A DNA stretch of 64,000 bases from Macrostomum lignano. Its lineage: Eukaryota. Both the position numbers and the translations under genes were made by a program. This document shows positions 1 through 64,000 of the stretch, piece after piece. Each line of letters starts with the position of its first letter. The stretch's first letter is position 1. The stretch covers positions 186,001 through 250,000 of the forward strand of contig NIVC01000788.1 in assembly GCA_002269645.1 (NCBI GenBank). The letters are read 5' to 3'. The notes beneath the pieces were generated by a model. It was given only the letters and a program-made list of their open reading frames with translations. It was not told where the DNA came from and ran no database searches.

Positions 1-336
1 GGCAGCTGCTTTTGTTTTTTCTTATTTTCGAAAAAAGCAGACGAGAGCAGAGAGAAAATGAAACATCGCCTTTGCTTTGAGGGGCGGCTCGAGGAGGCTT
101 GGGAATGGGTGGGATTTTTGAGGATCATTTTTTCTCTCTCAGTCTCTTCCCTTTCTGCGCCCCCTGTCGCTTCTGACGGCTACGCAGTGAAGGCCATCGG
201 CGTTTCCCTGCCGCGTCTTCCGGTAATTACAGCGTCTGCAGCCTCCTCCGCCCAGATGAAGCTCAAAACTGCTCCCATTCTAAATGTGGGAATGCTGCAG
301 TAATTCCTGATTATTAGACCCGATTTCCAGGCTGAG

Positions 337-1650
337 CACATGAGACTGAGACACATGAGACTGAGACACATGAGACTGAGACACATGAGACTGAGACACA
401 TGAGACTGAGACACATGAGACTGAGACACATAAGACACATGAGACTGAGACAAATGAGACTGAGACACATGAGACTGAGACAAATGAGACTGAGACAAAT
501 GAGACTGAGACACATGAGACTGAGACAAATGAGACTGAGACACATGAGACTGAGACAAATGAGACTGAGACACATGAGACTGAGACAAATGAGACTGAGA
601 CACATGAGACTGAGACACATGAGACTGAGACAAATGAGACTGAGACACATGAGACTGAGACACATGAGACTGAGACACATGAGACTGAGACACATGAGAC
701 TGAGACACATGAGACTGAGACACATGAGACTGAGACACATGAGACTGAGACACATGAGACACATGAGACACTTGAGACTGAGACACATGAGACTGAGACA
801 CATGAGACTGAGACACATAAGACACATGAGACTGAGACAAATGAGACTGAGACACATGAGACTGAGACAAATGAGACTGAGACACATGAGACTGAGACAC
901 ACACATGAGACTGAGACACATGAGACTGAGACACATGAGACTGAGACACATAAGACACATGAGACTGAGACAAATGAGACTGAGACACATGAGACTGAGA
1001 CAAATGAGACTGAGACACATGAGACTGAGACAAATGAGACTGAGACACATGAGACTGAGACACACGAGACACATGAGACACATGAGACTGAGACACACGA
1101 GACACATGAGACACATGAGACTGAGACACACGAGACACATGAGACACATGAGACTGAGACACATGAGACACATGAGACACTTGAGACTGAGACACATGAG
1201 ACACATGAGACACATGAGACTGAGACAAATGAGACTGAGACACACGAGACACATGAGACACATGAGACTGAGACACATGAGACACATGAGACACATGAGA
1301 CTGAGACACATGAGACACATGAGACACATGAGACTGAGACAAATGAGACTGAGACAAATGAGACTGAGACACACGAGACACATGAGACACATGAGACTGA
1401 GACACATGAGACACATGAGACACATGAGACTGAGACACATGAGACACATGAGACACATGAGACTAAGACAAATGAGACTGAGACACACGAGACACATGAG
1501 ACACATGAGACTGAGACACATGAGACACATGAGACACATGAGACACATGAGACTGAGACACATGAGACACATGAGACACATGAGACTGAGACAAATGAGA
1601 CTGAGACACACGAGACACATGAGACACAAGAGACTGAGACACATGAGACT
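337..1650. repeat. Minisatellite, 15-bp catgagactgagaca mixed with 9-bp catgagaca
   Basis: Visible tandem periodicity; source of the MRLRH/HETET/MCLSL ORFs. Confidence 0.97.
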
Positions 1651-1887
1651 GAAGATCTGTGGACTCTCCAATTCGAGAAATCCGTATTGAATTCCTAATT
1701 TTAGTCCCCCTGAAATGCTAGCTGTTTCAGCTGCGAAGCATATGCTAGTTAGTAAAAATGTATCAAAAAATTGTAAATCTGCTTCAGGCAAAACAGGCAA
1801 TCAGAAAGCAAAAGACGAAGAGCATTAATCAACTGCTTCCTTTCTTTCACTTCAAAGGCTTTTATATGCTCTTTATATAAATTTCAG

Positions 1888-2249
1888 ATGATAATCAGAT
1901 TGCAGATAATCAGATTACAGATAATCAGATTACAGATAAGCAGATTGCAGATAATCAGATTGCAGATAATCAGATTACAGATAATCAGATTGCAGATAAT
2001 CAGATTGCAGATAATCATATTGCAGATAATCAGATTGCAGATAATCAGATTACAGATAATCAGATTGCAGATAATCAGATTGCAGATAATCAGATTGCAG
2101 ATAATCAGATTGCAGATAATCAGATTGCAGATAATCAGATTACAGATAATCAGATTGCAGATAATCAGATTGCAGATAATCAGATTGCAGATAATCAGAT
2201 TGCAGATAATCAGATTGCAGATAATCAGATTGCAGATAATCAGATTGCA
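1888..2249. repeat. Minisatellite, 15-bp gataatcagattgca
   Basis: About 24 tandem units. Confidence 0.97.
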
Positions 2250-2282
2250 ATTTCACTGACTGCTAACAATAAAAATGCTCAC

Positions 2283-2408
2283 AGCAAGCACTTCAGGCGA
2301 AAGCTGGCTCCGTGCCTCCTTTCCAGACTTCTTCTTGTAGTTCTCCTTGCCGCCGCGCCGTTCACCGCCGGCTCCGGATGACGCGTACATTGCCTCTGGC
2401 CGCCCGCA
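2283..2408 (-). other. Candidate exon (126 nt) of an unassigned gene
   Basis: GC-rich island between arrays, with acceptor ccctctccccacgcag and donor GCT|gtgagc. Two frames are open and I recognise no homology. A plus-strand acceptor also exists, so the strand is ambiguous. Confidence 0.3.
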
Positions 2409-2474
2409 CTGCGTGGGGAGAGGGCGGGGCTCTCAGCATTCAGTCAATTCGAGCTCATTCTAAATTCTTGGAAA

Positions 2475-3110
2475 TTTTTCATTCGCTATTCTCATTCCTC
2501 AACACTCATAGCTATTCTCATTCCTCAACACTCATAGCTATTCTCATTCCTCAACACTCATGGCTATTCTCATTCCTCAACACTCATGGCTATTCTCATT
2601 CCTCAACACTCATAGCTATTCTCATTCCTCAACACTCATGGCTATTCTCATTCCTCAACACTCATGGCTATTCTCATTCCTCAACACTCATAGCTATTCT
2701 CATTCCTCAACACTCATAGCTATTCTCATTCCTCAACACTCATAGCTATTCTCATTCCTCAACACTCATAGCTATTCTCATTCCCCTATTATCATTCCCC
2801 CATTCTCATTCCCCCATTCTCATTCCCCCATTCTTATCCCCCTACTCTCGTTCCCTTACCCTCATTCCCCTACTCTCATTCCCCTACTCTTATTCCCCAC
2901 TCTCATTTCCCTACTCTCATTCCCCTACTCTCATTCCCCTACTCTTATTCCCCACTCTCATTTCCCTACTCTCATTCCCCACTCTCATTTCCCTACTCTC
3001 ATTCCCCTACTCTCATTCCCCTACTCTCATTACCCTACTCTCATTCCCCACTCTAATTCCCACTCTCATTCCCCTATTCTCATTCCCTATTCTTATTCCC
3101 TATTCTAATT
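2475..3110. repeat. 26-bp array (tattctcattcctcaacactcatagc) grading into a 14-bp ctactctcattccc array
   Basis: Tandem periodicity. Confidence 0.95.
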
Positions 3111-3404
3111 GGCTTAATGCTTCTAAAAGTTATCAATATAATTATTGATTCTAATTCCCATTCTGATTCCCCGACTCTCATCCCGCAAAGCCGCAAGCTC
3201 CCAAGTGCCTCTCGCAAGCCTAAAAAAGCCTCACTTTAGCATTTCTAATACTCTCCATCCGAAAAAAGCTTTAATTTGGGATTGCCAAAATTTTCTGTTT
3301 TCACGCGGCGCAGGGCTCATTAGAATCTCCCGGGTTTCTGGGACGCTGCAGGGCTGGTGCCTGTGTTGACTAAATAGCAGAGGTTTCGGCACTAAATGCG
3401 AAGA

Positions 3405-3418
3405 GAAGAGAGCAGAGG

Positions 3419-3483
<65 letters not shown>
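3405..3483. repeat. (GA)n microsatellite
   Basis: Seen directly. Confidence 0.97.
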
Positions 3484-3485
<2 letters not shown>

Positions 3486-3941
3486 GGCTTGCGTTCAGCG
3501 CTCTGCCGGACCAATCGATTCAGCTGGCAGCTGCAGACGACAGAGGAGAGAGAGGGAGGGAATAAACTGCGAGGTATACAGAGGAAGTAGTAGGGTGGGG
3601 GTTTGCGGCATTGAGTGAGAATTGGGATCAGTCTGAGCTTAATCAAGTCAGTGGGGGTTTTATAGCCACTAGCAGACACGAATTCCCTCGGTGATATGAG
3701 TGCCCGGTTTTTCGAGATGGGATGCTATTTGTTCTTCTTTAGTTTTAAAAGGGGAAAACCCAGTTACTCGCATAAAAAAGCAGAAGTAAGAGCGATCGTA
3801 TGAAATATTTCATCATCGTCAGGGATTCTGCTTCAAGGGGATTTGATATAATTCCCGTAATTATTCCCACTTCATGCTGTCAAGCGACCTGTTGCGGCAA
3901 TTCCAGCAGCCAGTGCAGGAGGTGCCCCTTGTCGACTGCTT

Positions 3942-4215
3942 GATGTTGTTGTTGTTGTTGTTGTTGTTGTTTTTGTTGTTGTTGTTGTCATTGTAGTTTT
4001 TGTCGTTGTTGTTATTGGTGTTGTTATTGTTATTGTTTTGTTGTTGCTTTTGTTGTTATTGTTATTTTTGTTGTTATTATTGTTGTTGTTATTGTTGTTG
4101 TTATTGTTGTTGTTATTGTTGTTGTTATTGTTGCTGTTTTTGTTGTTGTCGTCGCTGTTGTCGTTGTTGTTGTCGCTTTTGTTGTTGCTTTTGTTGTTGT
4201 TTTTGTTGTTGCTGT
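3942..4215. repeat. Degenerate (TTG)n microsatellite
   Basis: Seen directly. Confidence 0.97.
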
Positions 4216-4754
4216 TCCAGTGTTCCAGGGTGTAAAAAAGCGTGAATCAGTCAATCCTCGGACAAACACTGCGACGCGAACCAACGTCAGCTTAAGAGCG
4301 GGCTTTGCCCTAATTGATGCCGAGAGCCCAGCAAAAATCTCTATTCTTTTTAAAGAGGAAAAGGCATGGAGACTAAAAGAAGCCCAATAGCAGATATTGT
4401 GGGTATTAGAAAGCAAAAATAAAATTATTGATATGATGCGCCATTGCGCAGGTGCAATTGACTGCGGCAATTAGCGAAGGAGTTACCTGAGAGGGAAGGC
4501 TGTGAGGGAGGCCAGAGATGATGCGGCTGTCTGGACTTTCAACCTCCGGCACCGCCCGTGAGCGACATGCGATACGTGCTGGGGAGGGCGGCGCCACTTT
4601 CTAGCCGGTCAACAGTTCGGAGGGGGGGTTGCTTGGGGGAGGGAGACGGCTGGGCAAATGCAAGTGCTTGCAGCTTTAGTATCTTTTCTTGGGGCGGGAG
4701 CCTTGTACTATTGCTGTGGCCTTGCCGTCTGTCACTGTTCAGTGTCTCCCACCT

Positions 4755-5245
4755 ACTATCTACCTCTCCTATCTACTGTGTACTTCTCCCATTACTGTCT
4801 ACCTCTCCTATCTACTGTCTACCTCTCCTATCTACTGTCTACCTCTCATATCTACATGTACCGTCTACTTTTCCTATCTACCGTCCACCTCTCCCATCTA
4901 CCGTCTACCTCTCCTATCTACCCTCTACATCTCTATCTACCGTCTACCTCTCCTATCTACCGTCTACTTCTCTATCTACCGTCTACCTCTCCTATCTACC
5001 GTCTACTTATCTATCTACCGTCTACCTCTCCTATCTACCCTCTACATCTCTATCTACCGTCTACCTCTCCTATCTACCGTCTACTTCTCTATCTACCGTC
5101 TACCTCTCCTATCTACCGTCTACTTATCTATCTACCGTCTACCTCTCCTATCTACCATCTACCTCTCCTATCTACCATCTACCTCTCCTATCTACCATCT
5201 ACCTCTCCTATCTACTGTCTAGGTTTCCTATCTACCGTCTATCTC
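4755..5245. repeat. Minisatellite, about 20-bp cctatctaccgtctacctct
   Basis: Tandem periodicity. Confidence 0.95.
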
Positions 5246-5984
5246 CCAGATGAGAAACTCATATCTGGCTAATGCAACTCGGATTAGCATTCATCCTATC
5301 CACTTCTTAAATATTTTCCAGTATCGATTTTGTTCAATAATCAATCAGCTGACCTGAAATGCACTCACGGCACCATCACTCCCGAAATCTCTTATAAACT
5401 CCAGTTTCAGAAAGGCTTAGCTTTTAAATTAATTAGGCCAACAGATTTTGAGTAAAACTGCACTGGACTACCTAATTAACCTCATACAGTTCCAATGTCT
5501 TGGCGTGGCCATAAAAATTATTTAAGAAACAGCAAAGCATCAAGCGCATCAACTGTGTTGTCTTTTCATCATCAAGAACGGATGAGGAAGAGAGAGAGGC
5601 TGGATGGCCGGATAGGCGTGAGAGAAAGTCATTCCTTAATCCTAGCCAACTGAGGTAAACACTGTCCTTCATCTGGTGCCCCAGTGTTGACTCAATATCG
5701 AGCGGCTCCCTGGCCCCACTTTGCGACACCGATGTGGAGTCATCTGAGTGCCGAAGTCCACAGCTCTGCCTTCTGCATCGAGGGAAGCTTTGATACTTGA
5801 GCGGCCCAGGCCTTGAGTCCCAACACAGCAAGCTACCAGAAATTTTTGCTGCGAGCAATCGAATACACAAATTACGAGCGGTATTTTTTTGAAAACCAAC
5901 TTCGTGGTTTTTAAAAGAAATGTTGAGATGTTCATACTATTTGAGACCTGGATACAACAAGGCTGAATGTTATCTTGTTAGAGA

Positions 5985-6297
5985 CAGGGGGTTGTGTGCA
6001 CCCTGGTGCACTTTAAGCGACATAGGCACACAACCGGCGAGAGGCATTGCTGCCCATTCCGCCGACTCCCCTGAGCAGGCATACAAGCGCGCGGATACGT
6101 ACGCAGGCACACAGGAGTGTACAGCGGCCCTAACAGTATTTATCTTTAGGCATGTACACTTCACTGCGCCCTGGGGGTTGGCCCTCCAGGGTGTTAATTG
6201 CCCGAGCAGAGCCAAGCCGAGATTCCAATTTCTGGACTTGGAATCGAGCCTGGGCCGCTGGCATATCAGAGCGCTAAGCCAAATCACTGAGCTGGCG
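5985..6297 (-). mobile_element. tRNA-derived SINE family A, copy 1
   Basis: About 300 bp shared with 15878, 36365 and 57658. The head has A-box-like AGCTCAGTGATTTGG and B-box-like GGCTCGATTCC. Confidence 0.75.
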
Positions 6298-7316
6298 GTA
6301 ATCAAAGCAATGATAGCGAAAGAAGGCAAAAGAACTTCCCGTATGCTCTCGCAGATCGTGTCAATTTCACAGGCCGATTTTCTATAGAAACTGCAACTCG
6401 CAGCAAAATTAAATGATCATTTATAAAATAGCTCGTCTGATTTGCTTCTCGAAGCCATTTCTATTTGGTTCGCCCAGAATCAATCCCAAGATTCAAATTA
6501 AATGCCCACTTTTTCACTGCACTCCAATTAGTCTAAACCTTCTGATGCCTTCGGTGACATCATCCCACACACCCATACAGCGGCTTATTTAAGGATAAAC
6601 ATCTGATCTGCTTCCAACAAAAAAGCAATCTGAAGTAGTTTGTTGTTGAGCAACTTTTCTAGAAAATCAAGTCTCCCGCAATTGGTACATTAAAGATTCA
6701 GATTTTAACAGGGTAAACTGGATGAGGGCAGAGGATCCAGCTGATAGGCAAGGCTCTTCTTGGTTACCCAATGGCTCAGGTGAATTGACAAGCCATTAGC
6801 GAGCCGACTGCAAACGGACTGCAAACTGCAAACAATCAGAGCTGCACTTTCCCTTGCGCGGAATTTCAAAATCGGGTGAAAAGCCGCCGTTACAGCTTAG
6901 AAATCCCCGCCAAGTTCCCTCCATCCCGCAGCAGCTCCGCGTCTCTCACCTGTGTGGGAAAATGAGGAACAGGGACCACGCACGTCATTCAGCCGAAGGG
7001 GATTGGGAAGGACTGGCGGACCAGGGGAAGCGGGATGGAGCCTCTACCTTCTACCGGCCCTTCGCTTTTCCCAGCAGAAGTTGATTCCCGTGTGGGGAGA
7101 AAAAAGATTCAAATTCGAACCTTAAAGAGCGGACCAGTTGGCCAGTTCGAGAACGGCTCCGTCATTTTACCCCCCCCTTCCCAAGGGGATTCCAGCAGCA
7201 GCACGCGCTGCAATTCTGCACTAGATGAAGCGCTTTCTGAAAATAATCCCTTCTCTGGGTTCTGCGCTGTTGTTTCAACTACTATAAGTATGAATACAAA
7301 TGAACGAAGCACTCAC

Positions 7317-7407
7317 CGGTTTGCTATGTGTGTACTCAACTGCACAGTTCTACTTTGTGATCAGCGGCTCACAATAGCACAGCTTCTATAGGCAAAGCTG
7401 CTGCCTC
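7317..7407 (-). other. Candidate non-coding exon of an unassigned transcript
   Basis: Acceptor gtctctttaacag and donor CCG|gtgagt. All three frames contain stops. Confidence 0.35.
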
Positions 7408-7752
7408 CTGTTAAAGAGACACAAGCCAAGCAGTTGTATTGGCGGGGGGCGGCAAGGGAGAGGAGCTCTGTTAGCCCCCTCCCCCCGGGGTGTCTTCGAC
7501 CCAACCTGACCCAGTCGCTGGGTAGCTCGACTCTGATTGGCTGGTGAAACTGCTGAGTGCATTCAACTAATCCTATTGTCTTTTGCCTGGCCCACCAGTC
7601 AGCATTATTGCCGGTTTGTTCACTAGCGAAGGCTGGTGTGCCATTACACTATTGCAGATCTACTTGTGTGCTAACGAACAGTCTGAACTGGGTTTAGGCT
7701 GCCTAACATTGGAGGTCAGGCTGAACCAGACTGCGATTGAGTGTCAGGGCTG

Positions 7753-8118
7753 GCTGACAGTTTGTATGTCAGCCTGTATCAGAACTGCTGACAGGGTGTA
7801 TGTCAGCCTGTATCAGGGCTGCTGACAGGGTGTATGTCAGCCTGTATCAGGACTGCTGACAGGGTGTATGTCAGGCTGTATCAGGGCTGCTGACAGGGTG
7901 TATGTCAGGCTGTATCAGGGCTGCTGACAGGGTGTATGTCAGCCTGTATCAGGACTGCTGACAGGGTGTATGTCAGGCTGTATCAGGGCTGCTGACAGGG
8001 TGTATGTCAGCCTGTATCAGGGCTGCTGACAGGGTGTATGTCAGCCTGTATCAGGGCTGCTTATAGGGTGTATGTCAGGCTGTATCAGGGCTGCTTACAG
8101 GGTGTATGTCAGGCTGTA
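7753..8118. repeat. 34-bp array with an internal inverted repeat (gctgaca-gggtgta-tgtcagc)
   Basis: Units recur at 7754, 7788 and onward. Confidence 0.95.
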
Positions 8119-9032
8119 CAATGCTGTAATTCTAGAAAATTTGGCAGAGTTTAACTCGCAGGCTTGAGAGAAACCTCAGACAGTATCATACGACAGATCA
8201 GAATCGATAATTTGTATTGACCAGGCTGCTCACAACTCAGTTTTCCACAGCCACTCTGTGTCCCCGCGCCTGTTGGATCTTGCAGTGCAGCAGACGGTCT
8301 GGCAGACAACTGCAGAAGGGTGCGAAGCAGTCCAGTCTATTTCTATTATAGAACTGATTGATTAATTCTTTGGAAGTGGATGGAGTGCAAGGGCTGAGGG
8401 GGTGAAAGGGGGCGGATGTGGAGGTAAAGTTTGTTTCCATTAGCTAAACTGCGATTTAGCCATGCAGTAGTGCAAACTGCCTGCTCCTGACTTCCCCACT
8501 GGCTGGGGTAGGTTGAGCAAAACATTCAAGCAGAATCAACCCGTAATCATAGGGCCCGGCAGTGAGGGCAGGGCCTACCTAGCTGCTAGGCTGAAGCCAT
8601 GCAGATATTCTCGCTATGTTTTGATAAGCAGCAAATATGTGGATGGCAAATAGCTTGCATTGAATAATTCAGTCGCCTTCCATCATAAAAAAAGAAGTGG
8701 CGCTGTGTGTTGTAGCGTTTCCAGCTCGGCTGCAAAATCTGCTACTTCACTGATCCTTCTTGACTTCCCCTCTCTTGGTAGTCTGGCATCAAATAAGGCT
8801 GCTTTTAGGGGCAGGCCGCTGAATTATTGAGCAGCCGTTCTTTGCACAGCTTACCTGGTTTAGCAGATTAGTTAGTTACTGTGCTCGATTAATTAATTCC
8901 CCAGCGGGTTAATCAAGTTTGCCATATTAGAATTTGGGGGCTTTGTAGCTCGTAGGCACCGACTGTGCGCTCCATCTGCAGATCTGCGAAGTCACCAAGT
9001 GCTGAATTGCGTGGCTGTGTGGAGGGACTTCC

Positions 9033-9815
9033 TGTTAGACACTTGCGTCCTGTTAGACAATTGCGTCCTGTTAGACAATTGCATCATGTTAGAGACTTGC
9101 ATCTTGTTAGAGACTTGCATCCTGTTAGACACTTGCATCCTGTTAGAGACTTGCATCTTGTTAGACACTTGCATCTTGTTAGACACTTGCATCCTGTTAG
9201 ACAATTGCATCCTGTTAGACAATTGCGTCCTGTTAGACACTTGCATCCTGTTAGAGACTTGCATCTTGTTAGACACTTGCATCCTGTTAGACAATTGCAT
9301 CCTGTTAGACAATTGCGTCCTGTTAGACACTTGCATCTTGTTAGACACTTGCATCCTGTTAGACAATTGCATTCTGTTAGAGACTTGCATCTTGTTAGAC
9401 ACTTGCATCTTGTTAGACACTTGCATCCTGTTAGACAATTGCATCCTGTTAGACAATTGCGTCCTGTTAGACACTTGCATCCTGTTAGAGACTTGCATCT
9501 TGTTAGAGACTTGCATCCTGTTAGACACTTGCATCCTGTTAGAGACTTGCATCTTGTTAGAGACTTGCATCCTGTTAGACACTTGCATCCTGTTAGAGAC
9601 TTGCATCTTGTTAAAGACTTGCATCCTGTTAGACACTTGCATCCTGTTAGACACTTGCATCCTGTTAGAGACTTGCATCCTGTTAGAGACTTGCGTCCTG
9701 TTAGACACTTGCATCCTGTTAGACAATGTGCATTCTGTTAGACAATGTGCATTATGTTAGACAATGTGCATTATGTTAGACAATGGCATCCTGTTAGATA
9801 AACGTATCCTGTTAG
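9033..9815. repeat. Minisatellite, 18-bp gttagacacttgcatcct
   Basis: Tandem periodicity. Confidence 0.97.
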
Positions 9816-10214
9816 ATCACAATGTTTCAATTAGAGCAGAGCTGTTCAATATCGCGTACTTTTATTAAGTCGGAAAATCACAGCGGTGTGAAACCAGTTC
9901 AGCGCTCAGTTAGCTGGAAAGAGACTGAACGAAACCCTAGAACTGGAATTTGAGCAGCTGGATTATTTGCTCAACTAATAGGAAGTCAAAGTAAACTCAA
10001 GCACAGATTGAGAGCAGCTTTCTCCTTTTGCGACTGCCTCAGTTGTGGCCAACATCGTCGAAAAATTTGTTTTTCAATGATATTATCGTATTCAAAAAAT
10101 AGGGTGCCTACTTTTAGTAGGCTGCTCCGAATTTTTAGTATTTAAATATAGATTTTAATCAATTGAGACGCAAAAATCTTAAACAGATTCTCCGAACTCT
10201 TTTGTGAAGAGTTT

Positions 10215-11200
10215 AGTTTGTGAAGTATCCAGTTTGTGAAGTGTCCAGTTTGTGAAGTGTCCAGTTTGTGAAGTGTCCAGTTTGTGAAGTGTCCAGTTTG
10301 TGAAGTGTCCAGTTTGTGAAGAGTCCAGTTTGTGAAGTGTCCAGTTTGTGAAGTGTCCAGTTTGTGAAGTGTCCAGTTTGTGAAGTGTCCAGTTTGTGAA
10401 GTGTCCAGTTTGTGAAGTATCCAGTTTGTGAAGTGTCCAGTTTGTGAAGTGTCCAGTTTGTGAAGTGTCCAGTTTGTGAAGTATCCAGTTTGTGAAGTGT
10501 CCAGTTTGTGAAGTGTCCAGTTTGTGAAGTGTCCAGTTTGTGAAGTGTCCAGTTTGTGAAGAGTCCAGTTTGTGAAGTGTCCAGTTTGTGAAGTGTCCAG
10601 TTTGTGAAGTATCCAGTTTGTGAAGTGAACAGTTTGTGAAGTGTCCAGTTTGTGAAGTGTCCAGTTTGTGAAGTGTCCAGTTTGTGAAGTGTCCAGTTTG
10701 TGAAGTGTCCAGTTTGTGAAGTGAACAGTTTGTGAAGTGTCCAGTTTGTGAAGTGTCCAGTTTGTGAAGTGTCCAGTTTGTGAAGTGAACAGTTTGTGAA
10801 GTGTCCAGTTTGTGAAGTGTCCAGTTTGTGAAGTGTCCAGTTTGTGAAGTGTCCAGTTTGTGAAGTGTCCAGTTTGTGAAGTGTCCAGTTTGTGAAGTGT
10901 CCAGTTTGTGAAGTGTCCAGTTTGTGAAGTGTCCAGTTTGTGAAGTGAACAGTTTGTGAAGTGTCCAGTTTGTGAAGTGTCCAGTTTGTGAATTGTCCAA
11001 TTTGTGAAGTGTCCAATTTGTGAAGTGTCCAGTTTGTGAAGTGTCCAGTTTGTGAAGTGTCCAGTTTGTGAAGTTTCCAGTTTGTGAAGTGTCCAGTTTG
11101 TGAAGTGTCCAGTTTGTGAAGTGTCCAGTTTGTGAAGTGCCCAGTTTGTGAAGTGTCCAGTTTGTGAAGTGTCCAGTTTGTGAAGTGTCCAGTTTGTGAA
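10215..11200. repeat. Minisatellite, 16-bp tttgtgaagtgtccag
   Basis: About 60 highly homogeneous units. Confidence 0.97.
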
Positions 11201-11844
11201 AGCGCCGCTTCCTTCTTACAGAACCGGATTCAAACCCGGGAGCCTTCGATACAAAGTTATATGAGAAATTGAAACGACGCTCTGAGGGGCGGGAAAAATG
11301 ACTGGCTCGAATCCAGCTGAACCTGAATAAAATCGTGTTCTATTCGGTTTTAGAACCTCGGAGACACCGGATGCTTGTTGCGCTTTCATAATGAAGCTTT
11401 CAAGTCGCGCACAGATGACAATAATTTCTGACTGAGTATTTAATTACAAAAAGCAGAGTTTAATGACGCACGATGCCAGACTGAGTTTTTTCTTGATTTC
11501 AGAGACAAAAAACCGAGAGAGACTGTATAAAAAAATTTGCGCCCAAGCAAAAACCAACGATTTCCTAGGTAACATTAAAGAACGCAGCAAGGTAATTAAT
11601 TAGTAAAATAAAGTTAACAGTGAACTCTTGCATTCGATGTTTACTGGAGAGATTCTTTAGCGACAGTCCTGTTTGGAAACAGGTCGCTAGCGAGCATGGT
11701 CGTTCCAAACTTTTTCATCCGGCATCCGGCATGCTCACAACTTAGCTAGTCATGTGCTCAGGGCGCTGTCTGAAGACCAACTAGCTGTTTAAGCTCGAGG
11801 GTTTGAGATTGGCACCTGCTTTAACAGTACTCAAGGCTGCCATA

Positions 11845-12966
11845 TCACAGCTGCCGCCTCCGACCGCTGCAAGTCAACAGGCGCTTGAATGCCTTTCTGA
11901 AGTCCCGGTTGAACACCGTGTAGATGACGGGGTTCAGCGCGCTGTTGCAGTAGCCCAGCCAGAAGAAGAAGTCGAACAGCAGGTGCGGCACGCAGCCGCA
12001 GAAAGTGTCGGCCAGGTAGGTGGAGAAAAACGGCAGCCAGCAGGCGACGAAGGCGCCAACGATGAGGCCGACGATCACCGTGGCCCGGCGCTCCTTGCTG
12101 CGCGCCATCTTGCGCTGCTTCCGCATCGCCCGCCGCAGCTCCCGGTCGCCGCTGGCCTCTTCGCCAGCGGTCGGCGCCGCCTCGCCGTCCAGCGTCCTCA
12201 GCGGCAGTTCGCAGCGGGGTGCCGACTGATCGACGCCGATGTCGCCTCCTCCGCCGCCGACGCCGCCACCGCCGGCTCCTCGCTGGTGTCCCCGACGTCG
12301 CTGGGCCCGCCGCCTGGCCACCAGGAAGATGCGCAGGTAGACAATGAGCATGATGAGCATGGGGATGTAGAAGCTGGCGATGCTGGAGTACAGCACGTAG
12401 CCGGGGTCGCTGGTCAGCTCGCAGGTGGCCGCGCTGGCCTGCGGCTTCCGCCAGCCGAGCAGCGGCGGCAGGCAGACCATGGCGGACAGCAGCCACACCG
12501 TTGCCATCATGCCAGCTGCTCGACGCTTCGTCCGGCTCTGCGGGTACGTCAGCGCCTGCGAGACGCTCCAGTAGCGGTCCAGACTGATGAGGCACAGGTG
12601 GGTGATGCTGGAGGTGCACATCAACACGTCGATGGCCAGCCAGAGCTCGCACCAGCGCCGCCCGAACACCCAGGCGTTGAGCAGCTGGTTGGACAGCGAG
12701 AACGGCATCACCAGCAGGCCCAGGAGGAGGTCGGCAAAGGCCAGGGACGCCAGGAACCAGTTCTGCACCCCGCTGACCTTCTTGTCCAGCCAGATTGCTA
12801 GTATGACCAGCAGGTTGCCAAGGACTACTAGGACCCAGACTGCGGCGATGGCCAGGGCGATAGCCGCGGCCGCCGGCACCGGGTACTTCAGGCAGGGCGG
12901 CGAGGCGGCATCAGCTGGCGTGGCGTTGGAAGCTCGCGAGAGTTGAGTGGCGTTGCAGCTGCCCAT
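11845..12966 (-). CDS. Class A aminergic GPCR, alpha2-adrenergic/Oct-alpha2-like, single coding exon, 373 aa
   Basis: Seven hydrophobic segments. Motifs include GNxxV, LAxAD, D3.32 (IDVLMCTSS), DRYWSV, TM5 SSIASF, CWLPFFSTY, FFFWLGYCNSALNPVIYTVFNRDFRKAF. N-terminal NAT glycosylation sequons and a C-terminal Cys are present. Confidence 0.93.
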   Translation of the reverse strand: MGSCNATQLSRASNATPADAASPPCLKYPVPAAAAIALAIAAVWVLVVLGNLLVILAIWLDKKVSGVQNWFLASLAFADLLLGLLVMPFSLSNQLLNAWVFGRRWCELWLAIDVLMCTSSITHLCLISLDRYWSVSQALTYPQSRTKRRAAGMMATVWLLSAMVCLPPLLGWRKPQASAATCELTSDPGYVLYSSIASFYIPMLIMLIVYLRIFLVARRRAQRRRGHQRGAGGGGVGGGGGDIGVDQSAPRCELPLRTLDGEAAPTAGEEASGDRELRRAMRKQRKMARSKERRATVIVGLIVGAFVACWLPFFSTYLADTFCGCVPHLLFDFFFWLGYCNSALNPVIYTVFNRDFRKAFKRLLTCSGRRRQL

Positions 12967-13011
12967 CTGGATGCCGCCTGGAGGCTGGGGTTGTTTGCGG
13001 AAGACTGAGAA

Positions 13012-13664
<653 letters not shown>

Positions 13665-13800
13665 AGGACCTGCACCGGAGCGGTTACGAAAATTAGATTT
13701 CTCGGTAGTTGCTCGCACTCTTTTGCACTACTTGAGTAGTCTGATTTTCGTTCGGCATGGCTGGTTCCAGCAGGTAGTTCCTCTGGATAAAAGCGCTTAC

Positions 13801-13871
13801 CGCGCCCATTGGCTTTCCAGCTGCCTTAATCGTTTCCGGTGATCTTGTGTGCGTGCTTTCAGCTTGATTGG
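13801..13871 (-). other. Candidate 5' exon of the GPCR transcript, carrying ATG GGC GCG at its 3' end
   Basis: Acceptor cttgcttgccgcag and donor GCG|gtaagc. A downstream acceptor tttctcag at 13005-6 precedes the GPCR ATG. Confidence 0.45.
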
Positions 13872-14696
13872 CTGCGGCAAGCAAGCTCGAAAGAGCTCGC
13901 TTCGCTCGCTCTTTCTCGCTATCTACTATCTATCTATCTACCCCTGTCTATCTATCTATCTCTAGATCTCTAGATATCTAGAGATATCTATCTATCTATC
14001 TATCTATCTAGTGCTCATCATCAAAGTTAATTAGGCATCCGGTAATATCAAAAGGTAAATAAAGATGCACTTGGAAAACCTTAAACCGGACGCGAACTCA
14101 ATGTATGCAGTTCTAGCTAGTATATGACCTACCCATTTGTCAATGAGCGCAGAGCCAACTTATCCAGACAGCAGTCCAGTGTCACAATAGCCAGGGGTTT
14201 AGCTTAGCAACTTTTGCTATGCTTTTTGATGCACTTTCACTACTACCTGCAATTCAAGCTTCACTCGACTCTCTCTCTCTCTCTTTGCTGAGAGCTCAGA
14301 TCGATATTCCGCTCACACAAGCCAAATGTGCGTCGCCGCTGCCTCTCCAAACAGTCCCCCCTCACGCAGTCTCCGCCTACGGGCCTGCCTCATCCATCAC
14401 GGATTCTGGAGGCACTCAGCGTCGCTTGGCTTCATCACCTTCGGCTCGATTGCCTGTTTATTCCCCAGCTGAGCCGCTCTCTCACGAACTAGATGAAAGA
14501 CGAGGCGGTGAATTAGCGGACTTAAGCCCCGCTTAAGCCGAGAAAAAGCCCGGCTGCTCAAACATCAGACTAATAAATCCGTGCTGTTGAGAGCTCTCGA
14601 CAGTCAGGCAGCAGGAGTCCGTCAGCAAAGCTCGCACGCGACTGAGAGAGCTGAGTGGAATTTAACCGGCTGGGAAATGGCGCCTCTGTAACCGAC

Positions 14697-15277
14697 TCAT
14701 GGCGCCACAATAACAGACCCCATAGCGCTACAATAACAGACCCCATGGCGCTACAATAACAGACCCCATGGCGCCACAATAACAGACCCCATGGCGCCAC
14801 AATAACAGACCCCATAGCGCCACAATAACAGACCCCATGGCGCTACAATAACAGACCTCATAGCGCCACAATAACAGACCCAATTGCGCCACAATAACAG
14901 ACCCCATGGCGCCACAATATTAGACCCCATGGCGCCACAATAACAGACCCCATAGCGCCACAATACCAGACCCCATGGCGCCACAATAACAGACCCCATG
15001 GCGCCACAATTACAGACCCCATAGCGCCACAATAACAGACTCCATGGCGCCACAATTACATATCCCATGGCGCCACAATATCAGACCCCATAGCGCCAAA
15101 ATACCAGACCCCATGGCGCCACAATATTAGACCCCATGGCGCCACAATAACAGACCCCATGGCGCCACAATAACAGACCCCATGGCGCCACAATAACAGA
15201 CCCATGGCGTCACAAATACAGACCCCATGGCGCTACAATAACAGACCCCATGGCGCCACAAATACAGATCCCATGGT
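14697..15277. repeat. Minisatellite, 23-bp atggcgccacaataacagacccc
   Basis: Tandem periodicity. Confidence 0.96.
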
Positions 15278-15319
15278 ACCCAGAAATCGAAGCAGCAGAC
15301 AGAAGCACAAAGGACTTAC

Positions 15320-15556
15320 AGTAGCCACAAAAGCAGCAAGGTTAGCAACAGATTGCAACAACTGTTTGAGAAGCTAACAAAATCTCTTTACGCATAAATT
15401 CTGGCTCAGCAACAAGGAATTTTTCCGTCAGATTTGTCAGCGTCTCTCCGTATTGAACAGCCGCTATTTCTCCCCCTGATTCCTCTCGCTGCCCTCGTCT
15501 TATTCGCAAAGTCAATGCATTGCAAGTTGTCCTTAAGCCACAGATCCCAACGATTG

Positions 15557-15608
<52 letters not shown>

Positions 15609-15650
15609 CGTCTTGCCCATTCCTTCGGGAGGCTCGGCTCACCCACCTGT
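15320..15650 (-). other. Candidate first (5' UTR) exon of the GPCR with a (GA)n tract; upstream boundary unknown
   Basis: Consensus donor ACT|gtaagt at 15318-9, in unique sequence upstream of the GPCR. Confidence 0.3.
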
Positions 15651-15877
15651 CTTGTTTCAAGGCTAATGGCGAGGTTCCAAGATCTGGGCCGGCAGCTACT
15701 GATAACGGAATGTGGGGTTTCGGTTTGTTTGGCTACGGTCCGGTCGATTTTGTTGCTAGCTGCTGTCTCACAGATAATTGATCTGTGATTAGCAAGGATT
15801 TACGGGATGGAGAATGCGCCTAAGTTGCTTTGATGACAGGCACCCCAGTTGGGCGCTAAGCTTCTTGTTCTTATTAG

Positions 15878-16100
15878 TGGCGGGGGGTTGTGCGCACCCT
15901 GGCGCACTTCAAGCGACATTGTCACACAACCGGCGAGAGGCATTGCTCTCTATTCCGTCGACTCCCCTGAGAAGGCACACAAGCGCGCGGATACGTACGC
16001 AGTCATACGCACAGGCACACACTCACACAGGAGTGTAAAGCGGTCCAACTTTATTTATCGGTAGGCATGTACACTTCATGCTTTGGGGGTTGGCCCTTAA
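15878..16100 (-). mobile_element. SINE family A, copy 2 (head missing; abuts the 35-bp array)
   Basis: Shares cacaaccggcgagaggcattgct...gggggttggccctt with the other copies. Confidence 0.75.
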
Positions 16101-16102
16101 CT

Positions 16103-16655
16103 GAAAATCTAATGTCAAAGATAGCGCCATTTCAAATGCAAATCTAATGTCAAAGATAGCGCCCATTTCAAATGCAAATCTAATGTCAAAGATAGCGCCC
16201 ATTTCAAATGCAAATCTAATGTCAAAGATAGCGCCATTTCAAATGCAAATCTAATGTCAAAGATAGCGCCATTTCAAATTCAAATCTAATGTCAAAGATA
16301 GCGCCATTTCAAATGCAAATCTAATGTCAAAGATAGCGCCCATTTCAAATGCAAATCTAATGTCAAAGATAGCGCCGATTTCAAATGCAAATCTAATGTC
16401 AAAGATAGCGCCGATTTCAAATGCAAATCTAATGTCAAAGATAGCGGCCTTTCAAATGCAAATCTAATGTCAAAGATAGCGCCATTTCAAATTCAAATCT
16501 AATGTCAAAGATAGCGCCATTTCAAATGCAAATCTAATGTCAAAGATAGCGCCATTTCAAATGCAAATCTAATGTCAAAGATAGCGCCATTTCAAATGCA
16601 AATCTAATGTCAAAGATAGCGCCATTTCAACTGCAAATCTGATGTCAAAGATGGC
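16103..16655. repeat. Minisatellite, about 35-bp aaatctaatgtcaaagatagcgccatttcaaatgc
   Basis: Tandem periodicity. Confidence 0.96.
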
Positions 16656-17424
16656 GCCCAAAGGTTTGCTCGAGCGGAGTCAAAATTGTCCCGACCACTG
16701 AAATAATTTCATGACATTGAAGCCCTTTAAACCTATTCAACAGGACTATTAGCAATAGCATGAAAAGTGAAAGCAAAAAAGCGAAACGAACAGTGTTTTG
16801 GAGCAGCAGCATCAGCCTTCTCTCCTCGCTCTGAAACTTGAGCGCCAGTCGCCAACCTGAGTGGCTGAGCAGTGCATGCGACGCCCCCCCCCCAAACCGC
16901 CGCTCTCTCTCCCAGAGGCAGAATCGTCTCTATTTCCTGAACGATCGGGCCAGCTAACCCAAATCGCCTTCGATAGCCGGAAGTCTCTGGGAGCACAGGG
17001 GGGGGGGCGACCTTTTCCCAGCAATGCAATATTTTTCGGTTGCAGGAGTGTTTGCCCTCGGAATGACCTAGCCTCTATAGGAGCTGAATAGTGCCTGTGT
17101 GATCCTTTTATTTTGCCTGGCTGGCTGGAGATTTTCCTCGGATTTGAGTGCTTCTTGTTCTGCTGCTGTTTGACTAGTTCAGGCTGTTTCGCCTCTTTGA
17201 AGCTTGGGAGACCCATTTAACGAGGACACGATGACAAAGTCAGGGCCGCGCGCTGTACACCATGTGAGAGCGTGTGCGTTTCCGGGTGTCAACGGAATGA
17301 ACATTCTCACTGTACGCCGTGGGACTTGGGCCTCATGGGCGCGGAATTTAACCAATGGTACTCTCAGGACTCTGTTTGGAGTGCTACAAGAGTCTGACAA
17401 GGAGACAGGACGGACAAAAGCAGA

Positions 17425-17459
17425 CACAGAAAGACAGACAGACAGACAGACGGACAGAA

Positions 17460-17548
<89 letters not shown>

Positions 17549-17599
17549 GGCAGACAGACAGACAGACAAACAGGCAGACAGACAGACAGACAGACAGGC

Positions 17600-17632
<33 letters not shown>

Positions 17633-17661
17633 GGCAGACAGACAGACAGACAGACAGGCAG

Positions 17662-17736
<75 letters not shown>

Positions 17737-17739
17737 GGC

Positions 17740-17776
<37 letters not shown>

Positions 17777-17908
17777 GGCAGACAGGCAGACAGACAGACA
17801 GACAGACAGACAGACAGGCAGGCAGACAGACAGGCAGACAGGCAGGCAGACAGACAGGCAGACAGGCAGGCAGACAGACAGGCAGACAGACAGACAGACA
17901 GACAGACA
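17425..17908. repeat. (AGAC)n/(AGGC)n microsatellite
   Basis: Seen directly. Confidence 0.97.
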
Positions 17909-18840
17909 CGGGGACAAAAGCCTTGGCACAGACAGTCGCAGCCCCAAGTGTATTTGCACAAGGGAAAAGCTCTGTAGAACTGTCAGTCAAGCCCTGCAAT
18001 ACTTTCAGGCTCCGCACTGAATGCACGGCCGGAACTGATAAGATCCAGATGAACAGCGGATTGCAGTACTCGTAATCTATCGGCAGAAATCCCTAAAAAT
18101 AGCTGATTAAAAACGGGTTCGTGACACAGCAGCGCCGAACTGCCCGGGACATGTCAACCTCCCCCATCTGTCGAATTCGAGCTACCATTTTCTTATCGGA
18201 ATCTCGGAGTAAAAACAGCAGACTGGCATTTTTCCTGTAGCCAGAAGTGGCTTCACATTGCTTGTCTGAATATAACTGGGGTTTGCTATACTTTGAAATC
18301 GAATAGATCTTTATGGGATGCACCTCAGCCTGATGGTGAATAGGAAAAGACCAGAATCTCAGCAGCCATTTGGAGGTACAGATGCAGCTGCGGATGTACT
18401 TATTGGTTGAACAGAATGCTTCCGTGCTGAGACCAGATAAAGAAGTCTTTTCCCCATTAGTCAATAGATGGGCATCGAGCTTCAGCTGATTTCTTTCCCG
18501 CATGGCCGATCACCCGAAAGAAACGATATTGGCCAGGCGAGCAGACAGGTAGGGCAAGCGTCAAGTTTCAGTTCAGTCGATGCAATGCAGTGAATAAGCA
18601 TTCATGCAGCAGTTTACCCGTTTGTGAAAAAAAGAGAAATACGTTTTCGGTTGAATTATTTTTCAGCCGATGCTGTAACTTATCCCATTTGCTCAACTTT
18701 CTTTATGATGCTAATGAGGTAAACAGAATTCGATTTGAAAAAAACAAGTTTGGGAATTTTTAGTATTGTATGAATTCAAAAGTTTCTTTCTGCTATTTAA
18801 ATCTTGCAAATAGGTTTCAACCTAGCTTAAAATATATGCC

Positions 18841-19110
18841 AGCCAATCAGATCGTGTCGCACTCCAATGAAATCTCTACCCTAGCCCAGCACGTGACTCC
18901 TGGACAGCCAATCAGATCGTGCCGCACTCAATTGAAATCTCTACCCTAGCCCAGCACGTGACTCCTGGACAGCCAATCAGATCGTGCCGCACTCAATTGA
19001 AATCTCTACCCTAGCCCAGCACGTGACTCCTGGACAGCCAATCAGATCGTGCCGCACTCAATTGAAATCTCTACCCTAGCCCAGCACGTGACTCCTGGAC
19101 AGCCAATCAC
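18841..19110. repeat. 65-bp array of about 4 units, each with AGCCAATCAG and CACGTGAC
   Basis: Unit starts at 18841, 18906, 18971, 19036 and 19101. Confidence 0.95.
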
Positions 19111-19729
19111 ATTCGGCCGCATTCAATCACATTAATTTACGAGTATCAGGCATTCTTAAGCTAAGCGGTCAACAGAAACTGCGTTCCAATATTAAAAATA
19201 TCAAGCACATTATTTTAGATGAAAGTCCCAAATATTTTACGTTGAGCTGCGTAGAGGTGGCACGTAACCACGTGAGCTGAATGAATTGGGTCTCCATAAG
19301 CCCCGCCCCAGTACGCTCACCAATCCATCATTGCACGGCTATGACGAAATCTCTAAACAGCTTGGCAACCGCAGTGTATCCTAGAAAATATTGAATGAAA
19401 TCCGAAGCGCGCAGGAGAGAGTTAGGCAGGACGCTGTTTGCCTGATTAATTATTAATTAGGAATTCAGGCACAAACAATTGGCCTCTCAAAGTTAGCGGA
19501 ATATCAGCAGCCACTTACTATAACATGAAGCCATTTTATTGGCTCCAGCGGCTCAGCTTACATAAAAAGTTCACGTCCTTGAAAATCTTCCTGTGTTTAC
19601 CGCTGCATCGACACGGTTTTATAGTGTTCTTCTTTCATTTGCCTGTCCCAGGCAAAGAAGTTCCGTCAAATAGCGCATCTTTCACTACCTCATGTCCTTC
19701 GCTGTCCTTGCGGAGGGCGCTGCGCTTTG

Positions 19730-20598
19730 GGAAGATGCTGAGATGTCACGTCTCATGGGGGAATTGCTGAGATGTTTAAAACTCATGGGGGAATTGCTGA
19801 GATGTTTAAAACTCATTGGGGAATTGCTGAGATGTTTAAAACTCATGGGGGAATTGCTGAGATGTTTAAAACTCATGGGGGAATTGCTGAGATGTTTAAA
19901 ACTCATGGGGGAATTGGTGAGATGTTTAAAACTCATTGGGGAATTGCTGAGATGTTTAAAACTCATGGGGGAATTGGTGAGATGCTTAAAACTCATGGGG
20001 GAATTGCTGAGATGTTTAAAACTCATGGGGGAATTGCTGAGATGTTTAAAACTCATTGGGGAATTGCTGAGATGTTTAAAACTCATGGGGGAATTGCTGA
20101 GATGTTTAAAACTCATCGGGGAATTGCTGAGATGTTTAAAACTCATGGGGAATTGCTGAGATGTTTAAAACTCATGGGGAATTGCTGAGATGTTTAAAAC
20201 TCATGGGGAATTGCTGAGATGTTTAAAACTCATGGGGGAATTGCTGAGATGTTTAAAACTCATGTGGAATTGCTGAGATGTTTAAAACTCATGGGGGAAT
20301 TGCTGAGATGTTTAAAACTCATGGGGGAATTGCTGAGATGTTTAAAACTCATGGGGGAATTGCTGAGATGTTTAAAACTCATTAGGGAATTGCTGAGATG
20401 TTTAAAACTCATGGGGGAATTGCTGAAATGTTTAAAACTCATGGGGGGGATTGCTGAGATGTTTAAAACTCATTGGGGAATTGCTGAGATGTTTAAAACT
20501 CATGGGGGAATTGCTGAGATGTTTAAAACTCATGGGGAATTGCTGAGATGTTTAAAACTCATGGGGGAATTGCTGAGATGTTTAAAACTCATGGGGAT
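19730..20598. repeat. Minisatellite, 30-bp gaattgctgagatgtttaaaactcatgggg
   Basis: Tandem periodicity. Confidence 0.97.
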
Positions 20599-21359
20599 TG
20601 GTAGGCTAAGCATCAAAGGGAGAGTTAGGGTTAAGCCATGACTATAAGGGAGGCTTTGATGCCACCAGGGGATGCTGATATCTTAGCTAGATAGCTGCCT
20701 TTCATTAAGAAATCGTTAAGAGATTTCCCTTAAGAAACCAACAGTGACAGTACAAGGTTAAAAGCTTTCAACGTATATAAAAGTGAATTAAAATTAAATT
20801 AAAACAGGAATTTCAGCGCTTTCTGTGCAGCATCACGGTTAGAATAGCTGATGAAGAGTCAGGACCAGCAACTTTATTTCAGTAGAATCAGATACAGAAA
20901 CGATAAGATCAGTCCGTATGCTTATGGTCTGCTGACTATTAGAAAATACACACAGACAGGCGCAGCGAGAGCCAATAAATACGCATTTGGCTACTGGCAG
21001 TAGTGTGACAATGGACAAACTCACGGGAGGCAATTTAATGAAAAAATGTTCTGCTCGAAACTGTAAATTATAACTATTAACAATAGATGGAGCAAAAAGC
21101 TAATAGGGGATTCTAACATCAACAGTTTGCAAAAATGTGCATAATACAAAAAATGAAGTCAAAAAAATTTATAAAAAAGACACCAAAATGTGCATCTGTC
21201 ATAATGGCTGTATTCATTCAGTTTTACGGTACAAATCAAAATGAACTGAACAAATGGAAAATTGTTCTGTGAAAAAAACAAATATTGGACAAAATCAACT
21301 CATCTGTAACTTACTCTTTGTTTTCTCTCCTTTTGACTTTTGAGCTTTTCCGCATTTCT

Positions 21360-21400
<41 letters not shown>

Positions 21401-21409
21401 GCATCTTAG

Positions 21410-22172
21410 AACACCCCGTCTCTTTCTGCAGCCACCTCACTCCCTGCCCCAACACCCCAACTCTTCCTGCAGCCACCTCACTCCCTGCCCCAACACCCCA
21501 ACTCTTCATGCAGCCACCTCACTCCCTGCCCCAACACTCCAACTCTTCCTGCAGCCACCTCACTCCCTGCCCCAACACTCCAACTCTTCCTGCAGCCACC
21601 TCACTCCCTGCCCCAACACTCCAACTCTTCCTGCAGCCACCTCACTCCCTGCCCCAACACTCCAATTCTTCCTGCAGCCACCTCACTCCCTGCCCCAACA
21701 CCCAACTCTTCCTGCAGCCACCTCACTCCCTGCCCAACACTCCAACTCTTCCTGCAGCCACCTCACTCCCTGCCCCAACACCCAACTCTTCCTGTAGCCA
21801 CCTCACTCCCTGCCCCAACACCCAACTCTTCCTGTAGCCACCTCACTCCCTGCCCCAACACCCCAACTCTTCCTGCAGCCACCTCACTCCCTGCCCCAAC
21901 ACCCCGACTCTTTCTGCAGCCACCTCACTCCCTGCCCCAACACCCCGATTCTTCCTGCAGCCACCTCACTCCCTGCCCCAACACCCCAACTCTTCCTGCA
22001 GCCACCTCACTCCATGCCACAACACCCCAACTCTTCCTGCAGCCACTTCACTCCCTGCCACAACACCCCGACTCTTCCTGCAGCCACTTCACTCCCTGCC
22101 CCAACACCCCAACTCTTCCTGCAGCCACCTCACTCCCTGCCCCAACACTCCAACTCTTCCTGCAGCCACCTC
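21410..22172. repeat. Minisatellite, 41-bp cttcctgcagccacctcactccctgccccaacactccaact, just 3' of the CASK stop
   Basis: Tandem periodicity. Confidence 0.96.
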
Positions 22173-22296
22173 ATGGAAAGAGAGAGAAATACAGAGGCAA
22201 AAGTCGATGCCAAATCAAATTAACTAAAAATATGCAATAGTGACGCAAATTAAAAGAATACCTAGATATGCATGGAGTGTCAGACAGAGAAGCGTT

Positions 22297-22473
22297 TCAA
22301 TAAACCCAATTGACTGGCACCCATTGCGGCTTAGTCTGAACCTGGTCAATGCAGTGCTTCAGCTGGCTTATTGTCTCCTCGATGTCATTATTAACAATCT
22401 TCTGATCGAAATAGTGGCCGTAGTGCCGCTCTAAAAGTTCGCTTTCCTTGGCCAGGCGCTCCAGACTTCCGTC
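22297..22473 (-). CDS. CASK: CASK terminal exon ([14 protein letters not shown]...[10 protein letters not shown])
   Basis: Acceptor cttgtgcag. TGA at 22297-9. Confidence 0.97.
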
Positions 22474-25400
22474 CTGCACAAGCGAAATTGATACTTGATG
22501 ATCAGGTCAGTGTCTCCTGACTGAGGGGACAATAGTGTATCAATAGTAAAAGTTTTACGGCACTCACATTGAGCCCGTGCACGTCGCTCATGGCGCTGAG
22601 CTCCGGGGCGGCAATGAACACAACGTAGGGCGCAAATTCTGCCGTTCGAAGCACGCGCAACGCCTGCGGCTCCACGTCGAGAATAGCGATGCGACCCTGC
22701 CGGTGAATGTCCCGGATGGTATCCAACTTGGTGCCGTACATGGCGTCCTCATGGGTGCCGTACTCCAGGTACTCGTTGTTGGTTATATCGCGCATCATCT
22801 CCTCACGTCCGACAAAATAATAGCTGCGACCATTCACCTCCCCTTTGCTGGGCAGTCGGGTCGTGTCTGCGGGTTGGGGAGGGCATTTAAGTTCAGCGAT
22901 TTTAAACGACAGTTAAAGACAGAGGACAGTTGCGCAGGGTTGGCAACCAATCAGAATCAGTGGTGAGGAGGGGGTTGGCAACCAATCACAATCAGTGGTG
23001 AAGAAGTGGCTGGCAACAAATCAGAATCAGTGGTGAAGAAGTGGCTGGCACCAATCAGAATCAGTGATGGGGGAGGGGGTTGGCAACCAATCAGAATCAG
23101 CGGTGTTGAGGTGGCTGGCAACCAATCAGAATCAGCGGTGGGAGGTGGCTGGTAACAACCAATCAGAATCAGCGGTGGGGAGGTGGCTGGCAACCAATCA
23201 GAAATAGCGGTGGGGAGGTGGCTGGTAACAACCAATCAGAATCAGCGGTGGGGAGGTGGCTGGCAACCAATCAGAATCAGCGGTGGGGGGTGCGCTGGCA
23301 ACCAGTCAGCAGCCGGAAGTCTCACGCGGAATCGGATACGCGAAGCGGTCAGGCGCAGTCTGTATGAGCGTATTTTTGATGTGCCGCCTGCCAACTCCAT
23401 GAGCCCCCAGCAGCACCAGAGTCTTCCGCCGGAAGTTGGTCAGCCGCACCACCTCTTCGTAGGTGACCATCTCCAGCTGGTCGTAGGGAGTCGGCGCCGA
23501 TGCTGATGACGCCGCAGTGGACGAGGCGGCAAGGCCCGAGCCCGAGGCGTGCTTGCTGCGCGACTTGCCGCCGCCTCCGCCGCCGCCGCCGGAGCGCCAG
23601 CCGTGATGTCGACGGCCGAACGAGAAAAACGGCAGGCCAGAACAGTTCAAAGCGCTGTCGAGCTTCTTGGAGCGCTCGATGGCGCTGCAGGCGGTGCGCC
23701 ATTCTTGCAGCTCCGGCGAGGGGATCAGGCTGGCCGGCGTGTTGGCCGGTGCGTTCCACGACCGAGCCTGCGAAAATGGCGCGGCGGAGTCAGTAGGGTA
23801 GAGAGTAGAGTGGATTAGTAGGGTAGAGAGTAGAGTGGATCAGTAGGGTAGACGGTAGAGTGAGTCAGTAGGGTAGAGAAGAGGGGTCAGTAGGGTAGAC
23901 GGTAGAGTGGGTCAGTAGGGTACAGAGAAGAGTGGGTCAGTAGGGTAGAGGGTAGAGTGGATCAGCAGGGTAGAGAGAAGAGTGGATCAGTAGAGAGAAG
24001 AGTGGATCAGTAGAGAGAAGAGTGGATCAGTAGGGTAGACGGTAGAGTGGGTCAGTAGGGTAGAGAGTAGAGTCAATCAGTAGAGTAGAGAGAAGAGTGA
24101 ATCAGTAGGTTAGATGGTAGAGTAGGGTAGAGAGTAGATTGGATCAGTAGGGTAGAGAGTAGAGTGGATCAGTAGGGTAGAGAGAAAAGTTGATCAGTAG
24201 GGTAGAGATTAGAATGGGTCAGTAGGGTAGAGAGTAGAGTGGGTCAGTAGGGTAGAGAGTAGAGTATATCAGCAGGGTAGAGAGTAGAGTGGATTAGTAG
24301 GGTAGAGAGTAGAGTGGATCAGTAGGGTAGACGGTAGAGTGAGTCAGTAGGGTAGAGTAGAGGGATCAGTAGGGTAGACGGTAGAGTGGGTCAGTAGGGT
24401 AGAGAGTAGAGTGGATCAGCAGGCTAGAGAGTAGAGTGGATTAGTAGGGTAGAGAGTAGAGTGGATCAGCAGGGTAGAGAGTAGAGTGGATCAGCAGGCT
24501 AGAGAGTAGAGTGGATTAGTAGGGTAGAGAGTAGAGTGGATCAGTAGGGTAGACGGTAGAGTGGGTCAGTAAATTTAGAACAGATTCAGTTGCTGACCTG
24601 CCACCAGTTGTGATCGTCCTTGCTGATGACCTGCAGGATGTCGCCAACCCGGAAGCGGATGCCAGCCTGGGGGCAGGGGTTCAATTCGTCGTCGTCCGGA
24701 TTGTAGCTGAACATGGCCTTCACGTAGATCTGCGGGTTAATAGAGGAAATCAGAATAACTAGCACCAGAGCAGCCACGGAACTTCACCATTCACGGTTTG
24801 TGAAGCTTGGGGATTGTGAAGCTTGGGGATTTGAAGCTTGGGTTTGGGAAGTTAAGGAATCTTGAAGTTTGGGGATTGTGAAGATTAGGGATTAGAAGCT
24901 TGGGGATTTGAAGCTTGGATTTGGGAATTTTAGGGATCGTGAAGCTTGGATTTGGGGAGTTAAGGAATCTTGAAGCTTGGGGATTTGAAGCTTGGGTTTG
25001 GGAAGTTAAGGAATCTTGAAGCTTGGGGATTGTGAAGATTAGGGATTAGAAGCTTGGGGATTTGAAGCTTGGATTTGGGAAGTTTAGGGATCGTGAAGCT
25101 TGGGGATTTGAAGCTTGGGGATTTGAAGCTTAGGGATTTGAATCTTGGGCTTGGGAAGTTTAGGGATTGTAAAGTTTGGGTTTGGTAAGTTTGGGGATTG
25201 TGAAGCTTGAGGATTTTGAAGCTTAGGTGTTTGTTTCAAATAGTAACAATAGCAGCGAAATATAATAATAAATTTTTACCTCGCACTGCATCGGGTGATT
25301 CCGGTAGCTGGGCACAATTTTGAGCGTTACACTGCCTCTGGCCTCCTTCTGCAATCAATTGATAACACCCAGCAGGTGCAGCAGGTGCAGTAGTAAGTTT

Positions 25401-28400
25401 GCTATATTATAAATTATTTCTTATTAACGATTAACAGAGCGAAAAACAATTGAAGTTAATTCGCTTAAAAAATCACTTTCAATACGAAAATCGTTAGTGT
25501 ACTTTTATATAAAAGTACATGTTAAAGACAGTAGCCTCCGGGTAATGTAATAATGAGACTAACGAATTACTCTGTCTCCAACACCTAATCAGGTTAGACT
25601 GGCAGATCTTCTCTCCACATTTCTTCAGCTGAATTCGTACATTAAAACTATCGAAAAAATTGATTATTACTGAATTGAACAGATTATTTGAAGAGCAAAA
25701 CTCTCAGTAAGATCTCAGTTTCTGTTAATCAAGCAATAAAAATAATGTAATTATTAATAACGCAAATCGAACCTATATTACCAATCGGTTTTATAGCAAC
25801 ACTTCAAAGCGCTAGTAAAGTTTTTTTATTTAAAAAGTACCTCCTTAGCCGCCGAGTGACTGCCCGCCGCGGTTCGAGGGCCGCCGGGCCGCCCGGCAGG
25901 GTGGGACACCAGCCTCAGCGTCACCCTGCCGCGCAAGTCCATCTGGACGTGTGATGTTCATCCGGCCGAGATGAGAGCGGTAAATACGCTTACTTATAAA
26001 GTAACAATTCTAGTGAATAAAAGAACTAGGGATAGTAGCCCAGCGGTTATAGTGCCCGCTTTCCATTCATCTGGTCTGGATTTCAGGCGGGTTCGAATCT
26101 TTGCGGCCATTTAAAAAAATTTATCAGGGTTTTTCATAACAAAAAGCATTTCTAACTACTGCTAATAGCGTGCAACAATGCCGTTATAATTTGAAATTAT
26201 CAATTGATATTTGACAACGCTCAATTACTAAGCACTTCCCCGATATGTATCGAAAGATAGTATCGTGAATCAGAAAAACACACACCAGCATTCGTTGTAG
26301 AACTTCCACTGATTGGCCAATGACTGGTTCGCCATTGATTTCTCGAATCTCGTCGCCAACGTGCAGAGTGCCTGAGGAAAAATATGGCATATGTAAATAT
26401 GAATAACTTGGAAAAAGTACATTGATGACTACGAGCGTGTTTTGAGAATTATATGATCAAACTCACCTTGCCGGTGAATCATTCCACCGTGCATGATTCG
26501 GGCCACAATTATCTTGCCGTCCTCAGACATCTTCAGAGTGATTCCCTACAATTTATAACAAATTGATTTGTTATTGATAAGTCATTGGATGGATGGGTAA
26601 CGCTAAAGCTGAGCTCACCATAGGCTCGTTAGTATTCTTCTGAAACTGCACCAGGCGCACACGGGTCACATTGTCCATCTCAACCTCGGGAGGCTCCTCC
26701 GCGTCGCCGTTCAAATAGGACGACACTGGCGGCGGGGTCACTCTTATTGCCTGGTCGCTGTACACATCCTGGGCTAGCACGTCGTGCGCTTGCAGCAGGG
26801 CCTGCGGGTGGCAGTGGAGGGCTGTGTTCTATGCAGGGACTGCCTGTCCCACAGTGGGGCCGGGTCGGCCCTGAACTCAAAGGGGTTGCCAGCGGATGGT
26901 CTCGCTCAAAAAGCAGTTGGATATCCTCAAAAGAAGTCCAGTAAAAAAAGTTGCCAACACACAAGAGCCGAGAAAGCAGCCCTATCAAGCACCCACGGGA
27001 CCCGGAGAAATGAGCATATTCAACAAAAATCGATAATGAAATCGAGACCAATCAATCCATGCGAAGCCTAGTTGAGGCTTACCCACAGGACAATATCGTC
27101 TCGATGGCCGCACAGCATTTAATAAAAATGCGGAACGAAGACTTTCGGGGAGAGAGAGAGAGACAGGCAACTCAAATGTCTGAGTCCCCTGTAGCAGTGG
27201 TGTTAATAGCTGGGGAAATGTGCTGACAGCAAAGAGGGCAGGCGAGCAAAGTGGAAGCCAGTCGTAAATAGGCATAGCAAGACGGAGTTAAAGGGGGGAA
27301 GCGTAGATGAAGCATTAATTAGCCTATAGCGCTTGCACTTGCGCCGCCGCCGCTCCCACTCCATTGGGCAGCTGGGATTGGGGAAAATTACAGCTTGACA
27401 GACGGGCGGACAGACTCTGCGTGAGACAGCAGTATAGAGAGCCGATTTGGTAAAACAAAACTAACGGGATGCAAGCGGCACCTCCGGCGTGACTGTCCAT
27501 TTAATCCGAATGCCACAGTGTGAGGAAAATAAGCCGGATATTGCGGACAACCGGAGAAGCGAAGAGAGGAGGATTAGAGAGCGCGGGAGAGGCGGCTGAC
27601 ACCGATTTTAATTAGACTCGTGTAGATTTTCATTGCAGAGGTGGATTAGGATTACGAAAATACAAGCCGAGACAGCAATTAATATTTCGGCCAACACAGC
27701 AACTGGATGTGTTTTCTGAGATTCTCGGATAGTAGAGCAGCGTCTTAGGCGTAGACAGGGGGCTTCAGGGCGATTCTGGAGAGGATTCAGGGCGATTCTT
27801 GGGAGGATTCAGGGCGATTCTTCGGGAGGTTTCAGGGCGATTTTTAGTGAGGTTTCAGGGCGATTCTTGGGGAGGATTCAGGGCGATTCTTGGGGAGGTT
27901 TCATGGTGACTTTTAGTGAGGTTTCAGAGCGATTCTTGGGGAGGATTCAGGGCGATTCTTGGGGAGGTTTCATGGTGACTTTTAGGGAGGATTCAGGGCG
28001 ATTCTTCGGGAGGTTTCAGGGCGATTTTTAGTGAGGTTTCAGGGCGATTCTTGGGGAGGATTCAGGGCGATTCTTGGGGAGGTTTCATGGTGACTTTTAG
28101 TGAGGTTTCAGAGCGATTCTTGGGGAGGATTCAGGGCGATTCTTGGGGAGGTTTCATGGTGACTTTTAGTGAGGTTTCAGAGCGATTCTTGGGGAGGATT
28201 CAGGGCGATTCTGGGGAGGGTTCAGGGAGATTCTTGGGGAGGATTCAGGGCGATTCTGGGGAGGGTTCAGGGAGATTCTTGGGGAGGATTCAGGGCGATT
28301 CTGGGGAGGGTTCAGGGAGATTCTTGGGGAGGATTCAGGGCGATTCTGAGGAGGGTTCAGGGAGATTCTTGGGGAGGATTCAGGGCGATTCTGGGGAGGA

Positions 28401-31400
28401 TTCAGGGCGATTTTCGGAGAGTAACGAGACGTGTTCTTGAAGGCAAATCATGAAGCAGTGCTTTCAAAAGTGCAGACTGCTTCTGAGAACACAGGAGTGG
28501 TTAATGAAGTTAATGAATTGTGCACTACAAGCCCAAAACTCGTGCGCCCGAGCGAAACTCTGCAACGAGTAAAACACAGGCCTTACAGAGCAGTCCCAAA
28601 ATCTCCATAATTAATTCAACTACCCGTCTTGAAAGCGGGATAGCTAGTTGTTACACAGTGCGTGACCCGAACGCGCCACACAAGTCTAAAGCTAGTTTAA
28701 TTCCACCAGTGGCTAGGTTTGGCGAAATTGGTGTTTCTCGTTACCCTGCATCTATATATACTACTTAACTATATTTGCATATTCTAAAACTCGTTTAGCC
28801 TGCCTAGTACAACAAAACTATTAGATTTACCGGAATGAAACTCCTGAAAATCCAGCACCCGATTATATACCCCAGAGCAGCACCAGCACCCCATTATATA
28901 CCCCAGAGCAGCACCAGCACCCCATTATATACCCCAGAGCAGCACCAACACCCCATTATATACCCCAGAGCAGCACCAACACCCCATTATATACCCCAGA
29001 GCAGCACCAACACCCCATTATATACCCCAGAGCAGCACCAACACCCCATTATATACCCCAGAGCAGCACCAACACCCCATTATATACCCCAGAGCAGCAC
29101 CAACACCGCAGCACCAGCACCCCATTATATACCCCAGAGCAGCACCAACACCGCAGCACCAACACCCCATTATATACCCCAGAGCAGCACCAACACCGCA
29201 GCACCAACACCCCATTATATACCCCAGAGCAGCACCAACACCGCAGCACCAACACCCCATTATATACCCCAGAGCAGCACCAACACCGCAGCACCAGCAC
29301 CCCATTATATACCCCAGAGCAGCACCAACACCCCATTATATACCCCAGAGCAGCACCAACACCGCAGCACCAGCACCCCATTATATACCCCAGAGCAGCA
29401 CCAACACCGCAGCACCAGCACCCCATTATATACCCCAGAGCAGCACCAACACCGCAGCACCAACACCCCATTATATACCCCAGAGCAGCACCAACACCCC
29501 ATTATATACCCCAGAGCAGCACCAGCACCCCATTATATACCCCAGAGCAGCACCAACACCCCATTATATACCCCAGAGCAGCACCAGCACCCCATTATAT
29601 ACCCCAGAGCAGCACCAACACCGCAGCACCAACACCCCATTATATACCCAGAGCAGCACCAACACAAAACCACTCTTAAGCACTTTAATTACCAGAAAAT
29701 GCGAACTCACGGAGATCTTGCGACGCCCTGAAGTCCAAACAAGAGCGCACAGCTGAGCAGAGCTGATGAGGAGAAACTACACCAGACACACACAGAGCTT
29801 GGATTCGATCACTGAGCAGCCAGTTATCCCATCTAACAGGGAGGGGGAACTGCTGGAGGACAGCGCGTCCTCCCCTAACCGGGTTTGCAACCTCAAACAG
29901 CCAATTGCTGCTGGGGCCGAAAAGTTTTCAGCTGCCCTCCCACCCTGACCTGGCCACCCCAACCCCGCTTCCATGTCGGAGGTTGCCACTTATTCACTTC
30001 CTATGCCGATCTTGGAGTGTGCAAGATCACGCACAGAGAGGCCTTGTACACACTGGCATGCGCCCTCGCGCTTTTAGCCTCATCAGCTGTAGTTTGGTTG
30101 GTGGGCACCGGCCGAGGACCCCAAGAGAATTTCAGCACACTTATTGTTAATAGTAGTTTAGAGTATGCATATATGATTTGCTGTTTATAACTCACTCTGC
30201 CACTTACCCAGCAGTCCCGTACTTTATATTTCCCATTCCCCCCCCCCCCAGGGAGGTCACCAAGGGTCGGCGGCAGAGGGCGCCTGTTCAATCAACGAAC
30301 AGATCCGGAGCAATCAGACTCAACTACGGATGTTAAATAAAAACTTGAGGCAGAGATCTGACTAGAGATAATGGGGAAAGCCTAAGGGAATAGGAAGGGT
30401 TAGATTGGGTCCATTAGTTTAGTTTTAGAGCAATAATTTGCATATAGAGATAAAAAACGCGATCTACTACTGTCATGTGATGAACAGTAGTGTCGACTGC
30501 TTTTCAACTATTAAAAAAAGCTACGCAAATACTCGCACTTCAATGCTACGAGTACGGTAATTAGATGACCGAGGAACAGTAAGTTATTTGATGACTGAGG
30601 GACAGTGGGTCATTTGATGACTGAGGGACAGCGGGTAATTAGATGACTGAGGGACAGTGGGTCATTTGATGACTGAGACGGTAGTTCATTAGATGACTGA
30701 GACGGTATTTCATTTGATGACTGAGGGACAGCGGGTCATTTGATGACTGAGAGCCAGCGGGTCATTTGATGACTGAGAGACAGTGGGTCATTTGATGACT
30801 GAGGGACAGCGGGTCATTTGATGACTGAGAGACAGTGGGTCATTTGATGACTGAGGGACAGCGGGTCATTTGATGACTGAGAGACAGTGGGTCATTTGAT
30901 GACTGAGAGACAGTGGGTCATTTGATGACTGAGAGACAGTGGGTCATTTGATGACTGAGAGACAGTGGGTCATTTGATGACTGAGAGACAGTGGGTCATT
31001 TGATGACTGAGGGACAGTGGGTCATTTGATGACTGAGACGGTAGTTCATTAGATGACTTAGATAGTAGGCCATTTGATGACTGAGACGGTATTTCATTTG
31101 ATGACTGAGAGACAGTGGGTCATTTGATGACTGAGAGACAGTGGGTCATTTGATGACTGAGGGACAGCGGGTCATTTGATGACTGAGGGACAGCGGGTCA
31201 TTTGATGACTGAGAGACAGCGGGTCATTTGATGACTGAGGGACAGCGGGTCATTTGATGACTGAGAGACAGTGGGTCATTTGATGACTGAGAGACAGTGG
31301 GTCATTTGATGACTGAGAGACAGCGGGTCATTTGATGACTGAGAGACAGCGGGTCATTTGATGACTGAGGGACAGCGGGTCATTTGATGACTGAGAGACA

Positions 31401-34400
31401 GCGGGTCATTCAGTGGGTCAACATGGATGACTCACTGGTGATGAAGATGAGAGGCGGATACGAGACTCGGGCAGAGATGAACTGAGACTCTCACCCTGAG
31501 ATGCGGCCCATTGAGCAGCTGGCGCAGCTGCAGGCAGTCTGCTACATAATCTTTGTCGTGGCACTCGGCCAGGCAGTCCAGGGCGTCTTGAGTTCGCGAC
31601 ACAGCGTCCGCCGGTATCTGGCCGCGTATGCTGGCGCCCAGGTTTCTGCTGTTGATCTGGTCGTAGAGCTGACAGGAAAGCGGGGGGGGGGGTGGCGTCT
31701 GTGTTTTAAAAGCACCATAGGAGATACGAGCGAGTATTGAAATACTCGTATTCCAAAATTAAAGTTGACAAGCAAGCGAGCAGACAAATATAATCGAGCT
31801 ATGACTAATTTGAGTTCAGTTTCAGGTCATAAATCAATTCATGCAGTTTACGTCAACGATAGTTATTTTAGCTATTAAATCAATTAAGTTTAAGCCAGTT
31901 CAGTTGAGATTAGTTTACTTCAGTTCACTTCATTTGAGTTCAGTTCAGTTCAGTTCAGTTTAGTTCAGTTCAGTTCAGTTCAGTTCAGTTCAGCTAAGCT
32001 CAGCTTTCTGTTCAGCCCATCAGCTCACGAACGCAAAAGAATGAAAAATAGAAATAAAGAAATAAAAGGGTACAATGCTGTGCATACTCCCTCATTCCCG
32101 CATTCTGAAGAAATCAAAGCAAGTCATATTTCAAGTCAAGCACTCGTGCTACTGGGTGCTAATCCAGCTGTATTTATTTATAAACTCAGCTGTGAATCTT
32201 AATAACAGAAAATATCTAAAACACACAAACACATACGCGCAAAGATTGCATAACATAAATCACTAACAAAACTGTCCAGTTGGACTGACAGGATCCAGTT
32301 AAAATACAGTTAGCTTAATTTATTATGAAACACCCAGGTCACTAGAATCCACCCCAAACCCTAGCAGCGTACAGTCGCGCGCAGCCCTAACACCAATTTC
32401 AAGATATATTTGTTTGTTAGAAAACGCAAACTAATGATTAACGATTTCCTAAAGCCTGCTCTTCTCCGACTTGAGCCCTCGTGCCTGAGGGGAGGTCAAA
32501 TTTTAGTTGAGGAAAAAAACTCCGACTAATGATGCTGAGCAAAAACTGTTTGAGCAGTCAAAGTCCGTGACAGTCGGAGGCACCAGCGGAATAGGCCTCA
32601 TTATCAGCAATAAAAAATCTCGTTTGCGAAAACTTTTTAATGACAAAGAAGAATTTGCTGTTCCTGAAGGCTTTCGAGTTTAAATTTTTTTTGCTGTTCA
32701 AAAGCCTCACTCAACGAATCAAAGAGTCGAGTTTGGTCAGGAGTGCCAAGATTGATGTCAGCAGCAATAAGATTGGTGTCAGGAGCACAAATATTGGTGT
32801 CAAGAGTGCCAAGATTGGTCGTCAGGAGTGCCAAGATTGGTTGTCAGGAGTACCAAGATTAGTTGTCAGGAGCACCAAGATTGGTTATCAGAAGCACCAA
32901 GATTGGATGTCAGGAGCATCAAGATTGGTTATGAGGAGGAGCACCAAGATTGGTTATCAGGAGTGGCAAGAGTGGTGTCAGGAGCACCAAGATTGGTTAT
33001 CAGGAGTGGCAAGAGTGGTGTCAGGAGCACCAAGATTGGTTATCAGGAGTGGCAAGAGTGGTGTCAGGAGCACCAAGATTGGTTATCAGGAGTGGCAAGA
33101 GTGGTGTCAGGAGCACCAAGATTGGTTGTCAGGAGCACCAAGATTGGTTATGAGGAGCACCAAGATTGGTTATCAGGAGTGGCAAGAGTGGTGTCAGGAG
33201 CACCAAGATTGGATGTCAGGAGCACCAAGATTGGTTATGAGGAGCACCAAAATTGGTTATCAGGAGTGGCAAGAGTGGTGTCAGGAGCACCAAGATTGGT
33301 TGTCAGGAGTGGCAAGAGTGGTGTCAGGAGCACCAAGATTGGTTGTCGGGAGTGGCAAGAGTGGTGTCAGGAGCACCAAGATTGGTTGTCAGGAGCACCA
33401 AGATTGGATGTCAGGAGCACCAAGATTGGTTTCAGGAGTGGCAAGAGTGGTGTCAGGAGCACCAAGTGTGGTGTCAGGAGCATCAAGATTGGTGTCAGGA
33501 GTGCGAAGCAAGGTTGGTTGATGGGATTGCCAAGATTGGTTGCCAGTGGCGCAGAAAGAGGCACCCAAAGCAAAATCTGGGCCTCAATGAGCTTAAATCT
33601 TTGAGCCGCTGAGGGGGCCTTAGATTTGATATGATTTATATCCATTTTTGCGCGCTCCGATGCGGAAAAACATCCCACTAATATTTTCTATCATCGTCGG
33701 TTCGCTGAAAAACCGTCTTTCCCAAACGATATCGTTTCCATAGCAACGAATAAAAAGTACGCGCGCAAGCACAGAAGCGTATGGGAGAAGCCTAGGAAAT
33801 CCAGTATCTGGTGGCATCGAATCGCGTGACACTCAGCTTCTGAAAACTATAAAGTTATCTACATCACAAAACTACCCCCGCTCCAAAATCCCATAAATTA
33901 GCGAATTTTTTCAGCATCCAGATAATCTGAGCCAATCCGATAAGGCGCATTTATTAGCAAAGCTTTTTTGCACACATTGCAAAACAAAAATTGATTTTTT
34001 TCTCCCCGATTTGCTTGCCGTGCGTTTTTTTTGAGTAGCCAGCACGCCACGCGTCCAATTGATGATGAAGAAGGAGTGTAGAGAAGTCGATTTAAAACAC
34101 GCAATGCAGCTCAATATGCCGGATGCTTGAAGAAGTTTTTGCTCGGACTTCTATGCTGGGCAAAATATAATAATAATAATTATTATTATCAGTATTATAT
34201 AAGTGCTAAGCTCCCGTCGTGAGCTGGGAACTATTCGTGCTTGATTAGAATCCCTCTTTGTGACCACACCAGCGCATCTCTCCTCTCTCCAGTTTAGGCG
34301 CACTTATTAAAAGAAGATTGCAAAGACAGAGTCGCCAGTCAGTTTCATTCGGGGCTGGGAAATACGAAGGCGGGAAGCAATGGGAATTGAAGGTCAACGC

Positions 34401-37400
34401 TAGTTTAACACGCGGGGCCGATGCTTGGGCGGCGCTGGTTTTCAAACCGAACCCAAGCCCAATGAGCCCTCTGGGAATTGAAGCTGGGAAGCTGGGAAAA
34501 GTAGACAGAGATGAGGGGGGCAGAGGGGCAAATTATGAGACTCTCATAATTCATTAGCTGGCAAAAAGGAAAGGCAAAGAAGGGAAGCTACAAGAAGCAG
34601 TAGAAGGCTTGACCAGGTCGAGGACAGGGTCGGGAGGGAGAGCACAGCACATAAGAAGAGGAGGAGCTCTAAGAGGGCAGGGGAGAGCGCTGAGGTGGGC
34701 ACTAGGAGACAATTTTGGGCTGTCCTGGCAGCAGAATTTCAAATTCCAATCCGCTGCAGAGCATCTCTCCTTCTTTCCACTCCCCTCTGCAGTGCCCCTT
34801 CTCGGTTCTGCACCCTCCGCAAGGAGCCCCGCCACCATCAGCGCACGCTCGTTTGCTCGCTCGCTCGCCAAAAAAAGAACTCGTCGCCTCTTCTAGCGGC
34901 GCCGAGCTCCCCAAAGTCCCAGCTAATTAGGGGCGGATGGGGAGGTGAGGAGAGAGAGGGCTGGGTGGCAGGAGAGGCAGCAGAGGTTGGCCATGTACTT
35001 GAGCTGATTACAGCGAGTTCCTTTAGACTAATAATACTCTGATTTCCCAGTAGTCTCTAACTCTACCCACTGCGGTTGACCCACCGCTTGGTCGGGTATC
35101 TCATCATAGTCAGTTATATTCCTGTCAGATCCCTACATCTGAAGATCCCAGATCCCTAAAACTAAAGATCCCAGATCCCACAACTAAAGATCCCAGATTC
35201 CTACAACTAATGAGCCCAGATCCCTACATCTGAAGATCCCATATCCCTACAACTAAAAATCCCATATCCCTGCAACTAACGAGCTCAGATACCTACAACC
35301 AATGAGCCCAGATCCCTACTAATGAGCCCAGAACCCTACTAATGAGCCCAGATCCCTAAAACTAATGAGCCCAGATACCTGAAAATAAAGATCTCAGATC
35401 CCTAAAACTAAATATCCCAGATCCCTACAACTAATGAGCCCAGATCCCTACATCTGAAGATCCCATATCCCTACAACTAAATATCCCAGATCCCTACAAC
35501 TAATGAGCCCAGATCCCTACATCTGAAGATCCCATATCCCTACAACTAAAGATCCCAGATCCCTACAACTAATGAGCCCAGATCCCTACATCTGAAGATC
35601 CCATATCCCTATAACTAAAGAGCCCAGATCCCTACATCTGAAGATCCCATATCCCTACAACTAAAGATCCCAGATCCCTACAACTAATGAGCCCAGATCC
35701 CTACATCTGAAGATCCCACATCCCTACAACTAAAGATCCCAGATCCCTACAACTAATGAGCCCAGATACCTGAAAATAAAGATCCCAGATCCCTAAAACT
35801 AAATATCCCAGATGCCTACAACTAATTAGCCCTGATCCCTGAAAATAAAGATTCCAGATCCCTTCAACTAAAGATCCCAGATCCCTACAAGACAATAAAT
35901 GGCGTTATTTATTATTCATCGAGACATAGAAAGACTTTAGAGGAGAATTTGAACTGGAAAAGCAAACAGCGCTGCAGCTGCAGCAGGTGACTGTAAGCAA
36001 ACAAGACAGGGAATCCCACTTCCCAATCCAAATTAGCACCATCCTTTCAAAAAGTGAAATGGAAAATTTCGAGAAGAACACTAAGACGAACCAAAGAAAA
36101 AAGGCAAACAGTGGACGATGCAAGGATGCGCGAGTAAAACAGGGAAATAGGATATAGGAAGGGCATATCCAGTGCAGACAGTCAATGGGAAGCCATCTGG
36201 ACCGGGTAATCAACGTTTCTCCCTGGAGGTTTCGGTTTTTTTACGGAACTCTTCACTTCAGGTCTGGTCCTCTACACCTCTCTGCAATTTGTCTCAAGCA
36301 AATATAATAGACAAGCGGCACTTACTGTTGAATATGATTAAAAAGATAAATATGAATATGCTGTGGGCACCCTGGCGCAACCAAGTGGTCTAGCGCGGCG
36401 CTTTAATGTGCCAGCGGCCCGATTCCAAGTGCAGTCGCTTTAATTCAGGGCTAAATTGGAATCTCGGCTTGGCTCTGCTCGTGCAGCTAACGCCCTTGAG
36501 GGCCAACCCCATAAAAGCAAAGTGAAGTGTACATGTTTAACGATAAATAAAGTTAGGACCGTTGTACACTCCTGTGTGAGTGTGTGCCTGTGCGTATGAC
36601 TGCGTACGTATCCGCGCGCTTGTGTGCCTGCTCAGGGAAGTCGGCGGAATGGTTGGACTATATTTCTATTACATACACATATGGTACATTCACGCCCTCG
36701 AAGGTCAACCTCCAAAGCACACAGAGAGTGCCTGACTAGGAGACAGTCAGGGCCGCTGTACACCCTGTGTGAGCGTGCGTGCTCAGGGGTCAGTGTGGCA
36801 TATCTACAATTTTTCCTTCTCTCCAACTCCGAGTCGATTTGCGGCGGCTTTGAAAAATACGATCCCCTTTTCTCACTGTGCGACAAACTAACCGATGAAT
36901 AAGTAACTATTCGAACTTCAAACTGCCACTAAGAGATTAAACATCACAGGCTGAGGGGCCAACACAATATGAGTCATCAATCATTATAGGATTACAGATG
37001 CGACTGTGATTGGAATATAAGGATCGCGTGTGTAGCAGCTGACTTTGATGAAGTAGCAGCTATAGCACTGGGGCTATTGGCCTGCCTAAGTTAACACAGC
37101 CGCCTATCGATAATAGTATAGAATTATCGCTGTGTGATTGCAAGCTTGCACTCAATTACATGTAGGGAGCGCCTCTGTGCCTGCCACTCTGAGCAATGTA
37201 GAGTTTACATGAAAATATAGTGGGATTATGGAATTGATTATCAATATACGGTAACTTATGGGATTATGAACTGTACCGATTGGGATTGTGAATTGAACCG
37301 ATTGGGATTATGAAATGAACGGATTAGGATTATGAATGAAACCGATTGGGATTATGAATAGAAACGATTAGGATTATGAATGGAACCGATTGGGATTATG

Positions 37401-40400
37401 AATGGAACCGATTGGGATTATGAATTAAACCGATTGGGATTATGAATCGAACCGATTGGGATTATGAATACATGTAGAAACGATTGGGATTATGAAATGA
37501 ACGGGTTAGGATTATGAATTCAACCGATTGGAATCATAAATGGAACCGATTGGGATTATAAAAGGAACCGATTAGGATTATGAATTGAACCGATTGGGAT
37601 TATGAATAGAAACGATTGGGATTATGAAACGAACGGATTAGGATTATGAATGGAACCGATTGGGATTATGAATGGAACCGATTGGGATTGTGAATAGAAA
37701 CGATTGGGATTATAAATGGAACCGATTGGGATTATGAATTGAACCGATTGGGACTATAAATGGAACCGATTGGGATTATGAATTGAACCGATTGGGATTA
37801 TGAATACATGTAGAAACGATTAGGATTATGAATGGAACCGATTAGGATTATGAATAGAACCGATTAGGATTATGAATGGAACTGATTAAGATTATGAATA
37901 GAAACGATTGGGATTATGAATGGAACCGATTGGGATTATGAATTAAACCGATTGGGATTATGAATCGAACCGATTGGGATTATGAATACATGTAGAAACG
38001 ATTGGGATTATGAAATGAACGGGTTAGGATTATGAATTCAACCGATTGGAATCATAAATGGAACCGATTGGGATTATAAAAGGAACCGATTAGGATTATG
38101 AATTGAACCGATTGGGATTATGAATAGAAACGATTGGGATTATGAATTGAACCGATTAGGATTATGAATAGAAACGATTGGGATTATGAATAGAAAACGA
38201 TTGGGATTATGAAATGAACGGATTAGGATTATGAATTGAACCGATTGGAATCATAAATGGAACCGATTGGGATTAAAAATGGAAACGATTAAGATTATGA
38301 ATGGAACCGATTAAGATTATGAATAGAAACGATTGGGATTATGAATTGAACCGATTAGGATTATGAATAGAACCGATTAAGATTATGAATGGAACTGATT
38401 AAGATTATGAATAGAAACGATTGGGATTATAAATGGAACCGATTGGGATTATGAATTGAACCGATTGGGATTATGAATACATGTAGAAACGATTGGGATT
38501 ATGAAATGAACGGGTTAGAATTATGAATTGAACCGATTGGAATCATAAATGGAACCGATTGGGATTATAAATGGAACCGATTAGGATTATGAATTGAACC
38601 GATTGGGATTATGAATAGAAACGATTGGGATTATGAATTGAACCGATTAGGATTATGAATAGAAACTATTGGGATTATGAAATGAACGGGTTAGAATTAT
38701 GAATTGAACCGATTGGAATCATAAATGGAACCGATTGGGATTATAAATAGAAACGATTGGGATTATGAATTGAACCGATTAGGATTATGAATAGAAACGA
38801 TTGGGATTATGAATAGAAAACGATTGGGATTATGAAATGAACGGATTAGGATTATGAATTCAACCGATTGGAATCATAAATGGAACCGATTGGGATTATA
38901 AATGGAACCGATTAGGATTATGAATTGAACCGATTGGGGTTATGAATAGAACCGATTGAGGTTATGAATAGAAACGATTAGGATTATTAATTGAACCGAT
39001 TGGGATTATAAATGGAAACGATTAGGATTATGAATAGAACCGATTAGGGTTATGAATAGAAACGATTGGGACTATGCTTAGAACTGGTGAATTATAAAAA
39101 ATGATGAGGTTATACATGTAAATACAGCCTATAAAGTTGAGAAGAGAACAAAAATGATGGTGAAAAAAACTGGTTGATCCGCCGGTTGGGACAAGAGAAC
39201 AAAGGAAGTGAGAACTGCCAAAGCATAGAGCAGAGAGCTGTGAGCAACAGGACTCAGTAAACGCCCGCGTACACTCTCAACACTGGCGCCTCCACGGGTG
39301 GTCGGCAAGGCCACCTAAGCGCTGCCGGATTCTTGAGAAGTAAAGAACAAATATTGACTACTGTGGCAATAGCGGCAGCATCGTACAACATTCTGGCGGC
39401 CCGTCCACACTAAGGACCAAGTCATTCTCAATGGGCTAAGCTGTCTCTCAGCCTCCAGCTCCTGCATCACATATTGCAATACTGGTTTCAGCGGAAGCTG
39501 ATTCAAGTCTTTTTGTCTCATAAAGAGAGAGAGAGAGATTTTTAAGGGCGGAATCAAACCCTACAATGTACTGTCAAGTCCTCAAGTCACACTGAAGAGT
39601 CACACTAGCAACATTAAAAATAATAATCATAGTAATAATTGATTACACCTGCCCTAATTGGGCCAGAAGTGCAACCGACAGCTCAGCCGCAGCTATTGCG
39701 CGGCCCACCTGAAGGCTGCGTACGGGCTGTTCAGTCCAAGGACTGGAGGGTCGCCACACACACCCTCAATTACCCCAGCTAATGCTGGCACCCATTTTAC
39801 AGCTGGGTGAACTGAAGCAATGCGGAGTTAAGTGCCTTGCTCAAGGACGCAAATTGTTCCAAGTGGGATCGGGAATCGAACCCCCGACCTTCAAGTCGTG
39901 AGTCCAACGCTCTAACCAGTAGGCTACAACTCCTTGGAGCAGACACAGAACACAGTGCTTTTACTAACTGCTAACAATCAGCTACGTATTAAGAAAGCAA
40001 AAGCTGCATAACAAAGGCCCAGCTACTAACTGAGACAATTAGACCCTCAGTTATGTGATTTCTCTTCTTTACCGCATAGACTAGCAATTTTTGCGCACAA
40101 ACTGGAGTCCCGAAAGCGAGCCGTCTAATAATAAAATCGATAATAAAGAAAGAAGGATACAAAAAAGTGAGATAGGATATAAAAAAGCACCGGATGTTTA
40201 CGCCGTCATAGCTCAGGTAAAAACTGGCATTTCAGAGCCGGACACTTGGAGGGACGCTACAGACAGGGCCTGCGGGGTCTTTCAAAGCCGAGACCCCAAT
40301 GCTGGGTTGGGGGCTGCAGTTGGGAGGAAATTAGATGCCTTCCATTCCCCCGGGGGGAGTCGCTAGGAAATGATCTGTTGCGCTACTGGCAAGAGGAGGC

Positions 40401-43400
40401 TGCTTAAAGGAGACGATAACTCCACGCACCCACTTACTCAGGTTGCTCTGAGCACCTTTGATTATCGTTCTTAGGCAGGTAGCAGTTGCCTTGCCTAACC
40501 ATCTTCTTCTCGTCTGCTTTCAATGATCTCCTGCTCTCACACTATTGCTGCTTCAGAAGCAGCCCGGGCAACGAAAGGAAGGAAGGAAGGAAGAAAGGTG
40601 CTTCACTCCTGATCTCATAGAAGTGGCACCCTCACTCTTGAACTGGGCCACCTGCGTGCCTTCTCGTGTATCCAGTATGTAGGGAAAATTAAAAAGCAAC
40701 CGTTTCTGACTGTGTGGTAAATTGACTACAACTTGCTGCAACACTTAAATTTATCCCATTCTTTGCCAGAAAAGATGTACTTTTCCCAGTGTAGTTAAAC
40801 CCTTAACCGTAAAAACCAGATGCGGATATTAAAAAAGCAAGACATTTTATTCAAAAATTCGAGCAGCAACCTGCCATGCACAGACGCGTATTCGGCTGCA
40901 AAGGTCTCCTAAATAGCCACTCTTCAGACTGGGTAAAACAGGCAGGGCCAAGAGCACTTGAACGGCAAGAAAATGAGAAGAGAAGGCTAGATTTTAATAG
41001 AGAGGGAAAAAAGAAGCGAAAGAAAAAGCCCAGACTCGAATAGGAAATTTGAAAATCCCAATCTTCCCATACGGTTGCCACTTCAGCGGCGGCAGTCACG
41101 GCCAGCCAGTCTGTTACCTGGCAAAGCCGCTGGCTGATCAGGCCGACCTCCTCGGCGCCCAAATCCATCACGGAGGCGACAACGGCAGCGGTTGATGCGG
41201 CTATCATGTTTGGCGAAACAGACGACATTGCTTGTCCCTGTTGATTTGCTGAAGGCTGCTGCTGCTGCTGCTGTGGCTGATGAAGCGACGGCGAAATCTG
41301 CTCGTAGTCGACGGGCATTGAGTTTGAAGCGGCAGCCGCCGCGGCGCCGGCAGAAGCGGCCGAATTGACGATGCCGTAGAGCAGCAGCGCGGTGTCCCTG
41401 GCTGACAGGTAGGCGCGGCGGGGACTCTGCGGCGCGCTGCTGCCGCTGTTGGCGCCGCTGCTGCAACAGCTGGCGCGGCTCTCAGCATCGGCTTCAGCGG
41501 CCGCGGAGACGTCGGCGCTAACAGAGACCGACGGCTGAGCGGGCGGCGGTCGGCGCTGAATAGACGAAGCCGTCAGGCTGGAATGCCTGGCCGGGGAGCC
41601 GCCGCTGGGCCGCCGGAGCTGCTCGCGACTGTCCGAGTAGCAGGCCGACAGCCGGTCCAGAGCGGCTCGGGGCACCCACCGGTGCGCCGGCGTCGAGGCA
41701 GCCGTGCCGACGGTGGGAGTTAAAGTGGTAGTGGCCGCCACCGCTGCCCCGGCCGCTGTGGACGCTGGCTCGCGAATGGAAGGAGTAGGCGTCACCAGCG
41801 CCGCGGCGGTCGTTGCCGCTGCAGAGTCACCCCCGCACCGGCTGTGGTGCAAGGAGGACAGCATCAGCGGAGGCAGCGACTGAAACAGGGAATCGTCGAC
41901 AGCCGATTGGCAGGGCGCCGCCGCGGCGCTGAAGATGTTTGGCTGGCTCTGATGGCAGGTGCACTGGTGCAGCAGGGGGCGCAGGGTGGAGCATAGATTG
42001 TCCCAGGAGGCTGCCACCGCCAACAACCGCTGATCTGGCGGGGGCGGCGGTGGCTGCTGTGGTGTCTGAGGAGGCGGCGCAGCGCTGCACGTGCAGGTGT
42101 ATGCGAGGTTCTGCGGCGGCAGATGCGCTTGCGGCTGGTGCTGCTGGTAGCAGCCGCCGGCTCCGCTATGACAGGTGCAGGTCGATCCGGCGCCATTTGA
42201 CGCAACTGAGTGCAGCGAGTTGGCTAGCGCGGTTGGCCAGACCACAGAGGCTGAGGCCAGCTGGGGACAGGCTGCGGGATAGTGCTGATCGGCAAACTGC
42301 TGTGGCGGAGGCGGCGGCGGCAGCTGCGAATGCTGCGCTGGGCAGGGCAGCTCAGCGGTGGCGGAGGCGGCCGAGGACTGTTGGGAAACTTTGACTGCAC
42401 CGCAGGCTTCTAAGGAGATGCGGAGCGCTTCGGCCAGGCGAACCCAGTCTAACTCCGGCGGCTGTTGCTGGGCCTGCTGCTGCTGCTGCTGTGGTTGCTG
42501 CTGCTGCTGATGATGATGGCACTGTTGGTCTCCGCGAAGGTCCATATTATTATTATTAGACCCAGAGAAGCAGACACAGAACGGCTAAACAGGTGCTTGG
42601 CGGTGCCGGGTCAGTCGCGCCAGATGCCGGTGCCGGTAAGCTGACAATGTCCGGGGTCCATTAATTATTCGGCCCCATCCACGCGACAGGGGAGGGTATA
42701 AGGAGGCCTGGGTCGGACCAGTGAGTATTGCTCTACAATTTTGGTGTCCGGTTTTCTCCGCTATCTGCTGGGAGGCGGCTGCGGGAATAGCTGACGAGGG
42801 AGCAGCCAGTTGAGTAAAATACGGGGCAATGGGATTGGACCGGACTGGTTAGGAGTTGTGCTCTGTTAAATTTTTAAATTGAACGAAGCTGAACTGCCAA
42901 GGAGGCGGAAAAGGGGAACGGGAAGGGAGAAGTAGAAGCGGAGCGGAGAGATGGCGGAGAGGTGGGGATCGCCTGTAGGCTGGGGATTAGCGGGCCGCCA
43001 CCCCTCGGTGAGTTGGACCGGCGCTGCTTGTCGCTCGTTCTACGGCCGCCGCCCCCAGTAGTGTGTGGGAGCAGCGGCGGCCACTTGAGCACGGAACGGC
43101 TGTTGAGGGCGAATTTGCTCACCCCTTAGGTTGCGAGGATTAACGGGAGGCGGGGATAAGGGAGAAGCGGATGCCGGGACTGGACTGGGGGAATTCCGAC
43201 AAATGGATGCGGTAGCGAGGCAGGAGGCGGGGTTTAAATTCTTCAGGCAGCTGGGACCAAGGGGACAAGGCTACGGGGGTAAGAGAGTTGAAGAGTAGAT
43301 TTCACGACAGGCCAGAGTGAAACAAGTGACTGTTAGGCAGGCTGGGAGCGCTGGAGAGTTTGAACTAAGAAAGCAATAAAGGAATAAGGAGAGGGGAAAA

Positions 43401-46400
43401 GACTATGACCAAAGCGCGCTCACAAGGGCAGCTGGAGAAAAGTATAGGGCATGGAAACGGCTGGGCCTCCCCACTCAACTCGCTATTTATATCGCCCCGC
43501 CCCTCACCCTCCTCTTTCTCTCTCTCCTATCATGCGTGTCTCCGGGACCCCTTCCTACTCCTCGTCTATGCCTAGATTCCTAGTTGCGCTGCGCAGGGCC
43601 AGACGCGCTCTTTGCCTACTAGCAGAGAGTAGCTTTGGGTCGCATAGTTTGGAGGAGACGGGAGACTTCGAAAGAGAGAGGTAGGACAAACTGACAGCCA
43701 ATAATCGCAAACGGCCTGCGCAAGGACGCGACGATAGGGCGTAGACTAAGTTAATCTGCAGGGGAAATCCGCAGCTGAAGGAACAGCTCGAAGAGCGAGG
43801 AAGGAGAAGGCGACTTAGGGGTAGACTGGGACTACCTCGGAATAGACGCAGGGGCAAGGCGAAGGAAGAAAACTGAAGCTGATTCGGAGGAGTGACAATC
43901 ACGACATCGAGATTTGATGGGGAAGGTAGGTATGGATATAGGGCCAAGTGCATTGGGAAGCTCCTCGTTCTCATTATCCATTTCCAAGAATACGCTCATA
44001 GATAATAGCGATAAGCTCACCGCGACAATCATTAACTTTCGTGTTTGCAAGCTGCTTGCACGCACATCAATAAATGAGGACTACCCTCGACTGGTGAAAA
44101 ACCACTTGGTTGTTACTCAGCAAGCTTGAAATTAATAATTATCGATTTAATACATTTCCTTGTATCAATTTTGAAGTTGGATTCGCTGGCAAGTAGCTAG
44201 TAGGAAATTGCTGCTAGGGTAACAACAACAGACAGGATGGAAATGGGAAATCGTTGGACGAGAAATGTCCATCGCAATGCGAAATCAATGCACGAAGGAA
44301 GCCAGCGAGACCTGCATGGAGCTAAATATAGTCGTCTAAGAGCGAAGCATACAGGGTCATCTAAGCCCAACCAGCGGAGGCAGCGCGCGTGTGGCGTGTT
44401 CTTGTTTCGCGATGAAATGTAAATCAATAAACAATCGGGCAAAAATCCAGACTGTGCTCGTGCGCAACACATTTCTGAGCCGGCCAGTAGCTCGGAATCT
44501 TATTAATTATTAATTATACTGACGCTTGTTTAACAGGCAGCTTACATGACCGGTAGAAAGGTTACAGAAACTAATACCTCTAGCGGAAGAAGAAACGTAA
44601 GCCTGTACTTCTTGTAGTACTAAATATTATTTTGTAGTTGACTTTCTACTGCGCACCGCTACCAAAAAGGCTTCGAAGGTAACACTTGGCGTTGAAAACC
44701 GATTTTATTTTGTTTTAAGCTTTCAAGTTGCGAATTAAGCAACATTGCACCAATAGTTTTTATGCTGCTTAATTACTGGTAGAAGCAGTAACGTAGCGCG
44801 TAATGAGCAGTTACCCGATGCCAGTGCGAAAGATGTGAACAACAAGAGTAAGCTTGCTTTCGCACTCGCGAGGATCTTACTCAGGGTGAATTCCAGCTAT
44901 CCTTTCTGGGTCAACTATTTCCCAATCATACACGGCATACGCGTAAAAGAGCAATAACGCTTCTTCATTATCTATCAACTAGACGGACAATGAACAACGG
45001 ATGTCCAAGTGATCGCGACATCTGGACGGTTAAACAATATCCGGGACGGGGTGTCTCTACAGCCACAGAATGCCGACAGTTTCCTGATCTACTCGTACCT
45101 TCGGAAATAAACTGAACTAGAAGGCATCGCTGGTCATCATCCTGAGTCTAGTTGCGTCTCCGCTCTGACAGAGTTAAATACATTCAAGTTTGATCATCTG
45201 ACAGCTGCATTGAATACATTTCAAAAAATGCACGAATAATCCCAGGAAGCTGTAACACTCATATTTATATTTATACAGATGTTTCGCTGAAGTATTCCAG
45301 AGATTCCAGAGAACCGATTCAAACGTCATAAGCACGTTTATACTAGCACTTGTCTGCATATGCACCGATGGATTTAGCTTGCATTATTTTTGTTGGCTCC
45401 ACGAACCGTTTTTTTAGCGGTGCGGTGCTGCGGAACTAGCATAGATTTTCGAGTCAGGAATAAAAAATATGCTCGCCTGGAAAAGAGTTCGCACACCACA
45501 AAATCCACAGCACTGGCACAGTGTTTGCAGCTAGCAACTCACTCGTGTATATATAGGAGTATCGATGGCGAAGGCGAGTAACAACTTACTAGTTAGTTAC
45601 AATGTGCACTCGAGTCACATTTGAGACCCTCCGGCGACGGAAAACTTGATTGATTTATCCGAAACTAAGAGCTGAGAGAGTCCCGCCCACTCTCTTCCCT
45701 ATCTCTCTCTCCCCGACTTCGGCACCGTCCAGCGAGGGGCAGCTTAGCTGACATTCTGGCTAAAGGACAGCAACCACAAACTTTACTTGACTTCTTATAT
45801 TGAAAGCGAGAAAGCTTTTCTAGGAAAGCTCAAACGTCCGATTCCAGATTCCGAATTACAAATCCAGATCATGAATCCCAGATCCTTAATTACAAATCCA
45901 GATCATAGATCCCACATCCCGAATCACAAATCCAGATCATGAATTCCAGATCCCGAATCACAAATCCAGATCATGGATTCCAGATCCCCAATTACAAATT
46001 CAGATCATGGATCCCACATCCCGAATCACAAATCCAGATCATGGATCCCAGATCCCAAATCACAAATCCAGATCATGGGTCCCACATCTCGAATTACAAA
46101 TCCAGATCATGGATCCCAGATCCCAAATCACAAATCCAGATCATGGATCCCACATCCCGAATCACAAATCCAGATCATGGATCCCACATCCCGAATCACA
46201 AATCCAGATCATGGATCCCAGATCCCAAATCACAAATCCAGATCATGGATCCCACATCCCGAATCACAAATCCAGATCATGGATCCCACATCCCGAATCA
46301 CAAATCCAGATCATGGATCCCAGATCCCGAATCACAAATCCAAATCATGGATCCCACATCCCGAATCACAAATCCAGATCATGGATCCCACATCCCGAAT

Positions 46401-49400
46401 CACAAATCCAGATCATGGATCCCACATCCCGAATCACAAATCCAGATCATGGATCCCAGATCCCGAATCACAAATCCAGATCATGGATCCCACATCCCGA
46501 ATCACAAATCCAGATCATGGATCCCAGATCCTTAATTACAAATCCAGATCATGGATCCCAGATCCCGAAAATCCAGATCATGGATCCCAGATCCCGAATC
46601 ACAAATCCAGATGATAGACCTTGTGGAACAGCAGGGGATATAGAGAGAAGCCAATGATACGCTGTTGCAGCCACTTGCGTGCCAGAACCAAGAAAGCGCA
46701 GCTGTCTGTCTGTGAGTCTTTACTCAAAAGAATTATAGATCAAAAATGGCAGCAGGCCATCTACACAAGCCCTGAAGAGAAGAAGTAGAAAAAAGTGCAT
46801 ATGTTTGATGCATAGTTCCAGTGGATAGCATTTTTACATCGATCCAAAGTTCCATGTTACAAGAGATATCAAATTTTTATTACTGACACATAATTCTGGC
46901 AGATAAGAATAATATTAATAACAATAATTGATTACACCTGCCCTAATGACCAGATGTGCAACCGACAGCTCAGCCGCAGCTATTGCACGGCACATCTGAA
47001 GGCTGCGTCCGGCTATTCAGTCCAAGGACTGGGGGTCGCCACACACCCTCAATTACCCCAGCTAATGCTGGCACCCATTGCTCAAGGACACAAGTTGTTC
47101 CAGTGGGATCGGAAATCGAACCTCCGACCTTCAAGTCGTAAGTCCGACGCTCTAACCACTAGGCTACATTCTCCCCTGTAGCAGCAATACACTACAGCCA
47201 ATAAATCAAAGGGCATCAACTGCTGACTGAATTAAACCGCAACCCAAAATAATCCTTGCTCACTTTATTACAAGGCTCTTCAATAAATCCGGTTTTGAAG
47301 AGAGCAAATACATAAAATTGGGAACAGCTGGACGCGCGCGTAGCAATTAATTAATCCGCGGCCTCGACAGTTCTGCCATCCAAAGCATTTCCATCGGTGC
47401 GACACCCACTCCTGTGAGCAGCAACTCGGCACAAAAAACTGCTCTGGTCATTCTCGCAAAGGCTGAACTAGATTGGCATTAGGAAATTGGACTGTAGTGT
47501 CCGTACGCCCGTAAATATGAGAGCACAAATTCCAGATCCCAAATCCCGAATCTGAGAACACAAATTCCAGATCCCAAATCCCGAATCTGAGAGCACAAAT
47601 TGCTGATCCCAAATCCCGAATCTGAGAGCACAAATTCCAGATCCCAAATTCCGAATCTGAGAGCACGAATTCCAGATCCCAAATCCCGAATCTGAGAGCA
47701 CAAATTCCAGATCCCAAATTCCGAATCTGAGAGCACAAATTCGAGATCCCAAATCCCGAATCTGAGAGCACAAATTCCAGATCCCAAATCCCGAATCTGA
47801 GAGCACAAATTCCAGATCCCAAATTCCGAATCTGAGAGCACAAATTGCTGATCCCAAATCCCGAATCTGAGAGCAAAAATTGCTGATCCCAAATTCCGAA
47901 TCTGAGAGCACAAATTCCAGATCCCAAATTCCGAATCTGAGAGCACAAATTCGAGATCCCAAATCCCGAATCTGAGAGCACAAATTCCAGATCCCAAATC
48001 CCGAATCTGAGAGCACAAATTCCAGATCCCAAATTCCGAATCTGAGAGCACAAATTCCAGATCCCAAATCCCGAATCTGAGAGCAAAAATTGCTGATCCC
48101 AAATTCCGAATCTGAGAGCACAAATTCCAGATCCCAAATTCCGAATCTGAGAGCACGAATTCCAGATCCCAAATCCCGAATCTGAGAGCAAAAATTGCTG
48201 ATCCCAAATCCCGAATCTGAGAGCACAAATTCCAGATCCCAAATTCCGAATCTGAGAGCACAAATTCCAGATCCCAAATCCCGAATCTGAGAGCAAAAAT
48301 TGCTGATCCCAAATTCCGAATCTGAGAGCACAAATTCCAGATCCCAAATTCCGAATCTGAGAGCACGAATTCCAGATCCCAAATCCCGAATCTGAGAGCA
48401 CAAATTCCAGATCCCAAATTCCGAATCTGAGAGCACAAATTCGAGATCCCAAATCCCGAATCTGAGAGCACAAATTCCAGATCCCAAATCCCGAATCTGA
48501 GAGCACAAATTCCAGATCCCAAATTCCGAATCTGAGAGCACAAATTCCAGATCCCAAATCCCGAATCTGAGAGCACAAATTGCTGATCCCAAATTCCGAA
48601 TCTGAGAGCACGAATTCCAGATCCCAAATTCCGAATCTGAGATCTGAGATTCTAAATTCCAGATCCGAAATCTGAGACTCCGGATTCCGATCCGAAATCT
48701 GAGACTCCGAATTCCAGATCCAAAATCTGAGACTCCGAATTCCAGATCCGAAATCTGAGACTCCGAATTCCAGATCCGAAATCTGAGACTCCGGATTCCA
48801 GATCCGAAATCTGAGACTCCGGATTCCAGATCCGAAATCTGAGACTCCGAATTCCAGATCCGAAATCTGAGACTCCGAATTCCAGATCCGAAATCTGAGA
48901 CTCCGGATTCCAGATCCGAAATCTGAGACTCCGAATTCCAGATCCGAAATCTGAGACTCCGGATTCCAGATCCGAAATCTGAGACTCCGAATTCCAGATC
49001 CGAAATCTGAGACTCCGGATTCCAGATCCGAAATCTGAGACTCCGAATTCCAGATCCGAAATCTGAGACTCCGAATTCCAGATCCGAAATCTGAGACTCC
49101 GGATTCCAGATCCGAAATCTGAGACTCCGGATTCCAGATCCGAAATCTGAGACTCCGAATTCCAGATCCGAAATCTGAGACTCCGAATTCCAGATCCGAA
49201 ATCTGAGACTCCGGATTCCAGATCCGAAATCTGAGACTCCGAATTCCAGATCCGAAATCTGAGACTCCGGATTCCAGATCCGAAATCTGAGACTCCGAAT
49301 TCCAGATCCGAAATCTGAGATTCCGAATTCCAGATCCGAAATCTGAGACTCCAAAATACAGGAAAATTCTCGACAGATCAGTCTGAGCAGATGAAGCAGA

Positions 49401-52400
49401 TTTTGCCAGCAGGAGTTTGAATAATCCAAACAGCCTAATCCGGATTTGGCCGTCACAGAACCGGGACAAAGATTGCAGCAGCAGAAATTCATCGCCAACA
49501 AATCCAGCAGCCAAAAGCAGTTGGTTGTCAGCCAAGATCCCAAAGTAGAGAATAATGCTAATTAGATTTTCAATGCGACACCAACGAGGTGAACTCGAAT
49601 CGACGGGTAGAAACAAAAATATGCAAATGAGTCATGTGGGGTCTCAATATTCCCCAGACTCGTCTGGGGTTTATGCGCGCGCTCCGATCGCCCATCGATC
49701 CCAAGAGGAATGGGAGCAAAATCTAGTTGGTATGTATATAGAAAGGTCAACTAGAAATCAGGAGACGAATTGAAAACAGGTGCAAGACTTTCTGCGGCCC
49801 CGGCTCCAGACAGCGTGTTTGCACCAAAGCTTAAAAAACGTTAAGGTAAACGCCTAGCAGCGAGGATCCGGCCACATAGGGAACCATTTGCCTGCTTGCT
49901 AGTTCCAATCCGATGGGGTGCTGGTAGCTGGCGGTAGGCAGAGAAAAAATTGCTGATTCATTCAAATCTGAGGAAGAATTTTGGCCTTAGGATCCCAACT
50001 CGCCTGAAAAACCGAATTTAAGATCCCAGTTATCGAATCTGAGAATGCGGGTTTCCAATCTGAGAATCGAATTTCACTTTGAGAACCGAAATTCCAATCT
50101 AAACACCGAATTCTAAGACTCCAATCTGACAACCGCAATTCCAATCTGAGAACCGAAATTCCAATCTGACAACCGAAATTCCAATCTGACAACCGCAATT
50201 CCAATCTGAGAACCGAAATTCCAATCTGAGAACCGAAATTCCAATCTGAGAACCGAAATTCCAATCTGACAACCGAAATTCCAATCTGAGAACCGAAATT
50301 CCAATCTGACAACCGAAATTCCAATCTGAGAACCGCAATTCCAATCTGAGAATCGAATTTCACTTTGAGAACCGAAATTCCAATCTAAACACCGAATTCT
50401 AAGACTCCAATCTGACAACCGCAATTCCAATCTGAGAACCGAAATTCCAATCTGACAACCGAAATTCCAATCTGACAACCGCAATTCCAATCTGAGAACC
50501 GAAATTCCAATCTGACAACCGAAATTCCAATCTGACAACCGAAATTCCAATCTGAGAACCGAAATTCCAATCCGAGAACCGAAATTCCAATTTGAGAACC
50601 GAATTTCCAATCTGAGAATCGAAATTCCAATCTGAAAACCGAATTTCCAATCCGAGAACCGAAATTCCAATTTAAGAACCGAATTTTCAATCCGAGAACC
50701 GAAAATCCAATTTGAGAATCTAAATTTCAATCTGAGAACCGAAATTCCAATCTGAGAACCGAAAGTCCAATCTGAAAACCGAAAGTCCAATCTGAGAACC
50801 AAAATTCCAATCTCAGAATCAAAATTCCAATCGGATAATCCGAACTCATAATGAATCTGAGAAGATAAGGATCGGTGTGAGATTCTAAATCATGGCACTA
50901 AATCATGGCAAGAATTATTAAGATGATGAATATGTTGATACGCGAGATGAGATCCCAATCTAGGGAAGAATTAGCTGGATCCCAGCGGGATGCCCGCAGC
51001 GACATTCTAAAGCCTTGAAAGAATAAAAATCTCATCAAATCCGGCCTGAGAATGCTATCAGACTCTGCTTTGATCAAAAAGATTTGAGACGTCAGTGGCT
51101 AGCAAGAGATACATCCAAGGATTCTGGGGGGGGGGGGGGCAAGACGACACGGGAGTGGGGAAGAGATGACAGAGCGGATATAATAATTCCCAAAGTCGAA
51201 GCGGATCTCAAGACCGGTAGCAGCTGCATATTTGTGCCAAAAAACTGACTTAGGGCAGACTAGAGAGAATTATGAAGATGATGAAGCTCAGAAGCTGAGA
51301 CCGTATAACTGCATGACGGGGCGGGCGGCCGCAGGGAGGCGGCTACTAATACACAAGTCACGACAGCTTAATATTTGCCTAAGCCCCAGTCTGGCAGGAA
51401 AATTTGCTACCGCCCCAGATGGGAACACGGAAGAAGGGGGGGGGGTCGGGCGACCGGGAGTCAGAATCGTTGCGAGAAAAGAATTGCTGCAGCAGCAGCA
51501 GCAGCAGCCGGTTCTTGAAACTTCTGCAGCCTCCGCCGGTCAAAGAGTTCTAGAACCTGGAGTGACAGCAAAACCATCCCCGATTTTCCAATTGGCCAAG
51601 GAGTTCAAGAACTAGCACTCTGGAGTGACAGCTAAACCACCACCACCCCCGATTTTCTAATCGGCCAAGGAGTTCTAGAACTAGCACTCTGGAATGGCAG
51701 CTAAACCACCACCACCCCCGATTTTCTAATCGGTCAAGGAGCTCTAGAACTAGCACTCTGGAGTTACAGCTAAACCACCACCACTCCCGATTTTCTAATC
51801 GGCCAAGGAGTTCTAGAACTAGCACTCTGGAGTTACAGCTAAACCACCACCACCCCCGATTTTCTAATCGGCCAAGGAGTTCTAGAACTAGCACTCTGGA
51901 GTTACAGCTAAACCACCACCACCCCCGATTTTCTAATCGGCCAAGGAGCTCTAGAACTAGCACTCTGGAGTTACAGCTAAACCACCACCACCCCCGATTT
52001 TCTAATCGGCCAAGGAGTTCTAGAACTAGCACTCTGGAGTTACAGCTAAACCACCACCACCCCCGATTTTCTAATCGGCCAAGGAGTTCTAGAACTAGCA
52101 CTCTGGAGTTACAGCTAAACCACCACCACCCCCGATTTTCTAATCGGCCAAGGAGCTCTAGAACTAGCACTCTGGAGTGGCAGCTAAACCACCCCCCCGA
52201 TTTTCTTTTTAATCGAAGGTTTATTCAAGGCTAATTTTTCTTACTAAACTTGTATAAATATTGTTTTGTTAATCTCGCGTTATGCTTCTTTTGCAGCAAC
52301 AAAAATTTCAGCTAGTTTCGGGTCCAGAATCTACATCCAGAGCTCCATGACTCAGCAACCTTCCCAGGGCCTCTGTTTCTCTACCCTTTATATAAATTCT

Positions 52401-55400
52401 CCTTCTCCTTGGGGTTTAGTCGCGATTCCGGAGCAAATTGATCGCATCAAGATAGGCCCGAAACCAACTAAAGATGGAAGAAACGTGAATGGAAGAAAAA
52501 AATGGGAAAAGGCAGAGCAAGTGCATGCGCTTCAGTGCCTATTGGGCTAGAAAATATGACATAAATAAACCAACTCAGATCTATAGATCTGTCAAGCCTA
52601 ATATAGACACGCTCGAATAGATATTGGCTAACATTAACTAATAGGCCGAGGGTAAAATCCATATGCACATGCAGACAGCCTGGCCCAATTAGCTGGTACT
52701 TGAGACGCACGGTGCGATGAGTCAACTACTGGACTCGAATTTGTCAGTAGTCTCGACGCATTTGACGCTTGTATCACTAAATTTAACTTAACCAAAGCCA
52801 TAAGGCATTGTATGTGTAGCCATAACGCTTGTATGTGCCCAGGAATATTGTAATAATGTTACTAATATGGGAAGTAATAGAGCAATAACAAAAATCGATA
52901 TCATAACAATTAAAATTAACCGTATAGCTACTACAAAATCCACTTCTCTGAGACTCATTCCAATGACTCTTCGACTTTAGCACCAAGTATGATTTTATCA
53001 ATCATACATTCAGGTGACGGTTCAAGAAGCTTGAACAGTTAGGCCTGCACAACCTTGAAGAACAACAAGAACACACTGTACGCCACAATCAAATAGCAAC
53101 ACTGCACTTTCAGCCGCCCCCAACCCAAAAGGTTCAAAGACAGTATTGGAGAAAAGTCGATAACACTTTAGCTAAGGGCAAGACAAGAATAATTGGGAGT
53201 TGCAATGCAAATAAAGAGAATTTTTCAGACCAAATTAGAAGGTCAAAAACAGAGCAGCACGTCACAAAGGAGTAGCGAATCCTTAGCAGCATATCAACTC
53301 TCAGATATAGGGAGTCAATCAATAAGTTGTTAACAGCAGTGCTTAGCTGTTATTCATAATTGCAAGCATAAGAAACTATTGAATATAATATATATACTGA
53401 AAAGTTGTCGGGTGTACTTGAAAAACAATTCAAGCAAAGTGCTCTACTAGTAGTAGTATCCAGTAATAAAATAGTCATTCTGTATAAAAGACAAGATTTA
53501 CAACTCTTTGATGACAATACTGGACTTAAAATATCAGCCTGCCAGTCTATCAATCTACCAGTCTATCAATTTATCAGTCTATCAATCTATTAATCAACCT
53601 AGCAGTCTATTAGTCTATAAATCTATTAGTCTATAAATCTATTAGTCTATCAATCTATCTATCCATCTATCTATCGATCTATCAGTCTATCAATCTATCA
53701 GTCCATCAATCTGTCTATCAGTCTATAAATACATTATTCTATCAATCTATCTATAGATCTATCAGTCTATCAATCTATCAATCGACCAGTCTATCAATCT
53801 ATCAATCGACCAGTCTATCAATCTATCAATCGACCAGTCTATCAATCTATCAATCGACCAGTCTATCAATCTATCAATCGACCAGTCTATCAATCTATCA
53901 ATCGACCAGTCTATCAATCTATCAATCGACCAGTCTATCAATCTATCAATCGACCAGTCTATCAATCTATCAATCGACCAGCCTATCAATCTATCAATCG
54001 ACCAGTCTATCAATCTATCAATCGACCAGTCTATCAATCTATCAATCGACCAGTCTATCAATCTATCAATCGACCAGTCTATCAATCTATCAATCGACCA
54101 GTCTATCAATCTATCAATCGACCAGTCTATCAATCTATCAATCGACCAGTCTATCAATCTATCAATCGACCAGTCTATCAATCTATCAATCGACCAGTCT
54201 ATCAATCTCTCAATCGACCAGTCTATCAATCTATCAATCGACCAGTCTATCAATCTATCAATCGACCAGTCTATCAATCTATCAATCGACCAGTCTATCA
54301 ATCTATCAATCGACCAGTCTATCAATCTATCAATCGACCAGTCTATCAATCTATCAATCGACCAGTCTATCAATCTATCAATCGACCAGTCTATCAATCT
54401 ATCAATCGACCAGTCTATCAATCTATCAATCGACCAGTCTATCAATCTATCAATCGACCAGTCTATCAATCTATCAATCGACCAGTCTATCAATCTATCA
54501 ATCGACCAGTCTATCAATCTATCAATCGATCAGTCTATCAATCTAGTAATCTACCATCTACCATTTGATTAAAAAACATTTAAGAAAAAATAGATGTTAG
54601 CATAATAAACATTTGCTAAAGAACTGATCATAGTAGCAACAGTAGCAAAATACGCGCATATAACTACCAATCCAGCATGTACCAGCAAATTCGGGCACAA
54701 ACAATGAGCCTACCTCCAGCAGGGAGAGCAGCGCGCAGTCCTCGAAGACGCCCTGCAGTAGGTCGCGATCCTGTTCGCTGCAATCGGTGAGGCACTGCAT
54801 GTCCTCCAGGCTGTCCAAGATGGTCGACACGGCTGATAAAGAGTTAAGAGGATCAAATATTTGCAATTGCTGTAGACACTCACTAATCGGTAGCCTTATA
54901 TAATATCATTTTATTGCGTGCGAATACAAATGAAACTAATTGGCTCAAAAAATGTATGACAGAGTCGACAATAAAGACAGAGATCATTAATTACAAAGCT
55001 CCTAGATAGGCGTAGGCTGTTGAATATTAAAATAACTTAGCTACATTGACTAGCAACACGAGATACCTCACTGTCAAAGGAAGGCTAGCCTAAGATTTTT
55101 ACCTCTTGTATAATCTGTTCTTTTTTGGCAAAGGTATACAGCTATGCAGTCATGCTGGCTCTCGTTGAGGCGGAATTAAACAGCAAACAGAGTCTAAAAG
55201 CTAAAGAGATGCACTTCTTTACGCTGGCTTTTAACTGACCTGCTTCAGGGGATAGAAGCTCCATTAGTTTTATTTTAAGACTAGTACTATTTCTCACCTT
55301 ACTGAGTCAAGGTCGTTTTAGGGAAGAAATATATAGTATATGCATACATCTGATGCATGAAGCCATTATCCGTTTATATACAGCATTCACTATCCTGACA

Positions 55401-58400
55401 GCATTCACTATCCTGACAGCATTCACTATCCTGACAGCATTCACTATCCTGACAGCATTCACTATCCTGACAGCAGTGAGAGCATTCACTATCTTGACAG
55501 CATTCACTATCCTGACAGCATTCACTATTCTGACAGCATTCACTATTCTGACAGCATTCACTATTCTGACAGCATTCACTATCCTGACAGCATTCACTAT
55601 TCTGACAGCATTCACTATTCTGACAGCATTCACTATCCTGACAGCATTCACTATTCTGACAGCATTCACTATTCTGACAGCATTCACTATTCTGACAGCA
55701 TTCACTATTCTGACAGCATTCACTATTGTGGCAGTGTTAACTATCCTGACAGCATTCACTATCCTGACTTGTTGAAAAAATTGATACAGTTTTTAGAAGA
55801 AACTATAAGTAGAAAGGGTATAGTGGTAACATGAGTACACGTAAGTTAGTTATATTTAGTTGGCTTGAACACTGCTACAATACGGGTACTATGGCTAGAA
55901 CAGGAATCGAACCCGGGCCCTTTGATATAAGAGAAAAATATAAACTATGTAAAGATGCAAGGTAGAACTTACCTTTGTAAGAGGGCACCCTCCGAAAGGC
56001 AATCATATTTAAATATTTTATCTACTCGCAGTTATTAAATTATGTTTACTCAACTAGAGACTAATTAGCCATATGGAAATTATTAAACAGGTAAAAACTG
56101 ACGATTACAAAGGAACTCTGTAATGGACGACTAATTTTATCAAAAATAAATAGTCAATCGCCTATTTTAGTAAAGTTTTCTCCAACACAGTTGATTGGAT
56201 AGGGTGATGAGACAATCAGCCAATCACCAGTCTTGCTTCTAAATTTTGCATCACAATCTGGAATTCATACACGTTGCAGACCATTCGTTGAGGCGTTTTT
56301 TGCTTCTTATGGAGTCCTAATAAAAAAGCTATAATATTTTAACGAATGTTCTGCTGCGCCGCTTTTGACTTGCAATGTGCGCCTATAAGTTTACCTCCTG
56401 TTTCGGCCAATCTCAAACGTTTCTAAGCGCAACAAAAAGTTAAGCCCGTGTTTTCTTTAATTTCGTGTGCCTGCGTTGCTCCGTGATGGCGCAGCGTGCA
56501 AAATAACTGTTAGGGGGATCACCCTTGGTAATTCTGCCGTTAATCTGCACTTAATGACTCAATCTCTCTGTTTACTGTTCTCTCTGTCTAGTTCTCTCTT
56601 ACCCTCTTTCGCAATTCTGATAGGCTCTTTAACCTTACCTCTTTCCTCAGTCGCGCACACCTACCCTCCTGATCTGCACCCAATTCACCTTCCCACTTAT
56701 CTGAAATCTTCGACTAGAAAAATTTTGCAGATGACGATAATATTAACAAAAAAAATATTTGATTACACCTGCTCCAATGTGCAGATGTGCAACCGACAGC
56801 TCAGGCTGCTCAGCCGCAGCCATCGCGCGGCGCATCTGAAGGCTGCGTACGGCTGTTCAGTCCAAGGAGTGGGAGGTCGCCACACACCCTCAATTACCCC
56901 AGCTAATGCTGGCACCCATTTTACAGCTGGGTGAACTGAAGCAGTGCAGAGTTAAGTGTCTTGCTCAAGGACACAAATTGTTCTGAGTGGGATCGGGAAT
57001 CGAACCCCTGACCTTCAAGTCGTGAGTCCGACGCTTGCAATCCGTTATATTCATTTTATCCGTATGAGTGTAAATCATCTCGATTATAAAACCTGTGCTC
57101 TACACTATACGATCCCAACACACTTATGAAAAAATCGATACTTTGCGAAATAAACAAACTAGACTAATTTAGAATTCCTTGTGTGTGTTAGGAGTTGACC
57201 GCGGCAAGATGGTTAATATGATAACAAGTGCGCACAGCGCGGGGCTAAGAAGCACAGAGCGGCTCTTTAGTATTGGGGTATACAGGATTAACGAAACTAC
57301 TTGGATGTAATCAGAGAGATGGTTAGCACACGGGGCGTGATGAAAAAGGCATGATCACGGACTCTAGTCGCGCTTCGTTTTAGGATAAGAGAATATTGAG
57401 GCCGTGCACTTCTGCCAGTGTGCACAGAGTAAGATGGATATCTGAAATCGCTCAAATGGCATGTGCTAAATTGAGGAATTTGTTCCCACGCCGGCTTACA
57501 TTCTCTTTGTTGATTCGATTTTGGAGAAACTTTAATAGAGAAACTAGTTCAAGCATTTTTTGGATCTTCTTTTTTCATAATTCTATAAATATCAACGATT
57601 AGGTGTGATTTTCTAGATATTTTTATACTTTAGTTAACTTTTTATACATTCTTTAGGCAGGGGCTGTGTGCACTCTGGCACATTTCAAAGCGACATTGTC
57701 ACACAACCGGCGAGAGGCATTGCTGCCCATTCCGCCGACTCCCCTGAGCAGGCACACAAGCGCGCGGATACTTATGCAGTCATACGCACAGGCACACACT
57801 CACACAGGAGTGTACAGCGGCCTTAACTTTATTTATCGTTAGGCATGTACACTTCACTGTGCCTTGGGGGTTGGCCCTTAAGGGCGTTAGCTGCACAAGC
57901 AGAGCCAAGCCAAGATTCCAATTTAACCTCAAATTAATGCGACTGCACTTGGAATCGAGCCTGGGCCGCTGGGATCGCCGCGCCAGATCTTCTACCTACT
58001 TCTTCAAAACGGGTATGAAAGTTCGAATTTGGACCATAGACAGGTCCAATCTGTACAAATCTGTATCCCCATAAACAAGGCTACAACGTTTTTTATGTAC
58101 GTCTTGTATTTATGTTTCGAAGGATCTGTAACAGATGGAAATCTTTATTATCTAAATTTTATGCTTGCTGCAATGCTTCCAAAACTTGGTCTTGATTTGG
58201 ACACAGACACACCCGCAAACTTTTGATTCCCAAATCAAGTATAGCAATAGCAGTAATTGCTCTGTCCATTGTTTACAACTCATGAAAACTGTTCTTCAAA
58301 GTGAATCGGTTTTTTTTGGAAATGAAGGACAGCATTATGCCATCAATACCTCAGCTTGCACATCCCTGAAAAATTTCATTTCAAAATCATGCACAAAACT

Positions 58401-61400
58401 GCTGCTAGAGATCCTCTTTGATATACGTAAAACCTCGTAACCTCATTGGCCCTTGTAACTGTTATTAAATTATCATGTACACAAAAGCTTGTAGTCAAAT
58501 TAAAGATGCAATTTTTCGCTTTTGAATGACTTCTAACTTGTTTCAGAATTCCAGACTATGAACACTCTTCACTTCATGAAAAGTGGTCAAAAACAGTCTT
58601 CCGGTATGCTTGGAGTTTAATATAGAGGTGATTTTTTCTTCCATTTGAAGCGCATTTTATAAATCCAAGTGCGTATTTTCTAAGTCGAAGTGCCTTATTT
58701 GAGAACTGCACTTAGTGTGTGAATTCATTGCCCAGCAGATAGGCAAATATCTTACTTGAGATGTAAAGTATTAGAAAACAGGGCACTAGGACAGACTGAG
58801 GGATGGATGGCAGACTTTGATTAACCTCCAGAACTATCAGCAGCCTAGGACACCAAAATCCGCGGCTAATGCCAGGGGAAATAAATGCATAGCTCCAGCT
58901 AAGAGGGAGAGAAAATGCTAGACAGAGCTTTCCAAGAGAGGCGGAATAAGTCAGTTTCTCTGCCAAATTCTCTATCACACTCAGGGAGACAGACAGAGGA
59001 AAGAAAACACAGGAATCAGACTCCAGTCAGGCCACTTATTCTCTCTGTCTAGCAGCTCAACTGGAGTTCGCGCGCGCTTATTATGCCTCGCTGTATTTCC
59101 CCTACTGACATACGATCGGCCTCTCAAACAAGCAGTGTGGCAGGACACCACTATATAGTCTACAGTCTGGCAAAGCCGAACTCAATGCCAACCAACCAAC
59201 TCTTCACTCTTGCAGAACTGGCCAGAGAACTGAACAAATTAATCACGGCAGCTACTGACATACAACAAATGATACGTGGCACATGGTTAAAGCCCAGTCT
59301 CTAATCAGCATTGACTGATAAAGTATATCAACTGCAGATACTTGTTGACAAAGCTTTGTGGAACTTATGGATTTACAGGAAACAAGTCGGAGATAATTAG
59401 CTTGTATACAAAAGTGAAAATCAGTGAAGTCTAGTGGGTGGCCAAAAGGGATCGGCCACAGGGAGACTTCAGGAGTTTTAGGGGAATTAAGGGATTATAG
59501 AATGGATGCTGAAAGGGAAGGATGGTGCGATTGAGATGGTGAGGAGGAATAAGATGGTGAGAAGGGGATTGAGGTGTTGAGAAGGAGATTGAGATGCTAA
59601 GAAGGGGGAATGAGTACTGAGAAGGGAATTGAGATGATGAGAAGGGGGAATGAGATGGTGAGAAGGGGGATTGAGATGGTGAGAAGGGTGAATGAGATGG
59701 TGAGAAGGGGGATTGAGATTGTGAGAAGGGGGATTGAGATATTGAGGAGGAATGAGATGATGAGAAGGGGGGAATGAGATGGTGAGAAGGGGGATTGAGA
59801 TGGTGAGAAGGGTGAATGAGATGGTGAGAAGGGGGATTGAGATGGTGAGAAGGGGATTGAGATGGTGAGAAGGGGGATTGAGATGATGAGACGGGGGATT
59901 GAGATATTGAGCAGGAATGATATGGTGAGAAGGGGGATTGAGATGGTGAGAAGGGGGATTGAGATGGTGAGAAGGGAGATTGAGATGGTGAGAAGGGGGA
60001 TTGAGATGGTGAGAAGGGAGATTGAGATGGTGAGAAGGGGGATTTAGATGGTGAGAAGGGAGATTGAGATGGTGAGAAGGGGGATTGAGATTGTGAGAAG
60101 GGAGATTGAGATGGTGAGAAGGGTGATTAAGATGGTGAGAAGGGAGATTGAGATGGTGAGAAGGGGGATTGAGATGATGAGACGGGGGATTGAGATATTG
60201 AGCAGGAATGATATGGTGAGAAGGGGGATTGAGATGGTGAGAAGGGGGATTGAGATTGTGAGAAGGGAGATTGAGATGGTGAGGAGTGAGATTGAGATGG
60301 TGAGAAGGGTGATTGAGATGGTGAGAAGGGGGATTTAGATGGTGAGAAGGGAGATTGAGATGGTGAGAAGGGGGATTGAGATTGTGAGAAGGGAGATTGA
60401 GATGGTGAGAAGGGTGATTAAGATGGTGAGAAGGGAGATTGAGATGGTGAGAAGGGGGATTGAGATTGTGAGAAGGGTGATTGAGATATTGAGACGGTGA
60501 GAAGGGGGATTGAGATGGTAAGAAGTGAGATTGAGATGGTGAGAAGGGTGATTGAGATATTGAGAGGGTGAGAAGGGGGATTGAGATGGTGAGAAGGGGG
60601 ATTGAGATGATGAGAAGGGGGATTGAGATGGTGAGAAGGGGGATTGAGAGGGTGAGAAGGGGGATTGAGATGGTGAGAAGGGAGATTGAGATGGTGAGAA
60701 GGGGGATTGAGATGGTGAGAAGGGGGATTGAGATGGTGAGAAGGGGGATTTAGATGGTGAGAAGGGAGATTGAGATGGTGAGAAGGGGGATTGAGATGGT
60801 GAGAAGGGAGATTGAGATGGTGAGAAGGGGGATTTAGATGGTGAGAAGGGAGATTGAGATGGTGAGAAGGGGGATTGAGATTGTGAGAAGGGAGATTGAG
60901 ATGGTGAGAAGGGTGATTAAGATGGTGAGAAGGGAGATTGAGATGGTGAGAAGGGGGATTGAGATTGTGAGAAGGGAGATTGAGATGGTGAGAAGGGTGA
61001 TTGAGATATTGAGACGGTGAGAAGGGGGATTGAGATGGTAAGAAGTGAGATTGAGATGGTGAGAAGGGTGATTGAGATATTGAGAGGGTGAGAAGGGGGA
61101 TTGAGATGGTGAGAAGGGGGATTGAGATGATGAGAAGGGGGATTGAGATGGTGAGAAGGGGGATTGAGAGGGTGAGAAGGGGGATTGAGATGGTGAGAAA
61201 GGGGATTGAGATGATGAGAAGGGGGATTGAGATATTGAGCAGGAATGATATGGTGAGAAGGGGGATTGAGATGGTGAGAAGGGGATTGAGATGATGAGAA
61301 GGGGATTGAGATATTGAGCAGGAATCATATGGTGAGAAGGGGGATTGAGATGGTGAGAAGGGGGATTGAGATATTGAGGAGGAATGATATGGTGAGAAGG

Positions 61401-62957
61401 GGATTGAGATGGTGAGAAGGGAGATTGAGATTGTGAGAAGGGGGATTGAGATGGTGAGAAGGGAGATTGAGATTGTGAGAAGGGAGATTGAGATGGTGAG
61501 GAGTGAGATTGAGATGGTGAGAAGGGTGATTGAGATATTGAGACGGTGAGAAGGGAGATTGAGATGGTGAGAAGGGAGATTGAGATGGTGAGAAGGGGTA
61601 ATGAGATTCTGAGAAGGGGGAATGAGATCAAGCTTTGCCCCTCACCAGCGGCAGCGACTTCGTCCTCCAACGGGTCCCGTTCCTCGCCTTCGGCGGCCCA
61701 TTTGGCGCTGGACACCACAGCTAGGATGGCGCCTTTCAGCTTCCGCCTAGAATTGAACCGCTTCATCTCTTCCACAGACTCGCTCAGGTGCAGCTTGGGC
61801 ACCCGGCTTCTGTCGGCAATCCACGGATGCCGGAGCGCCTCATCGACTGTCATTCGCCGTTTCGGGTCAAGGTCGAGCAGCCGGTTGACCAGGTCTTTCG
61901 CCTCGGTGGATATGTGGCTCCACACGCGAGGCTTCATCTGGGGAGCGGGGGCAGTGTGGCCCTTATGATTGCATAGCAAGCCCTAAGCTAGTCTAGCAAT
62001 TTTTGCGCGTACTTACTCACTTCAAAAAGCAGTCAATAATGAATACTCGTATTTACTAAGAGTAGTATCTGCTGGAGTCCTAGAAAATAAATAAATACGC
62101 TTACCCGACACCGGCCGCTAAGGATCTGCTCAAACAGCAAATTGCCTGTGCCGCAGAAGGGCAGGGAGCCGCTCAGCAGGGTGAACAGCAGAACGCCGCA
62201 GCCCCACGCGTCCACAGGCTTGCCGTACGGCTCGCGACGGACAACCTCCGGGGCCATGAAGTGCGGCGTGCCGATACGGCCTGAGGGATTGTAGGTGAGT
62301 ATGAGGTAGATAGCTGTGTATAGGGTGCAGCTACCCTCAGGTCCTTCAGCAGTACCACTCAGGTCCTTCAGCAGTACCACTCAGGTCCTTCAGCGGTACC
62401 CCTCAGGTTCTTCAGTGGTACCCTTAGGTCTTTCAGCGGTACCCCTCAGGTCTTCAGCGGTACCCCACTCAAGTCCATCAGCGGGTACGCCACTCAATTT
62501 CTTCAGTGGGTACGCCACTCAAATCCTTCAGTGGGTACCCCATTTAAGTCCTTCAGCCGGTACGCCATTTAACTCTCCAATGCAATATTACAAATCAAAT
62601 TTGAGCCTAAAAACCTAAAGCAAGCAGAAAAACTTGCCAAATCCTACTTAAAATAGTTGGTAAAGCGCGTTTTACTGCGAATCTAATTTGGATTGCAAAT
62701 AAAAAGTTAGGCCGAGTTCTATAATAACACAATATCACAATTGCTTATCTGTCTGTTGGCCACTTATCAGTTCTCATACAAGTACAAAAATGACAAAATA
62801 CACCCACTGGCCAGACACAAATAACGGACACAATTTCTAAGGGCGGAATCTGTCAGCCAACGGTGATATTTGCTGATAGGCAGAAGGCGCATCTGCTTAC
62901 CCATCTGGTCGGGTCTTAGGCTTATAGAGATATCTTGGTCTACATTAATTGGCGTGC
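22297..62957 (-). CDS. CASK: CASK/LIN-2 MAGUK gene, multi-exon span (5' kinase exons not found in the window, presumably beyond 64000)
   Basis: Twelve core exons join in frame at GT-AG sites with consistent phases. They give CaMK-like, L27N, L27C, PDZ, SH3, HOOK and GUK domains ending WVPVNWVY*, matching the CASK C-terminus (WVPVSWVY). Confidence 0.97.
22568..22866 (-). CDS. CASK: CASK GUK exon (HTTR...[16 protein letters not shown]...LDVEPQAL...FIAAP)
   Basis: Acceptor ccaacccgcag, donor AAT|gtgagt, 299 nt. Confidence 0.97.
22940..23305. repeat. About 35-bp array with a ccaatcagaatcag core, filling most of a CASK intron
   Basis: Tandem periodicity. Confidence 0.93.
23326..23767 (-). CDS. 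CASK: CASK exon, SH3 end, HOOK and GUK start (...[11 protein letters not shown]...[13 protein letters not shown]...[15 protein letters not shown]...YPIP)
   Basis: Acceptor attttcgcag, donor C|gtgaga, 442 nt, phase 0 to 1. Confidence 0.95.
23788..24570. repeat. 25-bp array cagtagggtagagagtagagtggat, filling a CASK intron
   Basis: Tandem periodicity. Confidence 0.95.
24598..24729 (-). CDS. CASK: CASK SH3 exon ([44 protein letters not shown])
   Basis: Acceptor aacccgcag, donor CAG|gtcagc, 132 nt. Confidence 0.96.
24800..25226. repeat. Degenerate array of about 15-bp gaagcttggggattt
   Basis: Tandem periodicity. Confidence 0.9.
25280..25348 (-). CDS. CASK: CASK PDZ C-terminal exon B ([23 protein letters not shown]); missed by the ORF track
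   Basis: Acceptor gattgcag, donor GAG|gtaaaa, 69 nt, phase 0-0. Matches canonical REMRGSITFKIVPSYR...CE. Confidence 0.94.
25841..25942 (-). CDS. CASK: CASK alternative PDZ C-terminal exon A ([34 protein letters not shown])
   Basis: GC-rich 102-nt island in an AT-rich intron, bounded by ccag| and GAG|gtactt, phase 0-0. The first 13 aa are paralogous to exon B (RGxVTL[RK][LI]V). Confidence 0.72.
26029..26134 (+). mobile_element. tRNA-derived element (SINE head or tRNA pseudogene) with intact Pol III A and B boxes, antisense to CASK
   Basis: A box TAGCCCAGCGG at 26036-46, B box GGTTCGAATC at 26090-99, T5 at 26130-34. The acceptor and T stems do not pair, so this is not a functional tRNA. Confidence 0.55.
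26286..26371 (-). CDS. CASK: CASK PDZ exon ([29 protein letters not shown])
   Basis: Acceptor tttttcctcag, donor CTG|gtgtgt, 86 nt. Confidence 0.96.
26467..26545 (-). CDS. CASK: CASK PDZ exon ([26 protein letters not shown])
   Basis: Acceptor attgtag, donor G|gtgagt, 79 nt. Contains the [12 protein letters not shown] signature. Confidence 0.96.
26619..26801 (-). CDS. CASK: CASK exon, L27C end to PDZ start ([14 protein letters not shown]...[14 protein letters not shown])
   Basis: Acceptor cacccgcag, donor ATG|gtgagc, 183 nt. Confidence 0.96.
27083..27118 (-). CDS. CASK: Candidate alternative first coding exon [12 protein letters not shown] (short PDZ-SH3-GUK isoform)
   Basis: ATG directly after an in-frame TAA. 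Donor TGG|gtaagc in phase 0, matching the exon at 26801. A GC-rich leader-like region lies at 27120-27600. Confidence 0.45.
27763..28412. repeat. Array of about 23-bp ttcagggcgattcttggggagga
   Basis: Tandem periodicity. Confidence 0.94.
28852..29663. repeat. 31-bp array (cagcaccaacaccccattatataccccagag) with 14-bp inserts
   Basis: Tandem periodicity. Confidence 0.95.
30560..31410. repeat. 26-bp array catttgatgactgagagacagtgggt
   Basis: Tandem periodicity. Confidence 0.96.
31495..31668 (-). CDS. CASK: CASK exon, end of L27N and start of L27C ([10 protein letters not shown]...[12 protein letters not shown]); missed by the ORF track
   Basis: Acceptor ctttcctgtcag, donor AGG|gtgaga, 174 nt, phase 0-0. 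Aligns with CASK LYDKIN...LTQPHFM. Confidence 0.94.
32735..33500. repeat. Array of about 21-22-bp gtcaggagcaccaagattggtt / gtcaggagtggcaagagtggt
   Basis: Two alternating variants. Confidence 0.94.
35125..35890. repeat. 23-bp array agatccctacaactaaagatccc
   Basis: Tandem periodicity. Confidence 0.94.
36365..36632 (+). mobile_element. SINE family A, copy 3 (opposite orientation, 3' truncated)
   Basis: Reverse complement of copies 1, 2 and 4; begins with the tRNA-like head. Confidence 0.75.
37245..39072. repeat. 22-bp array aaccgattgggattatgaattg with higher-order blocks
   Basis: Tandem periodicity. Confidence 0.96.
39620..39934 (-). mobile_element. tRNA-derived SINE family B with CORE/MIR-like central domain, full-length copy
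   Basis: Minus strand has a tRNA head (GTAGCCTACTGG...GGTTCGATTCC), then ccttgagcaaggcacttaactc...ctgtaaaatggg resembling the MIR/CORE consensus, then an (ATT)n-like tail. Confidence 0.75.
41118..42545 (-). CDS. Large intronic ORF, candidate alternative first exon of CASK (476 aa, Q/A/P/S-rich, Cys motifs); unspliced read-through gives the 564-aa ORF to 40851
   Basis: Non-repetitive, GC-rich 1.4-kb ORF with aatATG and an upstream in-frame TAG. Donor CAG|gtaaca falls after codon 476 (phase 0), matching the phase-0 acceptor at 31668. Confidence 0.7.
43484..43502 (-). promoter_or_regulatory. TATA box (TATAAATA) with adjacent GC box; candidate internal promoter for the 41118-42545 exon
   Basis: Minus strand reads gggcggggcgaTATAAATAgcg. 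It is followed by a pyrimidine-rich leader ending in donor GGG|gtgagc at 43121-2, upstream of the ATG at 42545. Confidence 0.45.
45835..46612. repeat. 34-bp array ggatcccacatcccgaatcacaaatccagatcat
   Basis: Tandem periodicity. Confidence 0.96.
46910..47170 (-). mobile_element. SINE family B copy with an internal deletion of about 40 bp in the CORE region
   Basis: Aligns to 39620-39934 but jumps from ggcacccatt to gctcaaggac. Confidence 0.75.
47518..49352. repeat. 35-bp array (gagagcacaaattccagatcccaaatcccgaatct) switching near 48640 to a related 28-bp unit (gagactccgaattccagatccgaaatct)
   Basis: Tandem periodicity; source of the 722- and 691-aa ORFs. Confidence 0.97.
50035..50830. repeat. 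20-bp array ccaatctgagaaccgaaatt
   Basis: Tandem periodicity with one block of about 288 bp duplicated. Confidence 0.95.
51545..52203. repeat. 69-bp array of about 9 units with internal palindromes
   Basis: The 23-aa periodicity of ORF 51550..52170 reflects the unit. Contains agttctagaact and ccgatt-ttct-aatcgg. Confidence 0.96.
53025..53275 (+). pseudogene. Possible decayed CR1/L2-type LINE ORF2 C-terminal fragment
   Basis: The frame [17 protein letters not shown] resembles the RLxxLGLxxLExRR motif of CR1/L2 ORF2 ends. Only this weak motif supports the call. Confidence 0.2.
53530..54545. repeat. ctatcaat-based repeat homogenising into 24-bp cagtctatcaatctatcaatcgac
   Basis: Tandem periodicity. 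Confidence 0.96.
54714..54832 (-). CDS. CASK: CASK exon, L27N ([40 protein letters not shown])
   Basis: Acceptor ctttatcag, donor GAG|gtaggc, 119 nt. Aligns with CASK [22 protein letters not shown]. Confidence 0.95.
55380..55768. repeat. 18-bp array acagcattcactatcctg
   Basis: Tandem periodicity. Confidence 0.96.
55973..56006 (-). CDS. CASK: Candidate alternative first coding exon [11 protein letters not shown] (kinase-less CASK isoform)
   Basis: aatATG with an upstream in-frame TAG. Perfect donor AAG|gtaagt in phase 1, matching the phase-1 acceptor of the L27N exon at 54832. Confidence 0.5.
56745..57035 (-). mobile_element. SINE family B copy, slightly 5' truncated
   Basis: Aligns to 39620-39934 up to gagtccgacgct. 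Confidence 0.75.
57658..57985 (-). mobile_element. SINE family A, copy 4
   Basis: Near full-length match to copy 1. Confidence 0.75.
59525..61628. repeat. 21-bp array gagatggtgagaagggggatt, beginning about 17 nt into the intron after the 61646 donor
   Basis: Tandem periodicity. Confidence 0.97.
61646..61937 (-). CDS. CASK: CASK exon, kinase C-lobe end and calmodulin-binding segment ([10 protein letters not shown]...[17 protein letters not shown]...)
   Basis: Acceptor ctccccag, donor G|gtgagg, 292 nt, phase 0 to 1. Contains the RRKLKGAIL CaM-binding motif. Confidence 0.96.
62105..62280 (-). CDS. CASK: CASK exon, kinase subdomains VIII-X ([29 protein letters not shown]...GRCR)
   Basis: Acceptor ccctcag at 62281-2, donor gtaagc at 62103-4, 176 nt. 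Close match to the CASK CaMK-like domain. Confidence 0.96.
62332..62570. repeat. 22-bp array gtaccactcaggtccttcagca
   Basis: Tandem periodicity. Confidence 0.9.
62901..62957 (-). CDS. CASK: CASK 57-nt exon, kinase activation segment (G)[18 protein letters not shown](G)
   Basis: Acceptor ctttacttactacag and donor G|gtaagc. Phase 1-1, matching the next exon. Only the CASK-compatible frame is open; the other two have TAG/TAA. Confidence 0.65.
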
Positions 62958-63842
62958 CTGTAGTAAGTAAAGCAGTACATATGCATAATAGCTATGTACT
63001 TATAAACGAGCTAAATAGTAACATTACAAAAACATTTTTATCAGGCGGCACAATTACCCCCTTTGGAGAGAAATCTCTCGTTGCTTATCTGCGCTCTCAC
63101 GGCAACACGACTTTGCTTCTTCTAGCACGTCTGACAGTAAGGCTTTTATCTAAGTGTGCGAGTTCCTAGACAAGATCTTAGGCAATATAAATTCTCTCCG
63201 ACCTCACTTGCTTACTAACCGCGGCTGAATCTGCTTAACTATCCAATCTCTGTGAAATGCGCTAGAAATTATTGAAGTTTTTGTATTTTTATACAAAGAT
63301 CATTTGAAAGCCAGGAACTTAGCTGCAGGCTGCATTATCTGGCAGGGTAAACATACTACTGGAACATATACTACTGCATATTTTCGATTCCCATCCGATA
63401 ATAGGCCTGCGATAAAACACCAGATTTGATGCAATGCATTTCGTCAAAAAAATAGAAAAATCAGTTTATGATTAGTCTATGGTCAAAACACTGCCCACAG
63501 ACATAAACATAGACAGAAAACGACAGATCTTTACTGAATGGCAGTCGATGCTTGAGCATGATTTCAATGAGCTAAAAAATCAACAACAGTTTTGAAAACA
63601 ATGTAAACTTTAAATTACAATCGGCAAACTACAGAAAACATAAAAACCACTAACTGCATATGTACTTCTGTACACTGTACAAGATCAAAAAACGTCACTG
63701 GCAGTCTATAATAGAGGTTGCTGCTGGCATCCTTCTTTGTGCTGATGTCTATGGCCAAAATTATCAACTCTTCTACGGGCGACCTCTCTTCTACAGTTCT
63801 ACCATAGACAAAATAACTCGTCTATGGGTGGGTGAAGGGTAA

Positions 63843-63930
63843 GGCGTTGCTCAGCTGCGGCAGGCGATAGCGGACGCCTGGCAAATACTTCCGCGGGATT
63901 ACCTTTGGCGTCTTAGTCTGGGGAGTGCCT
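63843..63930 (+). pseudogene. Possible Tc1/mariner transposase C-terminal remnant
   Basis: VAQLRQAIADAWQILPRDYLWRL resembles the L..AI...W..IP...L..L helix after the catalytic domain. It is preceded by a stop. Confidence 0.25.
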
Positions 63931-64000
63931 GTCCAAGGAGTTTTATAATTAGCAATCTGGAGTGGAACGAGGTTTTATCTCATGAGGCCACGGAAATTGT

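What the first reader, a model, noticed from the sequence alone, without database searches (positions are those of the whole stretch)
22297..62957. A ladder of internal first exons that would strip CASK modules one at a time
Seen: each of three successive N-terminal introns holds an ATG-initiated ORF with an upstream in-frame stop and a good donor, in exactly the phase of the next CASK exon. These are 55973-56006 (phase 1, to L27N), 41118-42545 (phase 0, to the L27N-tail/L27C exon) and 27083-27118 (phase 0, to L27C-tail/PDZ). Known: invertebrate CASK loci make kinase-less short forms (Drosophila CASK-alpha, C. elegans lin-2b), and the two L27 domains bind different partners (L27N SAP97/Dlg, L27C LIN-7/Veli). 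Inference: one locus could encode full CASK, an MPP-like L27-L27-PSG form, an L27C-only form with a long disordered N-terminus, and a p55-like PSG form. Each could carry PDZ exon A or B, giving a combinatorial scaffold system.
Basis: partly seen in the sequence, partly recalled or inferred. Interest (0 to 1): 0.8.

Follow-up and report, generated by a model that had tools for sequence, protein, structure and literature searches.

The report
Internal start exons in flatworm CASK
Two of the three proposed internal start exons of this Macrostomum lignano CASK gene (the long one and the last short one) look like real coding exons kept in sister gene copies. They would make the two kinase-less CASK forms already known from nematodes and flies, while the first short one looks like chance.

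Summary
The window holds most of a Macrostomum lignano CASK gene on the minus strand. My exon model equals the transcript-based protein Mlig003891g1.

All three ATG-started ORFs, their upstream stops, donors and phases are exactly as described. As a class, such mini-ORFs occur at chance frequency in these introns.

**altA (55973-56006):** no support. It is not conserved in any paralog.

**altB (41118-42545):** a real coding exon.
- Codon usage, GC periodicity and ORF length all exceed shuffled controls.
- Among three near-identical copies there are 9 synonymous and 8 non-synonymous changes (dN/dS about 0.3).
- Composition and conservation drop exactly at the donor.
- It is annotated as Mlig023611g1.
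- A diverged paralog has a collinear 484-codon homolog in the same L27N-L27C intron, ending at a phase-0 donor at the homologous residue.
- In both loci the next coding segment downstream is the L27C exon.

**altC (27083-27118):** its last residues plus the donor are conserved in the orthologous intron of another paralog (score 33; nothing else reached 24 in 329,278 positions).

The locus therefore probably encodes a LIN-2B-like form (L27C-PDZ-SH3-GK with a 476-residue, probably disordered head) and a CASK-alpha/p55-like form. No splice junction was seen, so RNA evidence is still needed.

The parts
41118..42545 (-). altB: ATG-initiated 476-codon coding exon (Q/A/S/P-rich, 62% A+S+P+Q+T+G), with donor CAG|GTAACA at 41117. 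Proposed alternative 5' coding exon spliced to the L27C exon.
   Evidence: Coding log-odds are 0.515 per codon in frame 0, against 0.17 and 0.25 in the other frames and 0.19 +/- 0.04 in shuffles. GC1/2/3 is .68/.60/.74. There are 9 synonymous and 8 non-synonymous changes among three copies, P=0.015. Variable-site density is 16/1428 in the exon against 10/267 just after the donor, P=0.004. It is annotated as PAA74977.1 Mlig023611g1. A homolog lies in the same intron of paralog L006 at 45328-46779.
27083..27118 (-). altC: ATG-initiated 12-codon exon ([12 protein letters not shown]), donor TGG|GTAAGC. Proposed 5' coding exon of a PDZ-SH3-GK short form.
   Evidence: Paralog L002 has ...CGLSKDDLVIW|GTGAGC at 27388-27420, on the sense strand of the orthologous L27C-PDZ1 intron, inside an ATG-started 33-codon ORF (27322-27420). 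The 7-mer BLOSUM62 score is 33, and no other of 329,278 six-frame positions reaches 24. The D codons differ synonymously.
55973..56006 (-). altA: ATG-initiated 11-codon + 1 nt ORF with donor AAAG|GTAAGT. A candidate only; judged a chance ORF.
   Evidence: The donor scores 12.5 bits, the best in the locus. There is no homolog before any donor in the paralog loci. Copy L005 has an F-to-Y change and has lost the upstream stop. The sequence is unique, not a repeat.
62105..62280 (-). CASK kinase exon ([12 protein letters not shown]...)
61646..61937 (-). Last CASK kinase / CaM-binding exon; ends in phase 1
54714..54832 (-). L27N exon (phase-1 acceptor, phase-0 donor)
31495..31668 (-). L27N-tail / L27C exon (phase-0 acceptor and donor); proposed target of the altB donor
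   Evidence: It is the first coding-like segment downstream of altB on this strand.
26619..26801 (-). L27C-tail / PDZ-start exon (phase-0 acceptor); proposed target of the altC donor
26467..26545 (-). PDZ exon 2 (GITLKM...), phase-0 acceptor. The annotated 5'-partial models P0018/P0154 start at its first base.
26286..26371 (-). PDZ exon 3
25841..25942 (-). Alternative PDZ C-terminal exon 'B' ([12 protein letters not shown]...), a paralog of the next exon
   Evidence: It is present in P0018/P0154 and absent from P0155.
25280..25348 (-). PDZ C-terminal exon 'A' ([23 protein letters not shown])
24598..24729 (-). SH3 exon
23326..23767 (-). SH3-end / hook / GK-start exon
22568..22866 (-). Guanylate-kinase exon
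22297..22473 (-). Last GK exon with stop codon (22299-22297)

Best explanation
The window carries one copy of a Macrostomum lignano CASK gene. Besides the full-length kinase-containing mRNA, two internal 5' coding exons are most likely used.

(1) altB (42545-41118) starts translation at its own ATG and encodes about 476 mostly disordered residues with a few conserved helical blocks. Its phase-0 donor splices to the L27C exon. The product lacks the CaM-kinase domain and the first L27 domain but keeps L27C-PDZ-SH3-GK. This is the architecture of C. elegans LIN-2B.

(2) altC (27118-27083) encodes 12 residues and splices to the exon that holds the last L27C helix and the start of the PDZ domain. 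The product is a PDZ-SH3-GK protein with a short unique head. This is the architecture of Drosophila CASK-alpha and vertebrate p55/MPP1.

Both exons predate the divergence of the M. lignano CASK paralogs and have been kept in different subsets of them. altA is a chance ORF.

Shown: the exons, their phases, their coding signatures and their paralog conservation. Inferred: their transcription starts (own promoter or spliced-leader acceptor) and the actual junctions to the CASK exons.
For: **Gene identity**
- Best hits are M. lignano CASK proteins.
- The exon model equals P0155.
- Pfam finds Pkinase, L27, PDZ, SH3 and GK in P0155.

**altB is coding**
- Codon log-odds are 0.515 per codon in frame 0, against 0.17/0.25 in the other frames, at most 0.32 antisense, and at most 0.31 in 500 shuffles. 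The canonical CDS scores 0.66. The read-through tail scores -0.36.
- The GC block coincides with the ORF and falls from 0.67 to 0.48 at the donor.
- The ORF is longer than 1998 of 2000 shuffles.
- Three genomic copies differ by 9 synonymous and 8 non-synonymous changes (dN/dS about 0.31, P=0.015). The other two frames give 2 and 15.
- The 267 nt after the donor vary 3.3 times more and carry 1-nt and 2-nt indels.
- The only relative among 1.84 billion representative proteins is the transcript-based model Mlig023611g1, which uses the same ATG.

**altB belongs to the CASK locus**
- Paralog L006 (P0156 gene) has an ATG-started 484-codon ORF at 45328-46779 on the sense strand, between its L27N exon (34763-34879) and its L27C exon (51540-51716).
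- That ORF has coding log-odds of 0.469/0.169/-0.182 in the three frames.
- It shares collinear conserved blocks with altB. The last block abuts a phase-0 donor at the homologous residue.
- In both loci the next coding-like segment after the donor is the L27C exon, and nothing else in the downstream intron is conserved.

**altC**
- The only high-scoring match lies in the orthologous intron of L002, directly before GTGAGC, in phase 0. Its D codons differ synonymously and its I/L/V residues are swapped.
- The predicted altC product has a complete PDZ, SH3 and GK.

**Precedents**
- LIN-2B comes from a second promoter and lacks the CaMK domain and one L27 domain (PMC7260190).
- CASK-alpha comes from an independent start and has a short unique N-terminus before the PDZ domain (PMC4075472).
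Against: - No RNA evidence for either junction could be examined.
- The public annotation treats altB as a separate single-exon gene (Mlig023611g1). It shows no altB- or altC-initiated CASK model. Exact look-ups of the predicted isoforms found nothing.
- No gene is called at altB in copy L005, although the ORF is intact there.
- One copy (NIVC01000910.1) has a 1-nt deletion that frameshifts altB at codon 278. This is either an assembly error or a sign of weak constraint.
- altB similarity to the L006 exon is low (26% identity, best local E=4e-4) and lies in low-complexity sequence.
- altC conservation covers only about 10 residues.
- altB is absent from two of the four paralog groups and altC from two others.
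- The synonymous-excess test rests on 17 changes.
- My donor matrix is a generic approximation.
Confidence: 0.6

Rival explanations
1. altB is an independent, lineage-restricted gene nested in the CASK intron, as the public annotation has it (Mlig023611). It is translated on its own and never joined to CASK. Its phase match with the L27C exon is a coincidence inherited by the paralog.
For: It is annotated as a separate single-exon CDS, next to but distinct from the CASK model on the same contig. No fused protein was found by exact look-up. Nested genes are copied along with their host when a locus duplicates, so paralog conservation alone does not prove a link.
Against: Coding signal, composition and conservation stop exactly at a donor that is conserved in position and phase in two paralogs. 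The read-through tail looks non-coding and is frameshifted between copies. The two poly(A) hexamers after the donor are not conserved. In both loci no other coding-like or conserved segment lies between the donor and the L27C exon. The 323-residue annotated CDS is an artefact of a 1-nt deletion in that one copy.
Confidence: 0.17
2. Short CASK forms in this species arise mainly by spliced-leader trans-splicing onto internal phase-0 acceptors. The 35-nt leader ends in ATG, so it supplies an in-frame start codon. This route may add to, or replace, the proposed first exons.
For: The M. lignano leader is CGGTCTCTTACTGCGAAGACTCAATTTATTGCATG (PMC8629364). Two transcript-based models (P0018, P0154) are 5'-partial and start at the very first base of the PDZ2 exon, directly after its AG, with an in-frame TAG just upstream. 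The annotation pipeline sets 5' ends from leader-containing reads (PMC5730564). The acceptors of the L27C, PDZ1 and PDZ2 exons are all phase 0, so leader-ATG plus exon is in frame at each.
Against: No leader-containing reads could be examined. A PDZ2-start product would lack the first strand of the PDZ domain, because the Pfam PDZ match begins in the preceding exon. The PDZ1-PDZ2 intron is only 73 nt, which leaves little room for an outron. A fragmentary transcript assembly could give the same 5' end. This idea does not explain the conserved coding signatures of altB and altC.
Confidence: 0.3
3. The full ladder: all three exons, altA included, are used first exons, giving four N-terminal classes.
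For: altA has the strongest donor in the locus (12.5 bits) and is phase-compatible. Shuffles give only 0.2 such ORFs per intron at 9 bits or more.
Against: No paralog has a related peptide before a donor in the corresponding intron. The 11-residue ORF carries a non-synonymous change, and the upstream stop is lost in a near-identical copy. There is no coding-potential signal. Phase-compatible mini-ORFs are expected by chance.
Confidence: 0.07
4. altB is an internal cassette exon (42584-41118, 1467 nt = 489 codons) spliced in frame between the L27N and L27C exons of full-length CASK. The AG of the upstream TAG would serve as its acceptor.
For: The open frame begins right after ...tgtttAG, and both neighbouring junctions are phase 0.
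Against: In the L006 homolog the frame is closed by TGA with no acceptor at that place, and conservation starts at the ATG. A 489-residue insert would split the third helix of L27N. No annotated product is longer than 949 residues at the CASK locus of copy L005.
Confidence: 0.04
5. All three are chance ORFs in repeat-rich introns, with no function.
For: As a class, such ORFs occur at or below the shuffle expectation. GC-rich sequence gives long ORFs (mean 218 codons in shuffles).
Against: The coding statistics, synonymous excess and paralog homology of altB, and the paralog conservation of altC.
Confidence: 0.03

Closest known systems
C. elegans LIN-2B (short lin-2/CASK isoform from a second promoter)
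   Same: LIN-2B lacks the CaM-kinase domain and one L27 domain and keeps L27-PDZ-SH3-GK (PMC7260190). The altB-to-L27C product has exactly this domain set. The start lies in the intron between the two L27-coding exons.
   Different: The flatworm exon adds about 476 low-complexity residues, mostly predicted disordered (mean pLDDT 40; no Pfam domain). It has no relative outside M. lignano in the libraries searched. Promoter use has not been shown here.
Drosophila CASK-alpha (MPP1/p55-like products of the Cask/caki gene)
   Same: [quoted passage not shown] The altC-to-PDZ1 product has 12 unique residues followed by PDZ-SH3-GK.
   Different: The flatworm product would keep the last helix of L27C ([14 protein letters not shown]). 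I tested no sequence similarity to the fly N-terminus. The transcription start has not been shown.
Vertebrate p55 subfamily MAGUKs (MPP1; MPP2/MPP6/MPP7)
   Same: These have the same truncated architectures (PDZ-SH3-GK, or L27-L27-PDZ-SH3-GK). This rests on established knowledge of the family, not on a test here.
   Different: In vertebrates these are separate genes. Here, as in fly and worm, they would be isoforms of the CASK gene itself.
Spliced-leader trans-splicing in M. lignano, with a leader that ends in AUG
   Same: The organism trans-splices roughly 30% of its genes, and the leader ends in ATG (PMC8629364). One annotated CASK model begins exactly at an internal acceptor.
   Different: Use of the leader AUG to start a truncated CASK is my inference. 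No reads were seen.

Membership tests
CASK (MAGUK p55 subfamily) - host gene | N-terminal CaM-kinase-like domain, then two L27 domains, PDZ, SH3 and guanylate-kinase-like domain | tested here: met
   Pfam on P0155, which is identical to the window model over residues 208-949, finds Pkinase 42-306, two L27 matches, PDZ 512-588, SH3 and GK 758-935. Best database hits are CASK proteins of flatworms and other animals. The window itself holds only the last two kinase exons.
LIN-2B-type short CASK isoform | A dedicated 5' coding exon located between the exons for the first and second L27 domains | tested here: met
   altB lies in the L27N-L27C intron, has coding signatures and is conserved at the same place in paralog L006.
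LIN-2B-type short CASK isoform | In-frame splicing of that exon to the L27C exon | tested here: inconclusive
   The phases match in both loci (0/0), and the L27C exon is the next coding segment downstream. No junction read could be examined.
LIN-2B-type short CASK isoform | Transcription from a second, internal promoter | not testable with these tools
   No CAGE, RAMPAGE or leader-read data were accessible. An annotated transcript model covers altB.
CASK-alpha / p55-like short isoform | A short unique N-terminus directly before the PDZ domain, with no CaMK or L27 domains | tested here: met
   In the predicted product [12 protein letters not shown]+ALLQ..., Pfam finds only PDZ, SH3 and GK. Fourteen residues of the last L27C helix remain.
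CASK-alpha / p55-like short isoform | The exon is functional (under selection) rather than a chance ORF | tested here: met
   Protein-level conservation plus the donor in the orthologous intron of paralog L002. It is the only hit in 329,278 positions.
CASK-alpha / p55-like short isoform | An independent transcription start and use of the junction | not testable with these tools
   No expression data were available. Exact look-up of the predicted isoforms was negative.
SL trans-spliced mRNA (M. lignano) | Leader-containing reads that map to an acceptor with no upstream cis donor | not testable with these tools
   The only hint is indirect: a 5'-partial annotated CDS starts at the first base of the PDZ2 exon.

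The most novel reading that the evidence does not exclude
A single flatworm CASK locus combines the nematode-type internal start (LIN-2B-like, before L27C) and the fly-type internal start (CASK-alpha-like, before PDZ). Both would be ancestral to the Macrostomum CASK gene family and were then partitioned among paralogs after duplication: this gene has both, the Mlig010742 paralog has only the first, the Mlig028881 paralog has only the second, and the Mlig029367 paralog has neither. A third truncated form would start from the AUG of the spliced leader at the PDZ2 acceptor. This would mean that kinase-less CASK isoforms are an old and repeatedly maintained bilaterian feature, and that a fast-evolving disordered head can be grafted onto the L27C-PSG core.
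Probability: 0.3. Interest if true: 0.6.

Novelty: new member of a known kind. Interest (0 to 1): 0.42.

Why it matters
CASK is a conserved synaptic and epithelial scaffold. Its kinase and its two L27 domains recruit different partners. Worms and flies each make one kinase-less form from an internal start.

If a flatworm makes both types from one gene, and its paralogs keep one or the other, two things follow. Modular N-terminal truncation of CASK would be an ancient and selectively maintained way to rewire the scaffold. M. lignano, which is transgenic-ready and recently polyploid, would become a place to study subfunctionalisation of isoforms among duplicates.

There is also a practical point. 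The public annotation probably splits one isoform into a spurious orphan gene (Mlig023611g1, truncated by a 1-nt indel) and a 5'-partial CASK model.

Tried and rejected
- The first protein search used altB+L27C+PDZ1 and returned nothing. Poly-Q/P/A words swamped the word index, so the search was wasted.
- The N-terminal canonical query did not find an annotated kinase/L27 protein for this gene copy, only paralogs.
- The three near-identical copies (window, L001+L004, L005) differ by only about 1% in unique intron sequence. Simple conservation therefore cannot separate exon from intron for altA or altC.
- tblastn of altB against L002 and L003 found nothing. Their L27N-L27C introns are only about 1.1 kb and about 75 nt.
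- I rejected an altA-like 7-mer in L003 (RRLPSYL, score 27). It is in the wrong intron and has a poor donor.
- tblastx of all the introns against the paralog loci gave only shared repeats.
- A 28-nt block upstream of altC matches L002 but is not collinear, so I treated it as chance.
- I rejected a shared CAG|GGGAYT upstream of altC and its L002 counterpart as a common leader acceptor. The leader ATG would be in frame in L002 only.
- Exact look-ups of eight predicted isoforms were all absent.
- Gene identifiers were not found in any paper or supplement.
- The leader sequence is not in the window.
- Single-sequence AlphaFold gave only low confidence.
- I considered but did not test whether the altB C-terminal block is a degenerate L27N.

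Full report
**What the window is**

The finding spans a CASK gene on the minus strand. I mapped twelve canonical exons by six-frame reading and splice-site inspection. They run from two kinase exons (62280-62105, 61937-61646) to the stop codon at 22299-22297.

A protein search with the assembled 741 residues gave Macrostomum lignano CASK proteins as best hits. Cluster look-up then produced P0155 (Mlig003891g1, 949 aa). P0155 is identical to my model across every junction. Pfam finds Pkinase, two L27, PDZ, SH3 and GK in it.

The M. lignano annotation is transcript-based. It uses spliced-leader and poly(A) reads to set gene ends (PMC5730564).

I obtained two further near-identical genomic copies of the same gene: L001+L004 on NIVC01000910.1 and L005 on NIVC01000152.1. 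I also obtained three diverged paralog loci: L002 (P0001 gene), L003 (P0002 gene) and L006 (P0156 gene).

**Checking the observation**

All three candidates are as described.
- altA: ATG at 56006, 11 codons plus 1 nt, donor AAAG|GTAAGT, in frame with the phase-1 L27N acceptor.
- altB: ATG at 42545, 476 codons, donor CAG|GTAACA, phase 0, matching the L27C acceptor.
- altC: ATG at 27118, 12 codons, donor TGG|GTAAGC, phase 0, matching the next acceptor.

Each has an in-frame stop upstream.

The criteria themselves are weak. I counted first-ATG-after-stop ORFs ending at a donor of at least 6 bits in the required phase. The three introns hold 2, 2 and 1. Dinucleotide-type shuffles give 1.5, 12.2 and 4.1. 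The donor matrix I used is a generic metazoan approximation. The acceptors of the L27C, PDZ1 and PDZ2 exons are all phase 0, so a phase match discriminates little.

**altA**

Its donor is the strongest in the locus (12.5 bits). Nothing else supports it.
- No related peptide precedes a donor in the corresponding intron of any paralog. The best 7-mer (score 27, L003) sits in a different intron before a poor donor.
- Copy L005 has an F-to-Y change inside the 11 codons and has lost the upstream TAG.
- There is no coding-potential signal.

I treat it as a chance ORF, with about 7% probability of being real.

**altB is a real coding exon**

- The GC-rich block (0.67) coincides with the ORF and drops to 0.48 directly after the proposed donor. 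GC by codon position is .68/.60/.74, the same order as the CASK CDS (.63/.42/.75).
- I trained a codon log-odds model on paralog CASK exons and on the neighbouring GPCR gene.
  - altB frame 0: 0.515 per codon.
  - Other two frames: 0.17 and 0.25.
  - Antisense: at most 0.32.
  - Composition shuffles: 0.19 +/- 0.04.
  - Canonical CDS of the window: 0.66.
  - Read-through tail: -0.36.
- The open frame is longer than in 1998 of 2000 dinucleotide shuffles.
- Across the three copies there are 17 changes, 9 synonymous and 8 not (dN/dS about 0.31, binomial P=0.015). In the other two frames the split is 2 and 15.
- Variable sites are 3.3 times denser in the 267 nt after the donor (Fisher P=0.004). That tail carries a 1-nt and a 2-nt indel in different copies, and its two poly(A) hexamers are each altered in at least one copy.
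- A profile-free search of 1.84 billion representative proteins found one relative only. It is PAA74977.1 (Mlig023611g1, 323 aa), which starts at the same ATG. Its short length comes from a 1-nt deletion (CCCACC to CCCCC) in that genomic copy. The ORF is intact in the window and in L005.

**altB belongs to the CASK locus**

Paralog L006 is about 67% identical in the CASK N-terminal region to its cluster representative P0121. It carries an ATG-started 484-codon ORF at 45328-46779 on the sense strand. This lies between its L27N exon (34763-34879) and its L27C exon (51540-51716). Coding log-odds are 0.469/0.169/-0.182 in the three frames, and GC falls to 0.43 after its end.

The L006 ORF aligns collinearly with altB in these blocks:
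- DW..EALR.SL.A..AV near the N-terminus
- a poly-P run
- CTC
- ASTP..R
- RDT..LLYG..N (local E=4e-4)
- SV.DL..E...VG.I..RL

The last block abuts the donor in both genes: CAG|GTAACA here and ATG|GTGGGT there, both phase 0. The L006 L27C acceptor is also phase 0.

In both loci the first coding-like segment after the donor is the L27C exon. tblastx finds nothing else shared in the downstream intron parts. L002 and L003 have L27N-L27C introns of about 1.1 kb and about 75 nt and lack the exon.

A conserved donor at the end of a conserved ORF argues for splicing. The only conserved coding partner downstream is CASK.

The head has no Pfam domain. It is 62% A/S/P/Q/T/G. It is mostly of low confidence in a single-sequence AlphaFold model. 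Helices are predicted at the conserved blocks, and one of them runs across the altB/L27C junction (low confidence).

**altC is conserved too**

In L002, within the orthologous L27C-PDZ1 intron and on the sense strand, the sequence reads ...TGC GGG CTG AGT AAG GAT GAC CTC GTC ATC TGG|GTGAGC. The window reads TGC GGC CAT CGA GAC GAT ATT GTC CTG TGG|GTAAGC.

The last seven residues score 33 in BLOSUM62. No other of 329,278 six-frame positions in the three paralog loci reaches 24. Nucleotide identity over those codons is only about 57%, with synonymous D codons and I/L/V swaps. This is the pattern expected of protein-level selection.

Both loci have an in-frame ATG: 12 codons here, and 33 codons at L002 27322-27420. 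The 36-nt open frame here has no usable in-frame acceptor, so a cassette exon is excluded. L003 and L006 lack the element. The sequence is not a repeat.

**How this compares with what is known**

The C. elegans lin-2 locus uses two promoters. LIN-2B lacks the CaMK domain and one L27 domain (PMC7260190).

Drosophila Cask uses two independent starts. CASK-alpha has a short unique N-terminus before the PDZ domain and resembles p55/MPP1 (PMC4075472).

altB-to-L27C reproduces the first architecture and altC-to-PDZ1 the second.

**A complementary mechanism noticed on the way**

Two annotated models (P0018, P0154) are 5'-partial. They begin at the first base of the PDZ2 exon, directly after its AG, with an in-frame TAG upstream. 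The M. lignano spliced leader ends in ATG (PMC8629364), and this acceptor is phase 0. Trans-splicing there would therefore give an in-frame M+GITLKM... product. That product would lack the first PDZ strand. Its reality is uncertain.

**Limits**

I saw no RNA reads. Exact look-ups of the predicted isoforms were negative. The identifiers appear in no paper that I could search. The selection test rests on 17 changes, and the altB paralog similarity lies in low-complexity sequence.

Overall I put 0.6 on the two-exon explanation, 0.17 on altB being a nested independent gene, and 0.03 on pure chance.

Noticed in passing
window 11848-13020 (minus strand): An intronless 391-codon ORF downstream of CASK encodes a rhodopsin-family GPCR (Pfam 7tm_1, E=6e-72). 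It has the strongest coding-potential score in the window.
   Followed up: partly
window 25841-25942 and 25280-25348 (minus strand): These are two homologous exons for the last PDZ strand: [12 protein letters not shown]... and [12 protein letters not shown].... The full-length model P0155 uses only the second. The 5'-partial models P0018/P0154 include both in tandem rather than as alternatives. A similar extra exon appears in the paralog model P0010.
   Followed up: partly
L001 10001 = window 26545: The annotated 5'-partial CASK models start exactly at the PDZ2 acceptor. With the ATG-terminated spliced leader of M. lignano this would be an in-frame start, which suggests internal trans-splicing.
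   Followed up: partly
L004 about 10831 (= window 41714): A 1-nt deletion (CCCACC to CCCCC) in the NIVC01000910.1 copy frameshifts altB. This explains the truncated 323-residue public protein Mlig023611g1. It may be a long-read assembly error.
   Followed up: partly
window 304-1695, 8897-9757, 10145-11339, 47451-49631, 50000-50900, 53614-54569, 59434-61641 and others: The introns and flanks are packed with long minisatellite arrays that stay open in several frames. They inflate ORF lists and blur copy-to-copy alignments.
   Followed up: no
window 57650-57920, 36390-36665, 15910-16055, 6016-6330; also L003 42660-42930 and L006 23595-23750: A dispersed short repeat is shared with the paralog loci (translated motif ...[36 protein letters not shown]...). 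It is probably a SINE-like element.
   Followed up: no
window 23540-23640 (hook region of CASK): The basic 'hook' segment between SH3 and GK is replaced by a Gly8 run and an S/A-rich stretch ([35 protein letters not shown]). This differs from the lysine-rich motif of vertebrate CASK as I recall it.
   Followed up: no
window 42545-42531 and 25942-25928: altB and PDZ exon B both begin with the residues MDLRG. This is probably coincidence.
   Followed up: no

Follow-up and report, generated by a model that had tools for sequence, protein, structure and literature searches.

A duplicated alternative exon at the end of the CASK PDZ domain in the flatworm Macrostomum lignano

The classical mutually exclusive exon pairs, such as exons 2 and 3 of alpha-tropomyosin and the exon clusters of Dscam, arose by tandem exon duplication, and their exclusive use is enforced either by a donor and branch point that lie too close together or by competing RNA pairings. 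CASK is a central synaptic scaffold. Its PDZ-SH3-GK module has been described as a single ligand-binding unit, and the PDZ-SH3 linker of human CASK has two cassette exons, numbered 19 and 20, for which a role in adjusting flexibility and partner binding was suggested (PMC8208546). In addition, annotated Branchiostoma CASK isoforms (X4, X28 and X44) contain two tandem copies of a 23-amino-acid exon at this junction, both singly and together.

We found that a CASK gene of M. lignano has two neighbouring exons between the PDZ exon ending in LQRML and the first SH3 exon: a divergent exon A, followed by a conserved exon B. Like the alpha-tropomyosin and Dscam exons, A and B are adjacent, homologous and of the same phase, and they encode the same structural element; unlike them, they have no detectable enforcing mechanism, and their joint inclusion is documented in a deposited coding sequence (CDS). 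Exon A resembles human exons 19 and 20 in that splicing alters the PDZ-SH3 tether within the PDZ-SH3-GK module, although the human exons lie downstream of the B-type exon as unrelated linker inserts, bear no homology to their neighbour and provide no second copy of the last PDZ strand (betaF). Amphioxus shares with M. lignano the tandem duplication of the same exon, but both of its copies belong to the B type, scoring 50-55 bits on the profile for that type, and its duplication looks separate and more recent.

A divergent exon ahead of a conserved B-type exon is also seen in annotated CASK isoforms of molluscs, nemerteans and one brachiopod. In Mytilus edulis (X25/X26), Crassostrea, Lineus longissimus (X2) and Lingula (X3), where an A-type form is annotated, the pair occupies the same site, after a ...LQ.ML exon and ahead of SH3. 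As in M. lignano, the divergent copy comes first, an order confirmed in the genomic DNA of Lottia and Ruditapes, and any combination of the two stays in frame. The divergent kind is ~27-35 aa long with a core of G-x-V-T-hydrophobic-K/R-hydrophobic-V, shared by these pairs and M. lignano as G-x-V-T-(F/L/I)-K-(V/I), and nearly always ends in ...KE, whereas the conserved kind follows the pattern ...SYR..P..CE. The M. lignano exon A studied here is longer (34 aa) than most other spiralian A-type exons (27-33 aa), is much more diverged and has a GC-rich, low-complexity tail. On a mollusc/nemertean A-type profile the M. lignano A-type exons gain nothing over their scores on a B-type profile, so the profiles cannot prove orthology; what supports orthology of the A-type exons between phyla is their position, order and KE ending, not sequence statistics. 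No A-type exon was detectable in the CASK loci of two parasitic flatworms (Schistosoma japonicum and Opisthorchis felineus) and one annelid (Capitella). The A/B pair is probably old and already visible in databases. The first-pass annotation of this DNA had known of no such pair for CASK; our literature search likewise found no paper describing one, but isoform pairs are already annotated at NCBI for molluscs, nemerteans and a brachiopod, and exon A itself lies in the GenBank CDS of the locus.

The window, that is, the whole 64-kb stretch of M. lignano DNA analysed, was 100% identical to contig NIVC01000788.1 and carries the CASK gene on its minus strand. Using a human CASK sequence as tblastn query, we found that residues 178-926 were colinear with window positions 62281..22300, the first ~177 human residues lying outside the mapped region. 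The nearest database proteins were CASK entries with Pkinase, L27, PDZ, SH3 and Guanylate_kin Pfam domains, and the CASK domain order (kinase, two L27, PDZ, SH3, guanylate kinase-like) was found. Together, the colinearity and the closest entries bear out the initial assignment of the gene to CASK. The coordinates, lengths and phase proposed for the two exons also agreed with the sequence (Table 1).

Table 1. Features of the M. lignano CASK gene between the PDZ and SH3 exons (window coordinates).
Feature	Position	Strand	Basis
PDZ exon, 26 residues + (G)	26467..26545	-	Sequence; start of deposited 5'-partial CDS with exon A
PDZ exon ending LQRML, (G) + 28 residues	26286..26371	-	Sequence, tblastn, present in PAA76839.1
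Intron, LQRML exon to exon A, 343 nt, AT-rich	25943..26285	-	Sequence
Exon A, 102 nt, 34 aa, phase 0-0	25841..25942	-	Sequence and GenBank CDS PAA76839.1
A-B intron, 492 nt, GT...AG	25349..25840	-	Sequence
Exon B, 69 nt, 23 aa, phase 0-0	25280..25348	-	Sequence, tblastn (human CASK query)
Intron, exon B to SH3 exon, 550 nt	24730..25279	-	Sequence
First SH3 exon, 44 residues, begins IYVKAMF	24598..24729	-	Sequence, tblastn

The LQRML exon begins in phase 1 and ends in phase 0, with the donor CTG/gtgtgt after 26286 (a slash marks the splice junction). Both A (cag/ATGGAC...AAGGAG/gtac) and B (cag/AAGGAG...TGCGAG/gtaa) are bounded by AG and GT, and all A/B combinations stay in frame because both exons are phase 0-0 and their lengths are multiples of three. 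The intron ahead of A contains an antisense tRNA-like element, and a minisatellite (24798-25228) makes up most of the intron between B and SH3.

Exon B encodes as many residues as the matching segment of vertebrate CASK entries among the matches listed and scored 63 bits on the B-type profile, as expected of the canonical CASK exon that it had been taken to be. Exon A forms the GC-rich island in an AT-rich intron described at first pass, with 76% GC at 25850-25949 against 25-38% in the surrounding intron. Over their first 13 residues A and B share six identities and score 30 under BLOSUM62 without gaps; no other non-self segment in any of the six frames of the window matches this part of B better. 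This score was reached by 2 of 5000 first-order Markov sequences modelled on the 937-nt interval from LQRML to B, and by 6 of 5000 simulated with the composition of the GC island. However, an unrelated antisense 13-mer at 26579 scored 31 against a paralogue A-type exon, and exon A itself scored 6-7 bits on either the A-type or the B-type profile, so the A-B similarity is by itself weak; homology is clearer in the paralogues, where one A-type exon (A2) matches B at 9 of 14 residues. The case for exon A is carried by its position, phase and splice sites, its paralogue-like ...AAGGAG/gt ending and an RNA-derived CDS.

That CDS, PAA76839.1, belongs to this locus and joins the LQRML exon, A, B and SH3 at exactly the boundaries of exon A, the protein reading ...LQRML-MDLRGRV...AAKE-KEARGSV... 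The GenBank annotation of the assembly was built from RNA-seq and transcript assemblies only (StringTie, TACO and de novo transcripts), with no ab initio prediction (PMC5730564). The product of a sister gene copy, PAA74978.1, also has the A+B form. By contrast, the full-length PAA89370.1, from a third near-identical copy, joins LQRML directly to B and SH3, and its lack of A is the sole difference; the corresponding entries P0241 (A+B) and P0242 (B-only), annotated on different near-identical gene copies, otherwise agree over their shared region.

Furthermore, an A-type exon was found at the same place in the three other M. lignano CASK paralogues, four being examined in all. Those of loci L002 and L003 read KSLRGMVTIKIVPNLSVSRSSHQLSMLKE and KSLRGMVTIKIVPSLCAPKTVCQSFKE, each preceded by cag/ and ending AAGGAG/gta, and the fourth paralogue (P0248) has RHLQGMVTIKIAPNLSRMIGSHRASLFKE ahead of its B exon. 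The L002 and L003 exons differ over their first 13 codons by five synonymous and no non-synonymous changes, and their significant alignment, with 400 nt compared on each side, is confined to the acceptor and the first 44 nt of the exon. Splicing into an RNA-derived CDS and retention in the paralogues together support the first-pass view that exon A is real. We therefore favour, with a probability of roughly 0.75, the reading that A is a genuine transcribed exon which arose by duplication of, and diverged from, the CASK exon for the end of helix alphaB, betaF and the start of the linker, and that it is retained under selection and optional at the locus. The duplication would most likely date at least to the early spiralian lineage, since the same arrangement occurs in four M. 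lignano paralogues, molluscs, nemerteans and a brachiopod, which suggests a single ancient origin of the A-type exon. Its optional use would be reflected in the inclusion of A before B here and in the direct joining of LQRML to B from the near-identical copy.

Inclusion of A would change the segment that forms betaF and would lengthen and loosen the PDZ-SH3 tether. In an AlphaFold model of an A-only PDZ-SH3 construct, which leans on homologues in its alignment, residues 83-91 (GRVTLRLVS) formed strand betaF, with a mean pLDDT of 87 over residues 81-90. Across the PDZ domain pLDDT was 81-90 except for one loop block at 64, the tail (94-109) was modelled as disordered, and the model was colinear with the human CASK PDZ structures 6NH9 and 1KWA. 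Exon A is thus predicted to be able to supply the alphaB end, betaF and a longer linker, as first proposed, and in this model to provide the same structural element as B; the PDZ region of an A+B model was uninformative. We infer that the altered tether could tune ligand binding by the PDZ-SH3-GK module, for example of neurexin tails.

The first-pass annotation had considered A and B probably mutually exclusive. If exclusivity were strict or predominant, transcripts in vivo would carry either A or B, the A+B model would reflect a minor by-product or a path taken in assembly, and the filtered GenBank annotation would lack an existing A-only isoform. Other species make such use plausible: in Mytilus edulis, an A-type versus a B-type segment is the sole difference between isoforms X25 and X26, a clean swap, and A-only products are found in oysters (one encoded on a 4.6-kb Logan contig), Aplysia, Patella, Liolophura, Batillaria, Tubulanus and Lingula. 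In addition, A alone completes the predicted PDZ fold, and the 54-nt spacing between A and B in Lottia could sterically block their joining. However, A and B occur together in products of Lineus (X2), Lottia, Ruditapes and Acanthosepion, and M. lignano differs from the molluscs, which also have A-only products, in that its deposited CDSs are A+B or B-only. We found no A-only M. lignano product in protein searches or in the cluster listing, and both A-containing products also contain B, so that on present deposited data A occurs in this species only together with B, an outcome that the first-pass annotation had itself named as speaking against an exclusive pair.

Nor did the locus reveal a means of preventing joint inclusion. 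The in-frame lengths, the size of the A-B intron (enlarged to about 3.3 kb in L001, the sister copy, by a ~2.8-kb insertion) and the GT-AG sites leave no enforcement by frameshift and NMD, by steric hindrance or by U2/U12 incompatibility, in keeping with what had been anticipated for NMD and steric hindrance. The further suggestion of RNA pairing fared less well: in a crude whole-intron test with RNAduplex, which a short selector could escape, inter-intron duplexes were no stronger than those of shuffled sequence (z = +0.6 to +2.9). The one 12-nt perfect complement (26197-26208 with 25354-25365) is about what chance would give, and the paralogues lack its B-side arm upstream of their B exons. 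We conclude that A is a duplicated alternative exon whose exclusivity with B is unproven, and we regard strict or predominant exclusivity in M. lignano as possible but doubtful.

Exon A in the window might instead be a decaying relic, a fast-drifting remnant, left from an ancestral alternative exon, whose occasional in-frame inclusion is tolerated splicing noise with no specific function. Consistent with this, non-synonymous differences from the A-type exons of the paralogues affect 7 of its first 13 codons, whereas the protein of exon B is identical in this gene and two compared paralogues (0 of 23 codons non-synonymous, with synonymous changes only); moreover, the Gly/Pro/Ala-rich tail is modelled as disordered, the polypyrimidine tract ahead of A is weak, and the A-containing models are both 5'-partial. 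The poor conservation and the low profile scores suggest that constraint may be relaxed in this paralogue. Against decay, the exon has kept its reading frame, its two splice sites, its KE ending and the strand's hydrophobic pattern V-T-L-R-L-V, and the replacements are conservative (I to L, K to R). It is also undamaged in each of the two sequenced copies examined, which differ over its 102 nt by one substitution, an H/Q codon difference that separates the gene copies, and it was abundant enough to pass into an expression-filtered transcript assembly. A relic is, in our view, an unlikely explanation.

It is also conceivable that splicing is fixed by copy, two copies always including A and the third never doing so, for example because exon A or a splice site is damaged there. 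The models with A+B and with B only do lie on different contigs, and reads multi-map between the copies because these are 93-97% identical. The evidence against this is indirect: the retrieved products of the other M. lignano paralogues skip or misjoin the A-type exon, and since B-only products there come with an intact A-type exon, skipping it is normal in the species; we consider copy-specific splicing very improbable. A chance open reading frame, to which GC-rich DNA poor in stops in every frame and a modest A-B similarity equalled by an unrelated antisense 13-mer might have pointed, is refuted by the splicing of A into an RNA-derived CDS at exact boundaries and by the homologous exon that each paralogue examined has at this position.

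The duplicated, optional exon that we favour may be part of something larger, although we hold the full proposal to be distinctly unlikely: an ancient spiralian exon pair for betaF and the tether, undescribed in the literature, in which the PDZ domain of the tandem form could close with either of two competing betaF segments. Such splice-controlled and possibly conformationally switchable coupling of PDZ to SH3-GK would tune the binding of neurexin/syndecan-type ligands, and the choice between A and B would be under some non-classical form of regulation.

For annotation, the locus illustrates how easily a divergent exon copy is missed. For CASK, a conserved alternative exon able to substitute for the last PDZ strand or to double it, and at the same time to set a new tether length, would offer a natural means of controlling PDZ-SH3-GK coupling. 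Four paralogues in one flatworm tractable to transgenesis, together with molluscs that show a clean swap, offer a comparative system for asking how an exon pair shifts between exclusive and joint use without obvious enforcement.

Human CASK residues 178-926 mapped colinearly to the window from 62281 to 22300 on the minus strand, and a protein search with the reconstructed 765-aa product returned M. lignano CASK proteins as its top matches. Between the PDZ exon that ends in LQRML and the SH3 exon, the first-pass annotation had placed two phase 0-0 exons, a divergent exon A and the canonical exon B for the last PDZ strand and the PDZ-SH3 linker. We found both exactly there, bounded by AG and GT and each in phase 0-0, with introns of 343 nt (LQRML to A), 492 nt (A to B) and 550 nt (B to SH3). 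Exon A forms an island of 76% GC within intron sequence of 25-38% GC. A repeat or transposon as the origin of this island was rejected, as blastn of 25780-26130 against the window gave only the self match. An RNA gene was likewise rejected as the source of the interval, as Rfam (gathering and E-value thresholds) and ARAGORN found nothing credible, the sole match being snoRNA-like (17 bits, E = 3.8).

Coordinates of the exons between the PDZ and SH3 exons of CASK, their counterparts in two paralogous loci, and intronic repeats
Feature	Coordinates	Strand	Remarks
PDZ (LQRML) exon, 3' end	26286	-	followed by gtgtgt; read from the minus strand of 24600-26500
Exon A	25942..25841	-	cag, then ATGGAC...GCTAAGGAG, then gtac; 102 nt, 34 aa
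Exon B	25348..25280	-	cag, then AAGGAG...CAGTGCGAG, then gtaa; 69 nt, 23 aa
SH3 exon, start (IYVKAMF)	24729	-	sequence reading
A-type exon, L002	26420-26506		KSLRGMVTIKIVPNLSVSRSSHQLSMLKE
A-type exon, L003	27622-27702		KSLRGMVTIKIVPSLCAPKTVCQSFKE
Minisatellite arrays, CASK introns (examples)	24798-25228, 23790-24571, 27764-28412, 28852-29665, 30556-31410

The surroundings of these exons have features of their own. The CASK introns at 20000-31410 and beyond are dense in minisatellite arrays with periods of 20-90 nt and copy numbers of up to 33, and the B-to-SH3 intron is almost entirely one such array. At 26035-26120 on the plus strand, antisense to CASK and in the intron just upstream of A, lies a tRNA-like element with an A-box-like motif (TAGCCCAGCGGTTA), a B-box-like motif (GGTTCGAATC) and a T run about 25 nt past the latter. 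Neither ARAGORN nor Rfam called this element, which L001, the sister copy of the gene, shares and the other fetched loci lack; a tRNA pseudogene and a SINE head are possible identities. The hook-region exon between SH3 and GK (23306-23650, minus strand) encodes eight consecutive glycines and a stretch rich in Ser and Ala that is missing from the other paralogues and from the CASK of other species. An intronless 373-aa ORF (11845-12966), which follows CASK on the minus strand, encodes a receptor of the rhodopsin family (Pfam 7tm_1, E = 5e-72) that by eye resembles biogenic-amine receptors.

Exon A is transcribed. The deposited protein PAA76839.1 (P0241; BOX15_Mlig017014g1) matches the exons of the window exactly, with A joined to B, and its locus in assembly Mlig_3_7 is 100% identical to window positions 36545..12297, which identifies the window as contig NIVC01000788.1 of that assembly. 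The passages on annotation in the source describe the Mlig_3_7 GenBank gene models as built from RNA-seq (SRP082513, SRR2682326; STAR, StringTie) and a de novo transcriptome, merged with the TACO meta-assembler and then passed to TransDecoder, and these passages describe no ab initio gene finder (PMC5730564). Since the annotation is thus transcript-based and PAA76839.1 contains A, this exon was already part of a transcript-derived CDS, with the boundaries that the first-pass annotation proposed. The product of the sister copy, P0127 (BOX15_Mlig017014g2), also carries A and B in tandem; a CAC/CAA (H/Q) codon difference in exon A distinguishes the copies. Its cluster has two other members, PAA76839.1 and PAA89370.1 (P0242), the latter a full-length product of 949 aa from a third near-identical copy, in which the absence of A is the sole difference over the shared region. 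The deposited CDS of the locus joins A to B and not to the SH3 exon, and it is 5'-partial, beginning at the GITLK exon (26545); either the transcript assembly was broken there or a shorter, A-carrying PDZ-SH3-GK transcript exists. Exons for the kinase and L27 domains of this gene are seen upstream within the window (62281..26619), though the deposited model starts at 26545.

The first-pass annotation had further described the first 13 residues of A and B as paralogous; 6 of the 13 are identical (BLOSUM62 score 30). In all six frames of the whole window, the 13-mer of A was the top non-self match to that of B, and a score of 30 was reached by 2 of 5000 first-order Markov simulations of the 937-nt LQRML-to-B interval and by 6 of 5000 that used the composition of the GC island. 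We did not rely on this resemblance alone, because the A-type exon of a paralogue scores 31 with an antisense 13-mer at 26579 that is unrelated to it, and window A itself gets no more than 6-7 bits on the profiles of the two exon types. The existence of the duplicated exon is confirmed, and the case for it is stronger than in the first-pass annotation, since A is transcribed, is kept in four paralogues and has a counterpart-like alternative exon in other spiralian phyla.

Two further CASK paralogues of M. lignano were compared at the locus level (L002 and L003); these genes are 74% identical to the window gene and 82% to each other. Each has a divergent exon between the LQRLL exon and the B exon, preceded by cag, ending in AAGGAG before gta, and in phase 0-0. 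Within the first 13 codons of these two A-type exons, 5 codons have changed and all five changes are synonymous. When 400 nt on either side were included, the alignment was limited to the acceptor and the first 44 exonic nt, except for a marginal 19-nt match near the exon 3' end (E about 0.1). This is the mark that purifying selection leaves on a coding exon. In the window gene, L002 and L003 the B exon specifies an identical 23-residue sequence, and its nucleotide differences are all synonymous. Window A is the outlier, differing non-synonymously from the other A-type exons at 7 of 13 strand codons; its reading frame, splice sites and KE ending are preserved, and so is the hydrophobic pattern (I>L, K>R). 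In addition, the product of a fourth paralogue (P0248) has an A-type segment, RHLQGMVTIKIAPNLSRMIGSHRASLFKE, ahead of the B exon (residues ~255-320). In that model the two segments are joined through apparent read-through intron sequence, and the products P0140 and P0249 likewise have an A-type exon extended at its 5' end.

The structural role assigned to A, as an alternative source of strand betaF and the linker, also held. We modelled a PDZ-SH3 construct containing A alone with AlphaFold, using an alignment of 30 homologues. The PDZ domain was predicted with pLDDT 81-90 except in a single loop block (64), helix alphaB spanned residues 71-80, and the strand at 83-91 (GRVTLRLVS) was contributed by exon A; residues 94-109 fell below 50, and the SH3 domain was well modelled. 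Furthermore, this construct aligned with the crystallised human CASK PDZ (6NH9, 1KWA) without gaps through a 12-residue segment. The model thus shows A to be compatible with the role of B, which is compatibility and not use, because the alignment itself biases the prediction toward a PDZ fold. The deposited A+B product, a partial CDS without the first PDZ strand, gave pLDDT <50 over the PDZ region, so that this truncated model supports no conclusion on which copy forms betaF.

A scan of the retrieved CASK proteins for the segment bounded by ...LQ.ML and I(Y/F)V(R/K)A revealed a divergent second form of it in bivalves (Crassostrea, Saccostrea, Mytilus, Mya, Ruditapes), gastropods (Aplysia, Patella, Lottia, Batillaria), the chiton Liolophura, the cuttlefish Acanthosepion, the nemerteans Tubulanus and Lineus, and the brachiopod Lingula. 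This segment is the sole difference between Mytilus edulis isoforms X25 and X26, and a 4.6-kb Logan contig, which must therefore be spliced RNA, yields an A-only oyster product of 618 aa. In the products that have both versions (Lineus X2, Lottia, Ruditapes, Acanthosepion), the order is that of M. lignano, with the divergent version ahead of the conserved one; the divergent version nearly always ends in ...KE, the conserved one in ...CE. Genomic DNA of Lottia has A at 30291-30377 (AAGGAG, then gtaaga), a 54-nt intron (30378-30431) and B at 30432-30500, and that of Ruditapes confirms the order. The Lottia intron is short enough that A-B joining might be sterically difficult; steric hindrance as an ancestral enforcing mechanism is not general, since the same intron is 760 nt in Ruditapes. 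A profile scan detected only the B exon in the Schistosoma japonicum and Opisthorchis felineus loci, and in Capitella the 60-nt LQ.ML-to-B intron is too short to accommodate a further exon. The CASK genes of Asterias and Tubulanus each span >100 kb. Amphioxus CASK differs in having two copies that are both B-type, apparently the result of a separate duplication. An A-type profile search of a 50%-identity representative library was uninformative on distribution, because isoforms collapse there to single clusters. The M. lignano A-type exons score 19-22 bits on the A-type profile from other phyla and 17-21 bits on the B-type profile, on which the B exon scores 63 bits; they are clearly not B-type. 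As they score no better on the A-type profile, we infer a single old origin of the A-type exon from position, order and shared ending rather than from a statistical result.

The first-pass annotation had suggested that A and B are probably mutually exclusive, which the deposited products do not support. In protein searches and the cluster listing, the products of the window gene were A+B or B-only, the RNA-derived products of the other paralogues were all B-only, and A-only products were absent; the GenBank product set is filtered, and the A+B and B-only models belong to separate near-identical copies, among which multi-mapped reads blur the assignment. The first-pass annotation had correctly reasoned that neither NMD nor steric hindrance would enforce exclusivity: all exon combinations are in frame, all splice sites are GT-AG, and the A-B intron has 492 nt. 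In the sister copy this intron is about 3.3 kb because of an insertion of ~2.8 kb (L001 11057-13891, window ~25495-25503), possibly a mobile element, that carries a 543-aa antisense ORF, and the deposited product of that copy still joins A to B. The docking/selector RNA pairing proposed instead was not upheld. Whole-intron RNAduplex energies among the three introns were weaker than those of Markov shuffles (z = +0.6, +1.8, +2.9), and an inverted-repeat scan gave only short AT-rich arms and one perfect 12-nt complement. The latter is built on the palindrome ATCAATTGAT; one arm (26197-26208) is in the intron preceding A, the other (25354-25365) is 6-17 nt upstream of the B acceptor, and their pairing would put exon A in a loop. 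By a rough estimate, chance alone would give about one match of this kind in AT-rich sequence of similar length, and its B-side arm is missing upstream of B in the paralogues. On current data the pair is therefore not mutually exclusive in M. lignano, or at least not strictly: homology, phase and structural equivalence agree with an exclusive pair, but the deposited products do not show the defining use of exactly one exon per transcript, and the search for an enforcing mechanism found none.

In human CASK, the cassette exons 19 and 20 are alternatively spliced in the PDZ-SH3 linker, and their inserts have been speculated to alter the flexibility of PDZ-SH3-GK and hence the strength of partner binding (PMC8208546). 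These exons affect the same part of the protein as A and B but are not copies of the strand exon. The earlier statement that no such pair was known to be described for CASK agrees with the literature, where full-text searches found no description of a duplicated or exclusive exon pair in this gene, but not for public annotations, which already contain it, including the CDS of the window locus. The A/B pair thus appears undescribed in the literature and is not categorically new, being a further example of the alternative use of a duplicated exon. Taken together, the pair works like a tandem-duplicated alternative exon pair, in which A resembles an alternative exon found across spiralian phyla.

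Follow-up and report, generated by a model that had tools for sequence, protein, structure and literature searches.

Short forms of CASK that lack the kinase domain have been described in nematodes and insects. LIN-2B of Caenorhabditis elegans, the short isoform of lin-2/CASK, is made from a second, internal start, lacks the CaM-kinase domain and has a unique N-terminus; the common region begins at E420 of LIN-2A, which corresponds to E79 of LIN-2B, and the PDZ domain follows from R545 of LIN-2A (PMC9632837). Drosophila CASK is transcribed from two independent starts; its CASK-alpha form, which does not contain the CaMK domain, has a unique N-terminal sequence and was described as MPP1-like (PMC4075472). 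In a predicted CASK isoform of a bee, Osmia lignaria (isoform X12, XP_034184055.1), a unique low-complexity head of ~277 residues is fused to the CASK core, and Pfam found no L27 match in this isoform. Here, we analyzed a 64-kb stretch of DNA (the window) whose minus strand carries a CASK paralogue of the flatworm Macrostomum lignano. One of its introns contains an open reading frame (ORF) that is probably the alternative first coding exon of a kinase-less CASK, the best explanation of the evidence as a whole. The arrangement is of the LIN-2B/CASK-alpha kind, with a unique first coding exon that lies in an intron 3' of the kinase exons and is in frame with the following shared exon. Since kinase-less isoforms with unique N-termini were already known, an earlier reading of the sequence alone had overstated the novelty of the exon.

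The window begins within the CASK kinase domain. With the M. lignano CASK protein P0005 as the query, tblastn found the kinase domain at 62287-62105 (80% identity) and 61934-61647 (71%) and L27N at 54836-54711 (71%). The kinase and L27N exons are thus upstream in the same gene as the alternative exon and are, by construction, missing from the alternative product. The intron that separates the L27N exon from the L27C exon (54713-31669) has a length of 23,045 nt. The features of the locus are given in Table 1.

Table 1. Features of the CASK locus in the window, listed in the direction of transcription (^, splice junction)
Feature	Position	Strand	Remark
Two CaM-kinase-domain exons, canonical isoform	~62287-62105 and ~61934-61698	-	Approximate HSP limits
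Canonical L27N exon, ends ..LLSLLE^gtaggc, phase 0	54714-54854	-	Upstream boundary approximate
Candidate core promoter: GC box GGGGCGGGG, then TATAAATA	43503-43495, 43491-43484	-	Identical in L001
Candidate donor of a 5' non-coding exon, GG^GTGAGC	GT 43122-43121	-	Fits GT[G/A]AG motif
Upstream ORF, 16 codons	42661-42611	-	
Candidate acceptor TTTAG^	42589-42585	-	39 nt 5' of ATG
Proposed alternative first coding exon, 476 codons, ATG to CAG^gtaaca, phase 0	42545-41118	-	Q/A/P/S-rich head
Conserved island 1, residues 31-51	42455-42393	-	Paralogue counterpart LWDWDSVVEALRYSLAAAAAA
Conserved Cys-Thr-Cys motif, 11 residues	42185-42153	-	Paralogue LPCTCGSGRGS
Conserved island 4, residues 381-396	41405-41358	-	Paralogue counterpart SVRDTVMLLYGVINAS
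Conserved island 5, residues 458-476	41174-41118	-	Paralogue counterpart SVRDLDGEAIDVVGVGRIWERLGM
Splice donor GTAACA after complete codon	41117-41112	-	Same in L001; L002 has GTGGGT at homologous position
First shared exon, LYDQINS...GPHLR^gtgaga, start of L27C	31668-31495	-	Acceptor tgtcag^CTCTACGAC, phase 0
Remaining shared CASK exons (rest of L27C, PDZ, SH3, GK)	26801-22297	-	Pfam on spliced product
First four of these	26801-26619, 26545-26467, 26371-26286, 25348-25280	-	
Last four of these	24729-24598, 23767-23326, 22866-22568, 22473-22297 (with stop)	-	

The sequence-only reading had placed a non-repetitive ORF of 476 codons in this intron, ending in phase 0 at CAG^gtaaca, and all of these elements were indeed found at their positions on the minus strand. 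The whole open frame starts at aatATG (42545) and comprises 564 codons with a stop at 40851; the donor falls directly after codon 476, between two codons (41118^41117). The 41118 donor, the 31668 acceptor and the 54714 donor are all in phase 0, and therefore, the alternative exon is in frame with the LYDQINS exon. At the local base composition ~0.036 stops per codon are expected, and an open frame of 564 codons is thus very unlikely to arise by chance (~1e-9 per start). It is the sole non-satellite long ORF in the intron, the others being satellite-repeat arrays. When the frames were scored by CASK-exon codon usage, the sense frame came out 140-160 bits above the other two sense frames, and the reverse-complement frame did as well as the sense frame. 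The GC3 of the ORF was 0.735 (0.734 in CASK exons). The GC content of the ORF region was 56-58% (~44% in the flanks), and the product is of low complexity (72% A/S/Q/P/T/G/R/E/D/K). With such a composition open frames are common, as would be expected if the frame were fortuitous or decaying within a GC-rich, triplet-repeat-rich intronic island, for example a promoter or enhancer or a non-coding RNA.

A second copy of the locus, L001, is 99% identical to the window and carries the exon in GenBank as the coding sequence (CDS) PAA74977.1, a stand-alone hypothetical protein of 323 residues; to call the exon hidden, as had been done, was therefore too strong. Since the Mlig_3_7 GenBank annotation was derived from a transcriptome assembly (PMC5730564), this record implies transcription of the exon in the twin copy. 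The frame of L001 is broken by a 1-bp deletion at the equivalent of 41714, which is either an assembly error or the mark of a decayed copy, and this frameshift rather than a natural stop sets the length of PAA74977.1. The two copies diverge by ~1% in exon and intron alike. In the ORF, 6 non-synonymous and 4 synonymous changes give a dN/dS of ~0.5, which is not significant with 10 changes.

A far more divergent paralogue, L002 (contig NIVC01002087.1), has an ORF of 484 codons (51167-52618) that ends in phase 0 at ATG^GTGGGT and occupies the same intron (L27N exon at 35625-35750, L27C exon from 55175). The CASK cores of L002 and the window are 79% identical, and L002 is the earliest branch among the four M. 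lignano CASK paralogues in a neighbour-joining tree; the alternative exon has been open over a long time. Collinear conserved islands are present in both heads (z = 7-8 relative to shuffled sequences). Local alignment with low-complexity segments masked gave a score of 55 (29.2 ± 3.5 for shuffled sequences), and alignment with cheap gap extension gave 112.6 (47.5 ± 8.1); no shuffle out of 400 scored as high in either case. Different codons are used for 23 of the 41 identical island residues, and blastn between the two exon regions found no nucleotide-level similarity. Thus, the conservation, and with it the selection, is at the protein level, and the claim that the exon is coding is well supported by this homologous ORF. 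The homology of the heads terminates exactly at the donor, which is phase compatible in both paralogues. For a frame without function speak, besides the composition, the frameshift in L001, the non-significant dN/dS and the failure to find a homologue outside M. lignano, but two paralogues whose cores differ at 21% of residues keep ORFs of >475 codons at the same place, with islands maintained through synonymous change and a conserved end that coincides with the donor. We therefore regard a non-functional frame as very unlikely.

Moreover, two UniProt models of the L002 paralogue, P0002 (A0A1I8IQ56) and P0004 (A0A1I8I8G3), read ...GRIWERLGM^LYDHINS..., and the L002 kinase isoform (P0006) has ...HSLLE^LYDHINS.... 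Two alternative upstream exons of L002 thus share a single acceptor exon. As A0A1I8IQ56 and A0A1I8I8G3 have exactly the junction that had been predicted for the window, joining of the head to the LYDQINS exon as an alternative first exon is most likely. They match the window in having a homologous head, the same intron position, phase and downstream domains and the same junction context, RL(C/G)(Q/M)^LYD(Q/H)INS. They differ in that they belong to the other paralogue, with 79% core identity and a head that is alike only in short islands. Both are unreviewed automatic models, and we found no paper describing them. P0002 is 5' incomplete and has 213 residues fewer than L002; the edges of the gap are not GT-AG in L002.

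Read through the donor, the ORF could instead be a stand-alone nested gene, unspliced and polyadenylated, that encodes a low-complexity protein of 564 residues and may coexist with the fused isoform. Consistent with this, an AATAAA overlaps the stop (40851-40846), an ATTAAA is present at 40998, and PAA74977.1 is a separate CDS on L001, where no spanning CDS is listed. Furthermore, in the searched collection of 5.8 billion proteins, no fused head-CASK protein of the window's paralogue was found; this paralogue has no protein on record there, and only the L001 exon appears as a truncated "hypothetical protein." However, the read-through tail 3' of 41118 is the most divergent 250-bp bin between the window and L001 (3.2%), and in L001 a 2-bp indel shifts the frame of the tail and two substitutions alter the stop and the AATAAA. 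In L002, reading past the donor leads to a stop after 15 unrelated codons. A conserved stop, tail and poly(A) signal, as of a nested gene, were therefore not found. Since, in addition, the homology of the paralogues ends at the donor, the UniProt models are fused and the 323 residues of the L001 record result from the frameshift, we consider a nested gene of any kind rather unlikely.

If the exon is the start of a CASK isoform, CAG^GTAACA (41118) would be spliced to the acceptor at 31668. The donor is weaker than the M. lignano consensus GT[G/A]AG (PMC8629364). On the 5' side, the TAG of the candidate TTTAG acceptor (42585) doubles as the in-frame stop that bounds the ORF upstream; in the paralogue model, an acceptor is present 24-26 nt upstream of its own ATG. 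Splicing from the L27N exon to TTTAG^ would make the region a giant in-frame cassette exon, a 489-codon insert in a kinase-containing CASK: 42584-41118 comprises 1,467 nt without a stop, and the L27N donor and the 31668 acceptor are both in phase 0. But in L002 an in-frame stop precedes the ATG by 12 codons, and the acceptor implied by P0002 (AG 51140-51141) is not in phase 0; joining L27N to it would give TTG TGA and end translation at once. In P0002 itself, the kinase is missing and the 5' exons are unrelated, and the third helix of L27N would be interrupted by the insert. A cassette exon is thus extremely unlikely.

For a first coding exon, the transcript would start within this 23-kb intron, 3' of the L27N exon and 5' of the L27C exon. 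The upstream ORF, the donor at 43122-43121 and the GC box followed by TATAAATA that had been reported upstream of the ATG are all present on the minus strand. If the donor pairs with the acceptor at 42585, the upstream ORF would lie in a 5'UTR intron. The minus strand of the window contains TATAAATA only three times and GGGGCGGGG only twice, and their pairing within 20 nt is therefore unusual, but this rarity is no proof of promoter function. Spliced-leader trans-splicing at 42585 may be an alternative to an independent transcription start; a spliced-leader ATG would be in frame at this acceptor.

The sequence-only reading had proposed an intrinsically disordered N-terminus. Indeed, AlphaFold gave a mean pLDDT of only 41.7 over the 476 residues of the head, which is thus predicted to be mostly disordered; helices were predicted over all three motifs named in that reading. 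Island 1 coincides with a predicted helix (residues 34-56) and a local pLDDT maximum. Island 4, also within a predicted helix (382-406), gave a pairwise BLASTP E value of 0.009 between the paralogue heads, with different codons at 6 of 9 identical residues. The end of island 5 falls precisely on the splice donor, and the helix predicted there runs on into LYDQINS. CTC is also found at residues 151 and 195 of the window head and at residue 241 of the paralogue head. The islands, conserved in an otherwise divergent disordered chain, are candidate short linear motifs. In agreement with that reading, in which no family had been recognised, the head is a member of none that is known: residues 1-476 gave neither a Pfam match, with the threshold relaxed to E <= 1, nor a PDB match, and protein searches retrieved M. 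lignano proteins only and none from outside Macrostomum. A transposon or retroelement ORF, for which we looked as well, was rejected because there was no Pfam family and related sequences were confined to the syntenic intron of CASK copies. A degenerate L27N in the C-terminal part of the head was also rejected, as hhalign against 22 CASK L27N sequences gave probabilities of only 0.04-0.08.

The product, spliced in silico at 31668, has Pfam matches to L27 (501-550, E = 6e-8), PDZ (585-661, 2e-18), SH3_2 (675-720, 4.5e-6) and Guanylate_kin (831-1008, 1e-61), the L27, PDZ, SH3, guanylate-kinase-like order of a CASK/LIN-2 MAGUK. The LYDQINS exon encodes the last residues of the third helix of L27N. 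Thus, as had been proposed, the head would replace the kinase and most of L27N, of which only the end of the third helix is kept. The predicted protein of ~1022 residues would consist of the disordered 476-residue head, a Q/A/P/S-rich chain with Cys-Thr-Cys motifs and a small number of short, conserved islands of helix, followed by L27C, PDZ, SH3 and GK. We infer from this domain content a kinase-less MAGUK scaffold of the LIN-2B/CASK-alpha type, in which interactions of L27C (with LIN-7/Veli), PDZ and SH3-GK would be kept, partners of the CaM-kinase domain and L27N would be lost and the lineage-specific head would add short-motif interactions of its own. It seems doubtful that the head acts as a functional module specific to Macrostomum, present in two of the four CASK paralogues from before their divergence onwards, that would provide a new way of targeting the kinase-less protein through its conserved helices and repeated Cys-Thr-Cys motifs (for example by lipidation, metal-dependent clustering or condensate formation) and might also be used alone or be translated from a spliced-leader ATG.

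For the annotation of this flatworm model organism, the record to be corrected is the truncated protein, the likely product being a kinase-less CASK of 1022 residues. The exon is a further case of a known kind of isoform rather than a new class of mechanism or kind of biology, and with it a flatworm joins the pattern of nematodes and insects, in which an internal start of the CASK gene yields a scaffold that has no kinase domain and a unique head that evolves fast. The head sequences of the insect isoforms are unrelated to that of Macrostomum, and since the heads appear to be lineage specific, the likeness to the known short isoforms is one of architecture, not of sequence; for LIN-2B and CASK-alpha this was judged from the protein searches, with their M. 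lignano matches only, and not from direct alignment. Like that of Macrostomum, the unique head of LIN-2B, with ~78 residues compared to 476, is fused to the common region at a point well before the PDZ domain. The junction of the insect heads lies past both L27 domains, immediately in front of ALLQAHDV and the PDZ domain, whereas the Macrostomum isoform would retain L27C.

The minus-strand frame that begins with aatATG at 42545 stays open for 564 codons until the stop at 40851, and 476 codons into it a codon boundary falls at CAG/GTAACA (41118/41117). It is the sole long ORF of its CASK intron (23,045 nt) that is not satellite-derived, and the triplet runs in it are all short. The next CASK exon follows in phase 0 after the acceptor tgtcag/CTCTACGAC, encodes LYDQINS...GPHLR and has a GTGAGA donor at 31495. 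The ORF, its 476 codons ending on a codon boundary and the phase-0 acceptor were all where the sequence-only reading had placed them, as were the uORF, the upstream donor, the GC box and the second motif 5' of the ORF. Human CASK served only as a lead in placing the exons of the host gene, which were then confirmed by using M. lignano CASK (P0005) in tblastn and by Pfam. When the 476 codons, hereafter the head (42545-41118), were joined to the exon at 31668 and those downstream, a protein of 1022 aa was obtained without interruption, in which Pfam detected L27 (501-550), PDZ (585-661), SH3 (675-720), and guanylate kinase (831-1008) domains and no match in residues 1-476. In a codon-usage frame test, the sense frame scored above the other two sense frames, but the reverse-complement frame scored equally well, which makes the test weak support for the frame. 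An exact database look-up of the 564-aa read-through ORF returned no record.

Features of the CASK locus in the window
Feature	Position	Strand	Remark
Kinase exons	~62287-62105 and 61934-61698	-	tblastn with M. lignano CASK P0005
L27N exon	ends 54714	-	..LLSLLE/gtaggc, phase 0; tblastn with P0005
Candidate promoter motifs	43503-43484	-	GGGGCGGGG then TATAAATA
Candidate donor	43122-43121	-	GG/GTGAGC
uORF	42661-42611	-	16 codons
L27C exon	starts 31668	-	tblastn with P0005
Eight more CASK exons	downstream to stop at 22297	-	tblastn with P0005
Satellite arrays	32736-33501, 35126-35890, 37259-39076, 45840-46612, 47514-49352		
Satellite arrays, rest	50053-50844, 51573-52193, 53546-54560, 55380-55768, 59529-61628		

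Since low-complexity words saturated the candidates of an unmasked protein search with the head and the L27C exon, only P0001 was retrieved; the masked rerun gave further M. lignano CASK proteins, just 60 to 67% identical over L27C and the linker, among them the models of a paralogue. P0002 (A0A1I8IQ56) and P0004 (A0A1I8I8G3), two models of the divergent CASK paralogue L002 (contig NIVC01002087.1), are without the kinase, and their head reads ...LWDWDSVVEALRYSL...SVRDTVMLLYGVIN...VGRIWERLGM/LYDHINS.... P0006, the L002 isoform that includes the kinase, reads ...HSLLE/LYDHINS.... Because both kinds of model continue as LYDHINS, one acceptor exon is joined to two alternative upstream exons. The L002 head is one open frame of 484 codons (51167-52618) that ends in phase 0 at ATG/GTGGGT. 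The surrounding intron of 19 kb is bounded by the exons for L27N (35625-35750) and L27C (from 55175). The sequence-only reading had proposed an alternative first exon that replaces the kinase and most of L27N; the L002 models show this arrangement, and at the window locus itself it is predicted. By the comparison with L002, it is well supported that the head would serve as an alternative first coding exon of CASK.

The window and L002 heads have five collinear islands in common, (L/W)DW..(A/V)EALR.SL, PPPPP..FAD, CTC.SG.G, S.RDT..LLYG..N, and SV.DL..E...VG.I..RL, the last of which ends at the donor. After masking, the heads were more alike than in any of 400 shuffles that preserved composition (z = 7.3 and 8.0). 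Different codons encode 23 of the 41 identical island residues, and no nucleotide similarity between the window and L002 was found by blastn around the exon or the promoter; thus, it is the protein that is conserved. That the ORF is there by chance is difficult to square with the frames of more than 475 codons that both paralogues retain despite synonymous change. The frame does stay open beyond the donor, as a stand-alone gene nested in the intron would have it, but such a gene is disfavoured, since the homology of the heads stops exactly at the donor and the tail beyond it is not conserved. In L001, the near-identical second genomic copy of the window, this tail carries a 2-bp indel, its stop and the overlapping AATAAA are both altered, and it is the most divergent 250-bp bin between the two copies; the donor at 41118 is identical.

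The L001 contig is collinear with the window, with ~99% identity outside the satellites, and the divergence of ~1% is the same in exon and intron; the 10 substitutions in the exon comprise 6 nonsynonymous and 4 synonymous ones. The best database match to the head was a protein of the free-living flatworm M. lignano, and PAA74977.1 (BOX15_Mlig023611g1, GenBank, 323 aa) was 99% identical to head residues 1-280 and divergent beyond. In a CCC run of L001, a 1-bp deletion equivalent to window position 41714 shifts the frame of the exon and accounts for the 323 aa. Behind this deletion lies an error of the assembly or the decay of a redundant copy in a polyploid genome. Since the GenBank annotation of the assembly used only a genome-guided transcriptome and TransDecoder ORFs (PMC5730564), the CDS call on the L001 copy implies that the exon is transcribed. 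For the CASK exons at 62287-22297, the closest M. lignano proteins in a collection of 5.8 billion sequences were 60 to 67% identical over L27C and the linker, and no close protein match was present in that collection; the window CASK paralogue therefore appears to be unannotated throughout.

M. lignano carries four CASK paralogues or more, and in a neighbour-joining tree of four of them the L002 type was the first to branch; its CASK core is 79% identical to that of the window paralogue. In the other two (L003 and L004), the exon gave no match in tblastn, and the introns at this position are short (1.1 kb in L004). From this branching order, the frames open in two lineages and their absence from L003 and L004, it follows that the exon is old and that two lineages have maintained its frame; L003 and L004 have probably lost it.

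At the 5' end, an in-frame TAG (42587-42585) may also serve as an acceptor, TTTAG/, which would lie 39 nt ahead of the ATG. Together with the GTGAGC donor at 43122, this candidate 42585 acceptor would delimit a 538-nt intron in the 5' untranslated region, with the uORF inside. The layout is similar to that of P0002, whose model has small 5' exons in the same intron of L002 (43203-43307 and 50929-51000) and an acceptor 24 to 26 nt before the ATG. The TATA promoter that the head exon had been assigned is, as a hypothesis, a candidate. In M. lignano, ~30% of genes acquire a 35-nt spliced leader with a terminal ATG (PMC8629364). From the TTTAG acceptor up to the ATG, all 13 codons (42584-42546) are open and in frame, so that either a spliced-leader ATG or a phase-0 L27N exon could read into the head exon; trans-splicing at the candidate acceptor would put the leader ATG in frame. 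An in-frame cassette exon is possible in the window, but in L002, L27N read into the corresponding acceptor runs into an immediate stop.

The 476 residues of the head include 83 Ala, 63 Ser, 55 Gln, 51 Pro, 18 Cys, 16 His, and 1 Lys. A disordered N terminus had been suggested, and in fact, AlphaFold gave the head a mean pLDDT of 41.7, and 382 residues fell below 50. Islands 1 and 4 and one further 20-residue segment coincided with local pLDDT maxima and predicted helices, which covered all three motifs that the sequence-only reading had singled out. In a model of the junction (head residues 366-476, L27C, and the linker), a predicted helix crosses into LYDQINS with low confidence (mean pLDDT, 49.7). 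The head had been recognised as no known family, and it matched nothing in Pfam or the PDB; no proteins outside Macrostomum were retrieved. A profile of 904 positions, into which CASK columns had entered, was run against 1.84 billion representatives and listed mostly MAGUKs, so that its list has no bearing on relatives of the head. We also considered the C-terminal part of the head as a degenerate L27N, which was ruled out by Pfam and hhalign, as L27N was not detectable.

Cys-Thr-Cys occurs three times in the window head, at residues 123, 151, and 195 (42179-42171, 42095-42087, and 41963-41955), and twice in the L002 head, at residues 109 and 241. Apart from the copy at L002 residue 109, which reads TGTACGTG, all have TGCAC(C/G)TG in the DNA and with it an E-box (CACCTG or CACGTG). 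With four E-box copies and one without, the conservation could be at the level of the protein or partly of the DNA. In the AlphaFold model, two of the motifs are paired in a beta hairpin of low confidence.

In Caenorhabditis elegans, lin-2 encodes LIN-2A and a short LIN-2B without the CaM-kinase domain; LIN-2B has ~78 unique residues, and the common region starts at LIN-2A E420, ~125 residues upstream of the PDZ domain (PMC9632837). Drosophila Cask has two transcription starts, and its CASK-alpha form has an N terminus of its own and no CaMK domain (PMC4075472). RefSeq-predicted bee isoforms have a unique head of ~277 aa fused directly before ALLQAHDV (P0123, Osmia lignaria CASK isoform X12, XP_034184055.1). 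The predicted Macrostomum product is alike in architecture to LIN-2B, CASK-alpha, and the bee isoforms. Its closest likeness is LIN-2B, which joins upstream of the PDZ domain in the L27 region; the Macrostomum product keeps L27C. Its head is longer than those of known short isoforms and unrelated to them in sequence. It would thus be an isoform of already known architecture, for which an annotation fix is worthwhile and general interest is modest.

Relative to L002 51326-51970, P0002 lacks 213 mostly poly-Q/H residues, though they are open in the L002 exon; the boundaries of the gap are not GT-AG in L002, and the gap may reflect either a polymorphic copy number in the low-complexity core or an artefact of modelling. 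The kinase-L27N intron of L002 holds a nested 409-aa GenBank gene (33780-35009, plus strand) with several hydrophobic, transmembrane-like stretches, no significant Pfam match and no window counterpart in tblastn. Satellite arrays (tandem repeats with a period of 18 to 69 bp) fill much of the CASK introns and give rise to spurious ORFs that reach 722 aa, as well as to a strong GC skew at 60 to 62 kb; their copy number in L001 is not that of the window.
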